Counted from the stretch's first letter, positions 1-64,000 are shown. The stretch is 64,000 bases of DNA from an uncultured Lentisphaeria bacterium (GCA_905197955.1 CAJKAR010000021.1:7763-71762); one strand, 5' to 3'. The notes: generated by a model from the letters alone, not told the origin. Numbers and translations: made by a program.

Positions 1-197
1 TCCTGCATTTTCGTCATCAGTTCATATCCGTTCACGGCATCCGGAAAACCGGGAAAGTTTTCCACATCGGTCGTCTGTGTCAGCAATCCGCCCGGCAGGG
101 GACCCGCAATCAGCAGAGGATTCAGATTTGCACGTCCGGCATATACCGCAGCGGTCAGTCCGGCAGGTCCGGTTCCGACAATCACAACATTTCTCAT
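1..197 (-). CDS. trxB: Thioredoxin-disulfide reductase, first ~65 codons (gene runs off the window start)
   Basis: Absent from the ORF track because it is open at the window edge. The reverse complement reads [65 protein letters not shown]. This has the GxGxAG FAD loop and the TrxB-typical TTxVENFPGF block. ATG at 197-195, with AAGGAG 6 nt upstream (204-209). Confidence 0.85.
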
Positions 198-378
198 GAC
201 AAGCTCCTTTTTCAATGAATCAAATTTGACCTGTTTGACATATCGGTAATATTGCACGCAATCGCAAATTTCGCAACCAGTGAAAGTTCGTTCCCTCTTT
301 TTTTCTGTACCACATTGAAAAACGCTGTAAAAAACATAAATTATGTACTGTATTCACTCAAGAAAAAAAGGATTTTTC

Positions 379-1158
379 ATGAAACTGTTTTTGCTTGCTG
401 TTTTTCTTCTCCTGCCGTTTCTCTCCCGCCCCGCTCCACTCCCGGAAGAAGAAACGCTGCCGCGAATTCGAATTCCATTCACGGAAAAGGGAGTTTCTCT
501 TCAGGAAAATTCCGAATCACCCGTCTGGAAAAAGGCCGCCATACTCCATCTGGAAAAAGCGGCGAAGGGAATGCAAAAACATTCCCTGTGGAGGAACAGG
601 GGAACAAGCATTTACCTGACCTATGATAAAAATAATCTCTATCTCATGGCAGTCTGCAAGGATGAAAACGACCGGCCGGCAGGAAAAAAACATGATGACG
701 AACTTCATCGCGGCGATGCCATTGAAATTTTCATTGATGGCATAGGAGATCACAGACAATATCTTGAAATACAGATAAATTCCCGAAATCTTGTCCGTGA
801 TGTCAACTATCTCTTCACCGGAAATACCGTTGAACTCGACCGCAACGGCATTATCCGCGACGGACGAAACCAATGGGACGTACCCGGATTCGATATTCCT
901 GATTTTCAGCATCAAACGTCCCCCATCCTCTCCTCCGACGGGAAAAAAACAGGCTGGTGCGTCAAAGTTGCCCTTCCCGCAAAACTCCTTCTTCGCCGCA
1001 ACGGGCAGTCGCACTTTTCCAAAGGCATGATCCTGCGCGCTAATTTCGTCCGTCTGAAACATGAAGGCAATGCGATGCACTCGCTGTTCTGGTCCCCAAC
1101 CGTTTACGGACGGCCTCACAGAAGCCCAGGAAGAATGGGCTTTCTGATTCTGGATTGA
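379..1158 (+). CDS. Secreted carbohydrate-binding family 9-like (CBM9/DOMON-like) protein
   Basis: ORF 343-1158. ATG at 379 gives the signal-peptide-like MKLFLLAVFLLLPFLS. The block GDAIEIFIDG...RQYLEIQINSRNLVRDVNY resembles CBM9-type domains. Confidence 0.55.
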   Translation: MKLFLLAVFLLLPFLSRPAPLPEEETLPRIRIPFTEKGVSLQENSESPVWKKAAILHLEKAAKGMQKHSLWRNRGTSIYLTYDKNNLYLMAVCKDENDRPAGKKHDDELHRGDAIEIFIDGIGDHRQYLEIQINSRNLVRDVNYLFTGNTVELDRNGIIRDGRNQWDVPGFDIPDFQHQTSPILSSDGKKTGWCVKVALPAKLLLRRNGQSHFSKGMILRANFVRLKHEGNAMHSLFWSPTVYGRPHRSPGRMGFLILD

Positions 1159-1295
1159 AAAATCGTTTTAATGAAAAATCGCGTTTTTCTTTTCTTTCCA
1201 CTTGAAAAATCATAGAATCGGGAACATCTTTCCTTCCGTTATTGTTTGGAAGAGAAGAATGCACAACCCGGCTGCTGCCGATTGCGGAATGAAAG

Positions 1296-2597
1296 ATGGA
1301 TGACGGACTTTTTGCACAACTGAATGATCGGCCCCTCGCAGATAAACTGCGTCCGGAAACACTGGATGAGATTGTCGGACAGGAACACCTGATCGGTCCG
1401 GACGGCCCCGTCCGCAGAATGATCGAAAGCGGGAAAATTTCCAGTTTTATCCTCTGGGGTCCTCCCGGATGCGGCAAGACAACAATCGCACGTCTGCTTG
1501 CCAACGTCAGCGACATGCACTTTGTTGCGCTTTCCGCGGTTTTCTCCGGAATCGCAGACCTTAGAAAAGCATTTGATGAAGCGGAAAAACGTCGTCTTTA
1601 CGGTCAGAAAACACTCCTCTTCGTCGATGAAATCCACCGGTTCAACCGGGCACAGCAGGATGGATTCCTGCCCTATGTGGAAAATGGAACGGTCACACTC
1701 GTCGGAGCCACAACTGAAAACCCGTCGTTCGAACTGAACAGCGCGTTGCTCTCCCGCTGCAAGGTCTTCGTCATGAAACCGCTGGATGCCAACGCTCTCC
1801 AGCAGATCATCGACCGCGCGGAAAAAACCGTGGGGCGGAAACTTCCCGTTGACGATACCGCCGCCGCAACCCTCAAGGATCTCGCCGATGGCGACGGGCG
1901 ATATCTCATTAATCTGCTCGAAAGTATCTACGACCTCGCCCCGGAAAACGCCCTGCTTGATCGCGAAGGTCTCGAAAAAATCGTCCAGCACCGCGCCCCC
2001 ATGTACGACAAGGACCGCGAAGGGCACTATAATCTGATCAGCGCTCTTCATAAATCGCTCCGCGGCTCCGATACCGATGCGGCTCTCTACTGGGCCGCCC
2101 GCATGATCGAAGGCGGAGAAGATCCCCTCTATCTTCTCCGGAGACTGACCCGGTTCGCCATGGAAGACATCGGTCTGGCCGATCCCCAGGCTCTCCCCGC
2201 CGCGATCGCCGCATGGGATGCCTATGAACGTCTCGGCTCCCCCGAAGGAGATATCGCGATCGCGGAACTCATCTGCTACCTCGGCACCGCTCCAAAATCA
2301 AACAGCTGTTACACTGCATGGAACGATGCGGTCAAAGCAGCAAAACAGTATTCCTCCCTGAATCCGCCGAAACATATTCTCAACGCGCCAACCCGACTGA
2401 TGAAGGAAATCGGTTACGGAAACGGTTATATCTACGACCATGATACGGAAGATGGTTTCTCAGGACAGAATTATTTTCCTGAACAAATGTCCCGTATTCG
2501 ATTCTATCATCCTGTCGAACGCGGATTCGAACGGGAAATCAACCGCAGACTCCAATACTGGGATCGCCTGCGGGCAGAAAAAATGAAAAAGAAATAA
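1296..2597 (+). CDS. rarA: Replication-associated recombination protein A (AAA+ ATPase)
   Basis: 433 aa. Walker A GPPGCGKTT, Walker B LFVDEIHRFN, and the C-terminal MgsA-type helical domain (HYNLISALHKSLRGSD, LYWAARM). Confidence 0.92.
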   Translation: MDDGLFAQLNDRPLADKLRPETLDEIVGQEHLIGPDGPVRRMIESGKISSFILWGPPGCGKTTIARLLANVSDMHFVALSAVFSGIADLRKAFDEAEKRRLYGQKTLLFVDEIHRFNRAQQDGFLPYVENGTVTLVGATTENPSFELNSALLSRCKVFVMKPLDANALQQIIDRAEKTVGRKLPVDDTAAATLKDLADGDGRYLINLLESIYDLAPENALLDREGLEKIVQHRAPMYDKDREGHYNLISALHKSLRGSDTDAALYWAARMIEGGEDPLYLLRRLTRFAMEDIGLADPQALPAAIAAWDAYERLGSPEGDIAIAELICYLGTAPKSNSCYTAWNDAVKAAKQYSSLNPPKHILNAPTRLMKEIGYGNGYIYDHDTEDGFSGQNYFPEQMSRIRFYHPVERGFEREINRRLQYWDRLRAEKMKKK

Positions 2598-2717
2598 CGT
2601 CGCAATGTTTTTATTCTTGCTCAGGCATCTGGATCAGGAGTTGAGTTGGGGGCGAGAAGCCACCAACCCAAAAACCGATCATAAACGAAAAGAAAATACC
2701 GGAGAAGAGCAGATAAA

Positions 2718-4181
2718 ATGTCAAAAGCGGATTTCAGACCGGGAGATATCCCCGCCAAACCGGGTGTATATGTGTATCGAGATCGCTTCGGGAAAGTGAT
2801 TTATGTTGGCAAGGCATCGAATCTGCGACGGCGGATGTCGCACTATTTTCAGCCGTCGCAGGTGACTCGTGCAGATCCGAAGTTGCGCTCGCTGATCAAT
2901 ACGATTGACACATGGGAATTCTTCACCGTAAAAAATGAAGACGAGGCCCTGATTCTGGAATCGCGTTTCATCAAGGAATACGCACCGCACTACAACATTC
3001 TATTACGGGACGACAAGCGTTATCTGATGTTGAAAGTGGATCGGAACGAAACATATCCCCGTCTGAAACTGGTCCGTCTGAAGAAAAAGGATTCGAGTCT
3101 TTACTTTGGTCCGTTTCCTCATGGGAAAGCGCTGCGGAGCCTGATGGAATTTCTGACGAAGCGTTTTGGACTCCGCTCCTGCAAGACGCAGAGTCCGACG
3201 GAGGAAGACAGAAAGCACTGTCTGGCCGGCACGGTCCGGGACTGCTGCCGTCCCTGCACGGGCGAAGTGACGGAAGAGCAGTACATGGAACGAGTGGATC
3301 AGGTTGTTGACGTTCTGAACGGCAACATCCGGGAGATCGCCGCGGAGCTGAAAGAAAAAATGATGAAAGCGGCGGCAGGCAGACAATTTGAAAAAGCGGC
3401 ATCTCTGCGAGATGTTCTCTCAAATCTGCAATCGATCTGCGGCAACCGCATCCGCTCTTTTGAACATGCGCAACTTCCTGCGGAAGCCGGCATGGAGGCG
3501 GTCAACGATCTCCAGAAAGCCCTGCGTCTGCCGCAGCCGCCGAAGGTGATTGAAGGATTCGACATCTCGAATCTCGGTACAACATTTGCGGTAGCCAGTA
3601 TGGTCCGCTTTGTCAACGGTCGTCCCGACAAATCCGGCTATCGGCGATTCCGGATCAAAACCGTGGAAGGACAGAACGATTTTGCAATGATGCATGAAGT
3701 GGTCACACGCCATTTTTCGCGTCTTCTGAATGAAAAGAAACCTCTGCCCGATCTGCTGATGGTGGATGGCGGGAAAGGTCAGCTTCATCTGGCGCTGAAA
3801 GCTCTGGTAGCCATCGATTGTCCGCCATTTCCGGTCATCGGGCTGGCGAAGCGGAATGAAGAGATCTATCTGCCGGGGCGCAGTGAACCGGTGGTTCTGG
3901 AGCGGAGCCGTCCCGCCTTGAAAGTTCTTCAGGCACTCCGGGATGAGGCTCATCGTTTTGCGGTCTCCTACAACCGTCAGCTCCGTCTGAAACGGATTTC
4001 GGAATCCCTGCTCGATGAAATCGAAGGCATGGGGGAAGCACGAAGAAACTCTCTTCTGCGGGAATTCGGATCTGTCTCAGAACTGCGGAAAGCGAGTCCG
4101 GAAGAGATTGCCGCCCGTGTCCGCGGCATCGGAATCGAGTTTGCCCGGACGGTGCATGCCTTTCTTCAAACTCACAAATAA
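2718..4181 (+). CDS. uvrC: Excinuclease ABC subunit C (compact, 487 aa)
   Basis: GIY-YIG block (PGVYVYRD...VIYVGKASNLRRRMSHYF), UVR motif (FEKAASLRDVL), endonuclease domain (IEGFDISN...MVDGGKGQL) and a C-terminal HhH (LDEIEGMGEARRNSLL). GGAG lies upstream of the ATG at 2718. Confidence 0.9.
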   Translation: MSKADFRPGDIPAKPGVYVYRDRFGKVIYVGKASNLRRRMSHYFQPSQVTRADPKLRSLINTIDTWEFFTVKNEDEALILESRFIKEYAPHYNILLRDDKRYLMLKVDRNETYPRLKLVRLKKKDSSLYFGPFPHGKALRSLMEFLTKRFGLRSCKTQSPTEEDRKHCLAGTVRDCCRPCTGEVTEEQYMERVDQVVDVLNGNIREIAAELKEKMMKAAAGRQFEKAASLRDVLSNLQSICGNRIRSFEHAQLPAEAGMEAVNDLQKALRLPQPPKVIEGFDISNLGTTFAVASMVRFVNGRPDKSGYRRFRIKTVEGQNDFAMMHEVVTRHFSRLLNEKKPLPDLLMVDGGKGQLHLALKALVAIDCPPFPVIGLAKRNEEIYLPGRSEPVVLERSRPALKVLQALRDEAHRFAVSYNRQLRLKRISESLLDEIEGMGEARRNSLLREFGSVSELRKASPEEIAARVRGIGIEFARTVHAFLQTHK

Positions 4182-4265
4182 ACGGGAAGCAATCCGCCGC
4201 ACATCCTTCCTGAGATGGAAGAGCAGCAGTACGTTCCCGTCAGCAATAGCGTAAACGCTCCCGAT

Positions 4266-6227
4266 TCACCGTTTCGTAAACGTGATATAACGGTATTTAC
4301 GTCCGTTGATCTTGTACTTTCTGGTATCGGCCGGACGGGTAATCCTCTGCCGGGCGGGTGCGGGAACGATGCTGTTCCTTGTTTTCTGAAGTTCCCGTTC
4401 ACGCCGCATCTCTTCGAGTTTTTTCTTTTTGGCGAGTTTCAGCTCCTGATCTCTGGCATCGGCATCATAATCGGGTTTGACATTGAGATATTTCAAGGTT
4501 CGCTCGGCGATGGTCCGGAAAGTCGGTCCGGCGACAGATCCACCGTAGTAACCGCCTCTGGGTTCGTCCGCAGTTACAAGCAGAACAAAGCGGGGATTGT
4601 CCGCAGGTACAAATCCGACGAAATTGGCAATATACTTCGATTTAGAATATGCCCCATTCACAAATTTCTGAGCTGTTCCGGTTTTTCCCGCAACGTAATA
4701 TCCTCGAACGGAGGCTTTCCTTGCGGTACCGCCCTCTCCGGTCACCTTTTTCATCATTTCGACAATTTTCTTATGAGTGGTCGGATCCTTGAAAATCGAA
4801 TCAGGCTTTTCCAGCGGCATCTTCTGTTCGATTCCCGTTGCCGGATTTTCAATGCGGTCCACCAGGCGCAACTTCACCGGATGCCCTCCATTGGCAAGGA
4901 TACAGTATCCCCGCACCAGCTGGAGCGGGGATACGGCCACCCCCTGCCCAATCGGGAATCGCGTAATGGAGAGCGTATCCCAACGTTTCAGCGGACGGTA
5001 AATTCCGGCTGTTTCCGGTCTCAGCGGGATCCCCGTTCTGGAACCGATCCCGAAACTGCGCAGCACCTCATCCAAAGTCTTCTCCCCCATTGCGAGCGCG
5101 ATCTTCGCGGTTCCAATGTTGCTGGAGTGCTGAATAATTTCCGATACGGTCAGATTCCCCATCGGATGAGAATCCTTGAGACTTTTTCCACCGTAGAACC
5201 AGAGTCCTTTTTCGCAGTCGAAACGGGTCTCCGGAGTAACGATCCCCCGGTCAAGCGCTCCCGCCACGACAAGCGGCTTCATGGTGGAACCGGGTTCGAA
5301 AGTATCCTCCGCGATCCGGTTTCGCCAGGCGTTGGGTTTCATGGAGTTGCGGTCGTTGGGATCGAACGTCGGCCGCTGAGCCACGGCAATAATATCACCG
5401 GTGTAGGGATCCGCCATGACGGCATAGGCGGCACTCGGATTGCAGCGTTCCATAAACTTGTCCAGCTCCTCCTCCAGAATGGCCTGAATCGGTTCCTGAA
5501 TGGTGAGATAAACATTGAATCCATCCTTATCCTCCTTCATGCTGGAGTTGCCGTAGGCGATGGGGAGCCCGTCGCGACTGCGTTCATACCGCTCCTGCCC
5601 CTGAACACTGCGCATTTTGTTGTCATAGAACTTTTCCAGTCCGATGACTGCCACGACCTGATCCCGGTCCAGATTGGTGAATCCCAGGACATTCGCCAGA
5701 AGCTGTTTTTTCGGGTAATACCGTTTTGTCGTCTCGCGGTAGAAGATGGTTTTATAGCCCAGACGCGCCGTTTCCAGTTTCAGGCGCTCGGCGATCTCAT
5801 AATCGACTTTGCCTTTGATAATGACAAATTTTCTCTGGCGGACCCTTTTCGTTCCATCCGGATTTTTCGTGACGATCTCCTTGTCCATCAGTTTTTCATA
5901 GACGGAATCTTCGCTGATTTCCAGCTTTTCCGCCAGGAACTTTGCGATTTCGCGGCACTGTTCCGCATCTCCGGCGATGGAGGGATCGGCACAGACATCC
6001 GAGCAGGGAATGTTGCCGACCAGCAGATTTCCGGAATAATCGTAAATCTCACCGCGTTTTCCGTTCATGGTTTTAACGGTGGTATATTTCATGCGGGCTT
6101 TCTTGTAAAGCTCGTCATGGCGCCGGATCTGAACCGTGTAGAGCTGCCAGCCGATATAGCCGAAAAGCAGAAGAAGGATGACCGTCACAACGATCATCCG
6201 TCTTCCCATCTGCGTGAATTTTGTCAT
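4266..6227 (-). CDS. ftsI: Peptidoglycan D,D-transpeptidase FtsI (class B PBP)
   Basis: N-terminal TM helix and the SxxK (STMKP), SxN (HSSNIG) and KTG (KTGTA) motifs. It follows ftsL in dcw order. The track start at 6236 is GTG. The ATG at 6227 is preceded by GGGAGGGGTGGAG, so I prefer it. Confidence 0.9.
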   Translation of the reverse strand: MTKFTQMGRRMIVVTVILLLLFGYIGWQLYTVQIRRHDELYKKARMKYTTVKTMNGKRGEIYDYSGNLLVGNIPCSDVCADPSIAGDAEQCREIAKFLAEKLEISEDSVYEKLMDKEIVTKNPDGTKRVRQRKFVIIKGKVDYEIAERLKLETARLGYKTIFYRETTKRYYPKKQLLANVLGFTNLDRDQVVAVIGLEKFYDNKMRSVQGQERYERSRDGLPIAYGNSSMKEDKDGFNVYLTIQEPIQAILEEELDKFMERCNPSAAYAVMADPYTGDIIAVAQRPTFDPNDRNSMKPNAWRNRIAEDTFEPGSTMKPLVVAGALDRGIVTPETRFDCEKGLWFYGGKSLKDSHPMGNLTVSEIIQHSSNIGTAKIALAMGEKTLDEVLRSFGIGSRTGIPLRPETAGIYRPLKRWDTLSITRFPIGQGVAVSPLQLVRGYCILANGGHPVKLRLVDRIENPATGIEQKMPLEKPDSIFKDPTTHKKIVEMMKKVTGEGGTARKASVRGYYVAGKTGTAQKFVNGAYSKSKYIANFVGFVPADNPRFVLLVTADEPRGGYYGGSVAGPTFRTIAERTLKYLNVKPDYDADARDQELKLAKKKKLEEMRRERELQKTRNSIVPAPARQRITRPADTRKYKINGRKYRYITFTKR

Positions 6228-6247
6228 CTGCTCCACCCCTCCCGGAC

Positions 6248-6676
6248 TCAGTGGGTTCCGGCGGTACGATTCTCCCTGTACAGAGGCGCACTGCCGTTCA
6301 TCATCGCTCCGGAATGTCCGTCAAGATCCAGCAGCACAATCTTGCGGATCTGCTTGGAATCGGCGGGCCGGAGTCCGAGCTTGAACATGTTGATGCGGGA
6401 ACTGATATACGGCCAGGAACTCAGCTGCTCCTTGCGAACCTTCAGATTCGCAATCTCACGGTTCAGCTGATGAATCTTGGATTTCGTGCGTGCGATCTCG
6501 CGGTTGATCTGTTCCGCCTTCTGGTTGTAAATGATTCTCGCGTTGACGGCAAGGAAAATCAGAGCGAACATAAAGGAGAGCTTGATGACAAGGGATACCA
6601 TCCAGGACCTCTTTGCCGAGGCTCTGGAACTGCGCCTGATTTCTTCCTGTGTTCTCATAGTTCTTACATTTGTCAT
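6248..6676 (-). CDS. ftsL: Cell division protein FtsL-like (single-pass, coiled coil)
   Basis: Position between rsmH and ftsI. Has a TM segment (WMVSLVIKLSFMFALIFLAV) followed by a heptad-like coiled coil (INREIARTKSKIHQLNREIANLKVRKEQL). The ATG at 6676 overlaps the rsmH stop (ATGA). Confidence 0.7.
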   Translation of the reverse strand: MTNVRTMRTQEEIRRSSRASAKRSWMVSLVIKLSFMFALIFLAVNARIIYNQKAEQINREIARTKSKIHQLNREIANLKVRKEQLSSWPYISSRINMFKLGLRPADSKQIRKIVLLDLDGHSGAMMNGSAPLYRENRTAGTH

Positions 6677-7650
6677 GATTCTCTCCCCGCCGTTTTTATT
6701 TTTTCCGCCGCTCTCAATTTTGCACACGCCGCTCTTGGATTTTCCTTCAGTTCCGTCTCATCCGCCGTTACCGGATGCCTGGTCACGATCTTCAGCACCG
6801 GCTTCCATCCGCATACACAAACCGGAAGCCCCGGCGGACATTTGCACGTCTCCGCCATATCCCGGAAGAAGTTTTTGACAATTCTATCTTCCAGCGAATG
6901 AAAGCTGATCACACAGAGCCTTCCGCCCGGATTCAGCAGCGGAACTGCAGCTTCCAGCGCCCGTTTCAACTCCTCCAGTTCCCCGTTGACTTCCATCCGC
7001 AGAGCCTGAAAACAGAGGGTCGGCGCGGGAAGACTTCTCTTCCGGTTCCGGGAACGCAGCACCCGATCACAGATTTCCGCGAGTTCTCCGGTTGTCGAAA
7101 ATGCCTTTTTCTCTCTGGCGGCAACGATCGCCTCCGCAAGCATACGGGCATCCCGGTTCTCCATTTCCCCGTATTCCCGAAACAGATTCCGAAGAGACTC
7201 CGCATCATAATGATTCACGACTCTGGAAGCGGAAAGTTCCGACGTTCTGTCCATTCTCATATCCAGCGGACCATCCTGACGAAATGAAAATCCGCGCTTC
7301 GGATCATCAATCTGCGGAGAAGAGACCCCGATATCCAGCAGAATCGCATCAACCGAATCCCAGCCGAGTCCGCGGGAAAATTCCGCAAGTTCCGAAAAAC
7401 GTCCTTTCCGCAGATGCACCCGGTTCCCGGCAAACGCCAGACGTTCTCCGGCACGGACGAGTGCCTCGTCATCGCGGTCGATTCCCAGCAGTTCCGCCTC
7501 AGGCAGACGTTCCAGAATCAGGGAACTGTGTCCACCGCATCCGATTGTCCCGTCGATGATTCTGCGAATCGGACGGCTGGTTCCGTCAAGCAGCAAGTCT
7601 ATCGTCTGTCGGGGAAGAACCGGAACATGAGTAAATGCCGATTCCGTCAT
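6673..7650 (-). CDS. rsmH: 16S rRNA (cytosine1402-N4)-methyltransferase
   Basis: 325 aa. SAM-binding GTIGCGGHS, DLGVSSPQID and HSLEDRIVK blocks. ATGA overlap with the mraZ stop. Confidence 0.93.
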   Translation of the reverse strand: MTESAFTHVPVLPRQTIDLLLDGTSRPIRRIIDGTIGCGGHSSLILERLPEAELLGIDRDDEALVRAGERLAFAGNRVHLRKGRFSELAEFSRGLGWDSVDAILLDIGVSSPQIDDPKRGFSFRQDGPLDMRMDRTSELSASRVVNHYDAESLRNLFREYGEMENRDARMLAEAIVAAREKKAFSTTGELAEICDRVLRSRNRKRSLPAPTLCFQALRMEVNGELEELKRALEAAVPLLNPGGRLCVISFHSLEDRIVKNFFRDMAETCKCPPGLPVCVCGWKPVLKIVTRHPVTADETELKENPRAACAKLRAAEKIKTAGRES

Positions 7651-8105
7651 CCCGCCGTCTCCCTGCTGAGTTTCTCCAGCACATCATAACAGGCATCTTC
7701 CCCGTTCTCCTGCTGCATCCGGCTCCACGCCTCAGGCGAGTAGAGGAGAATCATCGAAACGGAACCGACCAGAGCCACCTTGTCTTTCAGACCTGCATGA
7801 GCCGCCAGCTGCTGACCGATCTGGATTCGTCCCTGCTTGTCGCACACGCATTCCTGCGCGCGTGAACCAAGACGCGCCAGATTCCGCGCATCCTCCACAT
7901 TCCCGAGGGAAAGTTTTCGAGTCTTGTCCAGCACCATCTCACGGAAGGTGTCCACGGACATCATCTGAATAGCGTGGTCGCGCGACGGCAGAAGAACAAA
8001 ACGCGAACAACCCCTCCATGCCGCCGGAATGGCAACTCTCCGCTGCGTGTCGAGCGTGTGCTCATACTCGCCTAGAAAAAATGTGGGTTCCGACCCTGCT
8101 GCCAT
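7647..8105 (-). CDS. mraZ: Transcriptional regulator MraZ
   Basis: 152 aa. The N-terminal FLGEYEHTLDTQRRVAIP block and the second SpoVT/AbrB-like repeat are present. It is the first gene of the dcw cluster. Confidence 0.9.
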   Translation of the reverse strand: MAAGSEPTFFLGEYEHTLDTQRRVAIPAAWRGCSRFVLLPSRDHAIQMMSVDTFREMVLDKTRKLSLGNVEDARNLARLGSRAQECVCDKQGRIQIGQQLAAHAGLKDKVALVGSVSMILLYSPEAWSRMQQENGEDACYDVLEKLSRETAG

Positions 8106-8157
8106 CTACTTGCTCCATTTCACTGCTATTCTCACCTTTTCGCCCCTTTATGACCCT

Positions 8158-8185
8158 AACTTATCCTTTTTTCCCTTTCTTTCAA
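8158..8185 (-). promoter_or_regulatory. Candidate sigma70 promoter of mraZ operon (TTGAAA-N16-TAAGTT)
   Basis: On the minus strand, TTGAAA is at 8185-8180 and TAAGTT at 8163-8158, about 50 nt upstream of the mraZ ATG. Pattern match only. Confidence 0.3.
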
Positions 8186-8330
8186 GTGGAAAAAAGAAAA
8201 AAAATCAAAAAAAGTTTGCAAAAGAAAAGCTCCCGGCAAGGACTCTTCATGCCGGGAAAAAAGAAAAGTGTTCCCAAGTCCCTGAAAAGACGCCAGAAAG
8301 AAGCTGCCGGAACAATCGTTCCGGAAAAAA

Positions 8331-8381
8331 GACAAAAAAAATCCCGTCGCCGAGACGTCGTTTCATCTTCTCGGCGACGGG
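8331..8381 (-). terminator. Rho-independent terminator after the GH172 gene
   Basis: 13-bp perfect stem (8343-8355 / 8369-8381), followed on the minus strand by a T-run (complement of 8331-8341). Confidence 0.8.
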
Positions 8382-8406
8382 AACCTTTCCCGGATTATTT
8401 TCCGCT

Positions 8407-9483
8407 TCAAATCACTTCCAGCTGATCCTTCTCCGGCAGAGGATGCGGCGTATGAGCCGGGGTATCCTGATACCAGAATGCCACAGCAGCGATGTCATCC
8501 TGAAGCGGCAGATAACGTCCGCCGGATCGCCAGCCGAGGGCCTGAATGGTCACCCGGATCCTCTCCCGGAAACGGATCGGATCGCAAAGATGCCAGCGGT
8601 AGAGCCCGAAGCGCTGCTGCGAACGATAGACTCCATCCGGACAGAGAACCTGTGCAAGCCCGCTGTACGGCGTGGTAAATGGCTGATATCGCTTCGTCTC
8701 CTTGTTTTCAAAATTGTAGGAGCCGCCGAAATAGTCTTCGGTTCCGGTTCCGCAGATTGTCGGAAACTCTTCATCGTCATCAAGATAGAACTTGATCTCC
8801 CCTTCCCCCCACCAGCCGGAGTTGTTCACGCCCCACGCCAGATAGGTCCCGACATAATGCCCGTTGCCTTGAATCCCGTCAAGAATCGTATACACCCCTT
8901 TGTACGGCAGCGGATTTACTCGACGGAACTGCGCATGAAAATAAGCCGAATCAACCGGAACCTCGCCCAGCGAATAGTTGATCTGATAATACGCCACAAT
9001 ATCTTCCGTCGAAATGTTCTCCAGCGTGATGCGCGCATGGGTATGGAACGGCATCTCCCAGTAGCAGTTGAACGCGCTGCCCGGATTCACACAAACCGGA
9101 AGACTCGATACCGGAGTGTAGCTGCCCCATCCGCAGCAGAAGAAATCGCCTGCCGGACATTCAATGGCGGGCACCTCCTCGTTATCCCAGTAAAAGCGCA
9201 GGATCAGAAATCTCCAGTTTCCCGACAAGGTCATCCAGATCTGCTGAATCACCCCTTCTCCTTCGATATCCGCCAGAGTGAAAACCGATCCGGCAGGAAC
9301 GATCACGCTTGGAGAAACCTTCCAACCGACTCCCAGATCGCGCGCGCAACTGGCGCCGGTTCCTTCGGAAGCGCGCCCCCCTCCGCCGGGGGCACCTGTC
9401 ATGTTCTCCGGACTGATCGAGCGGGACCTGGCCTCCGACAAACGGGATATGGAACTCCAGGACGATGATGCAAGACGATTCAT
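8407..9483 (-). CDS. DUF2961 / glycoside hydrolase family 172-like protein (leaderless)
   Basis: 358 aa. The blocks SISPENMTG, WNWRFLILRFYWD-like and FYLDDDEEFPTICGTGTEDYFGGSYNF are typical of DUF2961. Monocistronic, with its own promoter and terminator. Confidence 0.75.
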   Translation of the reverse strand: MNRLASSSWSSISRLSEARSRSISPENMTGAPGGGGRASEGTGASCARDLGVGWKVSPSVIVPAGSVFTLADIEGEGVIQQIWMTLSGNWRFLILRFYWDNEEVPAIECPAGDFFCCGWGSYTPVSSLPVCVNPGSAFNCYWEMPFHTHARITLENISTEDIVAYYQINYSLGEVPVDSAYFHAQFRRVNPLPYKGVYTILDGIQGNGHYVGTYLAWGVNNSGWWGEGEIKFYLDDDEEFPTICGTGTEDYFGGSYNFENKETKRYQPFTTPYSGLAQVLCPDGVYRSQQRFGLYRWHLCDPIRFRERIRVTIQALGWRSGGRYLPLQDDIAAVAFWYQDTPAHTPHPLPEKDQLEVI

Positions 9484-9561
9484 TGATTCAACTCCTTTTG
9501 TTGTTTTTCCAGAAAACAGATTCAGGAAACATCACTAAGAATCATTTCCAAAATCTGTAGA

Positions 9562-9590
9562 AATATAAAAACCATTTCCGGCGTTTACAA
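9562..9590 (-). promoter_or_regulatory. Candidate sigma70 promoter of GH172 gene (TTGTAA-N17-TATATT)
   Basis: On the minus strand, -35 is at 9590-9585 and -10 at 9567-9562, about 75 nt upstream of the ATG at 9483. An AAGGAG-like RBS (aaaggag) lies before the start. Confidence 0.4.
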
Positions 9591-9629
9591 TCCCGGAAGC
9601 CGAAAAAATAAAAAGTTCTGCAATCAAAC

Positions 9630-9667
9630 AAAAAAACTCCGCACCCGCCCATCGGCAGATGCGGAGT
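9630..9667 (-). terminator. Rho-independent terminator after purL
   Basis: Stem ACTCCGCA (9636-9643) / TGCGGAGT (9660-9667), followed on the minus strand by T7. It lies 28 nt after the purL stop. Confidence 0.8.
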
Positions 9668-9694
9668 CTGTTTTTCAACAGAATGAGTTACAAC

Positions 9695-12661
9695 TCACAC
9701 GCCGGCAAGCGTGGACTTGTACTTTGCCACCATCTCCTCCACCGGAATCTCCACGACTCCGGAAGCGGAACGGAAGCTCAATTTTCCGCTCTCATCCGTC
9801 GCTCCGACCTCCGCGAACGGAACGCCGGAGAAGATCTCTTTCAGCTTCGGCACATCGGCTTTCGCGCAGGTAATCAGGAAGCGGCTGTTCGATTCGGAGA
9901 ACAGAAGTTCCAGATCGCTCATCGGCACATCCGCCGGAACGGAAGCCAGATCAATCGACATACCAAGACGGCCGCCCATTGCGGAACGCGCAGCGGCAAT
10001 CGCAAGTCCGCCGATCGCGGGAGAGATCGCGGAATGGATCAATCCGGCATTCAGCGCCTTGTGATAGGCTTCATAGGTTTTGTTGGCCATCGCGGCATCG
10101 ACTTTCGGAACATCCGTACCGATCTTGCCGAGCATTGCAAAATATTCACTGCCGCCGAGCTCGCGCTTTGTCGCGCCGATCACGCAGACGGCATCCCCGG
10201 CGAGTTTGGCGTCGATGGAAACGGCCTTCGACACATCGTCGATTTTGCCCATGACGCTGAACAGAACGGTCGGCGGAATGGAGATCTTTCTGCCGCCGCG
10301 GGTGCTGTCGTTCTTCATGCTGTCCTTTCCGGAAACGCAGGGAACCGTAAAGGCGAGCGCATAATCGTAAAGAGCCTGGTTGGCACGGACAAGCTGAGCC
10401 ATTTTGTATTCGCCGTCGGGAGTCTTTTCGCTCTGGACGGGATCCGGCCAGCAGAAGTTGTCGAGTCCGGCAAGGTGTTTCGGGTCGGCGCCGACCGCGA
10501 CCGCTTCGCGGATCGCGACATCCATCGTGGACGCCATCATGTGATAGGTATCAATATCGCTGTAACGCGGCATGATGCCGGCGGAAAGAACAACGCCCTC
10601 ACGGGTCAGCGGCTCGACCATGAAGACGGTCGCATCGGAAGCGACATCGCGGTTCACTCCCGTATACGGCTTGATGACGCTGAGCCCCTTCACTTCGTGA
10701 TCGTACTGGCGCGCTTTGTATTCGCCGGAACAGACGTTCAGCTGCGTCAGCATGGAGAGCACATCCGCCTTGACGCTGCGTCCTGCCAGATCGGGATTGT
10801 CGAACTTCTTCGGCTCCCAGGTGGCACGGAGATGCATCCGGGGAAGTCCCTCGTGCATGAAGGCAATGTCGATGCAGGCAACGACTTTGTCGCCGTACAG
10901 CATACAGAACTTGCCGTCATCGGTGAATTCGCCGAGCACGGTTGCTTCCACATCGCGCTCCTTCGCCACGCGGAGGAACTCTTCGATATTTTCCGGCGGA
11001 ACCGCAAAGCTCATGCGCTCCTGCGCCTCGGAAACGAGAATCTCCCAGGGTTTGAGTCCGGCGTACTTCAGCGGAGCCTTCGCAAGATCCATGCGGCATC
11101 CGTTGGAAATCGACGCCATTTCGCCGACGCTGGAGGAGAGGCCGCCCGCGCCGTTGTCGGTGACAAACCGATAGAGGTTGCGGTCGCGGATCTCGTAAAT
11201 GAAATCGGACATCTTCTTCTGCGTAATCGGGTCGCCGATCTGCACCGCCTGCACGGGACTGTCCTTATGCAGCTCTTCGCTGGAGAAGGTCGCTCCGTGA
11301 ATGCCGTCCTTGCCGATTCGTCCGCCGGTCATGACGATCAGATCGCCCGGTTTGATCGTCTTGGTCCAGCCGTCCACCTTGCCGACCTTTTTCGGCAAAG
11401 TTCCGAGCGTTCCGCAGTAGACCAGCGGCTTTCCGATATAGCGCTCATCGAAGCGCTCCCAGCCGATTCCGTAGGGAATGCCGCTCTGGTTGCCGCCGTC
11501 GATCACGCCCTTGTGGACGCCGTCGCGCAGACGCCGCGGATGCAGAAGCCCTTCCGGCACATCCTTCGGATCGGTGAACGGCGAACCGAGGCAGTACCCC
11601 CACACATTGATCAGGAGATCGGCGCCCTGCCCTGTTCCGAGCGGGTCGCGGTTCACGCCGACGATTCCGGTCATCGCGCCCCCGTAGGGATCCAGCGCGG
11701 ACGGGCTGTTATGTGTCTCGACCTTGAACACAAGATCCAGTTTATCGTTGAATTTAATCACGCCGGCGTTGTCCGTGAACACGGAAACGAGCCAGTCAAC
11801 CTTCTTTGCAATCTCCTTTGTCCCCTTCTGAATGAAGGTTTTGTAAAGAGAGGTGAAGGTCTCCTTTTTACCGGTGGTGCGGTCCAGATATTCGACCTCG
11901 GCGCTGAAAATTTTATGTTTGCAGTGTTCGGACCAGGTCTGTGCGAGGATCTCCAGCTCGACATCAGTCGGCTTGTCGAGACCGAACTTCGCGCGGTCCT
12001 TCGCATTGCGGAAATAGTTCTGAATCGACTTCATCTCTTCGAGCGAAAGCGCCAGCGTACCTTTCCGGGAAATCTCCATGAGTTCATCGTCGGAGACTTC
12101 GAGATCAATCAGCCGGACCTCACCTCCGCCGATACCGTTCACGACCGGTTTGTTCAGCGGCATACCGTTCTTTTCCACCTCCGCGCGGGAGAGCACTTTG
12201 ACAGTCTCAATCAGTTCATTGGCAAGGATTCCGCGAGCGATTTCCGCAACTTTTTCCGCGGTCAATGCGGGAGCCTGGAAGAGATATTCAATCGAGCTGT
12301 AAACATCTTCGCCGGGGACCAGCTTTCTGCCGATGATATCGCCGACTGCCTCGCGAGCGGTGCGGCCGACGTTGTCGGTCACGCCGGGACGATATCCCAC
12401 CGCCACGACCCAGTCGAAATCAAACACCTCTCCCGGCGCAGTCTCCCCCACCTTATAATACTGGAGCACAGGATTCGCCAGTTCCTTTGCAATTTTTTCC
12501 GCCTGCGCCCGGTCAATATCGGCGGAGACGGTGAAGACATCCCTGGTCCGGACGGAAACAACGTTCTCATGAAGAAAATCCGTAATCTTCTTCAACGCCG
12601 CCTCGCCTCTTGCGTCATGCCATTCCGGCTTGACAGCGATTTCGATTCTGTGATCCATCAT
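9695..12661 (-). CDS. purL: Phosphoribosylformylglycinamidine synthase, PurS-PurS-PurL fusion (no glutaminase domain)
   Basis: 988 aa. The core has the FGAM synthase II blocks (HCKHKIF, VETHNSPSALDPYGGA, DNGAGGLSS, DCTGDG-like AIR-synthase repeats). The N-terminal ~220 aa look like two PurS-like modules. Confidence 0.9.
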   Translation of the reverse strand: MMDHRIEIAVKPEWHDARGEAALKKITDFLHENVVSVRTRDVFTVSADIDRAQAEKIAKELANPVLQYYKVGETAPGEVFDFDWVVAVGYRPGVTDNVGRTAREAVGDIIGRKLVPGEDVYSSIEYLFQAPALTAEKVAEIARGILANELIETVKVLSRAEVEKNGMPLNKPVVNGIGGGEVRLIDLEVSDDELMEISRKGTLALSLEEMKSIQNYFRNAKDRAKFGLDKPTDVELEILAQTWSEHCKHKIFSAEVEYLDRTTGKKETFTSLYKTFIQKGTKEIAKKVDWLVSVFTDNAGVIKFNDKLDLVFKVETHNSPSALDPYGGAMTGIVGVNRDPLGTGQGADLLINVWGYCLGSPFTDPKDVPEGLLHPRRLRDGVHKGVIDGGNQSGIPYGIGWERFDERYIGKPLVYCGTLGTLPKKVGKVDGWTKTIKPGDLIVMTGGRIGKDGIHGATFSSEELHKDSPVQAVQIGDPITQKKMSDFIYEIRDRNLYRFVTDNGAGGLSSSVGEMASISNGCRMDLAKAPLKYAGLKPWEILVSEAQERMSFAVPPENIEEFLRVAKERDVEATVLGEFTDDGKFCMLYGDKVVACIDIAFMHEGLPRMHLRATWEPKKFDNPDLAGRSVKADVLSMLTQLNVCSGEYKARQYDHEVKGLSVIKPYTGVNRDVASDATVFMVEPLTREGVVLSAGIMPRYSDIDTYHMMASTMDVAIREAVAVGADPKHLAGLDNFCWPDPVQSEKTPDGEYKMAQLVRANQALYDYALAFTVPCVSGKDSMKNDSTRGGRKISIPPTVLFSVMGKIDDVSKAVSIDAKLAGDAVCVIGATKRELGGSEYFAMLGKIGTDVPKVDAAMANKTYEAYHKALNAGLIHSAISPAIGGLAIAAARSAMGGRLGMSIDLASVPADVPMSDLELLFSESNSRFLITCAKADVPKLKEIFSGVPFAEVGATDESGKLSFRSASGVVEIPVEEMVAKYKSTLAGV

Positions 12662-12757
12662 TTTTTCCCTTGTCCTTTCAGTTTGAAAAACATGCCGGTA
12701 AGATACATCGGAATCGGACTTTTTTCAACAAATCTTCCGGAAAAAAGAGGGGATGCG

Positions 12758-13636
12758 TCACGCTTTGATCTCCGAACTTCTCCCCGCCGCTCCGGACTCT
12801 TCCGCAAAACAGTGCGAACGGTACCGCAGCGGAGTCATTCCATAGCGTTCCTTGAAGAGCTTCGAGAGATACGCCGAATCCGAAAAATTGAGAAATTCCG
12901 TGATCTCGCCGATCCGATGATTTGTCTCCCGCAGCTGCCGTGCCGCCTCCTCCAGTTTGATATTCCGCACATACTCCGCAGGCGTTTCCGGAAAATACAT
13001 CCGCCAGTACCGGAAAAAGGTCCGGCGCGACATCCCGTGCTCCCGCGCCAGCGCCTCCAGATCCATCTCCCGGTTGAAATGAAACTTCAACGCCGAAGCA
13101 ATCGCCATGATCCTGTCATGATTGCACTCATGGTCTGTTTTCGGCTTTTTTCTCATGAAAATCAACTCCTGAAGCAGCTGGAAGCACGCCACATCGACCC
13201 GGTCCGCCACGCCGTATTCCAGAGAGTGATTCTGGTAATCGGTCAACCGGCGGATCAGTTCCGTGATCTCTCCGCTGAGTTCGATCTCCCACGCGATCTC
13301 CTCCGGCAGAATCTTCTGCGCTCTCATCGCCTCCAGCGACTTCAGCGAGTAGCTGAAATGAAACGAGTTACGCGGATAGGGAAGCGCATAGGTAATCGGA
13401 CGGAACGGATATTTGATCAGGACATGCGGAAAACGTGTTCTGTAAACGTTCCCGTCGATCCGATCCACGGCGAACTCCTCCTCGCCGGACGAGATCCGGA
13501 TACAGACCTCGAACTTGTCCGTGAAATAAAAATCATACGCCTTCCGCTGTTCCCCGACCGTGCTTCCAAACCGTTTCACAGGAAACGGAAACGGCACAAC
13601 TCTCTTCTGTGCGGAAAGATCCGTTTCATACAGCAT
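12758..13636 (-). CDS. AraC family transcriptional regulator
   Basis: C-terminal double HTH (HGMSRRTFFRYWRMYF...ITEFLNFSDSAYLSKLFKERYGMTPLRYR). I prefer the ATG at 13636 because AGGAGG lies 7 nt upstream. Divergent from the GH16 gene. Confidence 0.85.
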   Translation of the reverse strand: MLYETDLSAQKRVVPFPFPVKRFGSTVGEQRKAYDFYFTDKFEVCIRISSGEEEFAVDRIDGNVYRTRFPHVLIKYPFRPITYALPYPRNSFHFSYSLKSLEAMRAQKILPEEIAWEIELSGEITELIRRLTDYQNHSLEYGVADRVDVACFQLLQELIFMRKKPKTDHECNHDRIMAIASALKFHFNREMDLEALAREHGMSRRTFFRYWRMYFPETPAEYVRNIKLEEAARQLRETNHRIGEITEFLNFSDSAYLSKLFKERYGMTPLRYRSHCFAEESGAAGRSSEIKA

Positions 13637-13703
13637 CTTCAGGCCTCCTGTTTGAAGAATCCTCAATACTTTATCATGAAACATTCCATAGAACAAGAAA
13701 ATC

Positions 13704-13731
13704 TGGCACAAATCTTCTGATTTTTTGGCAC
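13704..13731. promoter_or_regulatory. Two TGGCAC boxes 22 bp apart in the AraC/GH16 divergent region (candidate operator half-sites)
   Basis: TGGCAC occurs at 13704-13709 and 13726-13731. This is about two helical turns, as expected for AraC-type direct-repeat sites. Confidence 0.25.
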
Positions 13732-13826
13732 GCCTCTCTCTTGCGAAAGAAAGGAAAACAGGTTACATTCCATAATAAAACAATCCGGCGCGTCAAGGCG
13801 TCAAACCACAAAAAAAGGATGGCAAA

Positions 13827-14657
13827 ATGACAGATCATGCCAAAAGTATGCTCCCCGCAGGCAAAAAATGGAAACTTGTCTGGCACGATGAATTCGACGG
13901 CACGGAACTCGACCGCACCAAATGGGATTTCCGACTGCATCTGCTCCAGCAGCGCCACAACACATTCACCGACGAAGGCGCAGTACTCGACGGAAAAGGG
14001 AATCTTCTCCTCACCCTCATCGAAAAGGACGGACAGTTCTATTCGCCGCATCTCCAGACCGGTTACAACTTCATGGACCGTCCCGGAAAAATCTTCTACG
14101 AAGCCGATCAGAGCGCTAAAAAAGAGAGAATGTTCTGGCCGATCGCCAAGCTCCAGGAACCGAAATTCATGCACAAATACGGCTACTATGAGATCCGCTG
14201 CAAACTTCAGACTCAGCCCGGATGGTGGTCGGCGTTCTGGCTCCAGTCCCCGATTATCGGAGCAACCCTGAATCCGGAGGAGTGCGGAGTGGAAGTCGAT
14301 ATCATGGAAAGTTTCGCCCCGAACGGAATCGTCTCCCACAACAACCACTGGGGCGGATATGGCGACGATCATCAGCATGTCGGCTCCGGAGAACGGAAGC
14401 TGGAGGAGACTCCCGACGGATTCCATGTCTTCGGACTCGACTGGAGCGAAAACGGATATGTCTACTACATCGACGGCAAAGAGTCGTGGCGCGTCGACGG
14501 CCCCGTTTCGCATCGCGAACAGTTCATCCTGATCTCCACCGAATGCATGGGCTACCGGTACAGCGATCAGCCCGATGAAAAACTCAAAAAAGCCGTGCTT
14601 CCCGACTATTTCATCGTCGATTATGTCCGCGTCTACGACGAAGTGAAAGAATCATAA
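13827..14657 (+). CDS. Glycoside hydrolase family 16 (beta-glucanase/laminarinase-like), leaderless
   Basis: 276 aa. GH16 catalytic motif EVDIME, WHDEFDG start and WSAFWL block. No signal peptide. Confidence 0.85.
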   Translation: MTDHAKSMLPAGKKWKLVWHDEFDGTELDRTKWDFRLHLLQQRHNTFTDEGAVLDGKGNLLLTLIEKDGQFYSPHLQTGYNFMDRPGKIFYEADQSAKKERMFWPIAKLQEPKFMHKYGYYEIRCKLQTQPGWWSAFWLQSPIIGATLNPEECGVEVDIMESFAPNGIVSHNNHWGGYGDDHQHVGSGERKLEETPDGFHVFGLDWSENGYVYYIDGKESWRVDGPVSHREQFILISTECMGYRYSDQPDEKLKKAVLPDYFIVDYVRVYDEVKES

Positions 14658-14732
14658 ATCTTCCGGATTCTCCGGCAGACTGGCAGAAAAAAAATCTCTC
14701 CGCCTGCCGGGGTCTTTTCTTGATCGTGATAT

Positions 14733-14756
14733 CTTAATCTATAACTTAATCTATAA
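14733..14756. repeat. Perfect tandem 12-mer x2 (CTTAATCTATAA)
   Basis: 14733-14744 equals 14745-14756. A partial third unit overlaps the AraC stop codon (14759-14761). Confidence 0.95.
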
Positions 14757-14758
14757 AC

Positions 14759-15628
14759 TTACGCGCGCGAGGCTCCCGGCGAAGCGCCAGTCCGCTTCCG
14801 GTAGACGCGAATAAAGTAGTTCGGATCGTGAAATCCGCAGGCAAACGCGATCTCCCGCACCGTCATGGAAGTTCCTTGCAGCAGCTTCGAGGCATGTTCC
14901 AGACGCCGCACCAGCAGATAGTCCAGAGGCGAAATTCCCAGTTCGCGTTTGAACACTTTTGATAAATGGTTCGGCGTCACGCTTGCCTCCTCCGCCAGAA
15001 GCGCCACGGAAAGCTCCGGATCGCTGAAGGTGCTGTCGATGCGGTTTTTCGTCCGGAAAAAGGTCCGGTTTGAACGCTTCTCTTCACCAAATTTCCCCTC
15101 CTCCGCAGTCTCCTGAAAGAGAAGTCCCAGAATTTCCAGCAAAACCCCTTTCCGTTCCAGCATCCGTCCCGGCGAATCGGGATAGATTTGAAAATGACGC
15201 CGGATCCGTTCCGGGAACTCCGGCGGAACGCGGCGGCGGAAAAACGGAAGTTCCATGCCGGAAGGAAACTCCGGAAGCGCCGCGGCAAGCTCCGGACGGT
15301 ATTCCTGAACATCATCGGCATACACGAAAATCAGAGGCGCCTCCCGATGCGCCCGGCAGTCGGAATACCAGTCGAAATGAATACACCAGCGCTCCACGGC
15401 GGAATCGGCAATCGTGCAATGCGTCATTCCAGGCGGAATGAGAATCGCCGAGCCGCCGGAACAGTAAAACGTTCCTCGTTCGGTCACGACCCGCCCTTCG
15501 CCGCGACTGAAGTAGACCAGTTCAAAATCGTAAATTCTGCGATTCGGCTCAATTCGTCCGCGCGGCCAGGAACCGCTCCACACGGGGCCGTGTCCGGGAT
15601 TCAGGGTCGCAAGCAGGTCAAAAAGCAT
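14759..15628 (-). CDS. AraC family transcriptional regulator (cupin sensor + HTH)
   Basis: C-terminal HTH (ASVTPNHLSKVFKRELGISPLDYL...IAFACGFHDPNYFIRVYRKRTG) and an N-terminal cupin-like domain. I prefer the ATG at 15628 (MLFDLL...). Confidence 0.85.
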   Translation of the reverse strand: MLFDLLATLNPGHGPVWSGSWPRGRIEPNRRIYDFELVYFSRGEGRVVTERGTFYCSGGSAILIPPGMTHCTIADSAVERWCIHFDWYSDCRAHREAPLIFVYADDVQEYRPELAAALPEFPSGMELPFFRRRVPPEFPERIRRHFQIYPDSPGRMLERKGVLLEILGLLFQETAEEGKFGEEKRSNRTFFRTKNRIDSTFSDPELSVALLAEEASVTPNHLSKVFKRELGISPLDYLLVRRLEHASKLLQGTSMTVREIAFACGFHDPNYFIRVYRKRTGASPGASRA

Positions 15629-15725
15629 AATTTGTGCTGTTTTTGATAGATTTTTCTTCTGTTCATTTTTCTTTTTTCCCTTATAATATACAAGATACTC
15701 GAAATTTTTACAAAGGAGATACATC

Positions 15726-17789
15726 ATGGAGTGGATGGAAAAATGCTATTCCAGACTTCTGATCGACAATCACATCACAGATCTTCTTCCGGAATTCATG
15801 AGCCGCTTTGATCCGCGGAACTATGTGGAAATGGTCAAACTTGCCGGAGTGGAAGCCTCCATGGTCTACGCCTGCGACCACAACGGCAACTGCTATTACC
15901 CGACATGCAGCGGGCATCCGCATGGAAATCTGAACGGACGGGATCTTTTCGGAGAAACCGTCGAACTTCTGAGAAAAGAGCGGATCGTGCCGATCGCCTA
16001 CTACACGATCATCTATCACAACTGGTCGGCGAAAAACCATGAATCCTGGCGCATGCGGGACTGCGAAGGGAACACGCACGGCGGACGCTATCATTACAGC
16101 TGTCCGAACAACGCGGAGTACGGAGCATTCTGCCGGAAACAGCTCGAAGAGGTTACCGCCTATCCTGTTGCCGGACTCTTCATCGACATGACCTTCTGGC
16201 CGATGGTCTGTTTCTGCGACTCCTGCCGTGCGGCGTGGCGGAAGGAGTCCGGACGCGAGATCCCGACCGTTATCGACTGGCAGAATCCCGAATGGGTCGC
16301 CTTCCAGCGCTGGCGCGAACGCTCCATGGCGGAATTCGGACAGATGCTGACCGATCACGTCAAACGTCTCCATCCGGAGATGAGCGTAACGCATCAGTTC
16401 TCCCCGGTTCTCCACGGCTGGTTCCTCGGGCAGAGCTCCGGAACGGCGGATGCCTCCGATTACGCATCCGGCGATTTCTACGGAGGAAAGGCGCAGCAGA
16501 GGATCGGAGCAAAAATCTTTTCCGCCTACTCGAAACATCAGCCGTTTGAATTCATGACCTCGCGCTGTGTCGATTTGCACGACCACACCTCGACCAAGTC
16601 CGACGACGAACTCTTTCTGCATGCAGTCACCACGCTCGCCAACGGAGGCGCCTACTTCTTCATCGACGCGATCCATCCGGACGGCACGCTGAATCGGAAT
16701 TTCTATCAGCGCCTCCACAAGACCGTGCGCCGTCTGGAGCCGTTCAAGGAGATGGTGAAAAAACATGTTCCAGTCCTCTCCGCCCGGACCGCTCTCTATT
16801 TTTCCATGACCGGATGCGTGAACGAATCGCTGAACGGCGTCCCGATTTCAAAAATGAGCGAGGGCGGAGGAAATATGGACAACCGGAAAAACGCACTGGT
16901 CGATGAAATCACCGCGGCTGGCGCGATCCTCAGCAAACTTCACATTCCGTACCGGGTTGTCACAGACCGGACGAGCGATTTTTCGGAATTCAAAACCATG
17001 ATCGTCTGTGCCGCGGCGTACCTGTCGGACGCGGAGTGCGAACGGCTCCGGAGCTTCGTGGAAAACGGCGGAACGCTGATCGCCACCGGAAAGACCTCTC
17101 TTTACGATCCAGAAGGCCGATGCACCGGCGATTTCCGTCTTGCCGACGTCTTCGGAATCTCCTGGAGCGGGAAAATGACCGATGCGGTCAGCTATCTGGA
17201 TCCCGGAAAAGGAAGGGATCTGATTTCGGTCCGCGGCCCCTGCTCCCCGCTGGTGAAAGCGACCACGGCGGAGGTGCGCGGAACGGTCGTCCTCCCGCAT
17301 TTCCCCTGCGACGATCCGGAACGCTATGCCTCGATCCACTCCAATCCGCCGGGTATCCCGACGGAATACGCAGGACTCACAATCAACCGCTGCGGCAAGG
17401 GGCGATGCATCTATCTCTATTCTCCGCTCCTGATGCACCGCCAGTATTCACAGGAGCAGTTCGGAATGGAACTGTTCGCGGAATTCGCGCCGGAATTCGT
17501 GACCGCGTCGGAACATCTTCCGGGAAGCACGGAACTCACCTTGCTGAAGAGCTCAAAGGAAAATGCATATCTGCTCGGAATCGTCAACTATCAGGAGGAA
17601 CTGCCGAACATCCCGCTGCATGAGGTTTCGATTTCGATCCGTCTGCCGGAAGGATTCATTCCGGAACAGCTGGTCCGCGCATCCGACGGAACGGATCTGG
17701 AATTCACCTTCCGGGACGGTGTTCTCTCCATTCAACTGCACACACTGCAAAATGCGGAAATCTTAGAACTCAGGGAGAAGAAAAAATGA
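15726..17789 (+). CDS. GHL6/GH42-like glycoside hydrolase with beta-galactosidase-trimerisation (GATase1-like) domain, leaderless
   Basis: 687 aa. N-terminal TIM-barrel-like region with a Cys cluster (FCDSC). The middle region (TMIVCAAAYLSDAECERLRSFVENGGTLIATG) resembles the GH42 middle domain. AAGGAG lies 7 nt upstream. Confidence 0.5.
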   Translation: MEWMEKCYSRLLIDNHITDLLPEFMSRFDPRNYVEMVKLAGVEASMVYACDHNGNCYYPTCSGHPHGNLNGRDLFGETVELLRKERIVPIAYYTIIYHNWSAKNHESWRMRDCEGNTHGGRYHYSCPNNAEYGAFCRKQLEEVTAYPVAGLFIDMTFWPMVCFCDSCRAAWRKESGREIPTVIDWQNPEWVAFQRWRERSMAEFGQMLTDHVKRLHPEMSVTHQFSPVLHGWFLGQSSGTADASDYASGDFYGGKAQQRIGAKIFSAYSKHQPFEFMTSRCVDLHDHTSTKSDDELFLHAVTTLANGGAYFFIDAIHPDGTLNRNFYQRLHKTVRRLEPFKEMVKKHVPVLSARTALYFSMTGCVNESLNGVPISKMSEGGGNMDNRKNALVDEITAAGAILSKLHIPYRVVTDRTSDFSEFKTMIVCAAAYLSDAECERLRSFVENGGTLIATGKTSLYDPEGRCTGDFRLADVFGISWSGKMTDAVSYLDPGKGRDLISVRGPCSPLVKATTAEVRGTVVLPHFPCDDPERYASIHSNPPGIPTEYAGLTINRCGKGRCIYLYSPLLMHRQYSQEQFGMELFAEFAPEFVTASEHLPGSTELTLLKSSKENAYLLGIVNYQEELPNIPLHEVSISIRLPEGFIPEQLVRASDGTDLEFTFRDGVLSIQLHTLQNAEILELREKKK

Positions 17790-18979
17790 ATCAGCTGAAA
17801 CTTGCATTCGAATCCGGAAACGGGATTCTGCGTCTGGCACCGAACTGGGTACCGCGCTCCTTCTGCATTCCGGGACGGCGCATCAAACTGCATCCGGACG
17901 ACTACTACGCGCTTGGCGGCGAACGCGGCGGCATCGACGAACGGTGGTTCGCCTCCACAACTCCGGCGGACAACGGGCCGCTGACTCCGAAAGACGAAGG
18001 GGTCAGCCGGGTGGTCTGCGAAAACAACGAACTTGTCACTCTGCGCGATGCGGTCGAAGAGCTCGGCGCGGATCTGATCGGGGAACGGCTCTGGAACGAA
18101 TATCACGCATGGCCGATCTTTTCGAAATTCTTCGACAATCTCGGTCCGCTGCCGCACCACATCCATCACCGGGACCGGCACGCAAAGCTCGTCGGACAGC
18201 GCGGCAAACCGGAATGCTACTATTTTCCTCCTCAGCTCAATAATCACGGAGGACATTTCCCGTACACATTCTTCGGTCTGGAACCGGGAACAACGAAAGA
18301 TCAGGTCCGCGAGTGTCTGAAAAATTTCACAAAGGGCGACAACAAACTGACCAATCTTTCCCGCGCCTATCGGCTTGAGCCCGGAACCGGATGGGATGTC
18401 CCGCCCGGACTTCTCCATGCGCCGGGAAGCCTCTGCACCTACGAGCCGCAGGCGGCGTCGGATGTCTACGCCATGTACCAGTCGCTGGTGGACAACCAGA
18501 TCGTGCCGGAATCCCTGCTCTGGAAAGACTGTCCGAAAGACAAACTCGGCGATTATGACTATCTGCTCGACGTCATCGACTGGGAACTCAATGTCGATCC
18601 GGAATTGAAAGCGCATCGTTTCATGAGTCCGCGTCCGGTCCGTCCGGAAGCAGAAATGCTGGAAAACGGATACCGCGAACTCTGGGTCTGCTACAAGTCC
18701 GATGCCGTCAGCGCCAAGGAACTGACCGTTCTGCCGGGCCGGACCGCCATCATCCGGGACTCCGCCGCCTACGGTCTCATCATGATGCAGGGGCACGGCA
18801 CCATGAACAATCTGAAACTCGAAACACCCGCACTGATCCGCTTCGGACAGCTCACTTACGACGAATATTTCGTCTCCGAACAGGCCGCTCGGAAAGGCGT
18901 GAAAATCGTGAACGAATCTCTATCCGATCCGCTGGTCATGCTGAAACACTTCGGCCCGGCGAATCCCGATCTGAATTGA
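17786..18979 (+). CDS. Class I phosphomannose-isomerase-like cupin (sugar isomerase)
   Basis: 397 aa. The blocks ERWFAS, SKFFDNLGPLPHHIHH, PGLLHAPGS and YEPQAASD parallel the conserved metal-site blocks of type I PMI. ATGA overlap with the upstream gene. Confidence 0.45.
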   Translation: MNQLKLAFESGNGILRLAPNWVPRSFCIPGRRIKLHPDDYYALGGERGGIDERWFASTTPADNGPLTPKDEGVSRVVCENNELVTLRDAVEELGADLIGERLWNEYHAWPIFSKFFDNLGPLPHHIHHRDRHAKLVGQRGKPECYYFPPQLNNHGGHFPYTFFGLEPGTTKDQVRECLKNFTKGDNKLTNLSRAYRLEPGTGWDVPPGLLHAPGSLCTYEPQAASDVYAMYQSLVDNQIVPESLLWKDCPKDKLGDYDYLLDVIDWELNVDPELKAHRFMSPRPVRPEAEMLENGYRELWVCYKSDAVSAKELTVLPGRTAIIRDSAAYGLIMMQGHGTMNNLKLETPALIRFGQLTYDEYFVSEQAARKGVKIVNESLSDPLVMLKHFGPANPDLN

Positions 18980-18996
18980 AACTGCATTCCACGCGG

Positions 18997-19041
18997 GAAG
19001 CCTTCCGGATCTGCAAGGATCGGAAGGCTTCTCTCTTTTTT
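18997..19041 (+). terminator. Rho-independent terminator
   Basis: Stem GAAGCCTTCCG (18997-19007) / CGGAAGGCTTC (19021-19031), followed by TCTCTTTTTT. Confidence 0.85.
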
Positions 19042-19079
19042 CCCAGTTTCACGTCCAATTTCACTTATCATTTATCAAC

Positions 19080-19104
19080 AAAGTGAAAAGTTATGTGATA
19101 AGTA
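19080..19104 (+). promoter_or_regulatory. Operator-like motif copy 1 (AAAGTGAAAAGTTATGTGATAAGTA)
   Basis: 22 of 25 positions match the copy at 19215-19239. It contains the direct 11-nt units GTGAAAAGTTA and GTGATAAGTA. The inverted partner ACTTATCA is at 19063-19070. Confidence 0.4.
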
Positions 19105-19185
19105 TACACCCATGAAGCAATCGTCATTTCTTCTTGTTTTCAAGTATAAAAACAAACTTTTTTTCCATTTTTTCAAAAAGAACCA

Positions 19186-19213
19186 TTGACTTTTTTAAGA
19201 AATATCGTATAAT
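19186..19213 (+). promoter_or_regulatory. Near-consensus sigma70 promoter of cassette A (TTGACT-N16-TATAAT)
   Basis: TTGACT at 19186-19191 and TATAAT at 19208-19213, about 55 nt upstream of the regulator ATG. Confidence 0.55.
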
Positions 19214-19214
19214 A

Positions 19215-19239
19215 AAAGTGAAAAGTTAAGTGATACATA
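19215..19239 (+). promoter_or_regulatory. Operator-like motif copy 2 (AAAGTGAAAAGTTAAGTGATACATA)
   Basis: Starts 2 nt after the -10 box, so it would cover the predicted transcription start. It repeats the motif at 19080-19104. Confidence 0.4.
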
Positions 19240-19268
19240 AAACAGCAAAAAAAACTTAGGATTCGCGC

Positions 19269-20321
19269 ATGCCTCCGACTGAAAAAACAGATTTTATGAA
19301 AATACGGCAATATGTTATAAATACAATCGCCGTGAAAGGGGCGCAGCCGGTCCGCTTTCCGTCCAGCCGAAAGCTGGGAGAGATGTTCAAGGTCTCCCAG
19401 CCGACCGCCCTGCGCGCCATTCAGGATTTGATCGCGGATGGATATCTCGAACCATGTCGCGGCGGAGGAACGATATCGCGTCAGGTGGAACTGTCACAGG
19501 ATTTTTCCGGGACCAGAATCTTCGGATATATTTTCAATGACGGAAAAATCTCATTCTACGGTTTTTACGCCATGCACCTCCTCGCGGAAACAGCCCTTGA
19601 ACTGACCCGGAGGCACATTGGCTATCAGGTACAGGATATTCATGTGGAAACTCCGTCACTCCTGCGAAAAGAAGTGCGGAATGCCAACCTTTCGGGATTG
19701 ATTCTTCTGTCAGCCGATCCGCCAATCATGACTCAGGCGCTGAAATTAAAAAAGGAAGGATTCCCTGTTGTCTCGTTCACCCGCGATGCGGAAGGAATCA
19801 GTTCCGTTTACGATCCGCTGGAGGAACTGTACCGCGATATTCTCCTGAAACTTTTCGCGGAAGGGCGGACGCATATTCTGGTCTGTTCGCATCCGCTTGC
19901 CTATATGGTCTCCGCGACCAGAAAAGCCATCCGGACTGCGTGCGAAATGGCCGGAGTCTCCGAAAAGCAGGTAATTCTTCTCTGCGAAGGATTCACGAAA
20001 GATCAGGAAAAACTTCAGGAACTGCTGACATTTGGAGTTAAATTTGAAGGAGTCGTATTTCCCAATCCATTCCTCTGTTCCACAATCCGGGCAAAACTGG
20101 ACATCGAAAACGAATGCCGGATTGTCCTTGATGAAAGCAGAATGTATGACAATTTAAATTTTTCCGGCTATGTCGTCAAATACGATTATCCGCCTGCCGT
20201 CCGGATCATGATCGACAATCTGATTGCACAAACAGAAACACCGGAAAAAGCGCCTCTGCTCAAAGAAAAAATTCAATATCGTATTTTCCAGGTCCGCAAC
20301 GGAGTCATATTACCGGAATAA
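19269..20321 (+). CDS. AraR-like chimeric regulator (GntR-type wHTH + LacI/PBP1 sugar-binding domain), cassette A
   Basis: 350 aa. GntR HTH ([42 protein letters not shown]) followed by a periplasmic-binding-protein-like fold. Confidence 0.8.
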
Positions 20322-20353
20322 ATCTTGACCATTCAAGAAGGAGAAAAGATCTC

Positions 20354-21085
20354 ATGAACAGAAAATCAAGGAAAACGGAATCGCACTTCCAAAGAGTGAT
20401 CGGAAGTAAAAAAAGTTGTATCTATTTTATATTGATAGAGCTTTTAGTTGTAATTGCAATCATTGCAATTCTTGCATCGCTTCTTCTTCCGGCGCTGAGA
20501 AGCGCGAGAAACAAGGCAAAAGACATCAACTGTGCAGCCAACCTGAAACAGATCGGGACCTATATGACACTATATCTCAATGATTTTGAAGGATTTTTCC
20601 CGCCCCCCGCGCAGGAATCCCCGTTACCATCCGCATTCCGATCCACTGATGGCTGGGATGATATTCTGTACAGGCAGTATATCCAACCCGGCGTTATCAC
20701 TGGAGGATGTCAGTGGAACACCGTGACCAACGCGCCGCGTTACGGTCTTTTTCACTGCCCTTCGCAGGAGAAATGGGGTGAAACGAACCAATATGCCATC
20801 AATTGCATCCTGAATCAGACCTTTCTGAATCTGTCAAAAATCACCCGAGCATCCGCATTCATGATGTGCGTCGATCAGGATGCCTCCCGCGCCGACAACT
20901 GGGACGGCAACCGCTGGATCAACACTATCAACAATCCGGAACGAATTGATCCCAGACACAGCGGTATGTCCGCCAACCTGCTGTATGTCGATGGCCATAC
21001 CGCCAATTTGAAACATACGACAATTGATTACGAATCAAGCAGACGATGGAGTTCAAAACCATCCTTCTGGAATCCTCAAATCTAA
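20354..21085 (+). CDS. Prepilin-type N-terminal domain protein of the DUF1559 / H-X9-DG type, cassette A
   Basis: 243 aa. [24 protein letters not shown] starts at residue 25, followed by CAANLKQIG and a C-terminal [20 protein letters not shown] upstream. Confidence 0.85.
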
Positions 21086-21112
21086 AAAATCAATTCAGAG
21101 GAAACAACAACT

Positions 21113-24100
21113 ATGAAATGGCATCGGATTCTTCTTTCCCTTCTGATTCTTTCCACGGCAAGCCTGTCTATTGCGGAGGAGTGGAAACTCGAAACAAAAG
21201 GCTGGCGCTGGCAGGGTTCGGGAAAAGCATCCGTTACTCAAACCGACGGACAACTGAATCTCCGGCTGTACGGAAGTTACATCCTGACAAAATCCATCCC
21301 ACTGAAAGCGAAATGGAAAGGAATCCTCTTCACATTCCGAATGAAAACGGAAAAGGTCGTCAAAGGAAAACAGCACTGGGCGGACGCCCGTTTTCAGGTT
21401 CTCTTCTATGACCGGAATGGAAAACAGGTCGGCGGCTGGCCGCCCTTCGCCACGGCAACGGGAACAAGCGATCGCAGAAGAGAGATGTTTTATAAAATTC
21501 CATCTGGAGCTTCCGAGGTCCGGATCAGTCCTTCGAATCTGGGAGTCTCCGGGAAAGTCGAATTTCTCGATCTGCACGTCTATCCCATGACAACCGATAA
21601 AATCACGGATCTCGATGCGCGTCCGCCGGAAGGTTCCGCCGAGGATCATATGAGTCTGAAGGGAGCGGAAACGCTCAAAAACGGACAGAGAGAGCAGATC
21701 TGCCTGAACGGTCTCTGGCAATTCTATCCGCTGAAAAACGGAGTCGATCCGGCATTGCAACTTCCGGCAAAGGGAAGCGGATGGTGCTGGTTCAAAGTCC
21801 CCGGAGCGTGGCCGTCGTGGGGAAATCAGACGGCGGAATCCGCTCAGGCGATCATCGTATCGCCCTTTGCAACGGAAAAAATCGACACGCTCAAACTCAA
21901 CGAGGCATGGTACCGCAGAATCTTCACCGTGCCCGCGGAATGGAAAGGCAGACGGATCCTCCTGAACTTCACCATGCTCCAGACCAACGCACAGGTTCTC
22001 GTGGACGGCAAACGTGCCGGCGAAGTCTATTTTCCCGGCGGAGAACTTGATCTGACCGGAAAACTCCTTCCGGGAAAACAGCAGGAACTGGCAATTCTGG
22101 TCACTGCCAATCCCGGCAAAAGCAACGTGCATTTCATGGCGCCGGATGTCATCATCAATACGCCGGCAAAGCTCGGATTCCGAGGCATCACAGGCGATCT
22201 GTATCTCAGTGCAATTCCCTCTGCGGGGAATATTCGCGACGTGCGGATCACAACCTCCGTTCGCCGGCAAACCATCTCCTGCGACACCGCTCTGGAACAT
22301 CTCCCGCCCGGAGAATATCTCCTGAAAGCGGAAATCTTCGACGGCTCCGCCAAAGTCCGGGAGTTCCGTTCCGAGCCGTTCCGCATTGTCAAGGAATCAC
22401 CGCTCCTCCGCAAAAACTTTTCCGCAACCTGGAGAAATCCGAAACTCTGGGATACGAATCATCCGGAAAATCTCTACCGGGCAACGATCACCCTGCTGAA
22501 AAAGGACGGATCCGTCATCGACACCCTTTTCCCGGAGGAATTCGGATTCCGGGAATTCTGGACCAGCGGCAGAAACTTCTATCTGAATGAAAGCGTGATC
22601 CATCTGCGCCAGTTTGCCCACGGACTGAACTGCGGAGCGGCAAACATCTCCTGCCGGGAAAATGTGGTAAACGTGCTGAAACGAGTCAAAGAAGCGAATT
22701 TCAATTCGGTTTTCGGTGTGGACTACGCTTTCCGTCCGGGACAGGTCGGCTACATTGACCACTCCTATCGGGAAAGCTCAAAACTGGGACTTCTCACCGC
22801 CCTGACTCTGCCTCACGCCGCCCAGTACAACTGGAATCTGGATGATCCGAAGGAAAACGCCCGTTACCGCAGGCACGCGGAACATCTCATCCGCCGCTTT
22901 CAGAATCTTCCCGGCATCGTGATGTACGCCATGACCCACAATGCCACGGGAGACATCGCGGATCAGAATCCCCTGAAAATGGGAATGCCGAACACCTTTC
23001 CTGCAAACAACAAGACCATGCAGGCTCTGAAAGCCGAAGCCATCGTCCGGGAACTGGATCCCGACAAAGTGATCTATCATCACGCGGGCAGTCCCGGCAA
23101 CGGAATCTTCGGTGTGAACTGCTATCTGAACTGGGCGCCCGTTCAGGAACGCAGCGACTGGTTCGAACACTGGGAAAAACACGGCACGCGCCCGCTGATG
23201 CTGAGCGAATGGGGACTGCCGCACCGCGCAAGCTACTCCAGTTTCCGCGGAGGAGCGGGCATCTGGTTCCGGAAAAATCCGCAGTGCTTCTGGGTCGAGG
23301 AATACAACGCCGAACATCTCGGGGAAGAGGCGTACCGTCTGACGCAGGATCATCTGGATTTTCTCGAAATGCAGACGAAAAACACAGGAAACAAACCGAT
23401 CTATTTCTCTCTGGACGGAGACAAACTGCTGCGGACCTGTCAGACGGTTCTGAAGGAATTCGTCGGCGAAAATTTCCCGGCGTTCCGAATCCGCGGACTC
23501 TCCTCCATCGCGCCGTGGGACAGCTCGTGGTTCTGGGATAAACTGGAGCCGCAATGGATCTCCGTCGACAATCCGGATGCGTTCCGGAATCTGAAAAGAC
23601 CCGGCATCTCGCCGGACCGCTTCCACACGCCCGGAACCCGATTCGCATGGAATGAAACAGACGGAACAGGATCATGGAAACTCACAAAACTCGGCGAAAC
23701 CGTAGCGGCGGCCTTTGCGGACCGTCTCGCCATGATCGCCGGAAAGACGGGAGACTTCTCCGAAAAAGGACATAATTTCCGTCCGGGCGAAACCGTCAGC
23801 AAACAACTCATTGTCGTCAACGACTCACGGGAAACTCTCCGTGTTCTCTGCAAAGCCTCCGTTCCCGAACTGAATCTGAATCTGGAAAAAGAACTCACGA
23901 TCCCAACCGGAAGCCGCGCATCCATGCCGGTTCAGTTCCGGATTCCGGAGAAATTCACAGGAAAAACAATCTGCCTGAACGCGGAATTTCTCTTCCCGGA
24001 TCAGACTCGATCCACAGACTCCATCCGGCTTGATGTGATCCGGCCGATCGCGAAAAAAACGATCCGCGGACTCGGACTCTACGATCCCGAGGGAACCGCC

Positions 24101-25792
24101 GCTCCGCTTCTGAAGGAACTCGGACTCTCCTTCCGGAACATCCGGACGCAAAACGATCTTGCCGGAATCGAACTCCTTGTCATCGGAAGAAAGGGAATGA
24201 AGGAGTTCCCGTTCAAACTGGCGGAAAAGATCGAAAACGGACTCAAACTTCTCGTTCTGGAACAGGAATATGAGGATCTGCTGAGAATGGGGCTGCGTGG
24301 AAACATACAGGGATTGCGCAAAGTGTTTCCGCTGTCGCCGGAATTCGAACATCTCCACTGGTGGCGCGGCTCCTCGACTCTGACAACGCCGTTCCTTGAG
24401 CTGCCCGAACACGAAAGCGGATATCCCTCGTGGAAATTCAACGACATGTACAGCAGTCGAGTCTGGCGAGCCGGCAACCGCGGCAATGTATGCAGTGTCC
24501 TCATCGAAAAAGCTCCGGCGGGAAATTTCCTCCCGCTGATGCAGGGCGGATTCGATCTCCAATACGCTCCGCTTCTGGAGATGAAGAGCGGAAAAGGTAC
24601 CGTTCTCTTCTCCCAGCTGGATCTTTCCGGAAGGACGGAATCCGATCCCGAGGCCCTCACGATCCTCCGGAAACTCCTGGATCGTCTGGAACAGGCGAAA
24701 CCGCATGCGGCAAGACCGGTCGTCTACCGGGGCGGAGCGGAGGGAAAAGCGCTCCTGAAAAAACTGAATATCGCCTTTTCTGAAACGGAACAGCTCCCCT
24801 CCAACGCTCTGCTGACGGCGGGCCCCGGCGCAAAACTCGCGGATCTGAAGGGACGGATCGAAAACGGACTCGATGTCCTTGTCATCGCTCCGGAAAAATC
24901 GGAACTGGAACGAATCCTTCCAGCGGGAACCGTGCTTCAGTCGGGCAGATTCTTTCCCGCTTATGTCTCCGGACTCAAAAAGCATCCGGAATTCGCGGGG
25001 ATCTCGAATGCGGATCTGCACTGGAGAAAGCCGATTACCCTCTCATTCGATCCCTCAGGCGACGGCGGACGCGCACTGCGGATTTTCCGGATCGGGAAAG
25101 GACGCCTGATCGTCAGCCTCATTGCGCCGTGGATGTTCGAGGAACAGGAATTTCAATACAGGACCTCGTTCCGCCGGAGTGCGTTTCTGCTCTCCCGTCT
25201 GTTCCGGAATCTCGGGGCGGCGGACGCCTCCGGAAGCGCGATCATGTTCGACAGGGATTATCTGGCGGCTCGCGGAATCGAACTGAAAAACGGCTGGAAA
25301 GGAATCGCCGATCCGCAGAAGACCGGTCGCAAAAACGGATTCTGGAAACCGGAGTTCAAACCGGGAAGCAACTGGCGCACAGTCAAAGTCAACAGAGCCT
25401 TCGAGTCGCAGTTCCGGGATCTGCGAAATTACGATGGATTCTTCTGGTACCGTCTCAACTTTGATCTGAAAGGGGAAATCCGGCCGGATGCGGAGTATCT
25501 CCTCAACATTCCGGCAGTCGACGACGAATCCTGGTGCTGGCTCAACGGCCGCTTCATCGGAGAGCTCTCCGCCCGAACCAATCCGAACGACTACTGGTAT
25601 GCAAAACGAATGCACCGGTTCAAAGGAAATCTACTGAAAAAACGGAACAATACTCTGGTCATTCTCTGCAACGATCTCCGAAACACCGGAGGAATCTGGG
25701 GAATTCCAGCAATCAAAGCCGCAGACGGTCTCAGGCTCTATGCGGACACCCCCGTTGCAGATGACAATCCGTATCGTTACAGCCGCTGGTAA
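21113..25792 (+). CDS. Secreted multi-domain GH2-like glycoside hydrolase (1559 aa)
   Basis: Signal peptide MKWHRILLSLLILSTASLSIA. GH2-type sugar-binding jelly roll (WYRRIFTVPAEWKGRRILLNFTMLQTNAQVLVDGKRAGE). Barrel entry FGFREFW...FYLNESVIHLRQFAH. Also GATase1-like inserts and a second galactose-binding-like domain at the C-terminus (FFWYRLNFDL...WCWLNGRFIGE). Confidence 0.7.
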   Translation: MKWHRILLSLLILSTASLSIAEEWKLETKGWRWQGSGKASVTQTDGQLNLRLYGSYILTKSIPLKAKWKGILFTFRMKTEKVVKGKQHWADARFQVLFYDRNGKQVGGWPPFATATGTSDRRREMFYKIPSGASEVRISPSNLGVSGKVEFLDLHVYPMTTDKITDLDARPPEGSAEDHMSLKGAETLKNGQREQICLNGLWQFYPLKNGVDPALQLPAKGSGWCWFKVPGAWPSWGNQTAESAQAIIVSPFATEKIDTLKLNEAWYRRIFTVPAEWKGRRILLNFTMLQTNAQVLVDGKRAGEVYFPGGELDLTGKLLPGKQQELAILVTANPGKSNVHFMAPDVIINTPAKLGFRGITGDLYLSAIPSAGNIRDVRITTSVRRQTISCDTALEHLPPGEYLLKAEIFDGSAKVREFRSEPFRIVKESPLLRKNFSATWRNPKLWDTNHPENLYRATITLLKKDGSVIDTLFPEEFGFREFWTSGRNFYLNESVIHLRQFAHGLNCGAANISCRENVVNVLKRVKEANFNSVFGVDYAFRPGQVGYIDHSYRESSKLGLLTALTLPHAAQYNWNLDDPKENARYRRHAEHLIRRFQNLPGIVMYAMTHNATGDIADQNPLKMGMPNTFPANNKTMQALKAEAIVRELDPDKVIYHHAGSPGNGIFGVNCYLNWAPVQERSDWFEHWEKHGTRPLMLSEWGLPHRASYSSFRGGAGIWFRKNPQCFWVEEYNAEHLGEEAYRLTQDHLDFLEMQTKNTGNKPIYFSLDGDKLLRTCQTVLKEFVGENFPAFRIRGLSSIAPWDSSWFWDKLEPQWISVDNPDAFRNLKRPGISPDRFHTPGTRFAWNETDGTGSWKLTKLGETVAAAFADRLAMIAGKTGDFSEKGHNFRPGETVSKQLIVVNDSRETLRVLCKASVPELNLNLEKELTIPTGSRASMPVQFRIPEKFTGKTICLNAEFLFPDQTRSTDSIRLDVIRPIAKKTIRGLGLYDPEGTAAPLLKELGLSFRNIRTQNDLAGIELLVIGRKGMKEFPFKLAEKIENGLKLLVLEQEYEDLLRMGLRGNIQGLRKVFPLSPEFEHLHWWRGSSTLTTPFLELPEHESGYPSWKFNDMYSSRVWRAGNRGNVCSVLIEKAPAGNFLPLMQGGFDLQYAPLLEMKSGKGTVLFSQLDLSGRTESDPEALTILRKLLDRLEQAKPHAARPVVYRGGAEGKALLKKLNIAFSETEQLPSNALLTAGPGAKLADLKGRIENGLDVLVIAPEKSELERILPAGTVLQSGRFFPAYVSGLKKHPEFAGISNADLHWRKPITLSFDPSGDGGRALRIFRIGKGRLIVSLIAPWMFEEQEFQYRTSFRRSAFLLSRLFRNLGAADASGSAIMFDRDYLAARGIELKNGWKGIADPQKTGRKNGFWKPEFKPGSNWRTVKVNRAFESQFRDLRNYDGFFWYRLNFDLKGEIRPDAEYLLNIPAVDDESWCWLNGRFIGELSARTNPNDYWYAKRMHRFKGNLLKKRNNTLVILCNDLRNTGGIWGIPAIKAADGLRLYADTPVADDNPYRYSRW

Positions 25793-25804
25793 ATAGAGGA
25801 GGTT

Positions 25805-25838
25805 TTCCGGAGAAAATCCCCCCGTTCCTTCTCCGGAA
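25805..25838 (+). terminator. 10-bp hairpin after the giant GH gene (no U-tract)
   Basis: TTCCGGAGAA (25805-25814) / TTCTCCGGAA (25829-25838). No T-run follows, so it may be an attenuator or RNA-stability element rather than a full terminator. Confidence 0.35.
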
Positions 25839-25942
25839 ATACCCGTGGAACCGAAATAATGATTCCTCCCCGGGATTTGCATTTTCATCTTCCGGATGAT
25901 ATGGTATCTCCATTTTCAAACATAAGAAAAGGAGAAGTCTCT

Positions 25943-26218
25943 ATGAGCCGTATCTACGCGACCTCGAACGACAAGGTCTGTTCCCGGATCGGACACTGCA
26001 TGCGCCTGTTTCTGCTTCCTGCGATGCTTCTTCTGCTCGCGGCAACCGCCGTCGGATGCGCGGATCACCCCCACCATCATGCGCCGCCCCCGAGGCCGGA
26101 AATGCGTCCGCATCGGCCCGCGCCTCCGCCGAGACATGCGAACAGATCCCATCAGCCCGCACCTCTACCGGGACAGGAAAGCCGTCCGCAACAATCACCG
26201 CCGCCCCCGCCGCGCTGA
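25943..26218 (+). CDS. Possible small lipoprotein with His/Pro/Arg-rich tail
   Basis: ATG at 25943 with GGAG 8 nt upstream. Internal MRLFLLPAMLLLLAATAVGC is lipobox-like. The mature part is ADHPHHHAPPPRPEMRPHRPAPPPRH.... The GC-rich stretch is open in several frames, so coding status is uncertain. Confidence 0.35.
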   Translation: MSRIYATSNDKVCSRIGHCMRLFLLPAMLLLLAATAVGCADHPHHHAPPPRPEMRPHRPAPPPRHANRSHQPAPLPGQESRPQQSPPPPPR

Positions 26219-26240
26219 CTCCATCCGAACGGCATCCACA

Positions 26241-26276
26241 GCGGAAACGGAATTTATTTTTCCCGTTTCCGCTTGT
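26241..26276 (+). terminator. Terminator-like hairpin
   Basis: GCGGAAACGG (26241-26250) / CCGTTTCCGC (26263-26272), followed by TTGT. The U-tract is weak. Confidence 0.45.
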
Positions 26277-26360
26277 ATCTGAATTTCCTCTGTGATACAG
26301 CAGAGATTCCCCACGCAAAAAAGTTTCTCACAAACAAGCAATTTTCAAGGAATACTGGCC

Positions 26361-28202
26361 ATGAAACAGACAGTCTGGCTGATGCTGGCAGATCGGAACG
26401 CGCCCGACCTTTTCTTCGCGGTAAGTTCGGTCTGCAATCTTGCCCGGAACAGCGGCGTGCTGTTCAGCTCTTACTTTGAAACAAGACGGAACGGACAACT
26501 CTTCGCGGAAAGCGGTTCCACGATTCCCGGCGGACACCATTTTCAGGATTTCAATTATCTGTGCGCCGTTGCCGATGTCAAAGTGATCCGATATGGAAAC
26601 GCATATGTATTTGACTCCTCCATCCGGAATTTCGGACTGGAAGTCATCGCGGAGGCGGAACGACCTGCGGAACTGTACCGTCAGCTGCTTGATTACACGG
26701 GCGGCACTTTCCAGCCGGAAACGCTCTATTTCGGATTGAACCATCCGATCCGGAACGGAAACGGACAGGAAATCCGTCCGGAACCTTATCAGTATCCGGA
26801 AATCCTGAACACCGCCGCTCTCGCATTCTCCCCTTCCGACGGAGAAGCGGCAAAAGAATTTTACGCCGAAGGAATGGCGGTCCGCTCCTGTTTCTGTTCG
26901 CCGGAGGAGAACGACTCCTTGCAGAAACTCTATCCGCAGCTGGAGATCATCGACCGGATCCAGCCGGATGATGACTGGAGATCCATCACGCTCCGCATCG
27001 CGGAACGGTGGAAACACAAGGCGAAAAGCGTCTTTTTCGGCGATCCCGATGCGCTCTTCTGCCGGATTCCCGAGGAAGCCCGCAGAGAAAGCGTCGCTCT
27101 CTACGCTCCGGCAGTTCATCCGGCCCCGAAAGAGATCAAGGTCAGTTCCTATATCGAAGGGCACTCCGCGGCAGCGGAGGATACGGCTCGTCTGGCACGG
27201 GAGATTGGGAACCCCGTTCTCTGCGGCCGTCAGACTCTGGATGGAGATATTCTTCTCTGGTCGCGGAGCGGACTCTGTATTCAGATCGTGGATCCGAACC
27301 GGCCCGCATTTCCGGTCATCGACGAGTTCCCGCAGGTCTGGACCAGGACAAAAGACGAAGACCGGGATTTCTTCGAGGACTCCATCTCCGACGCCACCTT
27401 GCGCCAGTGGGCCCATGAGGGAAAACGTCTGACCACCCTCCTCTGGCACTCCGGAGAAATCGCCCACAATGAAGCCATGATCAATCTTCTGGAATGTGCC
27501 GCAATCAACAAAGTGAAAATGGGAATCGGCGTTCATGCGCAGCGTTATGAAACCTGTCCGCAGCTCTGGGAGCTGATCCGCATTCCGGAACGGCTCGGCG
27601 GTTCTATGGAGTTCATCGAACCGCTTCTCTACTCGGGAGGACTCGGCATCGCGGCGGAAATCAATCTGCCTCCGGAATCCCTCGGCGGACTGATCCGGGA
27701 AGCAAAAGAGCGGATCAGACGGATCGCGGGCGACGACGCCGTCCCGCGCGGTCACTACTGTTTCCTCGATTCCGATACCGAAACCCATCTGAAATACCGC
27801 TCCGAAATCTGGGACGCCATCGCCGAGGCGGGAATGCGGTACAACATCTCGGCCTGTTCGCCGGGACGAAACAGAATTCTGGCGGAAAAAAATGGATGTC
27901 TCGTCCTGAACCAGTCCTGCCGGGTGCTGGAAAGCTCCTCCCCGTTCGTGCGGATTACCACGGCGGAAGATGTCCGCCAGCGGAGCTGCCCGATCTATCC
28001 GGGCTGGATGATTGCCACTCTGGATGCACCGGTCATAGCCTTCAATCCCTACATCTGGCGACAGGGACACCGGTTCATGGAAATGCTCAACGCCATCAAA
28101 ACCGGGGGCAATCAGATCAATGTCAAGCCCTCGACGATCGCCCGCTACGCCCGGATTCTGGAGGAGGAAGGTTTTCTCCCTCCCGCCGGACCGCTGATTT
28201 GA
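26361..28202 (+). CDS. Hypothetical protein, 613 aa, leaderless, no family recognised
   Basis: I prefer the + strand ORF over the overlapping 671-aa minus-strand ORF. It has balanced amino-acid composition, an AAGGAA RBS 8 nt before the ATG at 26361, and a 16-nt gap to the next + gene. Confidence 0.7.
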   Translation: MKQTVWLMLADRNAPDLFFAVSSVCNLARNSGVLFSSYFETRRNGQLFAESGSTIPGGHHFQDFNYLCAVADVKVIRYGNAYVFDSSIRNFGLEVIAEAERPAELYRQLLDYTGGTFQPETLYFGLNHPIRNGNGQEIRPEPYQYPEILNTAALAFSPSDGEAAKEFYAEGMAVRSCFCSPEENDSLQKLYPQLEIIDRIQPDDDWRSITLRIAERWKHKAKSVFFGDPDALFCRIPEEARRESVALYAPAVHPAPKEIKVSSYIEGHSAAAEDTARLAREIGNPVLCGRQTLDGDILLWSRSGLCIQIVDPNRPAFPVIDEFPQVWTRTKDEDRDFFEDSISDATLRQWAHEGKRLTTLLWHSGEIAHNEAMINLLECAAINKVKMGIGVHAQRYETCPQLWELIRIPERLGGSMEFIEPLLYSGGLGIAAEINLPPESLGGLIREAKERIRRIAGDDAVPRGHYCFLDSDTETHLKYRSEIWDAIAEAGMRYNISACSPGRNRILAEKNGCLVLNQSCRVLESSSPFVRITTAEDVRQRSCPIYPGWMIATLDAPVIAFNPYIWRQGHRFMEMLNAIKTGGNQINVKPSTIARYARILEEEGFLPPAGPLI

Positions 28203-28218
28203 TCCCGGGAGAAGAAAG

Positions 28219-29628
28219 ATGAAGACCATACAGGAAACACTGGAAACGGAAATCTCGGCGGAAACGGATGTGCTTATCTGCGGAGGAGGCCCCGCCGGAT
28301 GCGCGGCGGCAATCGCAGCGGCAAGAAACGGATGCAGCGTCATTCTGACGGAATATCAGAGCTTCCTCGGCGGAGTTCCGGCGGCTGCCGGAGTCAACGG
28401 AATCGGAACCTTCTACTGGGATCTCGACGGGCGCGTCCTGATCTCCGGAATTCCGCAGGAACTCGTCAGCCGGATCTATCTGGCAAGCGACGGAAACAAA
28501 GAGTTCCTGAAAACCATCTTCACCCCCCGCGAAGGCGCGCCGGATTACAAGGAGACATTCGGAGGATTCTTCCTGAACAGCAATCCGGAAATGGTGAAAA
28601 TCATTCTGGATGAGATGATGCGGGAAGCGGGAGTCCGTGTTCTGCTGGAAACACAGGCGGTCCGGCCGCTCATGGACGGCAAAAAAGTGATCGGTGCCGT
28701 TACGGAATCGAAGTCCGGGCGAAGGGCGATCCTCGCACGAACCGTCATCGACTGCACCGGCGACGGAGATATCGCCGCCCGCGCAGGCGCCGAATTCGAA
28801 ACAGGACGCCCCGAAGACCATCTCTGCCAGCCGATGAGCCAGATCTTCGTCACCAGCGGCACAAATTATCCGGACCTCTATTACGGCACCGGTGAGGACC
28901 CCGATCCCAATCCCCTCACCCGCTTCCGTTTCCGCGGAGCCGTGAAGGACGCACGGGAAAAAGGCATCCTCAAGGAGAATCCCAACGACATCCTCTGCGC
29001 CGCCACCCCGCTCTCGCGAAACGATCCAACCGTGCGGGCGGTCAACTTCACCCGAATCCAGAAGTATTCCGCTCTCGACACGGATCAGAAAAGCGCCGCC
29101 CTCGCCGCCGGACGGAGACAGGTTCTGGAAGCCATGCGCTTTATCCACTCCTATGTTCCCGGCGGAAGCAATGCCAAACTGGCGCAGATCTATACCACGA
29201 TCGGCGTCCGGGAGAGCCGCCGGATCACCGGGGAGTACCGGCTGACCGCCGATGATGTCATGCAGGGACGCAGATTCCCCGATTCCATCGCCCGCGGTCT
29301 CTATCTGCTGGATATCCACAATCCGGACAAAGTGGGAGTCCCTTCCACGCTGATCCGTCTGAAACAGCCTTACGACATTCCGTTCCGGATTCTGGTACCG
29401 CGCGGACTCGAAGGAATTCTCGTGGCGGGACGCTGCGTGTCGACGGATCACATCGCGCTCTCAAGCTGCCGGATCATGTCCCACTGCATGGCGATGGGCG
29501 AAGCCGCCGGAACCGCCGCGGCTCTGGCAAAGCAGACCGGAACCGCCGCCGGACTCGTCGATCCGGAAGCCCTGCAATCGCTCCTTTCCGCCAACGGAGC
29601 CAATCCCCGCGGCCCGGCGGAAGGATAA
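28219..29628 (+). CDS. FAD-dependent oxidoreductase (FAD_oxidored-type, GlcD/thi4-like Rossmann N-terminus)
   Basis: 469 aa. DVLICGGGPAGCAAAIAAARNG dinucleotide-binding motif, DCTGDGDIA block, and C-terminal CRIMSHCMAMGEAAGTAAA. Confidence 0.8.
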   Translation: MKTIQETLETEISAETDVLICGGGPAGCAAAIAAARNGCSVILTEYQSFLGGVPAAAGVNGIGTFYWDLDGRVLISGIPQELVSRIYLASDGNKEFLKTIFTPREGAPDYKETFGGFFLNSNPEMVKIILDEMMREAGVRVLLETQAVRPLMDGKKVIGAVTESKSGRRAILARTVIDCTGDGDIAARAGAEFETGRPEDHLCQPMSQIFVTSGTNYPDLYYGTGEDPDPNPLTRFRFRGAVKDAREKGILKENPNDILCAATPLSRNDPTVRAVNFTRIQKYSALDTDQKSAALAAGRRQVLEAMRFIHSYVPGGSNAKLAQIYTTIGVRESRRITGEYRLTADDVMQGRRFPDSIARGLYLLDIHNPDKVGVPSTLIRLKQPYDIPFRILVPRGLEGILVAGRCVSTDHIALSSCRIMSHCMAMGEAAGTAAALAKQTGTAAGLVDPEALQSLLSANGANPRGPAEG

Positions 29629-29657
29629 GGCATCCAGCCAGAAACAGACACCAATCC

Positions 29658-29707
29658 GATTCCCCGGCAGATGGATTTCAAAAACATCCGCCGGGGAATC
29701 TTTTTTT
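29658..29707 (+). terminator. Rho-independent terminator
   Basis: Stem GATTCCCCGGC (29658-29668) / GCCGGGGAATC (29690-29700), followed by T7. Confidence 0.85.
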
Positions 29708-29773
29708 CAGAACAAATCTTCCTTTCTCTCTTCCATTTCCAGAAAAATTTCTTAAAAAAAGAGAAAAAAGCTC

Positions 29774-29802
29774 TTGCTTCGTCAGGATACCTAACATATA
29801 AT
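29774..29802 (+). promoter_or_regulatory. sigma70 promoter of cassette B (TTGCTT-N17-TATAAT)
   Basis: TTGCTT at 29774-29779 and TATAAT at 29797-29802, 36 nt upstream of the regulator ATG. Confidence 0.5.
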
Positions 29803-29837
29803 AAAAATAGACCAAAGAAAAAAAAGTCGGAGTTGCA

Positions 29838-30896
29838 ATGCAGAAAAAAGCCCCAAAACGTGATCAGCTTTATGAATCGCTGAAAGCCGCAATTACCGGA
29901 GGAATCTATGCCCCGGGAAGTCAACTGCCGAAAGAGGTGGAATTTGCGGAAGAACTCGGGGTCTCCCGCAAGACGCTCCGTCACGCACTGGAACGACTCG
30001 AAAACGATCATCTGATCGAACGGCTCAGAAGCAAGGGAACCTTTGTGCGATTCCGCCGTTATCTTGTGCTTGCGGATAACAATGAGGATCTCTGCATGCC
30101 GTACAACTATATTATTCCGGGCATCATCCGGACTGCGGAACGAATGGGGTGCGCGGTTTCCATCTGCGCGTTTTCCGAACTGGAAAATCTGACGGAGGAA
30201 CAGGTTTCTGCCAGCATCAAAGCCCAGCAGAACGCAGGCTGCATTGTCATTACCAACAAGATTGATGAGAATACACGCATCTATCAGCAGTTGAAGCATC
30301 TGCCGCTGCCGGTGGTGCTGGCGCACGGACATCCGTCGGATCACGTTTTCACGGGCTGGCCGACCGTCGCATACGAGGAACGGACGGCGTGGCGCGCTGC
30401 GTTTGAATATCTGAAAGAACTGGGACATCGAAGAATCGCCGCCGGCTGCCATCGTTCGGATTTAAAAGAGATCCGCGGCTGGAAACAGGAGAAGTTCCTT
30501 GCTATGCTCGAAGAACTCGGACTCGATGCGGATCCGAAGCTGCTGTTTTCCCTGAACGTTCGAGGAGGAAACGCAGATCAGGCGATGCATCGTCTCTTCC
30601 GGGAACAGAAACCGCCGACCGCGGTCGTCTGTTACAGTGATTTCTGGGCACCGCATATCTACCGCAGTCTGGAAAAGTTGAATCTGCGGATTCCGGAGGA
30701 TGTTTCCATCATGGGGTTCTGCGGAGCCCCCATGGGACGCTATCTTTCCCCGACCCTCTCAACCATTGATTTCCAATATGAAAAAACCGGAGAGATGGCT
30801 CTGCGGATGCTTCTGGAACATATGCATCCGCCTCTGGAAATCGTCGATTTCAAACTGGATCCCCGAAATAGCACCGCAAAACTCAATCCATCATAA
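29838..30896 (+). CDS. AraR-like chimeric regulator (GntR-type wHTH + LacI/PBP1 domain), cassette B
   Basis: 352 aa. HTH QLPKEVEFAEELGVSRKTLRHALERLENDHLIERLRSKGTFV, followed by a LacI-type effector domain (VVCYSDFWAPHIYRSLEKLNLRIPEDVSIMGF). Confidence 0.85.
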   Translation: MQKKAPKRDQLYESLKAAITGGIYAPGSQLPKEVEFAEELGVSRKTLRHALERLENDHLIERLRSKGTFVRFRRYLVLADNNEDLCMPYNYIIPGIIRTAERMGCAVSICAFSELENLTEEQVSASIKAQQNAGCIVITNKIDENTRIYQQLKHLPLPVVLAHGHPSDHVFTGWPTVAYEERTAWRAAFEYLKELGHRRIAAGCHRSDLKEIRGWKQEKFLAMLEELGLDADPKLLFSLNVRGGNADQAMHRLFREQKPPTAVVCYSDFWAPHIYRSLEKLNLRIPEDVSIMGFCGAPMGRYLSPTLSTIDFQYEKTGEMALRMLLEHMHPPLEIVDFKLDPRNSTAKLNPS

Positions 30897-30923
30897 AAAA
30901 CTCATCCAGGAAAGGATTTTACC

Positions 30924-31700
30924 ATGAAAACAATACCAAGGAAAAAAGAGATTGACTCAAGTACGGTTCCCCGTAAATGGAAAACGAGTTCCGTTTTCAC
31001 ATTGATAGAACTCCTGGTCGTAATCTCCATCATAGCGATTCTGGCATCGATGCTTCTTCCTGCGCTCAACAAGGCGAGAATCAAGGCGAGATCCGCAAAC
31101 TGCGCCGGAAATTTGAAGAATGTCGGACTTGCTCTTCTGACCTACAGCGGCGATTTCAACGAGTACATGGTACTGCCCTGTCAGGCGGATATTTCAGGAC
31201 AGGGCAGCTACGATACCGACCGCTGGCACATGGTTCTGTGGAACTGCGGATATCTGAAAATGAACAAAGTGCTTTACTGTCCGGAAGCGGCAAGCAGAGG
31301 AAATGTGAACTACGGGAGCAGTCACACCCTACCATGGTGGAAAACGGGAAATGTCTACGGCGTCAACCGGGCAACGTTCGTCTACAACTGGAGCATCACC
31401 CGCAGAATCAAACTGACGGAAATTAAACGTCCCTCCAGCCGGATCTATGCGGCGGATACCATCAACGGCGTGGAAGGGACCAACTATATGAAACACGCTC
31501 TTGATGTTGCCAAAACAAGCAGTACCAACGGAGTCTTTTACCCCTATCATGAATTGGACTGCAACATGGTCTGGGTTGATGGCCATGTCGCTGCCAAAAG
31601 GGCCGCGACTCCTACACGCACAGGTGTATGGGATGTGCTTCCCATAAATCCCAAATATCCCACCGGATGGGGAAAAACTCTCTATCTCTACAACGACTAA
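30924..31700 (+). CDS. Prepilin-type N-terminal domain protein of the DUF1559 / H-X9-DG type, cassette B
   Basis: 258 aa. [24 protein letters not shown] starts at residue 25, followed by CAGNLKNVG and a C-terminal [13 protein letters not shown], which is an exact H-X9-DG. Confidence 0.88.
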
Positions 31701-31720
31701 ACACAGGATCCAAACTCATT

Positions 31721-33862
31721 ATGATGTACAGAACTCTCCTGCACTCGCTTCTTCTCCTTTCTGCCCTCCCCCTCCTCTCCGGTGCGGAAAAAAGCTCAAA
31801 GCTTCTTTTCGACTTTTCCGGAATGCAGACCGGAATCCGGAAAATGGGAACCAGCAATTATGAAATCAGAAACGGAACACTGAACCTTCATGTTCCGGCA
31901 GACAGCCCGAAATGGTCCGGAATTCTCGTAAAAGATCCCTCCGGCAAGGGCTTCTCCACCAAAGGCTATTCCGCGATTGCTTTTGATGTACGCAATCGGA
32001 CAAACGGTTTTTCCGGAGAACTTCAGGTGGAACTGATCTGTCTGGAATCCAACAAAAAATGGCGTTATCGCAGCAAAGGCGGAGTCGCTCTGCGGCAGAA
32101 CGAAACGTTTACCTGCCGGGTACCTTTTTACCGGGATCACGGTGGAAAGCTCAAGGATCCGATGCTGAGCACCGGAATCTACGTCTCTCCGGACGGATAT
32201 CCGGGAAAAGACGGAAGTCAGCGCAGTCATCTGGATCGCATCGACGAGATCAGGATCTTTGTGAATTCGGTCGGCTGGCGCGGAAAGGAACATCGGTTTG
32301 AACTGTCGAACATCCGTCTGGAAAATCCGGTTGCACCGCTGAAACAGGAACTTTCCGATCCGTCGAAATTTTTCCCATGCATCGACCAGTTCGGTCAGTA
32401 CAGACATGCGGAACATCGCAATCCGATCCGTTCCGACCGCGAACTGCGCGAACAGGCTCAAAAGGAACTGGAAGAGCTGAAACGCACAAAACCAAATCCG
32501 GAATGGACACGTTACGGCGGATGGAAAAATGGTCCATCCTTCCCGGCAACAGGACATTTCTATCCTCGCAAACATCAGGGGAAATGGTATCTGGTCGATC
32601 CGGAAGGAAAACTCTTCTGGGGACACGGAATTCAGGGGATCCGCTGGTCGGATACCACTCCCGTCACCCGCCGCGAACACTGGTTCGAAAAACTCCCGCC
32701 TGAAAACGATCCCCTCTATGCCCCCTGCTGGCTCACGGAATACAGCGGTGCCGCCTGGTACGAAAAAACAAAAGGCAAACTGACATCCTTCAACTTCAAT
32801 CTGCGCAATCTCATTGCAAAATACGGCAGCGAATATCCAAAAGGATTCATCCGGACCACCGCCATGCGTCTGCCCGCATGGGGCTTCAATCTGATCGGGG
32901 TCAACAGTTATCTGCCGCTGACCAGAGAGGCAAAAATTCCGTATATTCACAATCTCGGCGGCCGCCGTCCGAAACTCAATGGGGGCAAAGGGGTCTTCTT
33001 CGATGTCTTCGATCCGCAGTATCCGCAGAAACTGAAAGAGGAATTCACCGGACGATACCGCTTCACGCTCAACGATCCTTACTGCATCGGCTACTGCATC
33101 GACAATGAAGTGAAATGGGGAAGCGCGAACCGCTTTGCCGCGGATGTCGTCCGCTCACCTGCCTCGCAACATTCCAAAAAGAGCTTTCTGGAATCTCTCA
33201 AAAAGAACTACCGCAATGACCTGAACGCCTTCAACCGGGCGTGGAAACGTAATTTCAAAACCTGGGATGCCTTTCTGACAGCAACGGATCTGCCAGAGAC
33301 AAAACAGGGACTGAACGATCTTACCGCGTTCAATGACGAGATCATCCGTACCTATTTCAAAATCAACCGGGAGGTTCTGAAACAATGCGCACCGCACAAA
33401 CTGTATCTTGGTTCCAGAATGCATGATTATCCGGTCCGGGTCATAGGGATTGCCGCGCCGTATCTGGATGTCATTTCGCTGAATCTGTACCGTCACTCGG
33501 TTGCGGATCTTTCACTGCCGAAAACGCTGGACAAACCCGTCATCGTCACGGAGTACCATTTCGGACTGATGGATGGAGGAATCCCCGCGGGCGGAATTCA
33601 GACCTGTGCATCCAGAGCCGACCGCAAACACGCCTATTCACGCTATGTGGAAAGCGCGCTTTCGAATCCGCAGGTGATTGGGGTCACTTACTTCCAGTGG
33701 AGAAATCAAAGTCCGGTCGGACGCTATCAGGATGGAGAAAACTTCTACTGCGGATTCGTCGATGTCACCGACCGGGGCGAAAAGGAACTGGTCGAAGCGT
33801 CAACGGAGCTCGGAAAACAACTCTATCGCTACCGTCTCCACGGCATTCCCTCCGTTCCATAA
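31721..33862 (+). CDS. Secreted clan GH-A glycoside hydrolase, GH50 (beta-agarase family)-like
   Basis: Signal peptide MMYRTLLHSLLLLSALPLLSGA. N-terminal CBM-like beta-sandwich. The barrel has IDNE (putative acid/base) and PVIVTEYHFG (putative nucleophile), resembling GH50/GH42 blocks. Family call made by eye. Confidence 0.5.
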   Translation: MMYRTLLHSLLLLSALPLLSGAEKSSKLLFDFSGMQTGIRKMGTSNYEIRNGTLNLHVPADSPKWSGILVKDPSGKGFSTKGYSAIAFDVRNRTNGFSGELQVELICLESNKKWRYRSKGGVALRQNETFTCRVPFYRDHGGKLKDPMLSTGIYVSPDGYPGKDGSQRSHLDRIDEIRIFVNSVGWRGKEHRFELSNIRLENPVAPLKQELSDPSKFFPCIDQFGQYRHAEHRNPIRSDRELREQAQKELEELKRTKPNPEWTRYGGWKNGPSFPATGHFYPRKHQGKWYLVDPEGKLFWGHGIQGIRWSDTTPVTRREHWFEKLPPENDPLYAPCWLTEYSGAAWYEKTKGKLTSFNFNLRNLIAKYGSEYPKGFIRTTAMRLPAWGFNLIGVNSYLPLTREAKIPYIHNLGGRRPKLNGGKGVFFDVFDPQYPQKLKEEFTGRYRFTLNDPYCIGYCIDNEVKWGSANRFAADVVRSPASQHSKKSFLESLKKNYRNDLNAFNRAWKRNFKTWDAFLTATDLPETKQGLNDLTAFNDEIIRTYFKINREVLKQCAPHKLYLGSRMHDYPVRVIGIAAPYLDVISLNLYRHSVADLSLPKTLDKPVIVTEYHFGLMDGGIPAGGIQTCASRADRKHAYSRYVESALSNPQVIGVTYFQWRNQSPVGRYQDGENFYCGFVDVTDRGEKELVEASTELGKQLYRYRLHGIPSVP

Positions 33863-33872
33863 ACACAAAAAC

Positions 33873-33907
33873 GGCGGAATTCCGGAACCGATTCCCGGCA
33901 TTCCGCC
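33873..33907. terminator. Hairpin between convergent genes
   Basis: GGCGGAAT (33873-33880) / ATTCCGCC (33900-33907), with an inner CCGG/CCGG stem. No clear U-tract on either strand. Confidence 0.4.
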
Positions 33908-33922
33908 TCCATTCATTCACAC

Positions 33923-35503
33923 TCACTTCAGAGTATTGAGCGACGCAGAAAATTCATTGCCCGCACTTCCCGCATGCACCTTGAGAAGCAGTTCATTTTC
34001 TCCTTTTTTCAGCACGACCGGAATCATAACCGGTTCCCGGACGCCGCCATGCATCGAATCAAAAACTTTCAGAAGTTTCCCGTTCAGCCAGACCTTTCCG
34101 AAATAATCCAGCGTCACGCCAAGAAAAACACGACGTTCCTTTTCACAGCGGATCGTGGTACGGACATAGTTCACACCGCGATTCTTCTGTCCCGTTCTCC
34201 GGAAGAGATCAACGAACTCTTCCTCCCCGGAAAGTTTTTTCCAGACTGCACCCGATTTTCTGCTTCCCGGCTCCGGCGGATAAACCGTATTCAACGCCGG
34301 AGTCGGACCATCCACACAGATATGCTCCGTTCCATAGGGCCCGGAAAGCTCCCAGACCTTTGCCGGAAGCACCTCGGTCACCAGACGCGACGTGAATTTT
34401 TTCCCCGGCAGCGGATTACCTCCCCGCTCCGAACCGCCCGCCGTCAGAAGATATGCCAGATGAACCTCCTTTTCCCCTTCAGGCACCAGAATGCTCAGCA
34501 TGTGTTCCCCCGGAGTCAAGTGATCTGCGAGAAGCACCATCGAATACCCGTATCGCGTATTGGTCCGGACCTCTTTCGGAAAACCTCCATCCACAGACGC
34601 AAGGAATTTCCCGTACTTCGGACTCATGGCAAACATCACGCCGACCACGGTTCCGCGAAACGGAATATGCATCTCCGCCCCCTTTCCACTGGAACGAACC
34701 GTGCCCTGAAGAAACATATCCCACCAATGACCGACTGAAAAGGTTTTAGTCCATCCCTTCCCATCCGGGAAAGTCTGCATATCGGCATCCAGAAGAAGCG
34801 TTTTTGCACTCATCGGTTCCGGCAGCTTCACAGACACCGACGCACGAGGATCCGGCGACCTTCTCGCTCGTTCCGCAAACGGAGCCAGCTTTCCCGCAAT
34901 CACCTCCCCGTAAAAAGCATGTCCCTTCCGGTTCGGATGCACGGAATCGCCCATCAGACTTTCCCACGGGATGCGGTTCTTCGAAAGATGGGGATCCAGA
35001 GCCACCTGCAGATCAATCTCCAGCAAACCGTAGTGTTCCGCAACAGCATGATGCCGCCCACGATTGGATTTGTTTTTTGCGGCAGTCTCCAGAAACACCA
35101 CCGCAGGCGGATTCCTCAGAGACTTCAAACGAACGACAATCGACTCCAGAAAACGGATTGCGGGTTCATCCTTCATTCCGCCGTCATTCACGGCAAACTC
35201 CAGAAAAACAAGATCGGGCTGGCGGGCAATGACATCGCGATGCAGACGGAACACCCCCAGAGAACTTCCCGTCGCACTCATTCCGACATTGTGCACGACA
35301 ACCGGACTCTCCGGAAACGTTTTTTCCAGCCACTCTCCGATCCATCCCTTTCCATCCTGCGTAATGGATCCGCCGATGAATACCGCACGCAAAGGCGCTC
35401 CCGCCGCCGCACGACGGAACACGGCTTCCACATCCTTGCCAACCTGAGCGGACAGAATACAACACACAAATCCCAGCAGAACAATCGTCAGGTAATTCTT
35501 CAT
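33923..35503 (-). CDS. Secreted SGNH/GDSL hydrolase with C-terminal galactose-binding-like domain
   Basis: Signal peptide MKNYLTIVLLGFVCCILSAQ. SGNH blocks I (FIGGSIT), III (EFAVNDG) and V (DSVHPN). The ATG overlaps the stop of the upstream AsmA-like gene (ATGA at 35500-35503). Confidence 0.8.
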   Translation of the reverse strand: MKNYLTIVLLGFVCCILSAQVGKDVEAVFRRAAAGAPLRAVFIGGSITQDGKGWIGEWLEKTFPESPVVVHNVGMSATGSSLGVFRLHRDVIARQPDLVFLEFAVNDGGMKDEPAIRFLESIVVRLKSLRNPPAVVFLETAAKNKSNRGRHHAVAEHYGLLEIDLQVALDPHLSKNRIPWESLMGDSVHPNRKGHAFYGEVIAGKLAPFAERARRSPDPRASVSVKLPEPMSAKTLLLDADMQTFPDGKGWTKTFSVGHWWDMFLQGTVRSSGKGAEMHIPFRGTVVGVMFAMSPKYGKFLASVDGGFPKEVRTNTRYGYSMVLLADHLTPGEHMLSILVPEGEKEVHLAYLLTAGGSERGGNPLPGKKFTSRLVTEVLPAKVWELSGPYGTEHICVDGPTPALNTVYPPEPGSRKSGAVWKKLSGEEEFVDLFRRTGQKNRGVNYVRTTIRCEKERRVFLGVTLDYFGKVWLNGKLLKVFDSMHGGVREPVMIPVVLKKGENELLLKVHAGSAGNEFSASLNTLK

Positions 35504-38500
35504 TTTTTCTTTTTCCTCCGGAACAGCTGCAAAATGCTGTCCACGTTTTGAATGGTGTTTTCGATATTGTCCGGATCCAGAAGATTTTCAACATTCTTCT
35601 CGGCAAACTGCACAAGAAACTCCTTGAAATCCGGTTTCGGCCCGGAAAGGGTCCCTCCGATCTTCATCGGGATCACCAGAATTCCCAGATTCAGCGATGC
35701 CGCAAGATCCAGTCCACCAGTCAGGAGATTGACCTTTCCTGCAACGGATTCGCTTTTCAGCGTTCCCCCTTCAAACAGAAACTTGTTCAGGATCACAATA
35801 CCATCCGAAACGGAAACATCCATGGTTCCCCGCTCGAATTCCACGTTTTTTGAGCCATCCAGAATTCCGGAAACATTGTCGCTTAACGTTTTAAGATCTC
35901 CGGTCAAAGCATCCAGATTCAGCGATTCCGTCAAATCGGGCACCGCATCCAGCGGAATGAACAGCAGATTCAAAGCATCAATCACATCCGCGGACGGGGC
36001 AGGAAATGAGAGATCCGCCGTCGAAGCCTTAACACTTCCCTTCAAATTCTTTTTGAAGTTCTGCGGCGTCACCCCTTTGCCTTCCATCTTCAGATCCACG
36101 GAAGACAGTGTCCCGGTCACGCCCTGATCCCGGCCCTTCATCGCAGCTTTGATCAGCGGAGGCAGAAGCAGATTTTTCATGGAAAACGCCAGAGCATATT
36201 CATAGCCGTCGGCGAAACCGGCATCCAGGGCGAATCGGAGATTCACCGGAGCACCGTTCGCAGTAAGTTTCAACGCTTCCGCCGCAATTCTGGATCCATC
36301 TATTTCCAGCGGCCCATGCAGACTCAAGACGACATCATCCGTATACTGAATTTTTTCCAATGCGAATTCAAGGATTCCCTGCCAGGCGGAGAAATCCAGC
36401 GGAGCGGGCTCCTTCGGCGGAACAACCGGAGCAGGATGCGAAACAGCACCAGCCCCTCCTGCCGGGGACTGACTCGGTCCCGCAGACGGAGTGGACAAAA
36501 CACCTCCATTCGCCGACACAGCAGAAGACTCATCTCCATTTTTCAGCAGAAGCGCAAGATTCTGCAGTTTGGCGGCATCAATGAATTTTGACGCCAGCAG
36601 AAACCGGTTTCTTCCGCCATCCTGCGCTGCCTCAGGCTCCACATTGCCGGAAAGATTGAGATCCAGAAAATCCCGATGCTGTTCGGACGCCGTCAGAGAA
36701 AGGGCGTCAAGGCGCATCCGGTCTTCCGCCAGCGAAAGACGGGAACCTAACGCAAGTTCCAGCGGCTGTTCTGCTCCGGCAATGGAAAGGCCGTCCACAG
36801 TTCCGGAAAGCGAAAGTGTCTGCACATCGCGCTCGCCGCGTTCCCATTTGACGTTCATTTCCGTTTTGAACGCCCGGATTTTTCCATTCCGGAGGAACGG
36901 AAAAGGCAGAACTCCCAAAACCTGTTCATTGAGTTCAGAAAGGAAGAGTTCCGCAGATATCGGGAATCCCGTTTTCAGATCCGGAGCGGAACAGCGCAGA
37001 TCGGCGGACAGGAATTTTTTCCGTTGGACCATCCCGGTCAAACGGCAGGAGTCCAGCACGACACCCGGAGGATTCATCATCGCATGCATGGAAAACGTCG
37101 AAGAAAGATCCATGGGGAGAACCGTCCCCTCATCCTTCGCAGAAACGAGGAATTCATTCAAGGAGGCCTTTCCCGTAAGAGCCATTTGTTTTCCTGTGGG
37201 TTTCGCCTTCAGCGCCAGAGAAAAGAGACCGGACTTCACGGGAAAACGTTTCTGAAGCTCCAGAAGTCCTGCAATCCGAGGCAGATTCAGATTTGCGGTT
37301 TGAAGCTCCAGAGTTCCGCTTCCCGTCAGAGTCTTTTCGCGGAAATCGCAGAGCCAGCTGAAATCCGGCGAGGTCCAGGCGGAAAGATTCAGTTTTCCGC
37401 TGCCGTCACGAAGATGGAATTGCAGAGTCTTCCACTCCAGCCCGTTCTCCCGCCTCATCGCCCGAAACGAAAAACGACTCCCGATGGAACGGATCTCCTC
37501 AAACAGAGAATCCGCGCTCAAATCGGCATTTCCTTCCGCCACGATCGCATCCCCGGCCTCTGCCACAGAGGCTGTGACATTTGCAGTCAGCACCGCATTC
37601 TTCCATGTTTTCCCCGTATAGGCCCGGATCAGAGAATCCAGCAGAGCGGAAGGAGTGGTTTTCAAGGAAGCCGAGAGCCGTCCGGAAAGAGTCTTCCACA
37701 GGATTCCGCCGCTCAGATCCGCTTTCAGCACCTCGGTCCCGGCGCCATCTTTCAAACGCAGAGAAGAGGAACGCACCAGAATCTGTTCGCCGTTCCATCC
37801 CGCATTCAGACGCATGGAAAACGCCGCACCCAGGGGGTTGATCCTCTTCCCGGAAAGAGTCATCGTTCCCGAAGAAAACTCCGCCTCGATTCCGGAAGGG
37901 ATCAGAGAATCCGAAACAAAATCGACTCTGGCATTTCCGGACACGGGAGTGCGCGCAATCTCCATCTGTTCCGACTCCATGCGGAAAGCAGATTCAAAAC
38001 GGATCGAGGCCCTTCCGGCGGGAAACAGATCCGAACAGAAAATGGAAAGTCCGGAAAATTCGTAAGACCCGCCTTGCGCATCGCGGATCAGGAGAGAAGA
38101 ATCGGTCAGCTCCACTTTTTGAATGGCAATATTCAAAGAGTCTTTTTTCTCTTCGGGGACGGCAGTCGGAAGAGTCTCTTCCCGCTTCGGCTGAGAAGAA
38201 GATCTTGTTCCCGGCAAGGGATCGTTTGCCGGACCAGCGGGCGTAACGGATTTTCCGGGATGCGCGTATTCGATTACAAAGCCGGAGCCCCGCAGTTCCG
38301 AGACCGTCAGCTTTCTGGAAAAGAGAAAACCGACTGGATTGGCGGAAAGAGTCAGATTCTTTGCCGCGACCTTCATCTGCGGAGTCTTGAGAGCGGCATT
38401 TTCGGCATAGAAGGTCGGCGAGGAGAAAAGGGAAATGCGGCACGTCTCCGCCTGCACGTCGATTCCTGTACGCGACTTCACCATCGGCAGCCAGACATTC

Positions 38501-38604
38501 CGGATCATCAGAGAAGAAAGCAGCCCATGATACAACAGCAGAAGCAGCAGAAGGAACGCCGCGACGATCGCGATCCTGAGCCTGAACTTTTTGGAAAGAG
38601 CCAT
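35500..38604 (-). CDS. AsmA-family / TamB-like large envelope protein
   Basis: About 1034 aa. Has an N-terminal anchor helix (IAIVAAFLLLLLLLYHGLL), a long repetitive region predicted to be beta-rich, and a lysine tail. I prefer the ATG at 38604 (MALSKKF). Confidence 0.6.
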   Translation of the reverse strand: MALSKKFRLRIAIVAAFLLLLLLLYHGLLSSLMIRNVWLPMVKSRTGIDVQAETCRISLFSSPTFYAENAALKTPQMKVAAKNLTLSANPVGFLFSRKLTVSELRGSGFVIEYAHPGKSVTPAGPANDPLPGTRSSSQPKREETLPTAVPEEKKDSLNIAIQKVELTDSSLLIRDAQGGSYEFSGLSIFCSDLFPAGRASIRFESAFRMESEQMEIARTPVSGNARVDFVSDSLIPSGIEAEFSSGTMTLSGKRINPLGAAFSMRLNAGWNGEQILVRSSSLRLKDGAGTEVLKADLSGGILWKTLSGRLSASLKTTPSALLDSLIRAYTGKTWKNAVLTANVTASVAEAGDAIVAEGNADLSADSLFEEIRSIGSRFSFRAMRRENGLEWKTLQFHLRDGSGKLNLSAWTSPDFSWLCDFREKTLTGSGTLELQTANLNLPRIAGLLELQKRFPVKSGLFSLALKAKPTGKQMALTGKASLNEFLVSAKDEGTVLPMDLSSTFSMHAMMNPPGVVLDSCRLTGMVQRKKFLSADLRCSAPDLKTGFPISAELFLSELNEQVLGVLPFPFLRNGKIRAFKTEMNVKWERGERDVQTLSLSGTVDGLSIAGAEQPLELALGSRLSLAEDRMRLDALSLTASEQHRDFLDLNLSGNVEPEAAQDGGRNRFLLASKFIDAAKLQNLALLLKNGDESSAVSANGGVLSTPSAGPSQSPAGGAGAVSHPAPVVPPKEPAPLDFSAWQGILEFALEKIQYTDDVVLSLHGPLEIDGSRIAAEALKLTANGAPVNLRFALDAGFADGYEYALAFSMKNLLLPPLIKAAMKGRDQGVTGTLSSVDLKMEGKGVTPQNFKKNLKGSVKASTADLSFPAPSADVIDALNLLFIPLDAVPDLTESLNLDALTGDLKTLSDNVSGILDGSKNVEFERGTMDVSVSDGIVILNKFLFEGGTLKSESVAGKVNLLTGGLDLAASLNLGILVIPMKIGGTLSGPKPDFKEFLVQFAEKNVENLLDPDNIENTIQNVDSILQLFRRKKKK

Positions 38605-38617
38605 ACCCGTCTCCCGG

Positions 38618-38866
38618 TTACTGCGGCTTGACAAACAGGGGGAATTCGGTAGCATTCACACTTCCGCCGCACAAGGGACACGTTTCCGGCAGAACCGAAA
38701 CAGCGCGTCCGAGTTTCGGAGCTGCGGGATTGTCCGGGATTTCCCCGTCGAATAGAGTCACGAACTCATGCCATGGGCACGCGGTGCATTTGACGTTGAA
38801 AACACGGACCGTTTTACTCTGTTTCAGCTGTTCCGTGGGAGACGGACGATTTGTTTTGATAGCCAT
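38618..38866 (-). CDS. Small zinc-ribbon protein (82 aa), hypothetical
   Basis: Two CxxC pairs (CTAC ... CPLC). AGAGGTG RBS upstream of the ATG at 38866. It ends 13 nt before the AsmA-like start. Confidence 0.5.
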   Translation of the reverse strand: MAIKTNRPSPTEQLKQSKTVRVFNVKCTACPWHEFVTLFDGEIPDNPAAPKLGRAVSVLPETCPLCGGSVNATEFPLFVKPQ

Positions 38867-39384
38867 TCATCACCTCTTTTTCCTTAAATTCCGGGAGATA
38901 AGATAAGCAGGGAAACGGATTATTTCAACAAAAAAAAGATTTTTTTTCCAAGATTGCTTGTATTTGAAAAATGGCAGTGTATTATAGTCGATGTTGTTGA
39001 ATTCCAGGCAATAACTGTTTATCAGGATTGTTGCCGGTTTTTCAGCGGTTTCATTTTTCGGGGAGAACCGGAAGAATGAATGTGCAGACCGGTTGTGTCT
39101 ATGAAATAAAAATAGTTGATTGTAGTTTGTTGATGTCTGTTAATCCGCATTGAATCATATCCATTACGGTTGATTTCCACCAGCACGTTCGAAATCTGAA
39201 ACATTGCACGCAAAATACATTCACACTGTCTTTATTCGAGCGCATCGGGTTTGCCCGCGGAATGTTTCATGATCGGTCCGGACGCGGTATGATCCTCCTG
39301 CGCCGGAGTCGTTCGGATATCATCAGCAACGGCAGAGAAATCGAGGATAAAAAAAGGGCCAAGGGGTCCGGAAAAGGTTACAGA

Positions 39385-39675
39385 ATGAAAATTTATGTCG
39401 GAAACATGCCGTACGCCATGACGGAAGATGAACTCAGAAGTCTGTTTGAGCAGTACGGGACAGTCGCAAGCGCGAGTCTCGCCATCGACCGCGAAACACG
39501 CAGAGTCAGAGGGTTCGGATTCGTGGAAATGCCCGATGCCGGCGAAGCCAACGCCGCGATCGGCGGACTCAACGGACAGGAACAGGGCGGACGCAGACTC
39601 GTTGTCAATGAAGCCCGTCCCCGTGAGGATCGTCCCCGCGGAGCACGTCCCTTCAACCGCGCACCCCGCGCCTGA
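39385..39675 (+). CDS. RRM-type RNA-binding protein
   Basis: 96 aa. RNP2 KIYVGNM, RNP1 RGFGFVEM, and an Arg/Pro-rich tail. Confidence 0.9.
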   Translation: MKIYVGNMPYAMTEDELRSLFEQYGTVASASLAIDRETRRVRGFGFVEMPDAGEANAAIGGLNGQEQGGRRLVVNEARPREDRPRGARPFNRAPRA

Positions 39676-39702
39676 CCGCTTCTTCCGCGTCAATTTGATC
39701 AG

Positions 39703-39737
39703 AACGGCACCGTTTTCCGAACGGTGCCGTTTTTTTG
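39703..39737 (+). terminator. Rho-independent terminator
   Basis: AACGGCACCGTT (39703-39714) / AACGGTGCCGTT (39720-39731), followed by a T-run. Confidence 0.9.
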
Positions 39738-39856
39738 TTCCCCTCCGGCTGCTCAAAGATTCATGAGAAACCAATCAAATCTTCATTGAAAAAAAACAAT
39801 CCGCTTTTATATTCTTTAATCAAATCAATTTCATTGAAACTCAGGAGAACGACACT

Positions 39857-41062
39857 ATGGCACGAACATCCATGATTCTGCGAACTGCCGGCGCAGCAAT
39901 GTTTCTTTTTGCAATGCATCTCTCGCTCCACGCGGCGGATGCGGCATGGGAGATCAAGGGGACATATCCGGCTCCGCCGCCGGTGGATGCGGCGAAACTT
40001 GCGAAGGCTCCCCGGACAGGCACACCCCGCAACATCATTCTTCTCATTGGAGACGGCATGGGGCAAGGCGCTTTGACCCTGGCCTCCCTGTATGCCTACG
40101 GAGCGCCGGGAAAACTCACGCTCGACCAGTTTCCGGTCTGCGGACTGGCCCGGACCGCCTCGGCGAACAGCACCGTCACCGATTCCGCCGCGAGCGGCAC
40201 CGCTCTTGCCGGCGGCTACAAAACCAACAACGGAATGATCGGGAAGACCCCCGATAAAGTCTCCCGGAAAAGTTTTGCCGCTCTTGCCCGGGAATCCGGC
40301 AGAAGCATCGGCATCATGACAACGGATGCCCTGACCGGAGCCACGCCTGCCGCGTTTCTGGCCCATGCGGATCATCGAAGCCAGGCGGAAAAAATCGCCG
40401 CCGATCTCTCCGCCGCCGGGAGCATGATTCTCATCGGATCCGATCCGAAGCCGTTTCTCCCGAAAAAGGACGGCGGACGCAGAGCCGACAACCGCAATCT
40501 TCTCGCCGAACTCCAAAAAGCCGGATATCGGGAGGCCGCCACCCCCGAAGCCTTGAAACAACTTCCCGCAAACATCCCCGCTTACGGCTTTGTTCCCGAC
40601 TGGAGCAACACCACCCTTCTCTCCCGCTTTGCCTCTGCCGCATTTGAAAAACTGAACGCAAATCCCAAAGGCTTCTTTCTCATGATCGAAGGACATTATC
40701 CGGACAAGGGCGGACATGGGAACAATCCGGATTACAGTGTCAATGGAGTTCTCATGAACAATTTCCTGGCGAAAGCGGCTCTCGATTTTGCCCTGCAGCA
40801 TCCGGATACTCTGGTTGTCGTCACGGCGGATCATGAAACCGGCGGCATCAGCGCGGCTCCGAACAAAGCGAATCCGCGCAAACCGCATATTCACTATATG
40901 ACGAAAAACCATACCGGAGCACCGGTCGGGATTTATGCATTCGGTCCCGGAGCAGACCGCTTCAATGCAGTTATCGAAAACACGGATATTCCGAAAACCT
41001 TTGCGGATTTCTGGCGCATCAAACTGGATCTGCCGGAAAAGGAGATCCCGCCCAAACGCTGA
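39857..41062 (+). CDS. phoA: Alkaline phosphatase (PhoA family), secreted
   Basis: Signal peptide. Metal/active-site blocks IGDGMG and DSAASGTALAGG (nucleophile Ser), plus TADHETGG. Confidence 0.9.
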   Translation: MARTSMILRTAGAAMFLFAMHLSLHAADAAWEIKGTYPAPPPVDAAKLAKAPRTGTPRNIILLIGDGMGQGALTLASLYAYGAPGKLTLDQFPVCGLARTASANSTVTDSAASGTALAGGYKTNNGMIGKTPDKVSRKSFAALARESGRSIGIMTTDALTGATPAAFLAHADHRSQAEKIAADLSAAGSMILIGSDPKPFLPKKDGGRRADNRNLLAELQKAGYREAATPEALKQLPANIPAYGFVPDWSNTTLLSRFASAAFEKLNANPKGFFLMIEGHYPDKGGHGNNPDYSVNGVLMNNFLAKAALDFALQHPDTLVVVTADHETGGISAAPNKANPRKPHIHYMTKNHTGAPVGIYAFGPGADRFNAVIENTDIPKTFADFWRIKLDLPEKEIPPKR

Positions 41063-41081
41063 CGCTTGTCGGAAAAGAGAG

Positions 41082-41127
41082 AAAAAAAACGGCGTTCCGG
41101 TCTCTGCCGCGAACGCCGTTTTTCTGT
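41082..41127. terminator. Bidirectional rho-independent terminator
   Basis: AACGGCGTTC (41088-41097) / GAACGCCGTT (41111-41120), flanked by A8 upstream and a T-run downstream. It sits between convergent genes. Confidence 0.8.
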
Positions 41128-41143
41128 TTGAATTGAAGCGGAA

Positions 41144-41968
41144 TCAGACAAGAGAAATGATCGTTTTCAGTGTCTGTTTCTCTCCGGCCTTCAGAATGCG
41201 GAAGTCGTTGCCGACATTCGCCGATTCAATGCAGACCATCCCATTGTATTCACGATCACCGAAATCAGGAAGACGGCGAGACTTGGCAACCCAGGGATTC
41301 CAGACAACGGTTGACATGGATCCCTCCTTCGCCACATGAATCTTCTTTTCATAGGCGGGATCGTCGATGATGCACTCGGCAGCGGAGTGATCGTAAATGC
41401 GGTCGGTTTCCGCGCGGAAGTCGATGGGGCCGTCCTGATGATGACGGGTCGAGTTCAGCGTATCAATATACTCCGCTCCGTCAAGTCCGAGAATCCGGAT
41501 CGAGCTGATGTTGGAAATTCCGAAATAGGAGTGAAGCGCCTGCGTCAGCCGGAAGTCATCGGGACCGAGATTCGTAGTTGTCAGCTCCACGGTCAGTTTA
41601 TCCGCCACCGTGACGGTCACATCCGCGATCAGATTCTCATACGCGAATGCCTCGAATTTCACCACCGTTTCAGCCGCCTCGGAAGCACTCTCCTTGAGTG
41701 CCCACTCGTTGATGCGCGCCACTCCGTGAGCCGGCTCCTGTGCAGGGCCGAACCAGGGCCAGCAGACAGGAATTCCTCCGCGGATCGGTTTTCCCGGTTC
41801 CGCCCAGCTCTCTTCGGAGAGCCAGAGCACTTCCCGTTCCCCCGCGGGCCGATAGGAGAGCACATGAGCGCCATGCAGAGCGATTTTCGCTTCGGCGGCA
41901 TCGTTCCGGATCTGGAGGATCGGAAGATTCTTCCACGTCTCAAGTTTCAAAGATGATGTTTCTGTCAT
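41144..41968 (-). CDS. D-hexose-6-phosphate mutarotase (aldose 1-epimerase family, YeaD-like)
   Basis: 274 aa. The blocks GGIPVCWPWFG, HGVARI and ALHSYF are typical of glucose-6-phosphate 1-epimerases. Confidence 0.8.
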   Translation of the reverse strand: MTETSSLKLETWKNLPILQIRNDAAEAKIALHGAHVLSYRPAGEREVLWLSEESWAEPGKPIRGGIPVCWPWFGPAQEPAHGVARINEWALKESASEAAETVVKFEAFAYENLIADVTVTVADKLTVELTTTNLGPDDFRLTQALHSYFGISNISSIRILGLDGAEYIDTLNSTRHHQDGPIDFRAETDRIYDHSAAECIIDDPAYEKKIHVAKEGSMSTVVWNPWVAKSRRLPDFGDREYNGMVCIESANVGNDFRILKAGEKQTLKTIISLV

Positions 41969-42054
41969 AATTTTCCCCTTCTTTCCGATTGAAAATTTCT
42001 CTTGACAGAATATAGTAGTTCGTTCGTATTATTCAACGGAAAAGGCGACCGAAT

Positions 42055-45000
42055 ATGACAAAAAATCGTAAAAATATCCGAGACCTCCTCAAAAAACGCA
42101 TTCTTGTGCTCGACGGAGCCATGGGAACCATGCTCCAGGCACAGGGGCTGACCGACTCCGATTTCAACTGCGGCGTCTTCGCGAATCATCCAACGCCCCT
42201 CAAGGGAGATAACGACGTACTCTGCATCACCCGTCCCGACGCGGTCAAGGCCGTTCACAAAGCCTATCTCGACGCGGGAGCGGATATCATCGAGACCAAC
42301 ACCTTCAATTCCAACGCGATCTCCCAGGCCGAATACGGTCTTCAGGACCGCGTCTATGAACTGGCATACGCCGGAGCGAAAATCGCGCGGGAAGCCGCCG
42401 ATGAAGCCGAAGCGGCAACTCCGGACAAACCCCGTTTTGTCGCAGGAAGCATGGGGCCGACCGGACGGACCGCCTCCATGTCGCCTTCCGTCGATGACCC
42501 TGCCTCACGAAATGTCACCTTCGACGAGCTCGCCGAAACCTATCAGCTTCAGGCAGAAGCGCTGATCGACGGCGGAGCGGATCTGCTTCTCGTCGAAACC
42601 ATTTTCGATACTCTCAACGCCAAAGCCGCCGTCTACGGCATTCAGAAGGCGATGGGAACCCGGAGCATCCGCATTCCGGTCATGCTCTCCGCAACCCTCA
42701 GCGATGCCAGCGGGCGCATGCTCGCCGGGCAAAGTGCGGAAGCATTTCTGATTTCCGTTCTGCATACGGAGGAGCTGCTTTCGGTCGGATTCAACTGTGC
42801 GCTCGGGGCCGAAGAGATGCGTCCGCATCTGGCGGAGCTTGCGGCAAAAGCGCCGAGCCTTGTCAGCGCCCACCCGAATGCAGGATTGCCCGATATCTTC
42901 GGAAAATATGCGCAGACTCCGGAACGGATGGGAAGCATCATCCGGGAATTTGCGGAAAGCGGACTCATCAACATTGTCGGCGGCTGCTGCGGAACCACGC
43001 CTGCGCACATTGCAAAAATAGCCGAAGCGGTCGAAGGACTCGCGCCGCGCGTGCCGCCTGTTCCGGAGCCGTGCCTGCGTCTTTCCGGACTCGATCCGTT
43101 CCGAGCGGGAAAAGAGATGAATTTCATCAATATCGGAGAACGCACCAATGTGGCTGGCTCGCGTAAGTTTCTGAATCTGATCAAGGCGGGCAATCTGCCG
43201 GAGGCAATGGCTGTGGCGCGGCATCAGATTGAAAACGGGGCGTCCATCATCGACGTCAACATGGACGACGCCATGCTCGACTCCCCCGCCGCGATGAAAC
43301 GTTTTCTTCTTTATCTAGCCTCGGAACCGGAGATCGCGCGTGTGCCGGTGATGGTGGATTCCTCCAACTGGGAGGTTGTCAAAACCGCGCTGCGGTGTCT
43401 TCAGGGAAAAAGCATCGTCAACTCCATCAGTCTGAAGGAGGGCGAGGAGGCGTTTCTCGAAAAGGCAAAGGAGATTCACCGTCTCGGAGCGGCAATTCTG
43501 GTCATGGCCTTCGACGAGAACGGACAGGCGGATACCCTCCCCCGCAGAATCGACGTCTGCAAACGCTCCTATGACCTGCTGACCCGGAAAGCCGGAATCG
43601 CTCCCGAAGACATCGTCTTCGATCCGAACATCTTCGCCATCGCAACCGGAATGAAGGAGCACGATCATTATGCGGTCGATTTCATCGAAGCGGTCCGGTA
43701 CATCCATAAGAACATGCCGCTCTGCGGGATCAGCGGAGGGGTCAGCAATGTCTCCTTCTCGTTCCGGGGGAACGATGTGGTCCGCGGTGCGCTCCACACG
43801 GTTTTTCTGAAACACGCCATCGAAGCCGGCATGACGATGGGGATTGTCAATGCCGCTCAGCTCGGTGTTTACGAGGATCTGGATCCGCAGCTCCGGGCAG
43901 CGGCGGAAGCGGTTGTCCTGAACACCGATCCGGCGGCAGCTGAAAAACTCATTGAGATCGCATCGGGGCTGAAAACGGAGGCAAAACAGAGTGCTTCCGT
44001 CGAAGAGTGGCGCAGCAAACCGCTACCGGAACGCATCGCGGATTCGCTTGTCAAAGGCGACGACTCCCATGTGCAGGAAGATATGGCGGAAGCGCTGAAC
44101 ACCTATCCATCACCGATGAAAATTGTCGAAGGGCCTCTCATGGACGGCATGGCAAAAGTCGGCGAGCTCTTCTCCTCCGGACGCATGTTTCTGCCCCAGG
44201 TGGTCAAAAGTGCCCGCGTGATGAAACGCTCCGTGGCGGAGCTGATGCCGGCGATCGAACAGGCGAAAGGCTCAGGCGGAGCGGCACGCTCTCCCGTGGT
44301 CGTGCTGGCGACCGTCAAAGGCGATGTGCACGACATTGGAAAAAACATTGTCTCCGTAGTACTCCAGTGCAACAACTGCAATGTGATTGATCTCGGCGTC
44401 ATGGTTCCCTGCCGGACGATCGTCGATGCGGCGGAGGAGCACCATGCCGATTTCATCGGACTGAGCGGACTCATCACGCCCTCGCTGGAAGAGATGATCC
44501 ATGTGGTTGCCGAACTCGAACGGCGCGGACTTCGGATTCCGGTTCTGGTCGGAGGAGCCGCCACATCGAAACTGCATACGGCTCTGAAAATTCAGCCGTC
44601 GTATTCGGGAGCGGTCATTTACACGCGCGACGCATCCGCGCTGGTTCCGGTAGTCGGCGCTCTGATGAACCCCGACAAACGCGCGCAGTTCCTCGATACA
44701 TTGCGTGCCGAATACGCGGAACTCACCGATGCCGTCGAACATCGCAGGGAAGCTATCGTTCCCATCGCAGAAGCAAGAAAACGAGCCGTCAGACACCCCT
44801 GGAAGAACGAACCGCCCGCGCAGGAGGGACTTCATGCCTTCCACCTCACGGTCGAAGAGATGACTCCGTGGCTCGACTGGGAAGGCTTCGCAAAGGCGTG
44901 GGATATGCCCCCGCGCGACAGCCGCACACACGATCTTATCCGCGAAGCCAAAGAGCTCCTTGCCGCAAGCCGGATGCACGCGGAATGCGTCTGCGGAATC

Positions 45001-45642
45001 TTTCCAGCCTGCGCGTCCGGGGATGCGATCCGGGTTCTCGGCGAGGATGGTGCCCTGCGCAAGCTTCTCCCGACCCTCCGTCAGCAGGGAGAAAAGAGCG
45101 AATTTGCCGCACTGGCTGATTTTCTCTCCGAGGAACACTCGAACACGCCTGACTGGATCGGTGCACTTGCCGTCTCCGTGCACGGAGCGGAAGAGGAAGC
45201 CGCCGCGTTCGTGAAAAACGGCGACGACTATTCCGCGCTGATGCTGAAATCTCTTGCGAACCGTCTTGCGGAAGCAGCGGCGGAAATTGTCCACGCAAGA
45301 ATCCGCGAAACATTCTGGGGCTATGAATCCGCACCGCATCCGTCCATCGAAGAGATGCTGAAGAACCGGTATCGCGGAATCCGTCCGGCGCCGGGCTATC
45401 CGACTCTGCCGGACCATACGCTGAAACGGGAGATTCTCGATCTGCTGGATGCCGGAAAGGCGTGCGGCATGAGTCTGACGGAAAATTTCATGATGGTTCC
45501 GCAGTCATCGGTCTGTGCTCTTGTGCTGGCGAATCCGGAAGCACGCTGTTTTACCGTCGGGAAAATTGCGGATGACCAGCTGGCGGAGTATGCAAAACTC
45601 CGCGGATTTCCAGTCGATGACCTCAAACAATGGATCAGTTGA
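42055..45642 (+). CDS. metH: Cobalamin-dependent methionine synthase
   Basis: 1195 aa. Carries the Hcy-binding, pterin-binding, B12-binding (VKGDVHDIGKNIV) and AdoMet-activation domains. Confidence 0.95.
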   Translation: MTKNRKNIRDLLKKRILVLDGAMGTMLQAQGLTDSDFNCGVFANHPTPLKGDNDVLCITRPDAVKAVHKAYLDAGADIIETNTFNSNAISQAEYGLQDRVYELAYAGAKIAREAADEAEAATPDKPRFVAGSMGPTGRTASMSPSVDDPASRNVTFDELAETYQLQAEALIDGGADLLLVETIFDTLNAKAAVYGIQKAMGTRSIRIPVMLSATLSDASGRMLAGQSAEAFLISVLHTEELLSVGFNCALGAEEMRPHLAELAAKAPSLVSAHPNAGLPDIFGKYAQTPERMGSIIREFAESGLINIVGGCCGTTPAHIAKIAEAVEGLAPRVPPVPEPCLRLSGLDPFRAGKEMNFINIGERTNVAGSRKFLNLIKAGNLPEAMAVARHQIENGASIIDVNMDDAMLDSPAAMKRFLLYLASEPEIARVPVMVDSSNWEVVKTALRCLQGKSIVNSISLKEGEEAFLEKAKEIHRLGAAILVMAFDENGQADTLPRRIDVCKRSYDLLTRKAGIAPEDIVFDPNIFAIATGMKEHDHYAVDFIEAVRYIHKNMPLCGISGGVSNVSFSFRGNDVVRGALHTVFLKHAIEAGMTMGIVNAAQLGVYEDLDPQLRAAAEAVVLNTDPAAAEKLIEIASGLKTEAKQSASVEEWRSKPLPERIADSLVKGDDSHVQEDMAEALNTYPSPMKIVEGPLMDGMAKVGELFSSGRMFLPQVVKSARVMKRSVAELMPAIEQAKGSGGAARSPVVVLATVKGDVHDIGKNIVSVVLQCNNCNVIDLGVMVPCRTIVDAAEEHHADFIGLSGLITPSLEEMIHVVAELERRGLRIPVLVGGAATSKLHTALKIQPSYSGAVIYTRDASALVPVVGALMNPDKRAQFLDTLRAEYAELTDAVEHRREAIVPIAEARKRAVRHPWKNEPPAQEGLHAFHLTVEEMTPWLDWEGFAKAWDMPPRDSRTHDLIREAKELLAASRMHAECVCGIFPACASGDAIRVLGEDGALRKLLPTLRQQGEKSEFAALADFLSEEHSNTPDWIGALAVSVHGAEEEAAAFVKNGDDYSALMLKSLANRLAEAAAEIVHARIRETFWGYESAPHPSIEEMLKNRYRGIRPAPGYPTLPDHTLKREILDLLDAGKACGMSLTENFMMVPQSSVCALVLANPEARCFTVGKIADDQLAEYAKLRGFPVDDLKQWIS

Positions 45643-45658
45643 ATACTTCGGAGCAGAA

Positions 45659-46396
45659 ATGCGGCAGAAAAATAAAAAACAGACTCTGACGGAACAGCTG
45701 GTCCGTCAAATTACCGGCTACATCCGGAAAAACAACCTGAAGAGCGGAGATCCGCTGCCGACCGAATCGGAGATGGTGAAACGGTTCAAGGTCTCCCGCG
45801 TCGCACTGCGCGAGGCGTTCTGCTATCTGAAAGGACTGGGACTGATTGTCTCCCGGCGGGGCAGCTGTCTGCGTGTGGCGAATCCCGGAGTGGCGGATGT
45901 CATCGAGGGAGTCATCAGCAAAATCTGTCTGCCGGAAGCGAACATCGTCAACGAGCTGTTCGAGCTCCGCCGGACTCTGGAGCTGGGCTGCATTGCCGAT
46001 GCCGTTGAAAATGCGTCGGAAGCCGATCTGCGCGCCATCGAAGAGGCACGTCTGGAATTTGAGCGTCTCGCAGCGGAAGAAAAACTCAATCCGACTCTGC
46101 TTGACGAAGCGGAAGTCAAATTCCATTATGCGCTGTTTTCTCCGGCAGGATGTCGGATTCTCGGCGTGGTCATTGCGGCTCTGCGCGAGTTCTTCAATCT
46201 GAAGGTCACACAGCCGCAGGATGCCCTCTGGTACAGCCGGGAAAAACTGAAACAGCTCTGCGAAGAACACCGAAAAATCGCCGAAGCATTTCTAGCCCAT
46301 TCGCCGGAAGCGGCCTTTTCCGCCGTCCGGAAACACCTCAACAGCAAAACCTATTCCCAGGTGCCATTCCACTCGGAAGCAGGAGAGAACGCTTGA
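45659..46396 (+). CDS. GntR family regulator, FadR subfamily (FCD domain)
   Basis: HTH LPTESEMVKRFKVSRVALREAFCYLKGLGLIVSRRG plus an all-helical C-terminal domain. ATG at 45659 with GGAG 5 nt upstream. The track ORF extends spuriously into metH. Confidence 0.8.
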   Translation: MRQKNKKQTLTEQLVRQITGYIRKNNLKSGDPLPTESEMVKRFKVSRVALREAFCYLKGLGLIVSRRGSCLRVANPGVADVIEGVISKICLPEANIVNELFELRRTLELGCIADAVENASEADLRAIEEARLEFERLAAEEKLNPTLLDEAEVKFHYALFSPAGCRILGVVIAALREFFNLKVTQPQDALWYSREKLKQLCEEHRKIAEAFLAHSPEAAFSAVRKHLNSKTYSQVPFHSEAGENA

Positions 46397-46410
46397 GCAG
46401 GAAACGGAAC

Positions 46411-47508
46411 ATGATAATCGCGGCAGCTGTATTTCTTCTCTGCCTCCTTGCAGGAGTTAGCATTCTGACTGCGTGTACCCTGTCTTCAGAATTCGGAGAT
46501 CTTCCGGAGGAGACGGAAATTCAGCGATTCCAAACTCTTCCGAACTATTCCGGCGGTCAGTTTCAGAATCAGGAAACGGTCCGGCTGAACATGAAAAAGC
46601 TGGCGAGGAAACCGGGCTTTTTCCGTTTTCTGCTGGACTCCTCCAACGCGCCGGAAACCGGACTGCCGACCGTTCCACTGAACCGGAACTCCTTTTCCGA
46701 GCCTCCCGGCGACTTTCATGTAATCTGGCTCGGACACTCCAGCCTGATCTTTGAACTTGGCGGAGTGCGTTTTCTGACCGATCCGGTGTTCGGCAACGCC
46801 GCCCCCCTTCCCTTTGTCGTCCGGCGTTACTGCGAGTCGCCGCTGCCGCGCAAGGAGCTGCCCCCGCTGGATTTCATTCTGATTTCGCACGATCATTACG
46901 ATCATCTGGAATATCCGACAATCCGTTATCTCCGGAATTCGGATATCCCGTTTGTAGTCCCGCTCGGAGTCGGAGCGATCCTGCGGGGCTGGGGCATCGC
47001 TCCCGAACGCATCCATGAACTGAACTGGAACGATTCCATTACCCTGAAAGGAATCCGCATCACCGCTCTGACTGCACGTCATTTCTCCGGCAGAACGCTC
47101 GGGAATCGCAACAAAACGCTCTGGAGCTCCTTTCTCTTTGAATCTGGCGGGAAAAAAATCTACTTCGGAGCTGACGGAGGCTACGGAAAACATTTCCAGG
47201 AGATCGGAAAAAAATACGGACCGTTCGATCTGACCTGTCTCGAAATCGATGCCTGGAACGAGCGCTGGCCCCACAATCACATGTTTCCAGATGAGGTCAT
47301 TCAAGCGCAGAAGGATTTGCAGGGAAAACGTCTTCTTCCGATCCACTGGGGAGTATTCGATCTAGCCATGCACCCATGGAACGAATCCATCGAAAAAGTC
47401 CGCTCTCTTGCCGAACGGCACCATATTCCTCTGCTGACCCCGAAAATGGGAGAACGAATCCAGCCGGAAACCTCTCCCACATCGGCATGGTGGAATATCC
47501 CGAAATAA
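46411..47508 (+). CDS. MBL-fold metallo-hydrolase (NAPE-PLD-like), lipoprotein-like leader
   Basis: Leader MIIAAAVFLLCLLAGVSILTAC and the HxHxDH motif (ISHDHYDH). Confidence 0.75.
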   Translation: MIIAAAVFLLCLLAGVSILTACTLSSEFGDLPEETEIQRFQTLPNYSGGQFQNQETVRLNMKKLARKPGFFRFLLDSSNAPETGLPTVPLNRNSFSEPPGDFHVIWLGHSSLIFELGGVRFLTDPVFGNAAPLPFVVRRYCESPLPRKELPPLDFILISHDHYDHLEYPTIRYLRNSDIPFVVPLGVGAILRGWGIAPERIHELNWNDSITLKGIRITALTARHFSGRTLGNRNKTLWSSFLFESGGKKIYFGADGGYGKHFQEIGKKYGPFDLTCLEIDAWNERWPHNHMFPDEVIQAQKDLQGKRLLPIHWGVFDLAMHPWNESIEKVRSLAERHHIPLLTPKMGERIQPETSPTSAWWNIPK

Positions 47509-47549
47509 CCTTAACACCAAATTCATCATATAACTAAGGAGTACAGAGC

Positions 47550-48440
47550 ATGATTCGTTACGCGATTTCCATGTCTTCCATCGGACCGGATTTATCGGAA
47601 GAATGGATCCAGGCCTTCCGCAACGCCAGGATCAAAAATATCGAGGTCATCGTCGGGAGTTTTCTGGAATCCTCCGAACACGCGCAAGCCAATCTGGAAC
47701 TCTTCCGCCGGATGCTGGATGAAAATGTGGTGCGGGTAGAGAGTACCCATCTGCCCTTTGCGCCTTCCGAAAAGTGGGAAATCTCGCTGCCGGAGGAAAG
47801 CTGCCGAAAAGCCGTGATTGACAATATCCGGCGAGTTGCGGATCGCTATCCCTTCCTCTTCCGCAGGAATCTGACCGTTCACTCCAGTCTGGAACCCATC
47901 CGGAATGAGGAACGGCAGCTCCGCATCCGGCAGGCGTGCCGCAGTATTGAGGAGCTGCTTCCGCTCACGGAGAAACTCGGACTCTCCCTCAATGTGGAGT
48001 ACCTTCCGCGCACCTGCATCGGCAACCGGGAAGAGGATCTGCTGGAAATCACATCCAAATTCAAACCGGAAGAAGTCGGCATCTGCATGGATGTCAATCA
48101 TGTGATGAGCCGTCATGCGGAACTTCCGCAGATCATCGAAACGCTCTCGCCGCGCATCAGGACCTTCCATCTCTCCGACTACGATGGAGTCGACGAACGC
48201 CACTGGTACATCGGTCAGGGACTCATCGACTGGTGCGCCGTTATGCAGAAAATCCGCGCGATCGACCATGATGTTCTCCTGATCTTCGAAACCCGCTGCA
48301 CCCTCCAGGGCGGCGAATGGGGACGGTCCCTCTGCCATCCCTCCTTTGCCATCCGTCAGGCGGAACGCGATGCCTTCCATCTCGAAAACTGCGAATCGCT
48401 TCAGCCCGCCTTCGAAACCTTCCGTGTTCCTGGCAACTGA
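47550..48440 (+). CDS. Sugar phosphate isomerase/epimerase (xylose isomerase-like TIM barrel)
   Basis: 296 aa. TAAGGAG RBS. Conserved acidic/His positions (NVEYLP, MDVNH, HLSDYDG). Confidence 0.65.
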   Translation: MIRYAISMSSIGPDLSEEWIQAFRNARIKNIEVIVGSFLESSEHAQANLELFRRMLDENVVRVESTHLPFAPSEKWEISLPEESCRKAVIDNIRRVADRYPFLFRRNLTVHSSLEPIRNEERQLRIRQACRSIEELLPLTEKLGLSLNVEYLPRTCIGNREEDLLEITSKFKPEEVGICMDVNHVMSRHAELPQIIETLSPRIRTFHLSDYDGVDERHWYIGQGLIDWCAVMQKIRAIDHDVLLIFETRCTLQGGEWGRSLCHPSFAIRQAERDAFHLENCESLQPAFETFRVPGN

Positions 48441-48457
48441 ATCCCCCTTCCCTGACA

Positions 48458-48495
48458 CAAAAAAGCCGCCGGATATTCCGGCGGCTTTTCTTTTT
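48458..48495. terminator. Bidirectional rho-independent terminator
   Basis: GCCGCCGGA (48465-48473) / TCCGGCGGC (48477-48485), with A-run and T-run flanks. It sits between convergent genes. Confidence 0.85.
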
Positions 48496-48542
48496 CTCCG
48501 GCAGGAACCCCACTCGATCCCCGCCCGAAAACTGGGACAAAA

Positions 48543-49295
48543 TTACATTGCGAATTTTTCTCCCAGATACACAGCACGGGCTTCCGGATTGTTCACCAGA
48601 TAATCCCGGTCGCCTTCACAGAGAATTTTTCCTTCGCTCATCAGATACGCGCGATCCACACACGAAAGAGTCTCACGCACATTGTGGTCGGTAATGAGAA
48701 TGCCAAGATTTTTCAGTTTCAGCTGTTCAATGATCTTCTGCACTTCATACACGGAAATCGGGTCAACGCCGCTGAAAGGTTCATCCAGCAGAATGAAAGA
48801 GGGATTCGTCACCAGAGCGCGCGTGATTTCCAGCCGGCGCCGCTCTCCACCGCTCAAGGTCATGGCTTTCTGCTTGGCAAGATGCGAAAGTTCCAGCTCA
48901 TTCAGAAGTTTCACAAGGCGCTCCTTGCGTTCCCGGCGGGAAATCGCCAGTGTCTCAAGAATCGCCATAATGTTTTCCTCGACGGTCAGTTTTCGAAAAA
49001 TCGAAGGATCCTGCGCCAGATATCCCATTCCCATACGGGCGCGAACATACATTGGTTCCTGGGAAATATCAATGCCCTTGAAAATGATCGTCCCCTCATC
49101 GGGTTTAATCAGTCCCATAATCATATAGAAACTGGTTGTCTTCCCGGCGCCGTTCGGACCGAGCAGGCCGACGACTTCTCCGCTCCGCACATTGATATTC
49201 ACATCGGAAACAACCGTTCTGCCCTTATAGGATTTTTTCAGCCCGCGGGCATCCATCAGCAATTCATCGTTTTCAGGCATGGTCCGCTCCTGCAT
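48543..49295 (-). CDS. lptB: LPS export ABC transporter ATP-binding protein
   Basis: Walker A GPNGAGKTT, signature LSGGERRR, Walker B ILLDEP. Its position after lptA supports the call. An alternative start lies at 49280. Confidence 0.92.
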   Translation of the reverse strand: MQERTMPENDELLMDARGLKKSYKGRTVVSDVNINVRSGEVVGLLGPNGAGKTTSFYMIMGLIKPDEGTIIFKGIDISQEPMYVRARMGMGYLAQDPSIFRKLTVEENIMAILETLAISRRERKERLVKLLNELELSHLAKQKAMTLSGGERRRLEITRALVTNPSFILLDEPFSGVDPISVYEVQKIIEQLKLKNLGILITDHNVRETLSCVDRAYLMSEGKILCEGDRDYLVNNPEARAVYLGEKFAM

Positions 49296-49942
49296 TATTT
49301 CTGTAAAGACTTGGAATCGAAATCGGTGGTTGTCGCGGTCGCATTGACGATCGTAATGCGTTCCGATTCGGTATACAGCGTAATTTTTTCGCCCTGAATC
49401 CGGGATTTTCCTTTAATGACAATCGGCTTGTCCATAAGCTCAATCGTCCCTTCGGCAAAATTGTAGACGGCCTTTCCGGCGAGCGCCTTCTGCTCCTCAC
49501 CGTTGGAAAGAAGCGCCTTGCGGGTGATGACCACATCCTCCACACACTCGATCCGGGAAAGTTTCTTGCCGGCGACAGGATCCTCCTCCGCCGCGGAATC
49601 TTTCGGCGACTCTTTCTTTCCGGCGGCAGTCTTTTTCTCCGGCAGCGCACTCTTTGAATCCGCTGTCTTGGCGCCCTTCTCTTCCGCTTTTTCGTCCACA
49701 AGATAAATGGTCATTTTCCGACATGTAATCGTCATTTCCGGATCGTCAACCACCACATTGCCCATGAAAGTGGCTTTGTTGTTTGCAATGTCAATGTCCA
49801 TGGCATCGGCATTGATCACAGTAGGAGTATCTTTCCGGTCAACGCGGTTCGCCTTTGCGGTGCTGAACAGCGAAAGCTGGGCCGAAACCGGAATCTGCGC
49901 CAGCAGAAACAATGCGGATGCGATAAGAATGATTTTTTTCAT
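49295..49942 (-). CDS. lptA: LptA-like periplasmic LPS transport protein (OstA N-terminal fold) with low-complexity insert
   Basis: Signal peptide MKKIILIASALFLLAQIPVSA. OstA-like strands (INADAMDIDIANNKATFMGNVVV). Its position between lptC and lptB supports the call. ATGA overlap with lptC. Confidence 0.75.
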   Translation of the reverse strand: MKKIILIASALFLLAQIPVSAQLSLFSTAKANRVDRKDTPTVINADAMDIDIANNKATFMGNVVVDDPEMTITCRKMTIYLVDEKAEEKGAKTADSKSALPEKKTAAGKKESPKDSAAEEDPVAGKKLSRIECVEDVVITRKALLSNGEEQKALAGKAVYNFAEGTIELMDKPIVIKGKSRIQGEKITLYTESERITIVNATATTTDFDSKSLQK

Positions 49943-50520
49943 TTTGCCTCTTGTGGTTTGGTTGTTTTTTCCGATGAAGTCTTCTCCGCTTTTCTCCGGA
50001 CCTCCGGACGGATAATCACTTTCACTTTGCTGCGGATATGCACGAATTTCTTCTCGTATTCCGCATCGAAACCGACTCCCTGAATATCCATTTCACGGGA
50101 CCGGAGCTCCGTCAGGGAATCCCCGCGCAGCATCTTTGTATTTTTATCGTAGACGGCGCGTTCCGATGTGATAAACGCCAGCGAATGCGGATATTTTTTC
50201 CAGAAATTCTTCACCTCTTCCGCATCCGCGCCGAAACGGTACATCGGCTGATTCAGAATCGGCTTCACCTCTGTAATATCCCGGACATCCTTCTTCACCA
50301 TATCCAGAATCGGGTTCCGAAGATTGATGAACGCCCCAAGGTTCTCCGCCTTCTTTCCATACAGAATAAACTGAAGTTTCCCACCCTTGCGGTATTCCGG
50401 CAGAGCGAAATCCTCCATGGCGGCGGAAGTTCCGGTCCCCTGCGCAAAAACAACTGCGGAAGAAAGAAGGATTGCTCCGAAGATCAAAGATCGAAATATT
50501 TTTTCATCAAAGTATCCCAT
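49939..50520 (-). CDS. lptC: LptC-like protein
   Basis: 193 aa. Single N-terminal TM helix. Sits between kdsC and lptA. Overlaps the kdsC 3' end by 37 nt. Confidence 0.6.
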   Translation of the reverse strand: MGYFDEKIFRSLIFGAILLSSAVVFAQGTGTSAAMEDFALPEYRKGGKLQFILYGKKAENLGAFINLRNPILDMVKKDVRDITEVKPILNQPMYRFGADAEEVKNFWKKYPHSLAFITSERAVYDKNTKMLRGDSLTELRSREMDIQGVGFDAEYEKKFVHIRSKVKVIIRPEVRRKAEKTSSEKTTKPQEAK

Positions 50521-51011
50521 TTGCCCTGCTCTTTCAGTAAAAGTTCGATTGCCTCCCGGACGGCTCCCGCGCCGCCAGGATGTTTTGTCCGGTAATCCGC
50601 CACGCGGTCAAGCTCCGGAACCCCATCTCCTACGACAACAGAAAAGCCGCAAAGTTCCATCGGACGGGCATCCACGACATCATCTCCTATGTACATGCAC
50701 TCTTCCGGTTTCAGATTTCTTTCCCGGAAAATCCGCAGAATCCCTTCGTGCTTGTCCAGCACCCCGGAATAAATAAAATCCATGTGCAGATCGCGCATCC
50801 GGCTGTTGTTGGCATCGCAGGCCCGTCCGGAAAGCACCCCCGTGCAGATCCCGGCTCGCTGCGCCAGACGGACGGCATGGCCATCCCGGACATGAAAGAA
50901 TTTGATCTCCTGATCGGAGCCGCATCCATATCCGATCCGCCCATCGGTGAGGACGCCGTCGATATCAAAAATAATCGTTGTGACAGGAAGGATTTTTTCA
51001 CGCAATGTCAT
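50484..51011 (-). CDS. kdsC: 3-deoxy-D-manno-octulosonate 8-phosphate phosphatase (HAD)
   Basis: HAD motif [11 protein letters not shown] and later YIGDDVVD. 175 aa. Confidence 0.9.
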
Positions 51012-51807
51012 GGATCTGTTTCACTTTCGCCAAAAGTTGTTCCGTCTGTTCGAGGGGGAGCGAATTTGCGCCGTCGGAAAGCGCCTTGTCGGGATTCGGA
51101 TGGACCTCCATGAAAATCGCGTCGATTCCCACAGCGGCAGCAGCGCGGGAAAGAGCCGGAATAAACTGACGCTGTCCGCCGGAACAGCTTCCAAGTCCTC
51201 CGGGCAGCTGAACCGAATGGGTCGCGTCGAACACCACCGGCACTCCGAATTCGCGCATGGTCTGAAGACCACGGAAATCAACCGCCAGATTGTGATAGCC
51301 GAATGTAGTGCCGCGTTCCGTCAGAAGAATGCCGCGGCATCCGGCATCCTGCAGTTTGCCAACGACCCCTTTCATATCTTCCGGCGCCAGAAACTGCCCT
51401 TTTTTGACGTTGACCGGAAGACCCGTTGCGGCCGAAGCAAGAAGCAGATCCGTCTGACGACAGAGAAACGCGGGAATCTGGAGCAGATCCACTACTTCTG
51501 CCGCGACTTTCGCCTGCCATGATTCATGAATATCGGTCACCACCGGCACATGAAATCTTTTTTTCACCTCGGCAAGGATTTCAAGTCCCTTGTCGATACC
51601 GGGACCGCGGAACGACGTACCGGAAGAACGGTTTGCCTTGTCGAACGACGCCTTGAACACGTATCCAAGGGAAAGTTTCCGGCAGACCGCCGACATCTTC
51701 TCCGCCACTTCCAGACAGAGATCCAGCGACTCCGCCACACACGGTCCGACCAGCACAGCAAGATTTCCCGTTCCGATTTCCACACGTCCAACAGTTGCGA
51801 TCCGCAT
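50998..51807 (-). CDS. kdsA: 2-dehydro-3-deoxyphosphooctonate aldolase (KDO8P synthase)
   Basis: Blocks [17 protein letters not shown] and [12 protein letters not shown]. The track start is 51819. I prefer the ATG at 51807 because GGAGGAA lies 5 nt upstream. Confidence 0.92.
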
Positions 51808-51940
51808 AAGTTCCTCCATAAAATTTCAGAGTGTAATATAAAGCACAATCGACGGAAACGCAACCTGTTTTTCACGTTTTCGGTCTTGAATCTTGCATCA
51901 AAACACGTTATTGTAATAAAAAAACGTAAGGATTTTTACT

Positions 51941-53131
51941 ATGAGTCTTGTCAGTTCGGAAATTAACGGTTACATGGCGAATTCCTCCTGGATCAGAAAA
52001 ATGTTCGAGGCGGGAATTGAGCTGAAGAAAAAATATGGTGCGGATGCGGTCTGCGATTTCAGTCTGGGAAATCCCGATCTCCCTCCGCCGCAGACGGTCA
52101 AACAGGCTCTTTTTGAGATCGCGGAACAGGCAGATCAGCCCTTCGCGCTCGGCTATATGCCGAACGCCGGATTTACGGATGTCCGGGAAATTGTGGCAAA
52201 AAAGGTCTCCGAAGAGCAGAATACCACGTTGCCCGGTTCCCATATCATCATGTCCTGCGGAGCCGCGGGCGGACTCAATTCCCTGTTCCGCGCGATTCTT
52301 CAGCCGGGAGATGAAGTGATCTGTCCCTCGCCCTACTTCGTTGAATACGCATTCTATGCGGGGAACTTCGGAGCAAAACTGATCCCCGTTGCCTCACGAG
52401 ATTTCACGTTTGAACTGGATATTGATGGACTCATCGCGGCGGTCACACCGAAAACACGCGCAGTCATTCTGAACTCTCCCCACAACCCCACCGGACAGAT
52501 CTATTCCCGCAAGGAACTGGAGGAATTCGGAGCGCGTCTTCTGGAAGCGGCAAAGAAAAACGGGCGTGAGATCTGCCTCATTGCGGATGAACCCTATCGA
52601 TTCCTCAATTTTGATTCTGTTGAAATTCCGTCGCTGTTCTCGGTCTACCCGAACAGTGTGGTCATCGGTTCCTACTCCAAGAATCTCTCTCTTGCCGGAG
52701 AGCGAATCGGCTATGTGGCGGTCAATCCGGCAATGGAGTGCGCGAATGAACTGCTGAAAGCGGTCACGCTGACAACCCGGATCCTCGGATTCGTCAATGC
52801 ACCGAACATCGCGCAGCAGATTCTGAAGCACTGCGTCAACAGCCAGGTTGATCTGGAAATCTACCGCGAACGCCGGGCGGCCATGGCAAAAGTTCTCACG
52901 GATGCGGGAATCGAATATACCATGCCGCGGGGAGCGTTTTACTTCTTCCCGCGTTCGCCGCTGGCGGATGAAGGGAAATTCATCGAAAAACTGGTAGAGG
53001 AACGGATTCTGGCGGTTCCGGGACGCGGATTCGGGTGTCCCGGATATTTCCGTCTGGCTTTCTGCGTCGGCAAGGAGATCATCGAACGCTCCGCTGAAGG
53101 ATTCAAGCGAGCTGTTCGGGCGTGCAAATAA
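51941..53131 (+). CDS. Class I PLP-dependent aminotransferase (aspartate/alanine type)
   Basis: 396 aa. PLP lysine context SYSKNLSLAGERIGY, plus NPHNPTG and DEPY blocks. Confidence 0.85.
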   Translation: MSLVSSEINGYMANSSWIRKMFEAGIELKKKYGADAVCDFSLGNPDLPPPQTVKQALFEIAEQADQPFALGYMPNAGFTDVREIVAKKVSEEQNTTLPGSHIIMSCGAAGGLNSLFRAILQPGDEVICPSPYFVEYAFYAGNFGAKLIPVASRDFTFELDIDGLIAAVTPKTRAVILNSPHNPTGQIYSRKELEEFGARLLEAAKKNGREICLIADEPYRFLNFDSVEIPSLFSVYPNSVVIGSYSKNLSLAGERIGYVAVNPAMECANELLKAVTLTTRILGFVNAPNIAQQILKHCVNSQVDLEIYRERRAAMAKVLTDAGIEYTMPRGAFYFFPRSPLADEGKFIEKLVEERILAVPGRGFGCPGYFRLAFCVGKEIIERSAEGFKRAVRACK

Positions 53132-53150
53132 ACGTAAATGGATGGAATCG

Positions 53151-53191
53151 GCTCCGGAGATCTTTCGAAGAGATCCGGAGCTGTTTTTTTT
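53151..53191 (+). terminator. Rho-independent terminator
   Basis: GCTCCGGAGATCT (53151-53163) / AGATCCGGAGC (53171-53181), followed by T8. Confidence 0.9.
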
Positions 53192-53266
53192 ATTTTTTGC
53201 GGTCTCCGGTCTGAGCTTTCCGCAGGGGATTTCCACCAAAAAAGCATCCGTTTTTTCGATTCCGGC

Positions 53267-53295
53267 TTGAATCGGAGACAAAAAAATGATATAGT
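53267..53295 (+). promoter_or_regulatory. Candidate sigma70 promoter (TTGAAT-N17-TATAGT)
   Basis: TTGAAT at 53267-53272 and TATAGT at 53290-53295, 34 nt upstream of the ATG at 53329. Confidence 0.4.
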
Positions 53296-53328
53296 ATAGT
53301 TTGTCAAGATTCCAGAACAATCACTAAC

Positions 53329-54618
53329 ATGGGACAACGAATCATGAACGCGGTCAATTACAGCAATTTGTCAAAGGAGCAGTTGCAGGCATGCCGGGCG
53401 AAACTCGAAGAGGAATATGCCGGGTATGTGAAACAGAATCTGAAACTCGACATGTCTCGCGGGAAACCCGCCGGGACACAGCTCGACCTCACTAACGGAG
53501 TCCTTGACGCTCTCGACAATTATAAAACTGCCGATGGAACCGACGCTCGAAATTACGGTCTGCTCGACGGAATCCCCGAAGCCAAAGCTCTCTTTTCCGA
53601 ACTGCTGAACATTCCGCAGGAAAAACTCATCATCGGCGGAAACTCCAGTCTGAACATGATGTACGATTCGGTGGTCCGTCTTTACATTTTCGGAACGCAT
53701 GGACACACTCCGTGGGGAAAACTGCCGAAAATCAAATTCCTCTGTCCGAGCCCCGGATATGACCGCCACTTCGGAATCTGTGAAGATCTCGGAATTGAAA
53801 TGATCACCATTCCCATGCTGGAAGATGGTCCGGATATGGATATGGTCGAAAAACTTGCGGCCGAAGATGAGCTCATCAAAGGAATCTGGTGCGTCCCGCT
53901 CTATTCCAATCCGCAGGGAATCTGTTACAGTGACAAGGTTGTGGAACGTCTCGCTTCCATGAAAGCTGCTCCCGATTTCCGCATCTTCTGGGACAACGCA
54001 TACGGGGTGCATCATATCTATTCGGAAGAGAAAGTTGCAGATATTTTCACGGCTTGTGAAAAAGCCGGAAATCCGGATCGTCCGTTCTACTTCTTCTCCA
54101 CTTCCAAAATCACATTCCCCGGTGCCGGCGTTGCACTTCTGGCTTCCAGCGTTTCCAACGTTGCCGAGATCAAGAAGCATATGAGCATCCAGACCATCGG
54201 TCCCGACAAGCTGAACCAGCTCCGGACCATCCGCTATCTCAAAAATGCGGAAGGCGTCCGGGAACACATGAGAAAACTCGCGGCGGAACTCCGTCCGAAA
54301 TTCGATATCGTGCTGAACACCCTTCAGCGTGAACTCGCCGGAACCGGACTTGCTACATGGACGAAACCGAAAGGCGGTTATTTCATTGCGATTGATACTC
54401 TTGACAACTGTGCAAAAGAGACTGTCGCTCTTGCAAAAAAGGCTGGCGTGGTCCTCACCGGCGCAGGCGCCACATTCCCCTACAAACGCGATCCGAGAGA
54501 CAGAAACATTCGTATCGCGCCGACCTATCCAACCGTGGATGAACTGCAGAAAGCTATCGAACTCTTCTGTGTCTGCGTGAAACTTGCTGGTGTCAACAAA
54601 CTGCTCGAAAGCAAATAA
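53329..54618 (+). CDS. PLP-dependent aminotransferase (fold type I, second family)
   Basis: 429 aa. Blocks LDMSRGKP, GYDRHF and FSTSKITFPGAGVA (PLP lysine). This is a different subfamily from the upstream aminotransferase. An alternative start lies at 53344. Confidence 0.75.
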   Translation: MGQRIMNAVNYSNLSKEQLQACRAKLEEEYAGYVKQNLKLDMSRGKPAGTQLDLTNGVLDALDNYKTADGTDARNYGLLDGIPEAKALFSELLNIPQEKLIIGGNSSLNMMYDSVVRLYIFGTHGHTPWGKLPKIKFLCPSPGYDRHFGICEDLGIEMITIPMLEDGPDMDMVEKLAAEDELIKGIWCVPLYSNPQGICYSDKVVERLASMKAAPDFRIFWDNAYGVHHIYSEEKVADIFTACEKAGNPDRPFYFFSTSKITFPGAGVALLASSVSNVAEIKKHMSIQTIGPDKLNQLRTIRYLKNAEGVREHMRKLAAELRPKFDIVLNTLQRELAGTGLATWTKPKGGYFIAIDTLDNCAKETVALAKKAGVVLTGAGATFPYKRDPRDRNIRIAPTYPTVDELQKAIELFCVCVKLAGVNKLLESK

Positions 54619-54640
54619 AACGTAAATTTCCGTTTTTCAA

Positions 54641-54669
54641 AGGACCGTCTATATGGCGGTCCTTTTTTT
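54641..54669 (+). terminator. Rho-independent terminator
   Basis: AGGACCG (54641-54647) / CGGTCCT (54657-54663), followed by T7. Confidence 0.85.
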
Positions 54670-54770
54670 ATGCGAGAGGAGAAAACCGCTTTGAAAAGCT
54701 GTTCTTCTCCCCTCGCGCTCCTCTCTTTCCCCAAACTTTTGACGCCTTTTGCGTTTTCTCGCAAAGGCTC
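54670..54770. repeat. 101-bp hairpin-rich repeat, copy 1
   Basis: 97 of 101 positions match the copy at 54922-55022 (offset 252 bp). Contains two internal inverted repeats. Confidence 0.95.
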
Positions 54771-54914
54771 CTTCTTCGTAGGTATCGCTTCAGACGTTGA
54801 TGCGGAAATCTTTTGGACAGAAAAATGCGTCAGCATTTTTCTCGGGTCAAGGACTGTGTCCTTGTCGCGGTCCAGCGGCGAGACGCTGGTCGTGCATAGC
54901 ACGAAACGCTTTTT

Positions 54915-54968
54915 ATAAAAAATGCGAGAGGAGCAAACCGCTTTGAAAAGCGGTTCTTCTCCCCTCGC
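54915..54968 (-). terminator. Probable terminator of the 55051-56538 gene, formed by hairpin 1 of repeat copy 2
   Basis: Read on the minus strand, the ~45-nt hairpin is followed by ATTTTTTAT. It lies 83 nt downstream of the stop codon. Confidence 0.5.
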
Positions 54969-55022
54969 GCTCCTCTCTTTCCCTAAACTTTTGACGCCTT
55001 TTGCGTTTTCACGCAAAGGCTC
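54922..55022. repeat. 101-bp hairpin-rich repeat, copy 2
   Basis: Direct repeat of 54670-54770. Hairpin 1 is GCGAGAGGAG (54924-54933) / CTCCCCTCGC (54959-54968), with inner AACCGCTTT/AAAGCGGTT. Hairpin 2 is GCCTTTTGCG (54996-55005) / CGCAAAGGC (55012-55020). Confidence 0.95.
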
Positions 55023-55050
55023 AAAGTAAAAGAGAGACTAAGCTGTCGGC

Positions 55051-56538
55051 TTACTCTTTTTTATCCAGCTTTCGAATCCACTCTTCCAGCTTTTTGGCGG
55101 CAAGATCACGACCGCCGAGTCCGAATGCAAGAGCAACTGCAACGCAAACAGCACCGAGCAGAAGCATGAAAGCCATTTCCACAATCGCACCGCCGATATT
55201 CATATTGTTGATTGCAATCGCGCCGGTAAAGACCAGAACAGCAATCCGGACGATCATGGAAAGAACCTCACTCCCTTTCCCCTTCACAGCATCAGCGGCA
55301 AGGTTGGAAAGATAGATTCCCACCAGCAGGACAATGATTCCGATGATGATGTTGCCGCCAAACACCAGGAATGTACGGAGCAAAGCGGAAAACGCATCGA
55401 AATCCAGAATGTCGGATGCCATAATCAGAGCGAAAAAGATGATCGCGACAAACGAGATCTTTCCAACCACGACCGACGGCAAAGCCGCCTTATCCTCGTT
55501 TTTGGAAGCGAATCCCAAAGTAGCCATCAACTTGTTGAATCCGAAGTTCTCCAAGATCTGAGAGACGATTCCGGAAACAAATCCTCCAACCAGAAAAGCC
55601 AGAAAGATCAGAAGCGCCGCTCCGAGAATATCCCCCGCGGCATTCAGCAGCTTGCTGAAGAATCCCGCAACAGAATCCGACAACGACTGAATTCTCAACG
55701 CAGTCAGCGAGGAGATAATCACGGGAATCGCCACAAGCACATAGGCAACAATTCCCACCATCGAAGAGATCCCCTTGTCGCCGAACACCTTGGACACGCC
55801 AACCTTTTTGCCGAGGTCATCCAGCCTGGAAACCTGAATCAGCCCGGTCACAGCCTTGCGCACGATTTTTGCCGCCAGCAAGCCTATAAACAGAATCGCC
55901 GCAGCAGCAATCAGATTCGGAATGTATTCCAGTATTTTGGTAAACATCAGCTGAATCGGATCCGTGATCCCGTAAATTTTCAGAGCCCGCAGAATGGACG
56001 GCAGGAAAAACAGAAGCACAACCCAGTAAACCACTTCCGCAACAATTCCACTGACGGGTTTGCCATCTTTGGACTCCACATGAGCGGCGAATTTCTTATC
56101 GAAGTCCATCATCCGCATTGCGGTTGTCGCGCCGTACTTGAGAACGGTAGCCACGATCCACGCGATGAATGCCAGAACCGCCGCGCCGATAATATTGGCG
56201 GCATATCCGGTCAATGCACCGACAAACTCCTTGATCGGTTCCGCCGCCTGCGTCAGCTTCATCGCGGTCAGACAGCCGAGAATCGCAAGCAGAAGAATCA
56301 GATAGTACACAACCCGTCCAAGAAATTTCCCAAGATTCGAAGACTGCAGCTCCGCCCCTTCCGGCAGACACTCGTCAATTTTCTTGCTGAGAGCAAAACG
56401 ATCCACCAGCTTCACCACCTGTCCGGATGCAAACACCGCAACAAGCCAGCCGACCAGAAGAACCAGAAGCCCCCAGATAATGTTGAGAACATTGCTCTCG
56501 ACAATCATCTTCCAGATGTTTTGGAAGAACTCTTCCAT
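55051..56538 (-). CDS. Multi-pass membrane protein with conserved-TM-helix repeats (MscS-associated type)
   Basis: About 495 aa. Repeated units of the type IPNLIAAAAILFIGLLAAKIVRKAVTGLI. ATG at 56538 with AGGAGG upstream. Confidence 0.6.
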   Translation of the reverse strand: MEEFFQNIWKMIVESNVLNIIWGLLVLLVGWLVAVFASGQVVKLVDRFALSKKIDECLPEGAELQSSNLGKFLGRVVYYLILLLAILGCLTAMKLTQAAEPIKEFVGALTGYAANIIGAAVLAFIAWIVATVLKYGATTAMRMMDFDKKFAAHVESKDGKPVSGIVAEVVYWVVLLFFLPSILRALKIYGITDPIQLMFTKILEYIPNLIAAAAILFIGLLAAKIVRKAVTGLIQVSRLDDLGKKVGVSKVFGDKGISSMVGIVAYVLVAIPVIISSLTALRIQSLSDSVAGFFSKLLNAAGDILGAALLIFLAFLVGGFVSGIVSQILENFGFNKLMATLGFASKNEDKAALPSVVVGKISFVAIIFFALIMASDILDFDAFSALLRTFLVFGGNIIIGIIVLLVGIYLSNLAADAVKGKGSEVLSMIVRIAVLVFTGAIAINNMNIGGAIVEMAFMLLLGAVCVAVALAFGLGGRDLAAKKLEEWIRKLDKKE

Positions 56539-56616
56539 TTTCTCTTCCTCCTTTATTTTATTTTTTATTACAAATCGCATCCGTTCTCTCCCCGGATGCG
56601 ACCGTTTTCTCTGTGT

Positions 56617-58125
56617 TTATTCTTCGGAAGGCACGCCCAGCACTTTTCCTGTCTTGGCGAGGACATCCGGCGAGCCGAGAATCATCAAAGCATCATTCAC
56701 CATGATCTCCGTATTCCCATGGGGCACGACAAATCCACCACCCCTGCGGATCAGCAGCACCAAAGCTCCCGCGGGAAGTCCAAGTGTGGCCAGAGTCCTG
56801 CCAATGAACGGAGCTCCGGGCAGCACCTCGAATTCTCTTGTATCCCCATCCAGATTTCCAGTGTTTTCAAACTCCAGCGGCACCCGCGGATGAATCCGCA
56901 GCGGCAGATCCAGATGCAGCGCCTTCGCCACCGGCATAATCGTCATTCCCTGCAGGACAACCGAGGTCAGAACAATAAAGAAAACAATGTGGAACATCAG
57001 CGTATGCTGTTCCACGCCCGCCACCCAGGGAAAAGTGGCCAGCATGACAGGCGCTCCACCCCGGAGCCCCACCCACGAAACAAGCAGACGCTCATTATAA
57101 GAAAACCGGCTGCCCATCATGCAGAGGAATACCGCAAGCGGACGTGCAGCAAGCATCAGGAATGCTGCTACAACAAGTCCGATGTAACGGGCATCCCAGA
57201 CCAGACTGGGGGTCGCCAGCAATCCGAGCATGGTAAACAGAACCACCTGCATCAGCCATGCCATGCCATCGTGGAAACGACCCAGTCCGTTGTGATAGAT
57301 GAACTTGCTGTTTCCCATCACCAGCCCGGTCACATAGATTGCCATAAAACCGTTGCCCTGGAACAGTTCGGTACAGCCAAAGGAGAGAAAGACCGTCGCC
57401 ACACCGAGAACATAGTAGAGACCGTCATATTCGAAATTGATTTTATTGAACAGCCAGACAGCAAGTTTTCCCCACGCAATACCGAGAATAAGTCCGAGAG
57501 TCATACGCATCAGAAAACTCGGCAGGATCTGCCAGTAAACCGAAAAGCCGACCGAAACTCCGCTCTTGGCTTCCGCAATGGCCACCGGAATCAGGAAAAC
57601 CGTCAAAAACGCCGCCATCGGATCGTTGCTCCCGGATTCAAACTCCAGCAGCGGCTGCAGCTTTCCACGAAGACTCACACTCTTGGAACGCAGAATCGAA
57701 AACACCGCGGCAGCATCCGTTGAAGAGACAATGGAACCAAGCAGCAGACACCACGAAAGCGGAATCATTCTCCCCGGCAGCTGCCAGCGCAGGAAAAACC
57801 AGGTGAACAACCCGACAAACAAAGCCGTCAGAAGCACCCCGATACTGGAAAGAATCCCTCCGTACCCGACCACGCTTTTCACCGAGGACCATTTCGTGTC
57901 AAACCCTCCGGAAAACAGAATGAACGCCATCGCTATACTGCCGATGATATTGGCGATATGCGGATCTTCAAAAGGAATCTTGCCGATTCCCTCCGATCCG
58001 GCAAGCATCCCCACAGCAAGAAACACCACAAGCACCGGCATGTTGATCCAGGAAGACAATTTGCTTGCACACGCACAGGCAAGAATCAGAATTGCAAGAA
58101 CAGTAAGAGCCTGATAAAGTTCCAT
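56617..58125 (-). CDS. K+/H+ antiporter, CPA1 family (NhaP2-like) with C-terminal TrkA_C domain
   Basis: N-terminus LACACASKLSSWINMPVLVVFLAVGMLAGSEGIG. About 12 TM segments. C-terminal RCK_C block (GRTLATLGLPAGALVLLIRRGG...VNDALMILG). I prefer the ATG at 58125. Confidence 0.8.
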   Translation of the reverse strand: MELYQALTVLAILILACACASKLSSWINMPVLVVFLAVGMLAGSEGIGKIPFEDPHIANIIGSIAMAFILFSGGFDTKWSSVKSVVGYGGILSSIGVLLTALFVGLFTWFFLRWQLPGRMIPLSWCLLLGSIVSSTDAAAVFSILRSKSVSLRGKLQPLLEFESGSNDPMAAFLTVFLIPVAIAEAKSGVSVGFSVYWQILPSFLMRMTLGLILGIAWGKLAVWLFNKINFEYDGLYYVLGVATVFLSFGCTELFQGNGFMAIYVTGLVMGNSKFIYHNGLGRFHDGMAWLMQVVLFTMLGLLATPSLVWDARYIGLVVAAFLMLAARPLAVFLCMMGSRFSYNERLLVSWVGLRGGAPVMLATFPWVAGVEQHTLMFHIVFFIVLTSVVLQGMTIMPVAKALHLDLPLRIHPRVPLEFENTGNLDGDTREFEVLPGAPFIGRTLATLGLPAGALVLLIRRGGGFVVPHGNTEIMVNDALMILGSPDVLAKTGKVLGVPSEE

Positions 58126-58479
58126 TTGTACCTCTGAAATACCCCCATTGCCGGATTGCACCGGCTTGTAAAAATGCAATAACGGAAAGAACAGAAAGCC
58201 GAATCCATGCAGACCGGAAAACAGCTCCACGGACATCCGGACTCAATGGAAGATAGTTTATCACTTTTTTTCTGAAAATCAAGATTCCGACAGGAAAAAA
58301 CAGGAAGAAATCACGGTCGATTCCTGAAAAAATACAAAAGAAGAAAAATGTCATTTTTTCACAATAAGCGTCAATCCCGGAAAAACTCCGCTTGAAATAT
58401 TCTTTTCCCGGATTACATTAATTTAATTTAAGTTGACCCCATCGGGAGAACAGGAATCTAACGTTTCGGACAGCCGCAC

Positions 58480-60357
58480 ATGAAGAAAATCAACATCATT
58501 TTCAAAACCCATCTGGACATTGGCTTTACAGATACCGCAGCCAAGGTCAAGAAGAAATATTTCAACAAGTTCATCAAGCGGGCAATCAAGACTTCAGCGT
58601 ATTTCAGAAACACTCCCGGTGGTTTCCGCTATGTATGGACGGTCGGTTCCTGGCTGATCTACGAATATCTTGAGAGGGCCGATACGGAAAAACGCAGACT
58701 TCTGGAAGAGGCAATCGAACGCGGAGACATCGTCTGGCACGCCCTTCCGTTCACCACGCACAGCGAACTTGCCGACGACTCGCTCTTCCGCTACGGGCTC
58801 TCCCTTTCCAAAGAACTCGACAAGCGCTTCCATAAAAAGACCATCGCAGCTAAACTGACCGACGTACCGGGGCATTCCCGCGCGATCATCGCTCCTCTTG
58901 CCGACGCCGGAATCAAACTGCTGCACATCGGAATCAATCCTGCCTCCGCCATGCCCGATGTCCCTCCGATCTTCCGCTGGAGAGATTCCGCAGGGAAAGA
59001 GATCCTCGTGGTCTATCAGGCTCAGTACGGCGATGTCATCGACCTCGGCGATACGGAATATGTCATTGAAATGACCGGCGACAACATGGGGCCCCATCTT
59101 CCCGCCGCCGTCAAACGCATCCTGAAACGCTATCCGGACGCCAAGGTCCAGAGCGGAACGCTGAACGATCTCGCCAGAAAACTGCTCAAAAACATCGACC
59201 GATATCCCGTCATCACCTCCGAAATCGGCGACACATGGATCCACGGAATCGGAACAGATCCGAAAAAAGTCGCAGATTTCAAGGAACTTCTGCGACTCCG
59301 CAACTCCTGGACGGAAGATTTTCCCGGAAAAGCAGCCTTCTCCCGTCTTCTTCTGGAAGCCGCCGAACACACCTGGGGACTCGATGAAAAAACACACTTC
59401 ATCGCGCCACGGGCCTGGACACCGAAAAAGCTCAAGACTCCTGCGGCGCGGAAGTTCGCATCCTCCTGGAGAGAAAAACGGAAGCTGCTCAAAAAGGCAA
59501 TCGACGCCCTCCCCGCCGGAAAACGGGCGGAAGCCTGCCGCGCTGTCAAAAAGATTCGTCCGTTCGAATCCATCTATCTGGACCGATGCATCACGGAAAA
59601 TACGGTGTTCGAAAACAAGTTCTTCCGGATTGAAATTGATCCGGACCGCGCATGCGCCGAGTCCATCTATCTGAAAGCGAACAAGTTCGAATTCAAAAAC
59701 TCCGGACTCTTCCAGTACGAGAATTTCACGCGGGAGGATTACGATCGTTTCCGCACCCAGTATCTCCGCCTGCCGGATGTCTTATGGGCAATCCACGACT
59801 TCACAAAGCCGGATATGCCTAAAGAGATCGAAAAAATCGCCTGCAAGGGATTTGCTTCCAATGTCTATGAAACGGTCTGGGGGCATGGATCACGGGTGAC
59901 GCTGTGCACGAACAGTTTCCCCGGATTCCGCAGAGTCGAAATCGAATATGTCCTGCTGGACTACTCCAACGAACTCGAAATCCGGGTGCGCTGGTTTGCA
60001 AAACAGCCGGATCGTCTGCCTCACGCCGTGTGGTGCTCCTTTGCCTCAGCGAAGTCCAGAAGCAGATATGCCTTCCGGAAAATGAACGAGTGGATTGATC
60101 CTGCGGATATTGTCAGCCGCGGAGCCAGAACCCTTCACGCCGTGGAAGAGATTGCCATCGACGACAAGGCGCTGCTGACCAATCTGGATTCTCCGCTTGT
60201 CGCTCCGGGCAAGCCTTCCCTCCTGAACTTCCACAATAAGAAGCCGGATCTGAAAGGGGGAGTCCATTTCAATCTCTACAACAACATCTGGGGAACCAAT
60301 TTCCCGATGTGGTTCGGCGACAACATGCTCTTCCGCTACCGGATCAAGGCGCTCTGA
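58480..60357 (+). CDS. GH38-like (DUF5054-type) glycoside hydrolase, leaderless
   Basis: 625 aa. The N-terminal FKTHLDIGFTD resembles the GH38 HxD metal site, followed by WHALPFTTHSE. Confidence 0.5.
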   Translation: MKKINIIFKTHLDIGFTDTAAKVKKKYFNKFIKRAIKTSAYFRNTPGGFRYVWTVGSWLIYEYLERADTEKRRLLEEAIERGDIVWHALPFTTHSELADDSLFRYGLSLSKELDKRFHKKTIAAKLTDVPGHSRAIIAPLADAGIKLLHIGINPASAMPDVPPIFRWRDSAGKEILVVYQAQYGDVIDLGDTEYVIEMTGDNMGPHLPAAVKRILKRYPDAKVQSGTLNDLARKLLKNIDRYPVITSEIGDTWIHGIGTDPKKVADFKELLRLRNSWTEDFPGKAAFSRLLLEAAEHTWGLDEKTHFIAPRAWTPKKLKTPAARKFASSWREKRKLLKKAIDALPAGKRAEACRAVKKIRPFESIYLDRCITENTVFENKFFRIEIDPDRACAESIYLKANKFEFKNSGLFQYENFTREDYDRFRTQYLRLPDVLWAIHDFTKPDMPKEIEKIACKGFASNVYETVWGHGSRVTLCTNSFPGFRRVEIEYVLLDYSNELEIRVRWFAKQPDRLPHAVWCSFASAKSRSRYAFRKMNEWIDPADIVSRGARTLHAVEEIAIDDKALLTNLDSPLVAPGKPSLLNFHNKKPDLKGGVHFNLYNNIWGTNFPMWFGDNMLFRYRIKAL

Positions 60358-60468
60358 GAAAATACGCTCGGAAAACGATCATTTGATCCGCCATTCGAAC
60401 GGACATTCAATCCGCGTTTCCTTTCTCCGGCAGGGGAAGTGTTCTCCTGCCGATGGGAAAAGGATGAA

Positions 60469-61359
60469 TCATCTTACCTTCCGGTTTTCACCGGGATTTT
60501 CCCCTGCGGGAAGCGCAAGACGGTTTGTAATCCGGAACCGTCCGGGGGAACAGCCGGTGATCTCCCGGAACCTGCGGATGAAGTAGACCTCTCCGCTGAA
60601 ACCGCACGCCTCCGCGATCTGCTTTACGGGGGCATCCGTTCCGGCAAGCAGATCCTTCGCTCTGGCAATGCGGCAGGCGGCAACATAATCCTGAAACGAC
60701 CGGTTGGCGTACTGCCGGAACAGCTGCGATACATAGGAGGGGTGCAGATGAAAATATCCGGCGACATCCTCCCGTCCAAGCGGCTCGGCAAAATGGAACT
60801 CGACAAAGTTTCGCAGTTTTTCAAAGGTCATGGCACCTTTGGCCGAATACGGGAGATCTTTACGCACCTCCTGTTCCGCCAGACGGGCAATCATTCTGAC
60901 AAGTGGAGCGGTCAATTCCGGATCTCCGGGATTCTCCAGGGACTTCAACAGAGAAAAAGCCATCTCCACGGAATCCGGAAGGGAAGTGTGAATCCAGTCG
61001 TTTTCCGGCCACGGAGAGTGAGTCTGATTTCCCCGGATGTGGTAATGAACCAGCCTCAGATAACCGCCGCGGGGAACAATACAGAAAAATTCGTGACGGT
61101 CAAGAAAAGATGCGTGTTCCCAGAGATGTTTCCGGATCAGGTAGTAGTCGCCGGCTTCCAGACGGACTGTCCGAAGTTCGCCGTTCAGGGACATCGGCTC
61201 GTTCTTGATCCCGGAGAGAACAATCAGAAGACGATCATACGGCTGAAGATGCAGACTCTCATCAATATTCGCGGAACCATCGGGCAGGAAAAAACGTTTC
61301 AGGACCAGTTTCTTCTGAATGAATTCCAGAGATTCCAGAATTTTGTCTCTCATTTCCAT
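60469..61359 (-). CDS. AraC family transcriptional regulator
   Basis: C-terminal HTH (HPSYVSQLFRQYANRSFQDYV...IAEACGFSGEVYFIRRFREITGCSPGRFR). Divergent from the sialidase-like gene. Confidence 0.88.
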   Translation of the reverse strand: MEMRDKILESLEFIQKKLVLKRFFLPDGSANIDESLHLQPYDRLLIVLSGIKNEPMSLNGELRTVRLEAGDYYLIRKHLWEHASFLDRHEFFCIVPRGGYLRLVHYHIRGNQTHSPWPENDWIHTSLPDSVEMAFSLLKSLENPGDPELTAPLVRMIARLAEQEVRKDLPYSAKGAMTFEKLRNFVEFHFAEPLGREDVAGYFHLHPSYVSQLFRQYANRSFQDYVAACRIARAKDLLAGTDAPVKQIAEACGFSGEVYFIRRFREITGCSPGRFRITNRLALPAGENPGENRKVR

Positions 61360-61399
61360 AAAAACCGATAATCCGTATGGTAATCCTACTATTTTTCTA

Positions 61400-61428
61400 T
61401 TGCGCAGAATTCTTTTTTTTGCTATAAT
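61400..61428 (+). promoter_or_regulatory. sigma70 promoter (TTGCGC-N17-TATAAT)
   Basis: TTGCGC at 61400-61405 and TATAAT at 61423-61428. A GGAGGAG RBS precedes the ATG at 61473. Confidence 0.5.
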
Positions 61429-61472
61429 ATAAGATAAAAGTTATATTCTTCAACAGCGGAGGAGAAAGAAAA

Positions 61473-62612
61473 ATGAGTTTTACCTATCAGAGTCTTGACC
61501 CCGTCCCGGTGACGAAACCGACGGAACGCAATCTGAGAGACAGCAGAACCTTTCAGGGAATTCCCGGCATCGCAGTTCTGCCGTCCGGACGCATTTTCGC
61601 CGTGTGGTATGCCGGAGGACACACGGAGTTCACAGAAAACTTTGTGATGATGGTCATCAGCGATGACAACGGAGAGACATGGAGCGATGCGGTCGCCGTG
61701 GTGGATCCGCCGTCGCCGGATGTGCGGGCGTTCGACTCCACCTTCTGGATCGCCCCCGATGGACGATTCTTCTGGTTCTGGTCGCAATCCAGCGACTGGT
61801 TCGACGGCATCGCCGGAGTCTGGTATTCCGTTCTTGAGAATCCGGAAGCGGATCCCGCAGAGTTCCGCTTCACGGCGCCGGTCCGTATCGCCAACGGAAT
61901 TATGATGGACAAGCCGACCGTTCTTTCCGACGGCACCTGGGCTCTTCCGGTCAGTGTCTGGACCGGCGATTACAAAAAACACGATTCCCTCGGCGTGGTA
62001 CAGGGCTGTTACATGGTCGTCTCCGAAGACAACGGCAAAACGTTCCATCCCCGCGGACGCATCGACCTTGCCCGCGTGGAAGGCGGCCCCCGTTTCGATG
62101 AACACTGTTTCGTGGAGCACAACGACGGTGCCATCGAATGCTACATCCGCGTGAACAGAGGCGTTGCAACAAGCATCTCCAGAGACAAGGGCGCCACATG
62201 GACTGCACCCGATCTTTCAAAAACGATTCTCGGACCGAACTCCCGCATGTACGCTGTCCGCCTCCGTTCCGGCCGCATTCTGCTGGTCAACAACGACGCC
62301 TCCGGAATCGTCCCCGGAGAAAAGGACTGGCCCGTCCGGGAACGCATGACCGCGTACCTCTCCGATGACGACGGAAAAACCTGGCCGCACTCCCTTCTGC
62401 TCGATGAACGTACCGCGGTTTCCTATCCCGACGCACAGGAAACCGCCGACGGCTCCCTCTTTATCATCTACGACCATGAACGCACCAAAAACGGAGACAT
62501 CCTCATGGCGCGGATCACAGAAGATGATATTCTGGCAGGCAGACTTGTCTCTCCGGCCTCCCGCCTGAAAATTCTGATCGATCACACCAAAGGAGTTCCG
62601 GAAAAACAATAA
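61473..62612 (+). CDS. BNR/Asp-box repeat exo-alpha-sialidase-like glycosidase (GH33-like), leaderless
   Basis: Four Asp-boxes: SDDNGETW, SEDNGKTF, SRDKGATW and SDDDGKTW. Confidence 0.8.
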   Translation: MSFTYQSLDPVPVTKPTERNLRDSRTFQGIPGIAVLPSGRIFAVWYAGGHTEFTENFVMMVISDDNGETWSDAVAVVDPPSPDVRAFDSTFWIAPDGRFFWFWSQSSDWFDGIAGVWYSVLENPEADPAEFRFTAPVRIANGIMMDKPTVLSDGTWALPVSVWTGDYKKHDSLGVVQGCYMVVSEDNGKTFHPRGRIDLARVEGGPRFDEHCFVEHNDGAIECYIRVNRGVATSISRDKGATWTAPDLSKTILGPNSRMYAVRLRSGRILLVNNDASGIVPGEKDWPVRERMTAYLSDDDGKTWPHSLLLDERTAVSYPDAQETADGSLFIIYDHERTKNGDILMARITEDDILAGRLVSPASRLKILIDHTKGVPEKQ

Positions 62613-62642
62613 CCCGGAAAAACAATAATCCGAAAGACCTGC

Positions 62643-62677
62643 GCCCCGGAAACTCTTCTTCCGGGGCTTTTCTTTTT
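62643..62677 (+). terminator. Rho-independent terminator
   Basis: GCCCCGGAA (62643-62651) / TTCCGGGGC (62659-62667), followed by TTTTCTTTTT. Confidence 0.85.
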
Positions 62678-62824
62678 CATTCCGTTTGTTGCCTGAGAAA
62701 ACGGCACAAACACCGCTTTTTTCCTCTTCCGCCATTATTTTCACTTGATAATAACTGCTCTTCCTGTATATTAGCCGGAACGGAAAAAACCTTTTTTGCG
62801 GACGGCAAAGCAACAACAAAATAA

Positions 62825-64000
<1,176 letters not shown>

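Follow-up and report, generated by a model that had tools for sequence, protein, structure and literature searches.

The gene order of regulator, pilin-like protein (P) and exported enzyme is not due to chance in Lentisphaerota. It is present twice in the window, the 64,000-nucleotide stretch of DNA analyzed here, whose host is an uncultured, Victivallales-like member of this phylum, and it recurs with unrelated enzymes, including GH2, GH5 and DUF4838, in complete genomes annotated independently. P may be a type IV filament subunit (of the type II secretion class) dedicated to its enzyme, with a putative role in export or surface display, a tentative reading that is given slightly less than even chances.

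Anatomy of the two units

The features of both units are listed in Table 1. Each unit comprises a regulator (R1 or R2), a pilin-like protein (P1 or P2) and an enzyme with a signal peptide, and the open reading frames have the positions and sizes of the initial annotation. The gaps within the units measure 32, 27, 27 and 20 nt, as expected from the 20-32 nt first reported, and contain Shine-Dalgarno-like motifs (AAGGAG, GAGGA or AGGA); the genes of each unit are probably co-transcribed. The two terminators, already described as strong, are real, with the hairpins and T tracts given in Table 1, and the consensus scan listed neither of them.

Table 1. Features of the two units in window coordinates.
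Feature	Position	Strand	Evidence
Intrinsic terminator of the preceding GHL6-u397 unit	18997..19041	+	hairpin -27.7 kcal/mol, z -4.0, then T-rich tract (TCTCTCTTTTTT)
Operator-like box 1 (GTGAAAAGTTATGTGATA)	19083..19100	+	second copy (box 2) 135 nt away
Unit 1 sigma-70-type promoter, TTGACT-N16-TATAAT	19186..19213	+	consensus scan 11/12
Operator-like box 2 (GTGAAAAGTTAAGTGATA)	19218..19235	+	begins 5 nt past the -10 hexamer
R1, divergent GntR-HTH and LacI/PBP1-type sugar-binding regulator, 350 aa	19269..20321	+	weak Pfam GntR, hhalign
P1, pilin-like (type IV filament class), variable head, 243 aa	20354..21085	+	motif FILIELLVV
GH2-like multidomain enzyme, secreted, 1559 aa	21113..25792	+	Pfam Glyco_hydro_2, _N, _C; signal peptide MKWHRILLSLLILSTASLSIA
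Small proline-rich lipoprotein ORF	25943..26218	+	lipobox LLAATAVGC; AAGGAG 5' of start
ORF, no assigned function, 613-636 aa	26292..28202	+	coding score prefers + over overlapping - strand ORF
PF12831 FAD-dependent oxidoreductase, cytoplasmic	28219..29628	+	Pfam E 1.9e-109
Intrinsic terminator closing unit 1	29658..29707	+	hairpin -28.2 kcal/mol, z -5.9, then seven T
Unit 2 promoter, TTGCTT-N17-TATAAT	29774..29802	+	read from sequence
15-bp near-palindrome GTCAGGATACCTAAC in promoter spacer	29781..29795	.	candidate R2 operator
R2, AraR-type GntR-HTH and Peripla_BP_3/BP_1 regulator, 352 aa	29838..30896	+	Pfam
P2, pilin-like, FTLIELLVV and H-X9-DG, 258 aa	30924..31700	+	Pfam, TIGR02532
GH50 beta-agarase-like enzyme, secreted, 713 aa	31721..33862	+	PDB match; signal peptide MMYRTLLHSLLLLSALPLLSG
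Hairpin separating the converging GH50 and GDSL genes	33873..33907	.	-24.2 kcal/mol, z -5.5

Near-consensus promoters had been proposed for both units. The term fits the first one, but the second combines a perfect -10 hexamer with a -35 hexamer matching at only 3/6 positions, and for this reason is absent from the scan list; positions 29772-29813 are nevertheless identical at 41/42 nucleotides in L087, a species-level relative where the flanking intergenic DNA has diverged. The operator-like boxes of unit 1 are of 18 nt each, with a chance expectation of 0.06 matches per window, and box 1 is kept in strains L083 and L085. The location of box 2 suggests repression by R1. The near-palindrome of unit 2, found in a single copy in the window and fully conserved in L087, is a candidate R2 operator by its GT...AC form and its position.

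The AraR-type regulator of Bacillus subtilis is composed of a GntR helix-turn-helix and a LacI/GalR-type effector domain. Both regulators had been called AraR-like, and R2 is identical to this architecture in its two domains, which are above the Pfam cut-offs (GntR 5.7e-19, Peripla_BP_3 1.5e-25). R1 joins it by profile comparison only: its GntR score is sub-threshold (22.2 bits vs a cut-off of 27), no similarity to R2 was detected by BLASTP, and hhalign aligned it with 98.5% probability (E 1.9e-15, 256 columns) to a profile built from R2-like regulators. By these comparisons R1 is a very divergent regulator. A further likeness to the AraR type is that candidate operators overlap the promoters of both units.

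The GH2-like enzyme matches GH2 entries in PDB weakly. The GH50-like enzyme, taken to start at the second Met within ORF 31628-33862, matches Aga50D (4bq2) with an E of 4.3e-64, in an alignment that conserves the DNE and (T/G)E(Y/F)H stretches. The hairpin that follows it has its T-run on the minus-strand side and is probably a terminator common to the GH50 and GDSL genes. Unit 1 is not tricistronic, as had been supposed, since three more ORFs follow the GH2-like gene before the terminator at 29658 is reached. The lipoprotein ORF has an ortholog annotated as a 91-aa gene in L085 and is followed by a moderate hairpin (-20.4 kcal/mol, z -2.4). The second ORF has a 99% identical ortholog in L085, annotated there as a 613-aa gene, has no match in Pfam, NCBIfam or PDB and lacks a signal peptide. 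The N-terminus of the oxidoreductase is a GxGxxG dinucleotide fold and not a signal peptide.

The pilin-like proteins and their family

P1 and P2 are the only pilin-like genes in the window; they share 32% identity and the motif F-(T/I)-L-I-E-L-L-V-V. Homologs of both are labelled in Pfam and JGI as DUF1559 (PF07596, Pfam id SBP_bac_10) or 'H-X9-DG', a family of Planctomycetota and Lentisphaerota that is, like P, large, paralogous and without an assigned function. P1 and P2 match the DUF1559 model in the first ~30-50 of its 268 positions only, P2 above the cut-off (27.0 bits) and P1 below it. P2 is also matched by TIGR02532 and reaches 19.5 bits with Pfam N_methyl, under the cut-off of 21.2; for P1 a match to GspG, like that to the N-terminal part of DUF1559, stays below threshold. 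Both had been described as H-X9-DG proteins. The motif is visible in P2, but the spacing from H to DG in P1 is ten residues and TIGR04294, the H-X9-DG model, matched neither protein. P. limnophila has 68 paralogs of the family (PMC10632474). No mention of a link to enzymes or regulators was found in the four papers examined that mention DUF1559.

P2 has more than 7555 homologs. F1, E5 and the entire N-terminal helix of P are invariant, and a His...Asp-Gly-His near the C-terminus is conserved. The P profile matches solved pilins (PilA) and GspG over the N-terminal helix only. AF2 models of P2 reached a pLDDT of 82 for the full length and 86 for the head only, so that the head is modelled with confidence, and Foldseek identified no pilin, pseudopilin, binding protein or other structure in PDB similar to the head. 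Like the type II secretion pseudopilins (GspG/PulG, GspH) and the type IV pilins, P has a short basic leader, Phe1, Glu5 and a hydrophobic alpha-1 helix, and some sources name its homologs 'type II secretion system protein' or 'GspH family'. Unlike them, P is found outside gsp or pil operons, has thousands of orphan paralogs, bears a head of ~200 aa that matches pilin or pseudopilin heads neither in sequence nor by Foldseek, and is embedded as one copy per enzyme operon. A further difference is the loss, in Lentisphaerota, of the Gly at -1 of the prepilin cleavage site: Gly/Ala is present in 6/82 Lentisphaerota copies vs 26/26 in the copies compared, and leaders are as short as MKK. Classical prepilin peptidases need Gly/Ala at this position, and its loss makes the processing of P and its assembly into filaments uncertain.

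Conservation and gene neighbourhoods

The trio is retained beyond the window. The order R2-P2-GH50 was identified in three further loci with 76-85% identity (69% for R2 in L088, over a 62-residue fragment), where P2 evolves at the rate of its flanking genes. The order R1-P1-GH2 is retained in strains of the same species, one of which has two P genes. Among near-identical strains the head-coding segment of P1 (20542-21138) is the only diverged one, and heads differ by 20-50% in strains whose GH2 enzymes are 97-98% identical. A tight lock-and-key fit between head and enzyme is difficult to reconcile with these differences and with the strain that has two P genes.

The neighbourhood survey comprised 80 loci from other genomes, of at least 11 assemblies, with genes from the same loci as controls. 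A protein that has a signal peptide and at least 450 aa is directly downstream of 37/113 P genes vs 29/509 control pairs (p 1e-13), and the same-strand upstream neighbour contains Peripla_BP_3 in 19/60 P genes vs 4/130 controls and GntR in 17/60 vs 3/130 (p about 1e-7). The gene order proposed initially is thus conserved and not random, and the expected enrichment was found on both sides of P. The label 'PVC-type' was too broad, given that 50/82 Lentisphaerota P genes have a signal-peptide protein within 150 nt on the 3' side vs 3/25 in the Verrucomicrobiota loci sampled, whose copies showed neither the upstream regulator nor the downstream link. The median gap between P and enzyme is ~18 nt. 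The partners are diverse secreted proteins of CAZyme type (GH42, GH123, CBM9, Laminin_G_3, PL8, heparinase, sulfatase, rhamnosidase), and some, such as Peptidase_S9, are not glycan-active. About 40% of Lentisphaerota P genes have no signal-peptide protein next downstream, and tandem P arrays occur (L048).

In the window, the two enzymes paired with P have classical signal peptides, and none was identified in the six proteins without P (GH16, GHL6, GH38-like, BNR, DUF2961 and u397). All six are CAZyme-like or putatively glycan-active, u397 having no family match, and the other five are classed as cytoplasmic.

Possible roles of the pilin-like protein

Each unit would be a sugar-responsive operon, probably autorepressed, with the AraR-type regulator (GntR and LacI/PBP1 sugar-binding domains) probably occupying the promoter-overlapping operator until a breakdown sugar arrives. 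The enzyme of the third gene, starting about 20 nt past the P gene, would be exported by Sec. P would belong, as an orphan subunit, to the type IV filament class, which includes the type II secretion pseudopilins, and would be the locus-dedicated partner of the adjoining enzyme, possibly contacting it with its variable head of ~200 residues and helping it to leave the periplasm via, or to stay displayed on, a type II secretion/type IV pilus-like apparatus. The almost invariant helix of thousands of paralogs implies that all copies should fit one shared machine. Secretin, ATPase, platform and prepilin peptidase genes were identified neither in the window nor beside the P genes examined; this machine is therefore assumed, and would be encoded elsewhere.

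Three known systems are comparable. In the isolate Verruconatronum alginivorum (Opitutales), according to a 2026 paper, a pulG-like pseudopilin with 67 paralogs is located inside an alginate-induced operon of signal-peptide polysaccharide lyases and is substrate-induced in proteomes; the authors suggest export by type II secretion (PMC13274419). It is likened to P1 and P2 by description, and differs in being one gene in a 15-gene cluster, not a recurring trio, of another phylum, Verrucomicrobiota, where the sampled loci showed no link between P and enzymes. The type IV-like pilus locus MUL2 of Akkermansiaceae (Amuc_1099-1102), tied to mucin and fucoidan uptake (PMC13174399, PMC12418764), is likened by description as a pilin-like filament of a PVC bacterium for glycan acquisition; unlike the P units, it is one conserved locus that includes PilM and a secretin, neither a per-enzyme paralog nor linked to a regulator. 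Both systems qualify the initial statement that no such locus had been characterized. Finally, the SusC/SusD loci of Bacteroidota are substrate-specific and likewise pair glycan-active enzymes with a sensor or regulator. The analogy drawn with them is unfounded: no TonB-dependent transporter, SusD-like protein or other transporter or outer-membrane component was identified in either unit (Pfam/NCBIfam) and the P head has no detectable relative among solved structures; it would be functional only, and speculative.

A different role for the variable head is that of a lectin-like module for the polysaccharide cut by the neighbouring enzyme, carried on a retractile type IV-like fibre that binds surface glycan and brings it to the enzyme or periplasm, for which MUL2 is the precedent. 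The control that P presumably shares with a sugar-sensing regulator and an enzyme acting on glycans, the variable head on an invariant assembly helix and the replacement of P1 heads by divergent alleles, as in a surface-exposed part, are consistent with it. Such glycan capture is nonetheless rather unlikely, as the head resembles no carbohydrate-binding fold or family, uptake components are absent from both units, partners such as Peptidase_S9 are not glycan-active, and the one-to-one pairing at so short a distance from an exported protein better resembles a protein partnership. That partnership could also be one of an uncleaved anchor or chaperone: lacking Gly at -1, as do 76/82 Lentisphaerota copies with Ala also gone, P would never be processed and would stay in the inner membrane, which it crosses once, with its periplasmic head folding, holding or piloting the adjoining enzyme. 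The model is the substrate-specific membrane-associated chaperones needed by type II secretion substrates of Acinetobacter (PMC4713064). The position of P beside an exported partner agrees with this, but the strict conservation of Phe1, Glu5 and the whole helix would be odd in a mere anchor and points to packing of filament type, and a specific foldase would not be expected to exchange its head alleles between strains while the enzyme stays the same, making this role improbable.

Slightly more doubtful still is the absence of any dedicated link, where P would be a general, highly duplicated envelope family tending to head operons of exported proteins, perhaps because the genes are expressed at the same time or because whole cassettes were duplicated, and with no enzyme-specific role. 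The copies without an exported neighbour, the tandem arrays and a head that varies while the enzyme does not are in its favour, and a test of co-variation between head and enzyme, in itself uninformative, found nothing. Against it are the very strong enrichment on both sides of P, seen in at least 11 assemblies and with many unrelated enzyme families, and the retention of the trio across species. This more-than-chance position of P between a sugar-sensing regulator and a secreted enzyme offers a very large orphan family a first role that can be put to the test.

Composition of the two units

The core of both units is formed by a regulator (R1 and R2) with a GntR-type helix-turn-helix and a sugar-binding domain, a pilin-like protein (P1 and P2) and an enzyme, GH2-like in unit 1 and GH50-like in unit 2. 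Both units lie where the initial annotation had placed them, according to a listing of ORFs and to gene calling by codon score. Its description of three-gene units holds for this core but not for the extent of unit 1, which contains three more ORFs before the terminator at 29658. The short intergenic gaps it reported measure 32, 27, 27 and 20 nt, with Shine-Dalgarno-like motifs.

Features of the two units and of the minus-strand genes nearer the window start
Feature	Position	Strand	Size	Location	Basis
R1	19269-20321	+	350 aa	unit 1	ORF listing, codon-score caller
P1	20354-21085	+	243 aa	unit 1	ORF listing, codon-score caller
GH2-like enzyme	21113-25792	+	1559 aa	unit 1	ORF listing, codon-score caller
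Small proline-rich lipoprotein ORF	25943-26218			unit 1, 3' of GH2-like gene	
613-636 aa ORF	26292-28202		613-636 aa	unit 1	
PF12831 FAD oxidoreductase				unit 1, last gene before terminator at 29658	
R2	29838-30896	+	352 aa	unit 2	ORF listing, codon-score caller
P2	30924-31700	+	258 aa	unit 2	ORF listing, codon-score caller
GH50-like enzyme	31721-33862	+	713 aa	unit 2	ORF listing, codon-score caller
PBP2 transpeptidase	4266-6236	-			coding score, Pfam
DUF2961	8407-9483	-			coding score, Pfam
PurL-type FGAM synthase	9695-12661	-			coding score, Pfam
AraC regulator	12758-13711	-			coding score, Pfam

Two strong terminators had been proposed and both hairpins were recovered by folding energy, the first at -27.7 kcal/mol (z -4.0) with a T-rich tract behind it and the second at -28.2 kcal/mol (z -5.9) with a seven-T run; a simple consensus scan picked up neither. 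The near-consensus promoter is confirmed for unit 1 (score 11/12), while in unit 2 the -10 hexamer is perfect but the -35 is weak (3/6). The 42-nt block of the unit 2 promoter (29772-29813) is 41/42 identical in another species where the surrounding intergenic DNA has diverged and, judged by this alignment, is a clear phylogenetic footprint. No riboswitch or other RNA family was identified in an Rfam scan of 18000-35000.

The spacer of the unit 2 promoter contains, within this block, a 15-bp GT...AC near-palindrome, GTCAGGATACCTAAC (29781-29795), which is fully conserved across species and is a candidate operator of R2. In unit 1 an 18-nt box, GTGAAAAGTTAWGTGATA, occurs twice, at 19083-19100 and 19218-19235, a distance of 135 nt, where chance would give 0.06 matches; the second copy begins 5 nt past the -10 hexamer, and the boxes are candidate operators of R1. 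Both elements fit operators for the regulator encoded by the first gene of their own unit, which suggests autorepression that would be relieved by sugar. The designation of these regulators as AraR-like GntR/PBP1 proteins is borne out for R2 by Pfam (GntR 5.7e-19, Peripla_BP_3 1.5e-25), with the AraR-type two-domain architecture and Peripla_BP_3/BP_1 domains. For R1 it stands only by profile comparison, where the same GntR-HTH plus sugar-binding-domain architecture was recovered (98.5%, E 1.9e-15), the Pfam GntR score being 22.2 bits against a cut-off of 27. BLASTP of R1 against R2 detected no similarity.

The 1559-aa enzyme has a signal peptide and the three domains of family 2 glycoside hydrolases (sugar-binding, immunoglobulin-like and TIM-barrel), all above the Pfam cut-offs although weakly (E 1e-8 to 1e-4); its best match among GH2 entries of the PDB has an E of 2.6e-9, and about 800 C-terminal residues are without domain assignment. 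The 713-aa enzyme, also with a signal peptide, has no Pfam match and aligns with the GH50 exo-beta-agarase Aga50D (4bq2) over residues 213-317 and 355-706 (E 4.3e-64). The motifs DNE and (T/G)E(Y/F)H, presumably the sites of the GH50 catalytic Glu residues, are aligned and conserved, and by homology and these motifs the protein falls within GH50. Both enzymes linked to a pilin-like gene in the window are thus of the exported type. The GH16, GHL6, u397 (a 397-aa ORF), GH38-like, BNR and DUF2961 proteins of the window have neither a pilin-like gene nor a signal peptide. Two AraC-controlled units, AraC/GH16 and AraC/GHL6-u397, occupy 12758-18979 without a pilin-like gene and with enzymes lacking signal peptides, in contrast to the two adjoining units with exported enzymes.

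The small ORF that follows the GH2-like gene starts with a lipoprotein signal (LLAATAVGC), and its tail is very rich in proline and histidine; it is conserved, was gene-called in strain L085 and has a moderate hairpin beyond it at about 26240-26274. Signal peptides are absent from the 613-636 aa ORF and from the FAD oxidoreductase. The former and the 397-aa ORF at 17786-18979 are conserved ORFs within glycan-utilisation operons, neither with a Pfam or NCBIfam match, and a PDB sequence search with the former found nothing. The long plus-strand ORFs 4215-6470, 8029-9468 and 9659-13720 are shadows, coding score and Pfam favouring the minus strand.

Conservation of the gene order

The initial annotation had proposed that its hypothesis would fail if the gene order were not conserved or were random; it survived this comparison, both in orthologous loci and by enrichment. 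Three more metagenomic loci preserve the order R2-P2-GH50, with proteins 76-85% identical, R2 showing 69% over a 62-residue fragment in one relative (L088) and P2 77-79%, the pace of its neighbours. In contigs of the same species the order PurL-AraC-GH16-AraC-GHL6-u397-R1-P1-GH2-...-FADox-R2 is intact.

Beyond these relatives, 80 loci from the GTDB species collection were retrieved with the P-family alignment and comprise 119 pilin-like genes. Genes were called by codon score and cross-checked against independently annotated contigs, longest-ORF calling having given shadow ORFs. For 37/113 pilin-like genes the next gene downstream on the same strand encodes a signal-peptide protein of 450 aa or more, versus 29/509 control pairs (Fisher p 1e-13). 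Upstream on the same strand, Pfam identified Peripla_BP_3 in 19/60 and GntR in 17/60 neighbours, versus 4/130 and 3/130 among random genes of the same loci (p about 1e-7). The downstream genes belong predominantly to a varied set of carbohydrate-active families, namely Laminin_G_3/ConA-like, GH42, CBM9, GH123, DUF6259, DUF4838, PL8, heparinase, sulfatase and rhamnosidase, with median gaps of about 18-19 nt. Full regulator-pilin-enzyme trios number 15, from at least 11 assemblies, and the same pattern was identified in independently annotated complete genomes (LacI/PBP-P-DUF4838/CBM9, PBP-P-GH2 and GntR/PBP-P-GH5).

The linkage differs between lineages, the window itself being assigned to Lentisphaerota by named relatives of UvrC. 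Among Lentisphaerota-labelled copies a signal-peptide protein lies within 150 nt 3' of the pilin-like gene in 50/82 and a regulator lies 5' in 19/79, versus 3/25 and 0/25 among Verrucomicrobiota-labelled copies. Three parts are joined in a conserved, lineage-specific module: a sensor of sugar, a pilin-class protein whose assembly helix is invariant and whose head varies, and an enzyme that is exported.

Some loci, namely L048 (389 to about 8000), L066 and L029, do not have one pilin-like gene per enzyme but as many as six in tandem; such arrays may put the family to another use or serve as a reservoir of alleles. The proteins of 150-400 aa sometimes encoded between the pilin-like gene and a large enzyme were considered as a family or as hidden pilins and rejected, being unrelated to one another and to P. 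A test of co-variation between head and enzyme comprised only six module pairs with homologous enzymes, and what signal it gave came from a single orthologous pair.

Helix, head and cleavage site of the pilin-like proteins

P1 and P2 are 32% identical. In an alignment of 32 members the N-terminal helix of 24 residues is almost invariant, a Cys pair and a His...Asp-Gly-His motif are conserved and the head is otherwise variable. All have Phe at +1, Glu at +5 (F25 and E29, invariant) and a hydrophobic alpha-1 N-terminal segment of roughly 20 residues. P2 is above the cut-off of TIGR02532 and below that of PF07963 (19.5 vs 21.2 bits). For the DUF1559-type label of the initial annotation (PF07596, cut-off 23.3 bits), P2 scores above the cut-off (27.0 bits, positions 2-33 of 268) and P1 below it (21.8 bits), and only the first ~30-50 of the 268 model positions match; many homologs carry a precomputed PF07596 match. 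As to its H-X9-DG label, the motif is visible in P2 (H209...D219-G220-H221) and invariant in the alignment, but P1 has one extra residue in the spacing and TIGR04294, the H-X9-DG model, matches neither protein in the NCBIfam search with E up to 0.01. JGI names the homologs H-X9-DG. The proteins are not members of GspG (TIGR01710, cut-off 88.85 bits): they score 29.0 and 30.6 bits and match model positions 3-59 of 134.

The family profile matches solved pilins and GspG over the helix only. AlphaFold2 models are confident, with a pLDDT of 82 at full length and, for the head alone, a pLDDT of 86 and a pTM of 0.85; Foldseek searches of both against the PDB gave nothing with E below 1. A search with the head alone retrieved 932 clusters at 50% identity, all of ~220-300 aa with a short N-terminal segment before the head, and the full-length search more than 7555 clusters at 90% identity, mostly Victivallales, with source names of prepilin-type, H-X9-DG, DUF1559 and type II secretion proteins. 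A reading as solute-binding proteins, after the Pfam id SBP_bac_10, had no structural or sequence support and was rejected. Genes for an assembly ATPase, platform protein, secretin or prepilin peptidase were absent from the 64-kb window.

Classical prepilin peptidases need Gly (rarely Ala) at -1, the residue before Phe1. P1 has Tyr there (codon 20423-20425) and P2 Val (codon 30993-30995), so that both differ from a class III signal peptide in this residue while sharing its Phe at +1, Glu at +5 and hydrophobic segment. Gly is found at -1 in 0/32 aligned homologs, despite which Phe1 and Glu5 stay invariant. In the wider sample (L003-L082) Gly or Ala occupies -1 in 26/26 Verrucomicrobiota-labelled copies vs 6/82 Lentisphaerota-labelled ones (p 1e-19), the latter having Arg, Ser, Lys, Ile, Asn and others, with leaders down to Met-Lys-Lys. 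The lineages divide in the same way over whether the enzyme linkage is present. In Lentisphaerota either the specificity of the peptidase has shifted or the proteins follow another route of maturation, and the family-wide loss of Gly questions the accepted rule of prepilin processing.

The only diverged segment among same-species contigs (L083-L086) is 20542-21138, the head-coding part of P1, exactly across which nucleotide identity drops to 63-85% while the flanks are 97-100% identical. One strain has two pilin-like genes at this spot. Positive selection by point mutation was rejected: dS is 0.68 in the head, about tenfold the 0.05-0.07 of the flanks, and dN/dS is 0.28, which points to a divergent allele brought in by recombination. 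This looks like replacement of an allele or cassette anchored on the invariant helix-coding sequence, and may be a sign that the head is exposed at the surface and under selection by phages or hosts. Between species, P2 has no comparable excess of divergence.

Possible roles and significance

The preferred reading, given somewhat less than an even chance, is that the pilin-like protein is a subunit dedicated to its enzyme, which would be loaded onto a common machine of the type II secretion or type IV pilus-like kind and assist the enzyme's exit from the periplasm or keep it displayed. It is favoured by a pairing that is one-to-one and translationally tight and that involves exported proteins from many unrelated families; against it stand the lack of machinery genes nearby, the missing Gly, a head without recognisable fold relative and the fact that the P1 head changes when its partner enzyme does not. 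This last observation, together with the Akkermansiaceae, where a type IV-like pilus serves mucin and fucoidan uptake (PMC13174399, PMC12418764), keeps alive an unlikely alternative, a pilin that captures the glycan itself. An uncleaved, membrane-anchored chaperone is improbable; it would be akin to the membrane-associated chaperones that serve type II secretion substrates in Acinetobacter (PMC4713064). A non-specific association of the pilin-like protein with enzymes is slightly less probable still.

A broader reading, tentative and as a whole rather doubtful, is that in the Lentisphaerota a subunit of type IV filaments has become a modular address label, each exported enzyme having an orphan pilin-like gene of its own. 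The invariance of the helix would let every such protein fit one shared machine, the missing Gly would imply that the peptidase has been re-tooled or that maturation takes a new form, and the fast-swapping head would either capture the glycan of the co-translated enzyme or dock the enzyme itself so that it can be secreted or displayed.

The loose analogy with SusC/D in the initial annotation does not extend to membership of a polysaccharide utilisation locus (PUL): the ORFs of 19269-33862 include no SusC-like TonB-dependent transporter or SusD-like protein, and unlike Bacteroidota-type PULs, which have SusC/D, the units lack these and any transporter. The claim that no such locus had been characterised stands for the trio, of which a literature search identified no earlier description (subscription journals lay outside it), but a pseudopilin paralog in a glycan operon had been reported before. 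This nearest prior report, where the general idea was already glimpsed, is a 2026 study of an Opitutales isolate in which a lyase operon induced by alginate includes a pulG-like pseudopilin with 67 paralogs; induction extended to a second pseudopilin, and export by type II secretion is the authors' suggestion (PMC13274419). The papers found to mention DUF1559 give no function and no link to gene context. New, as far as found, are the recurring trio with its statistics and Lentisphaerota restriction, the loss of Gly at -1 and the strain-level replacement of heads.

Pilin-like proteins of the DUF1559/H-X9-DG type are among the largest paralogous families of PVC bacteria, and here both gene order and statistics connect their Lentisphaerota branch with regulators that sense sugars and with exported enzymes that degrade glycans. 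An anonymous family thereby acquires a concrete hypothesis that deletion and localisation can probe. If these proteins act as enzyme-specific adaptors in secretion or display, or as pilins that capture glycans, they would show how a phylum degrading gut and marine polysaccharides deploys its enzymes without SusC/D, and would offer natural helix-plus-head modules for secretion engineering. Should the filament subunit indeed act as an address label, it would represent a PUL-equivalent logic built on pili and not on TonB-dependent transporters, and would account for the largest expansion of paralogs in the phylum that still lacks an explanation.
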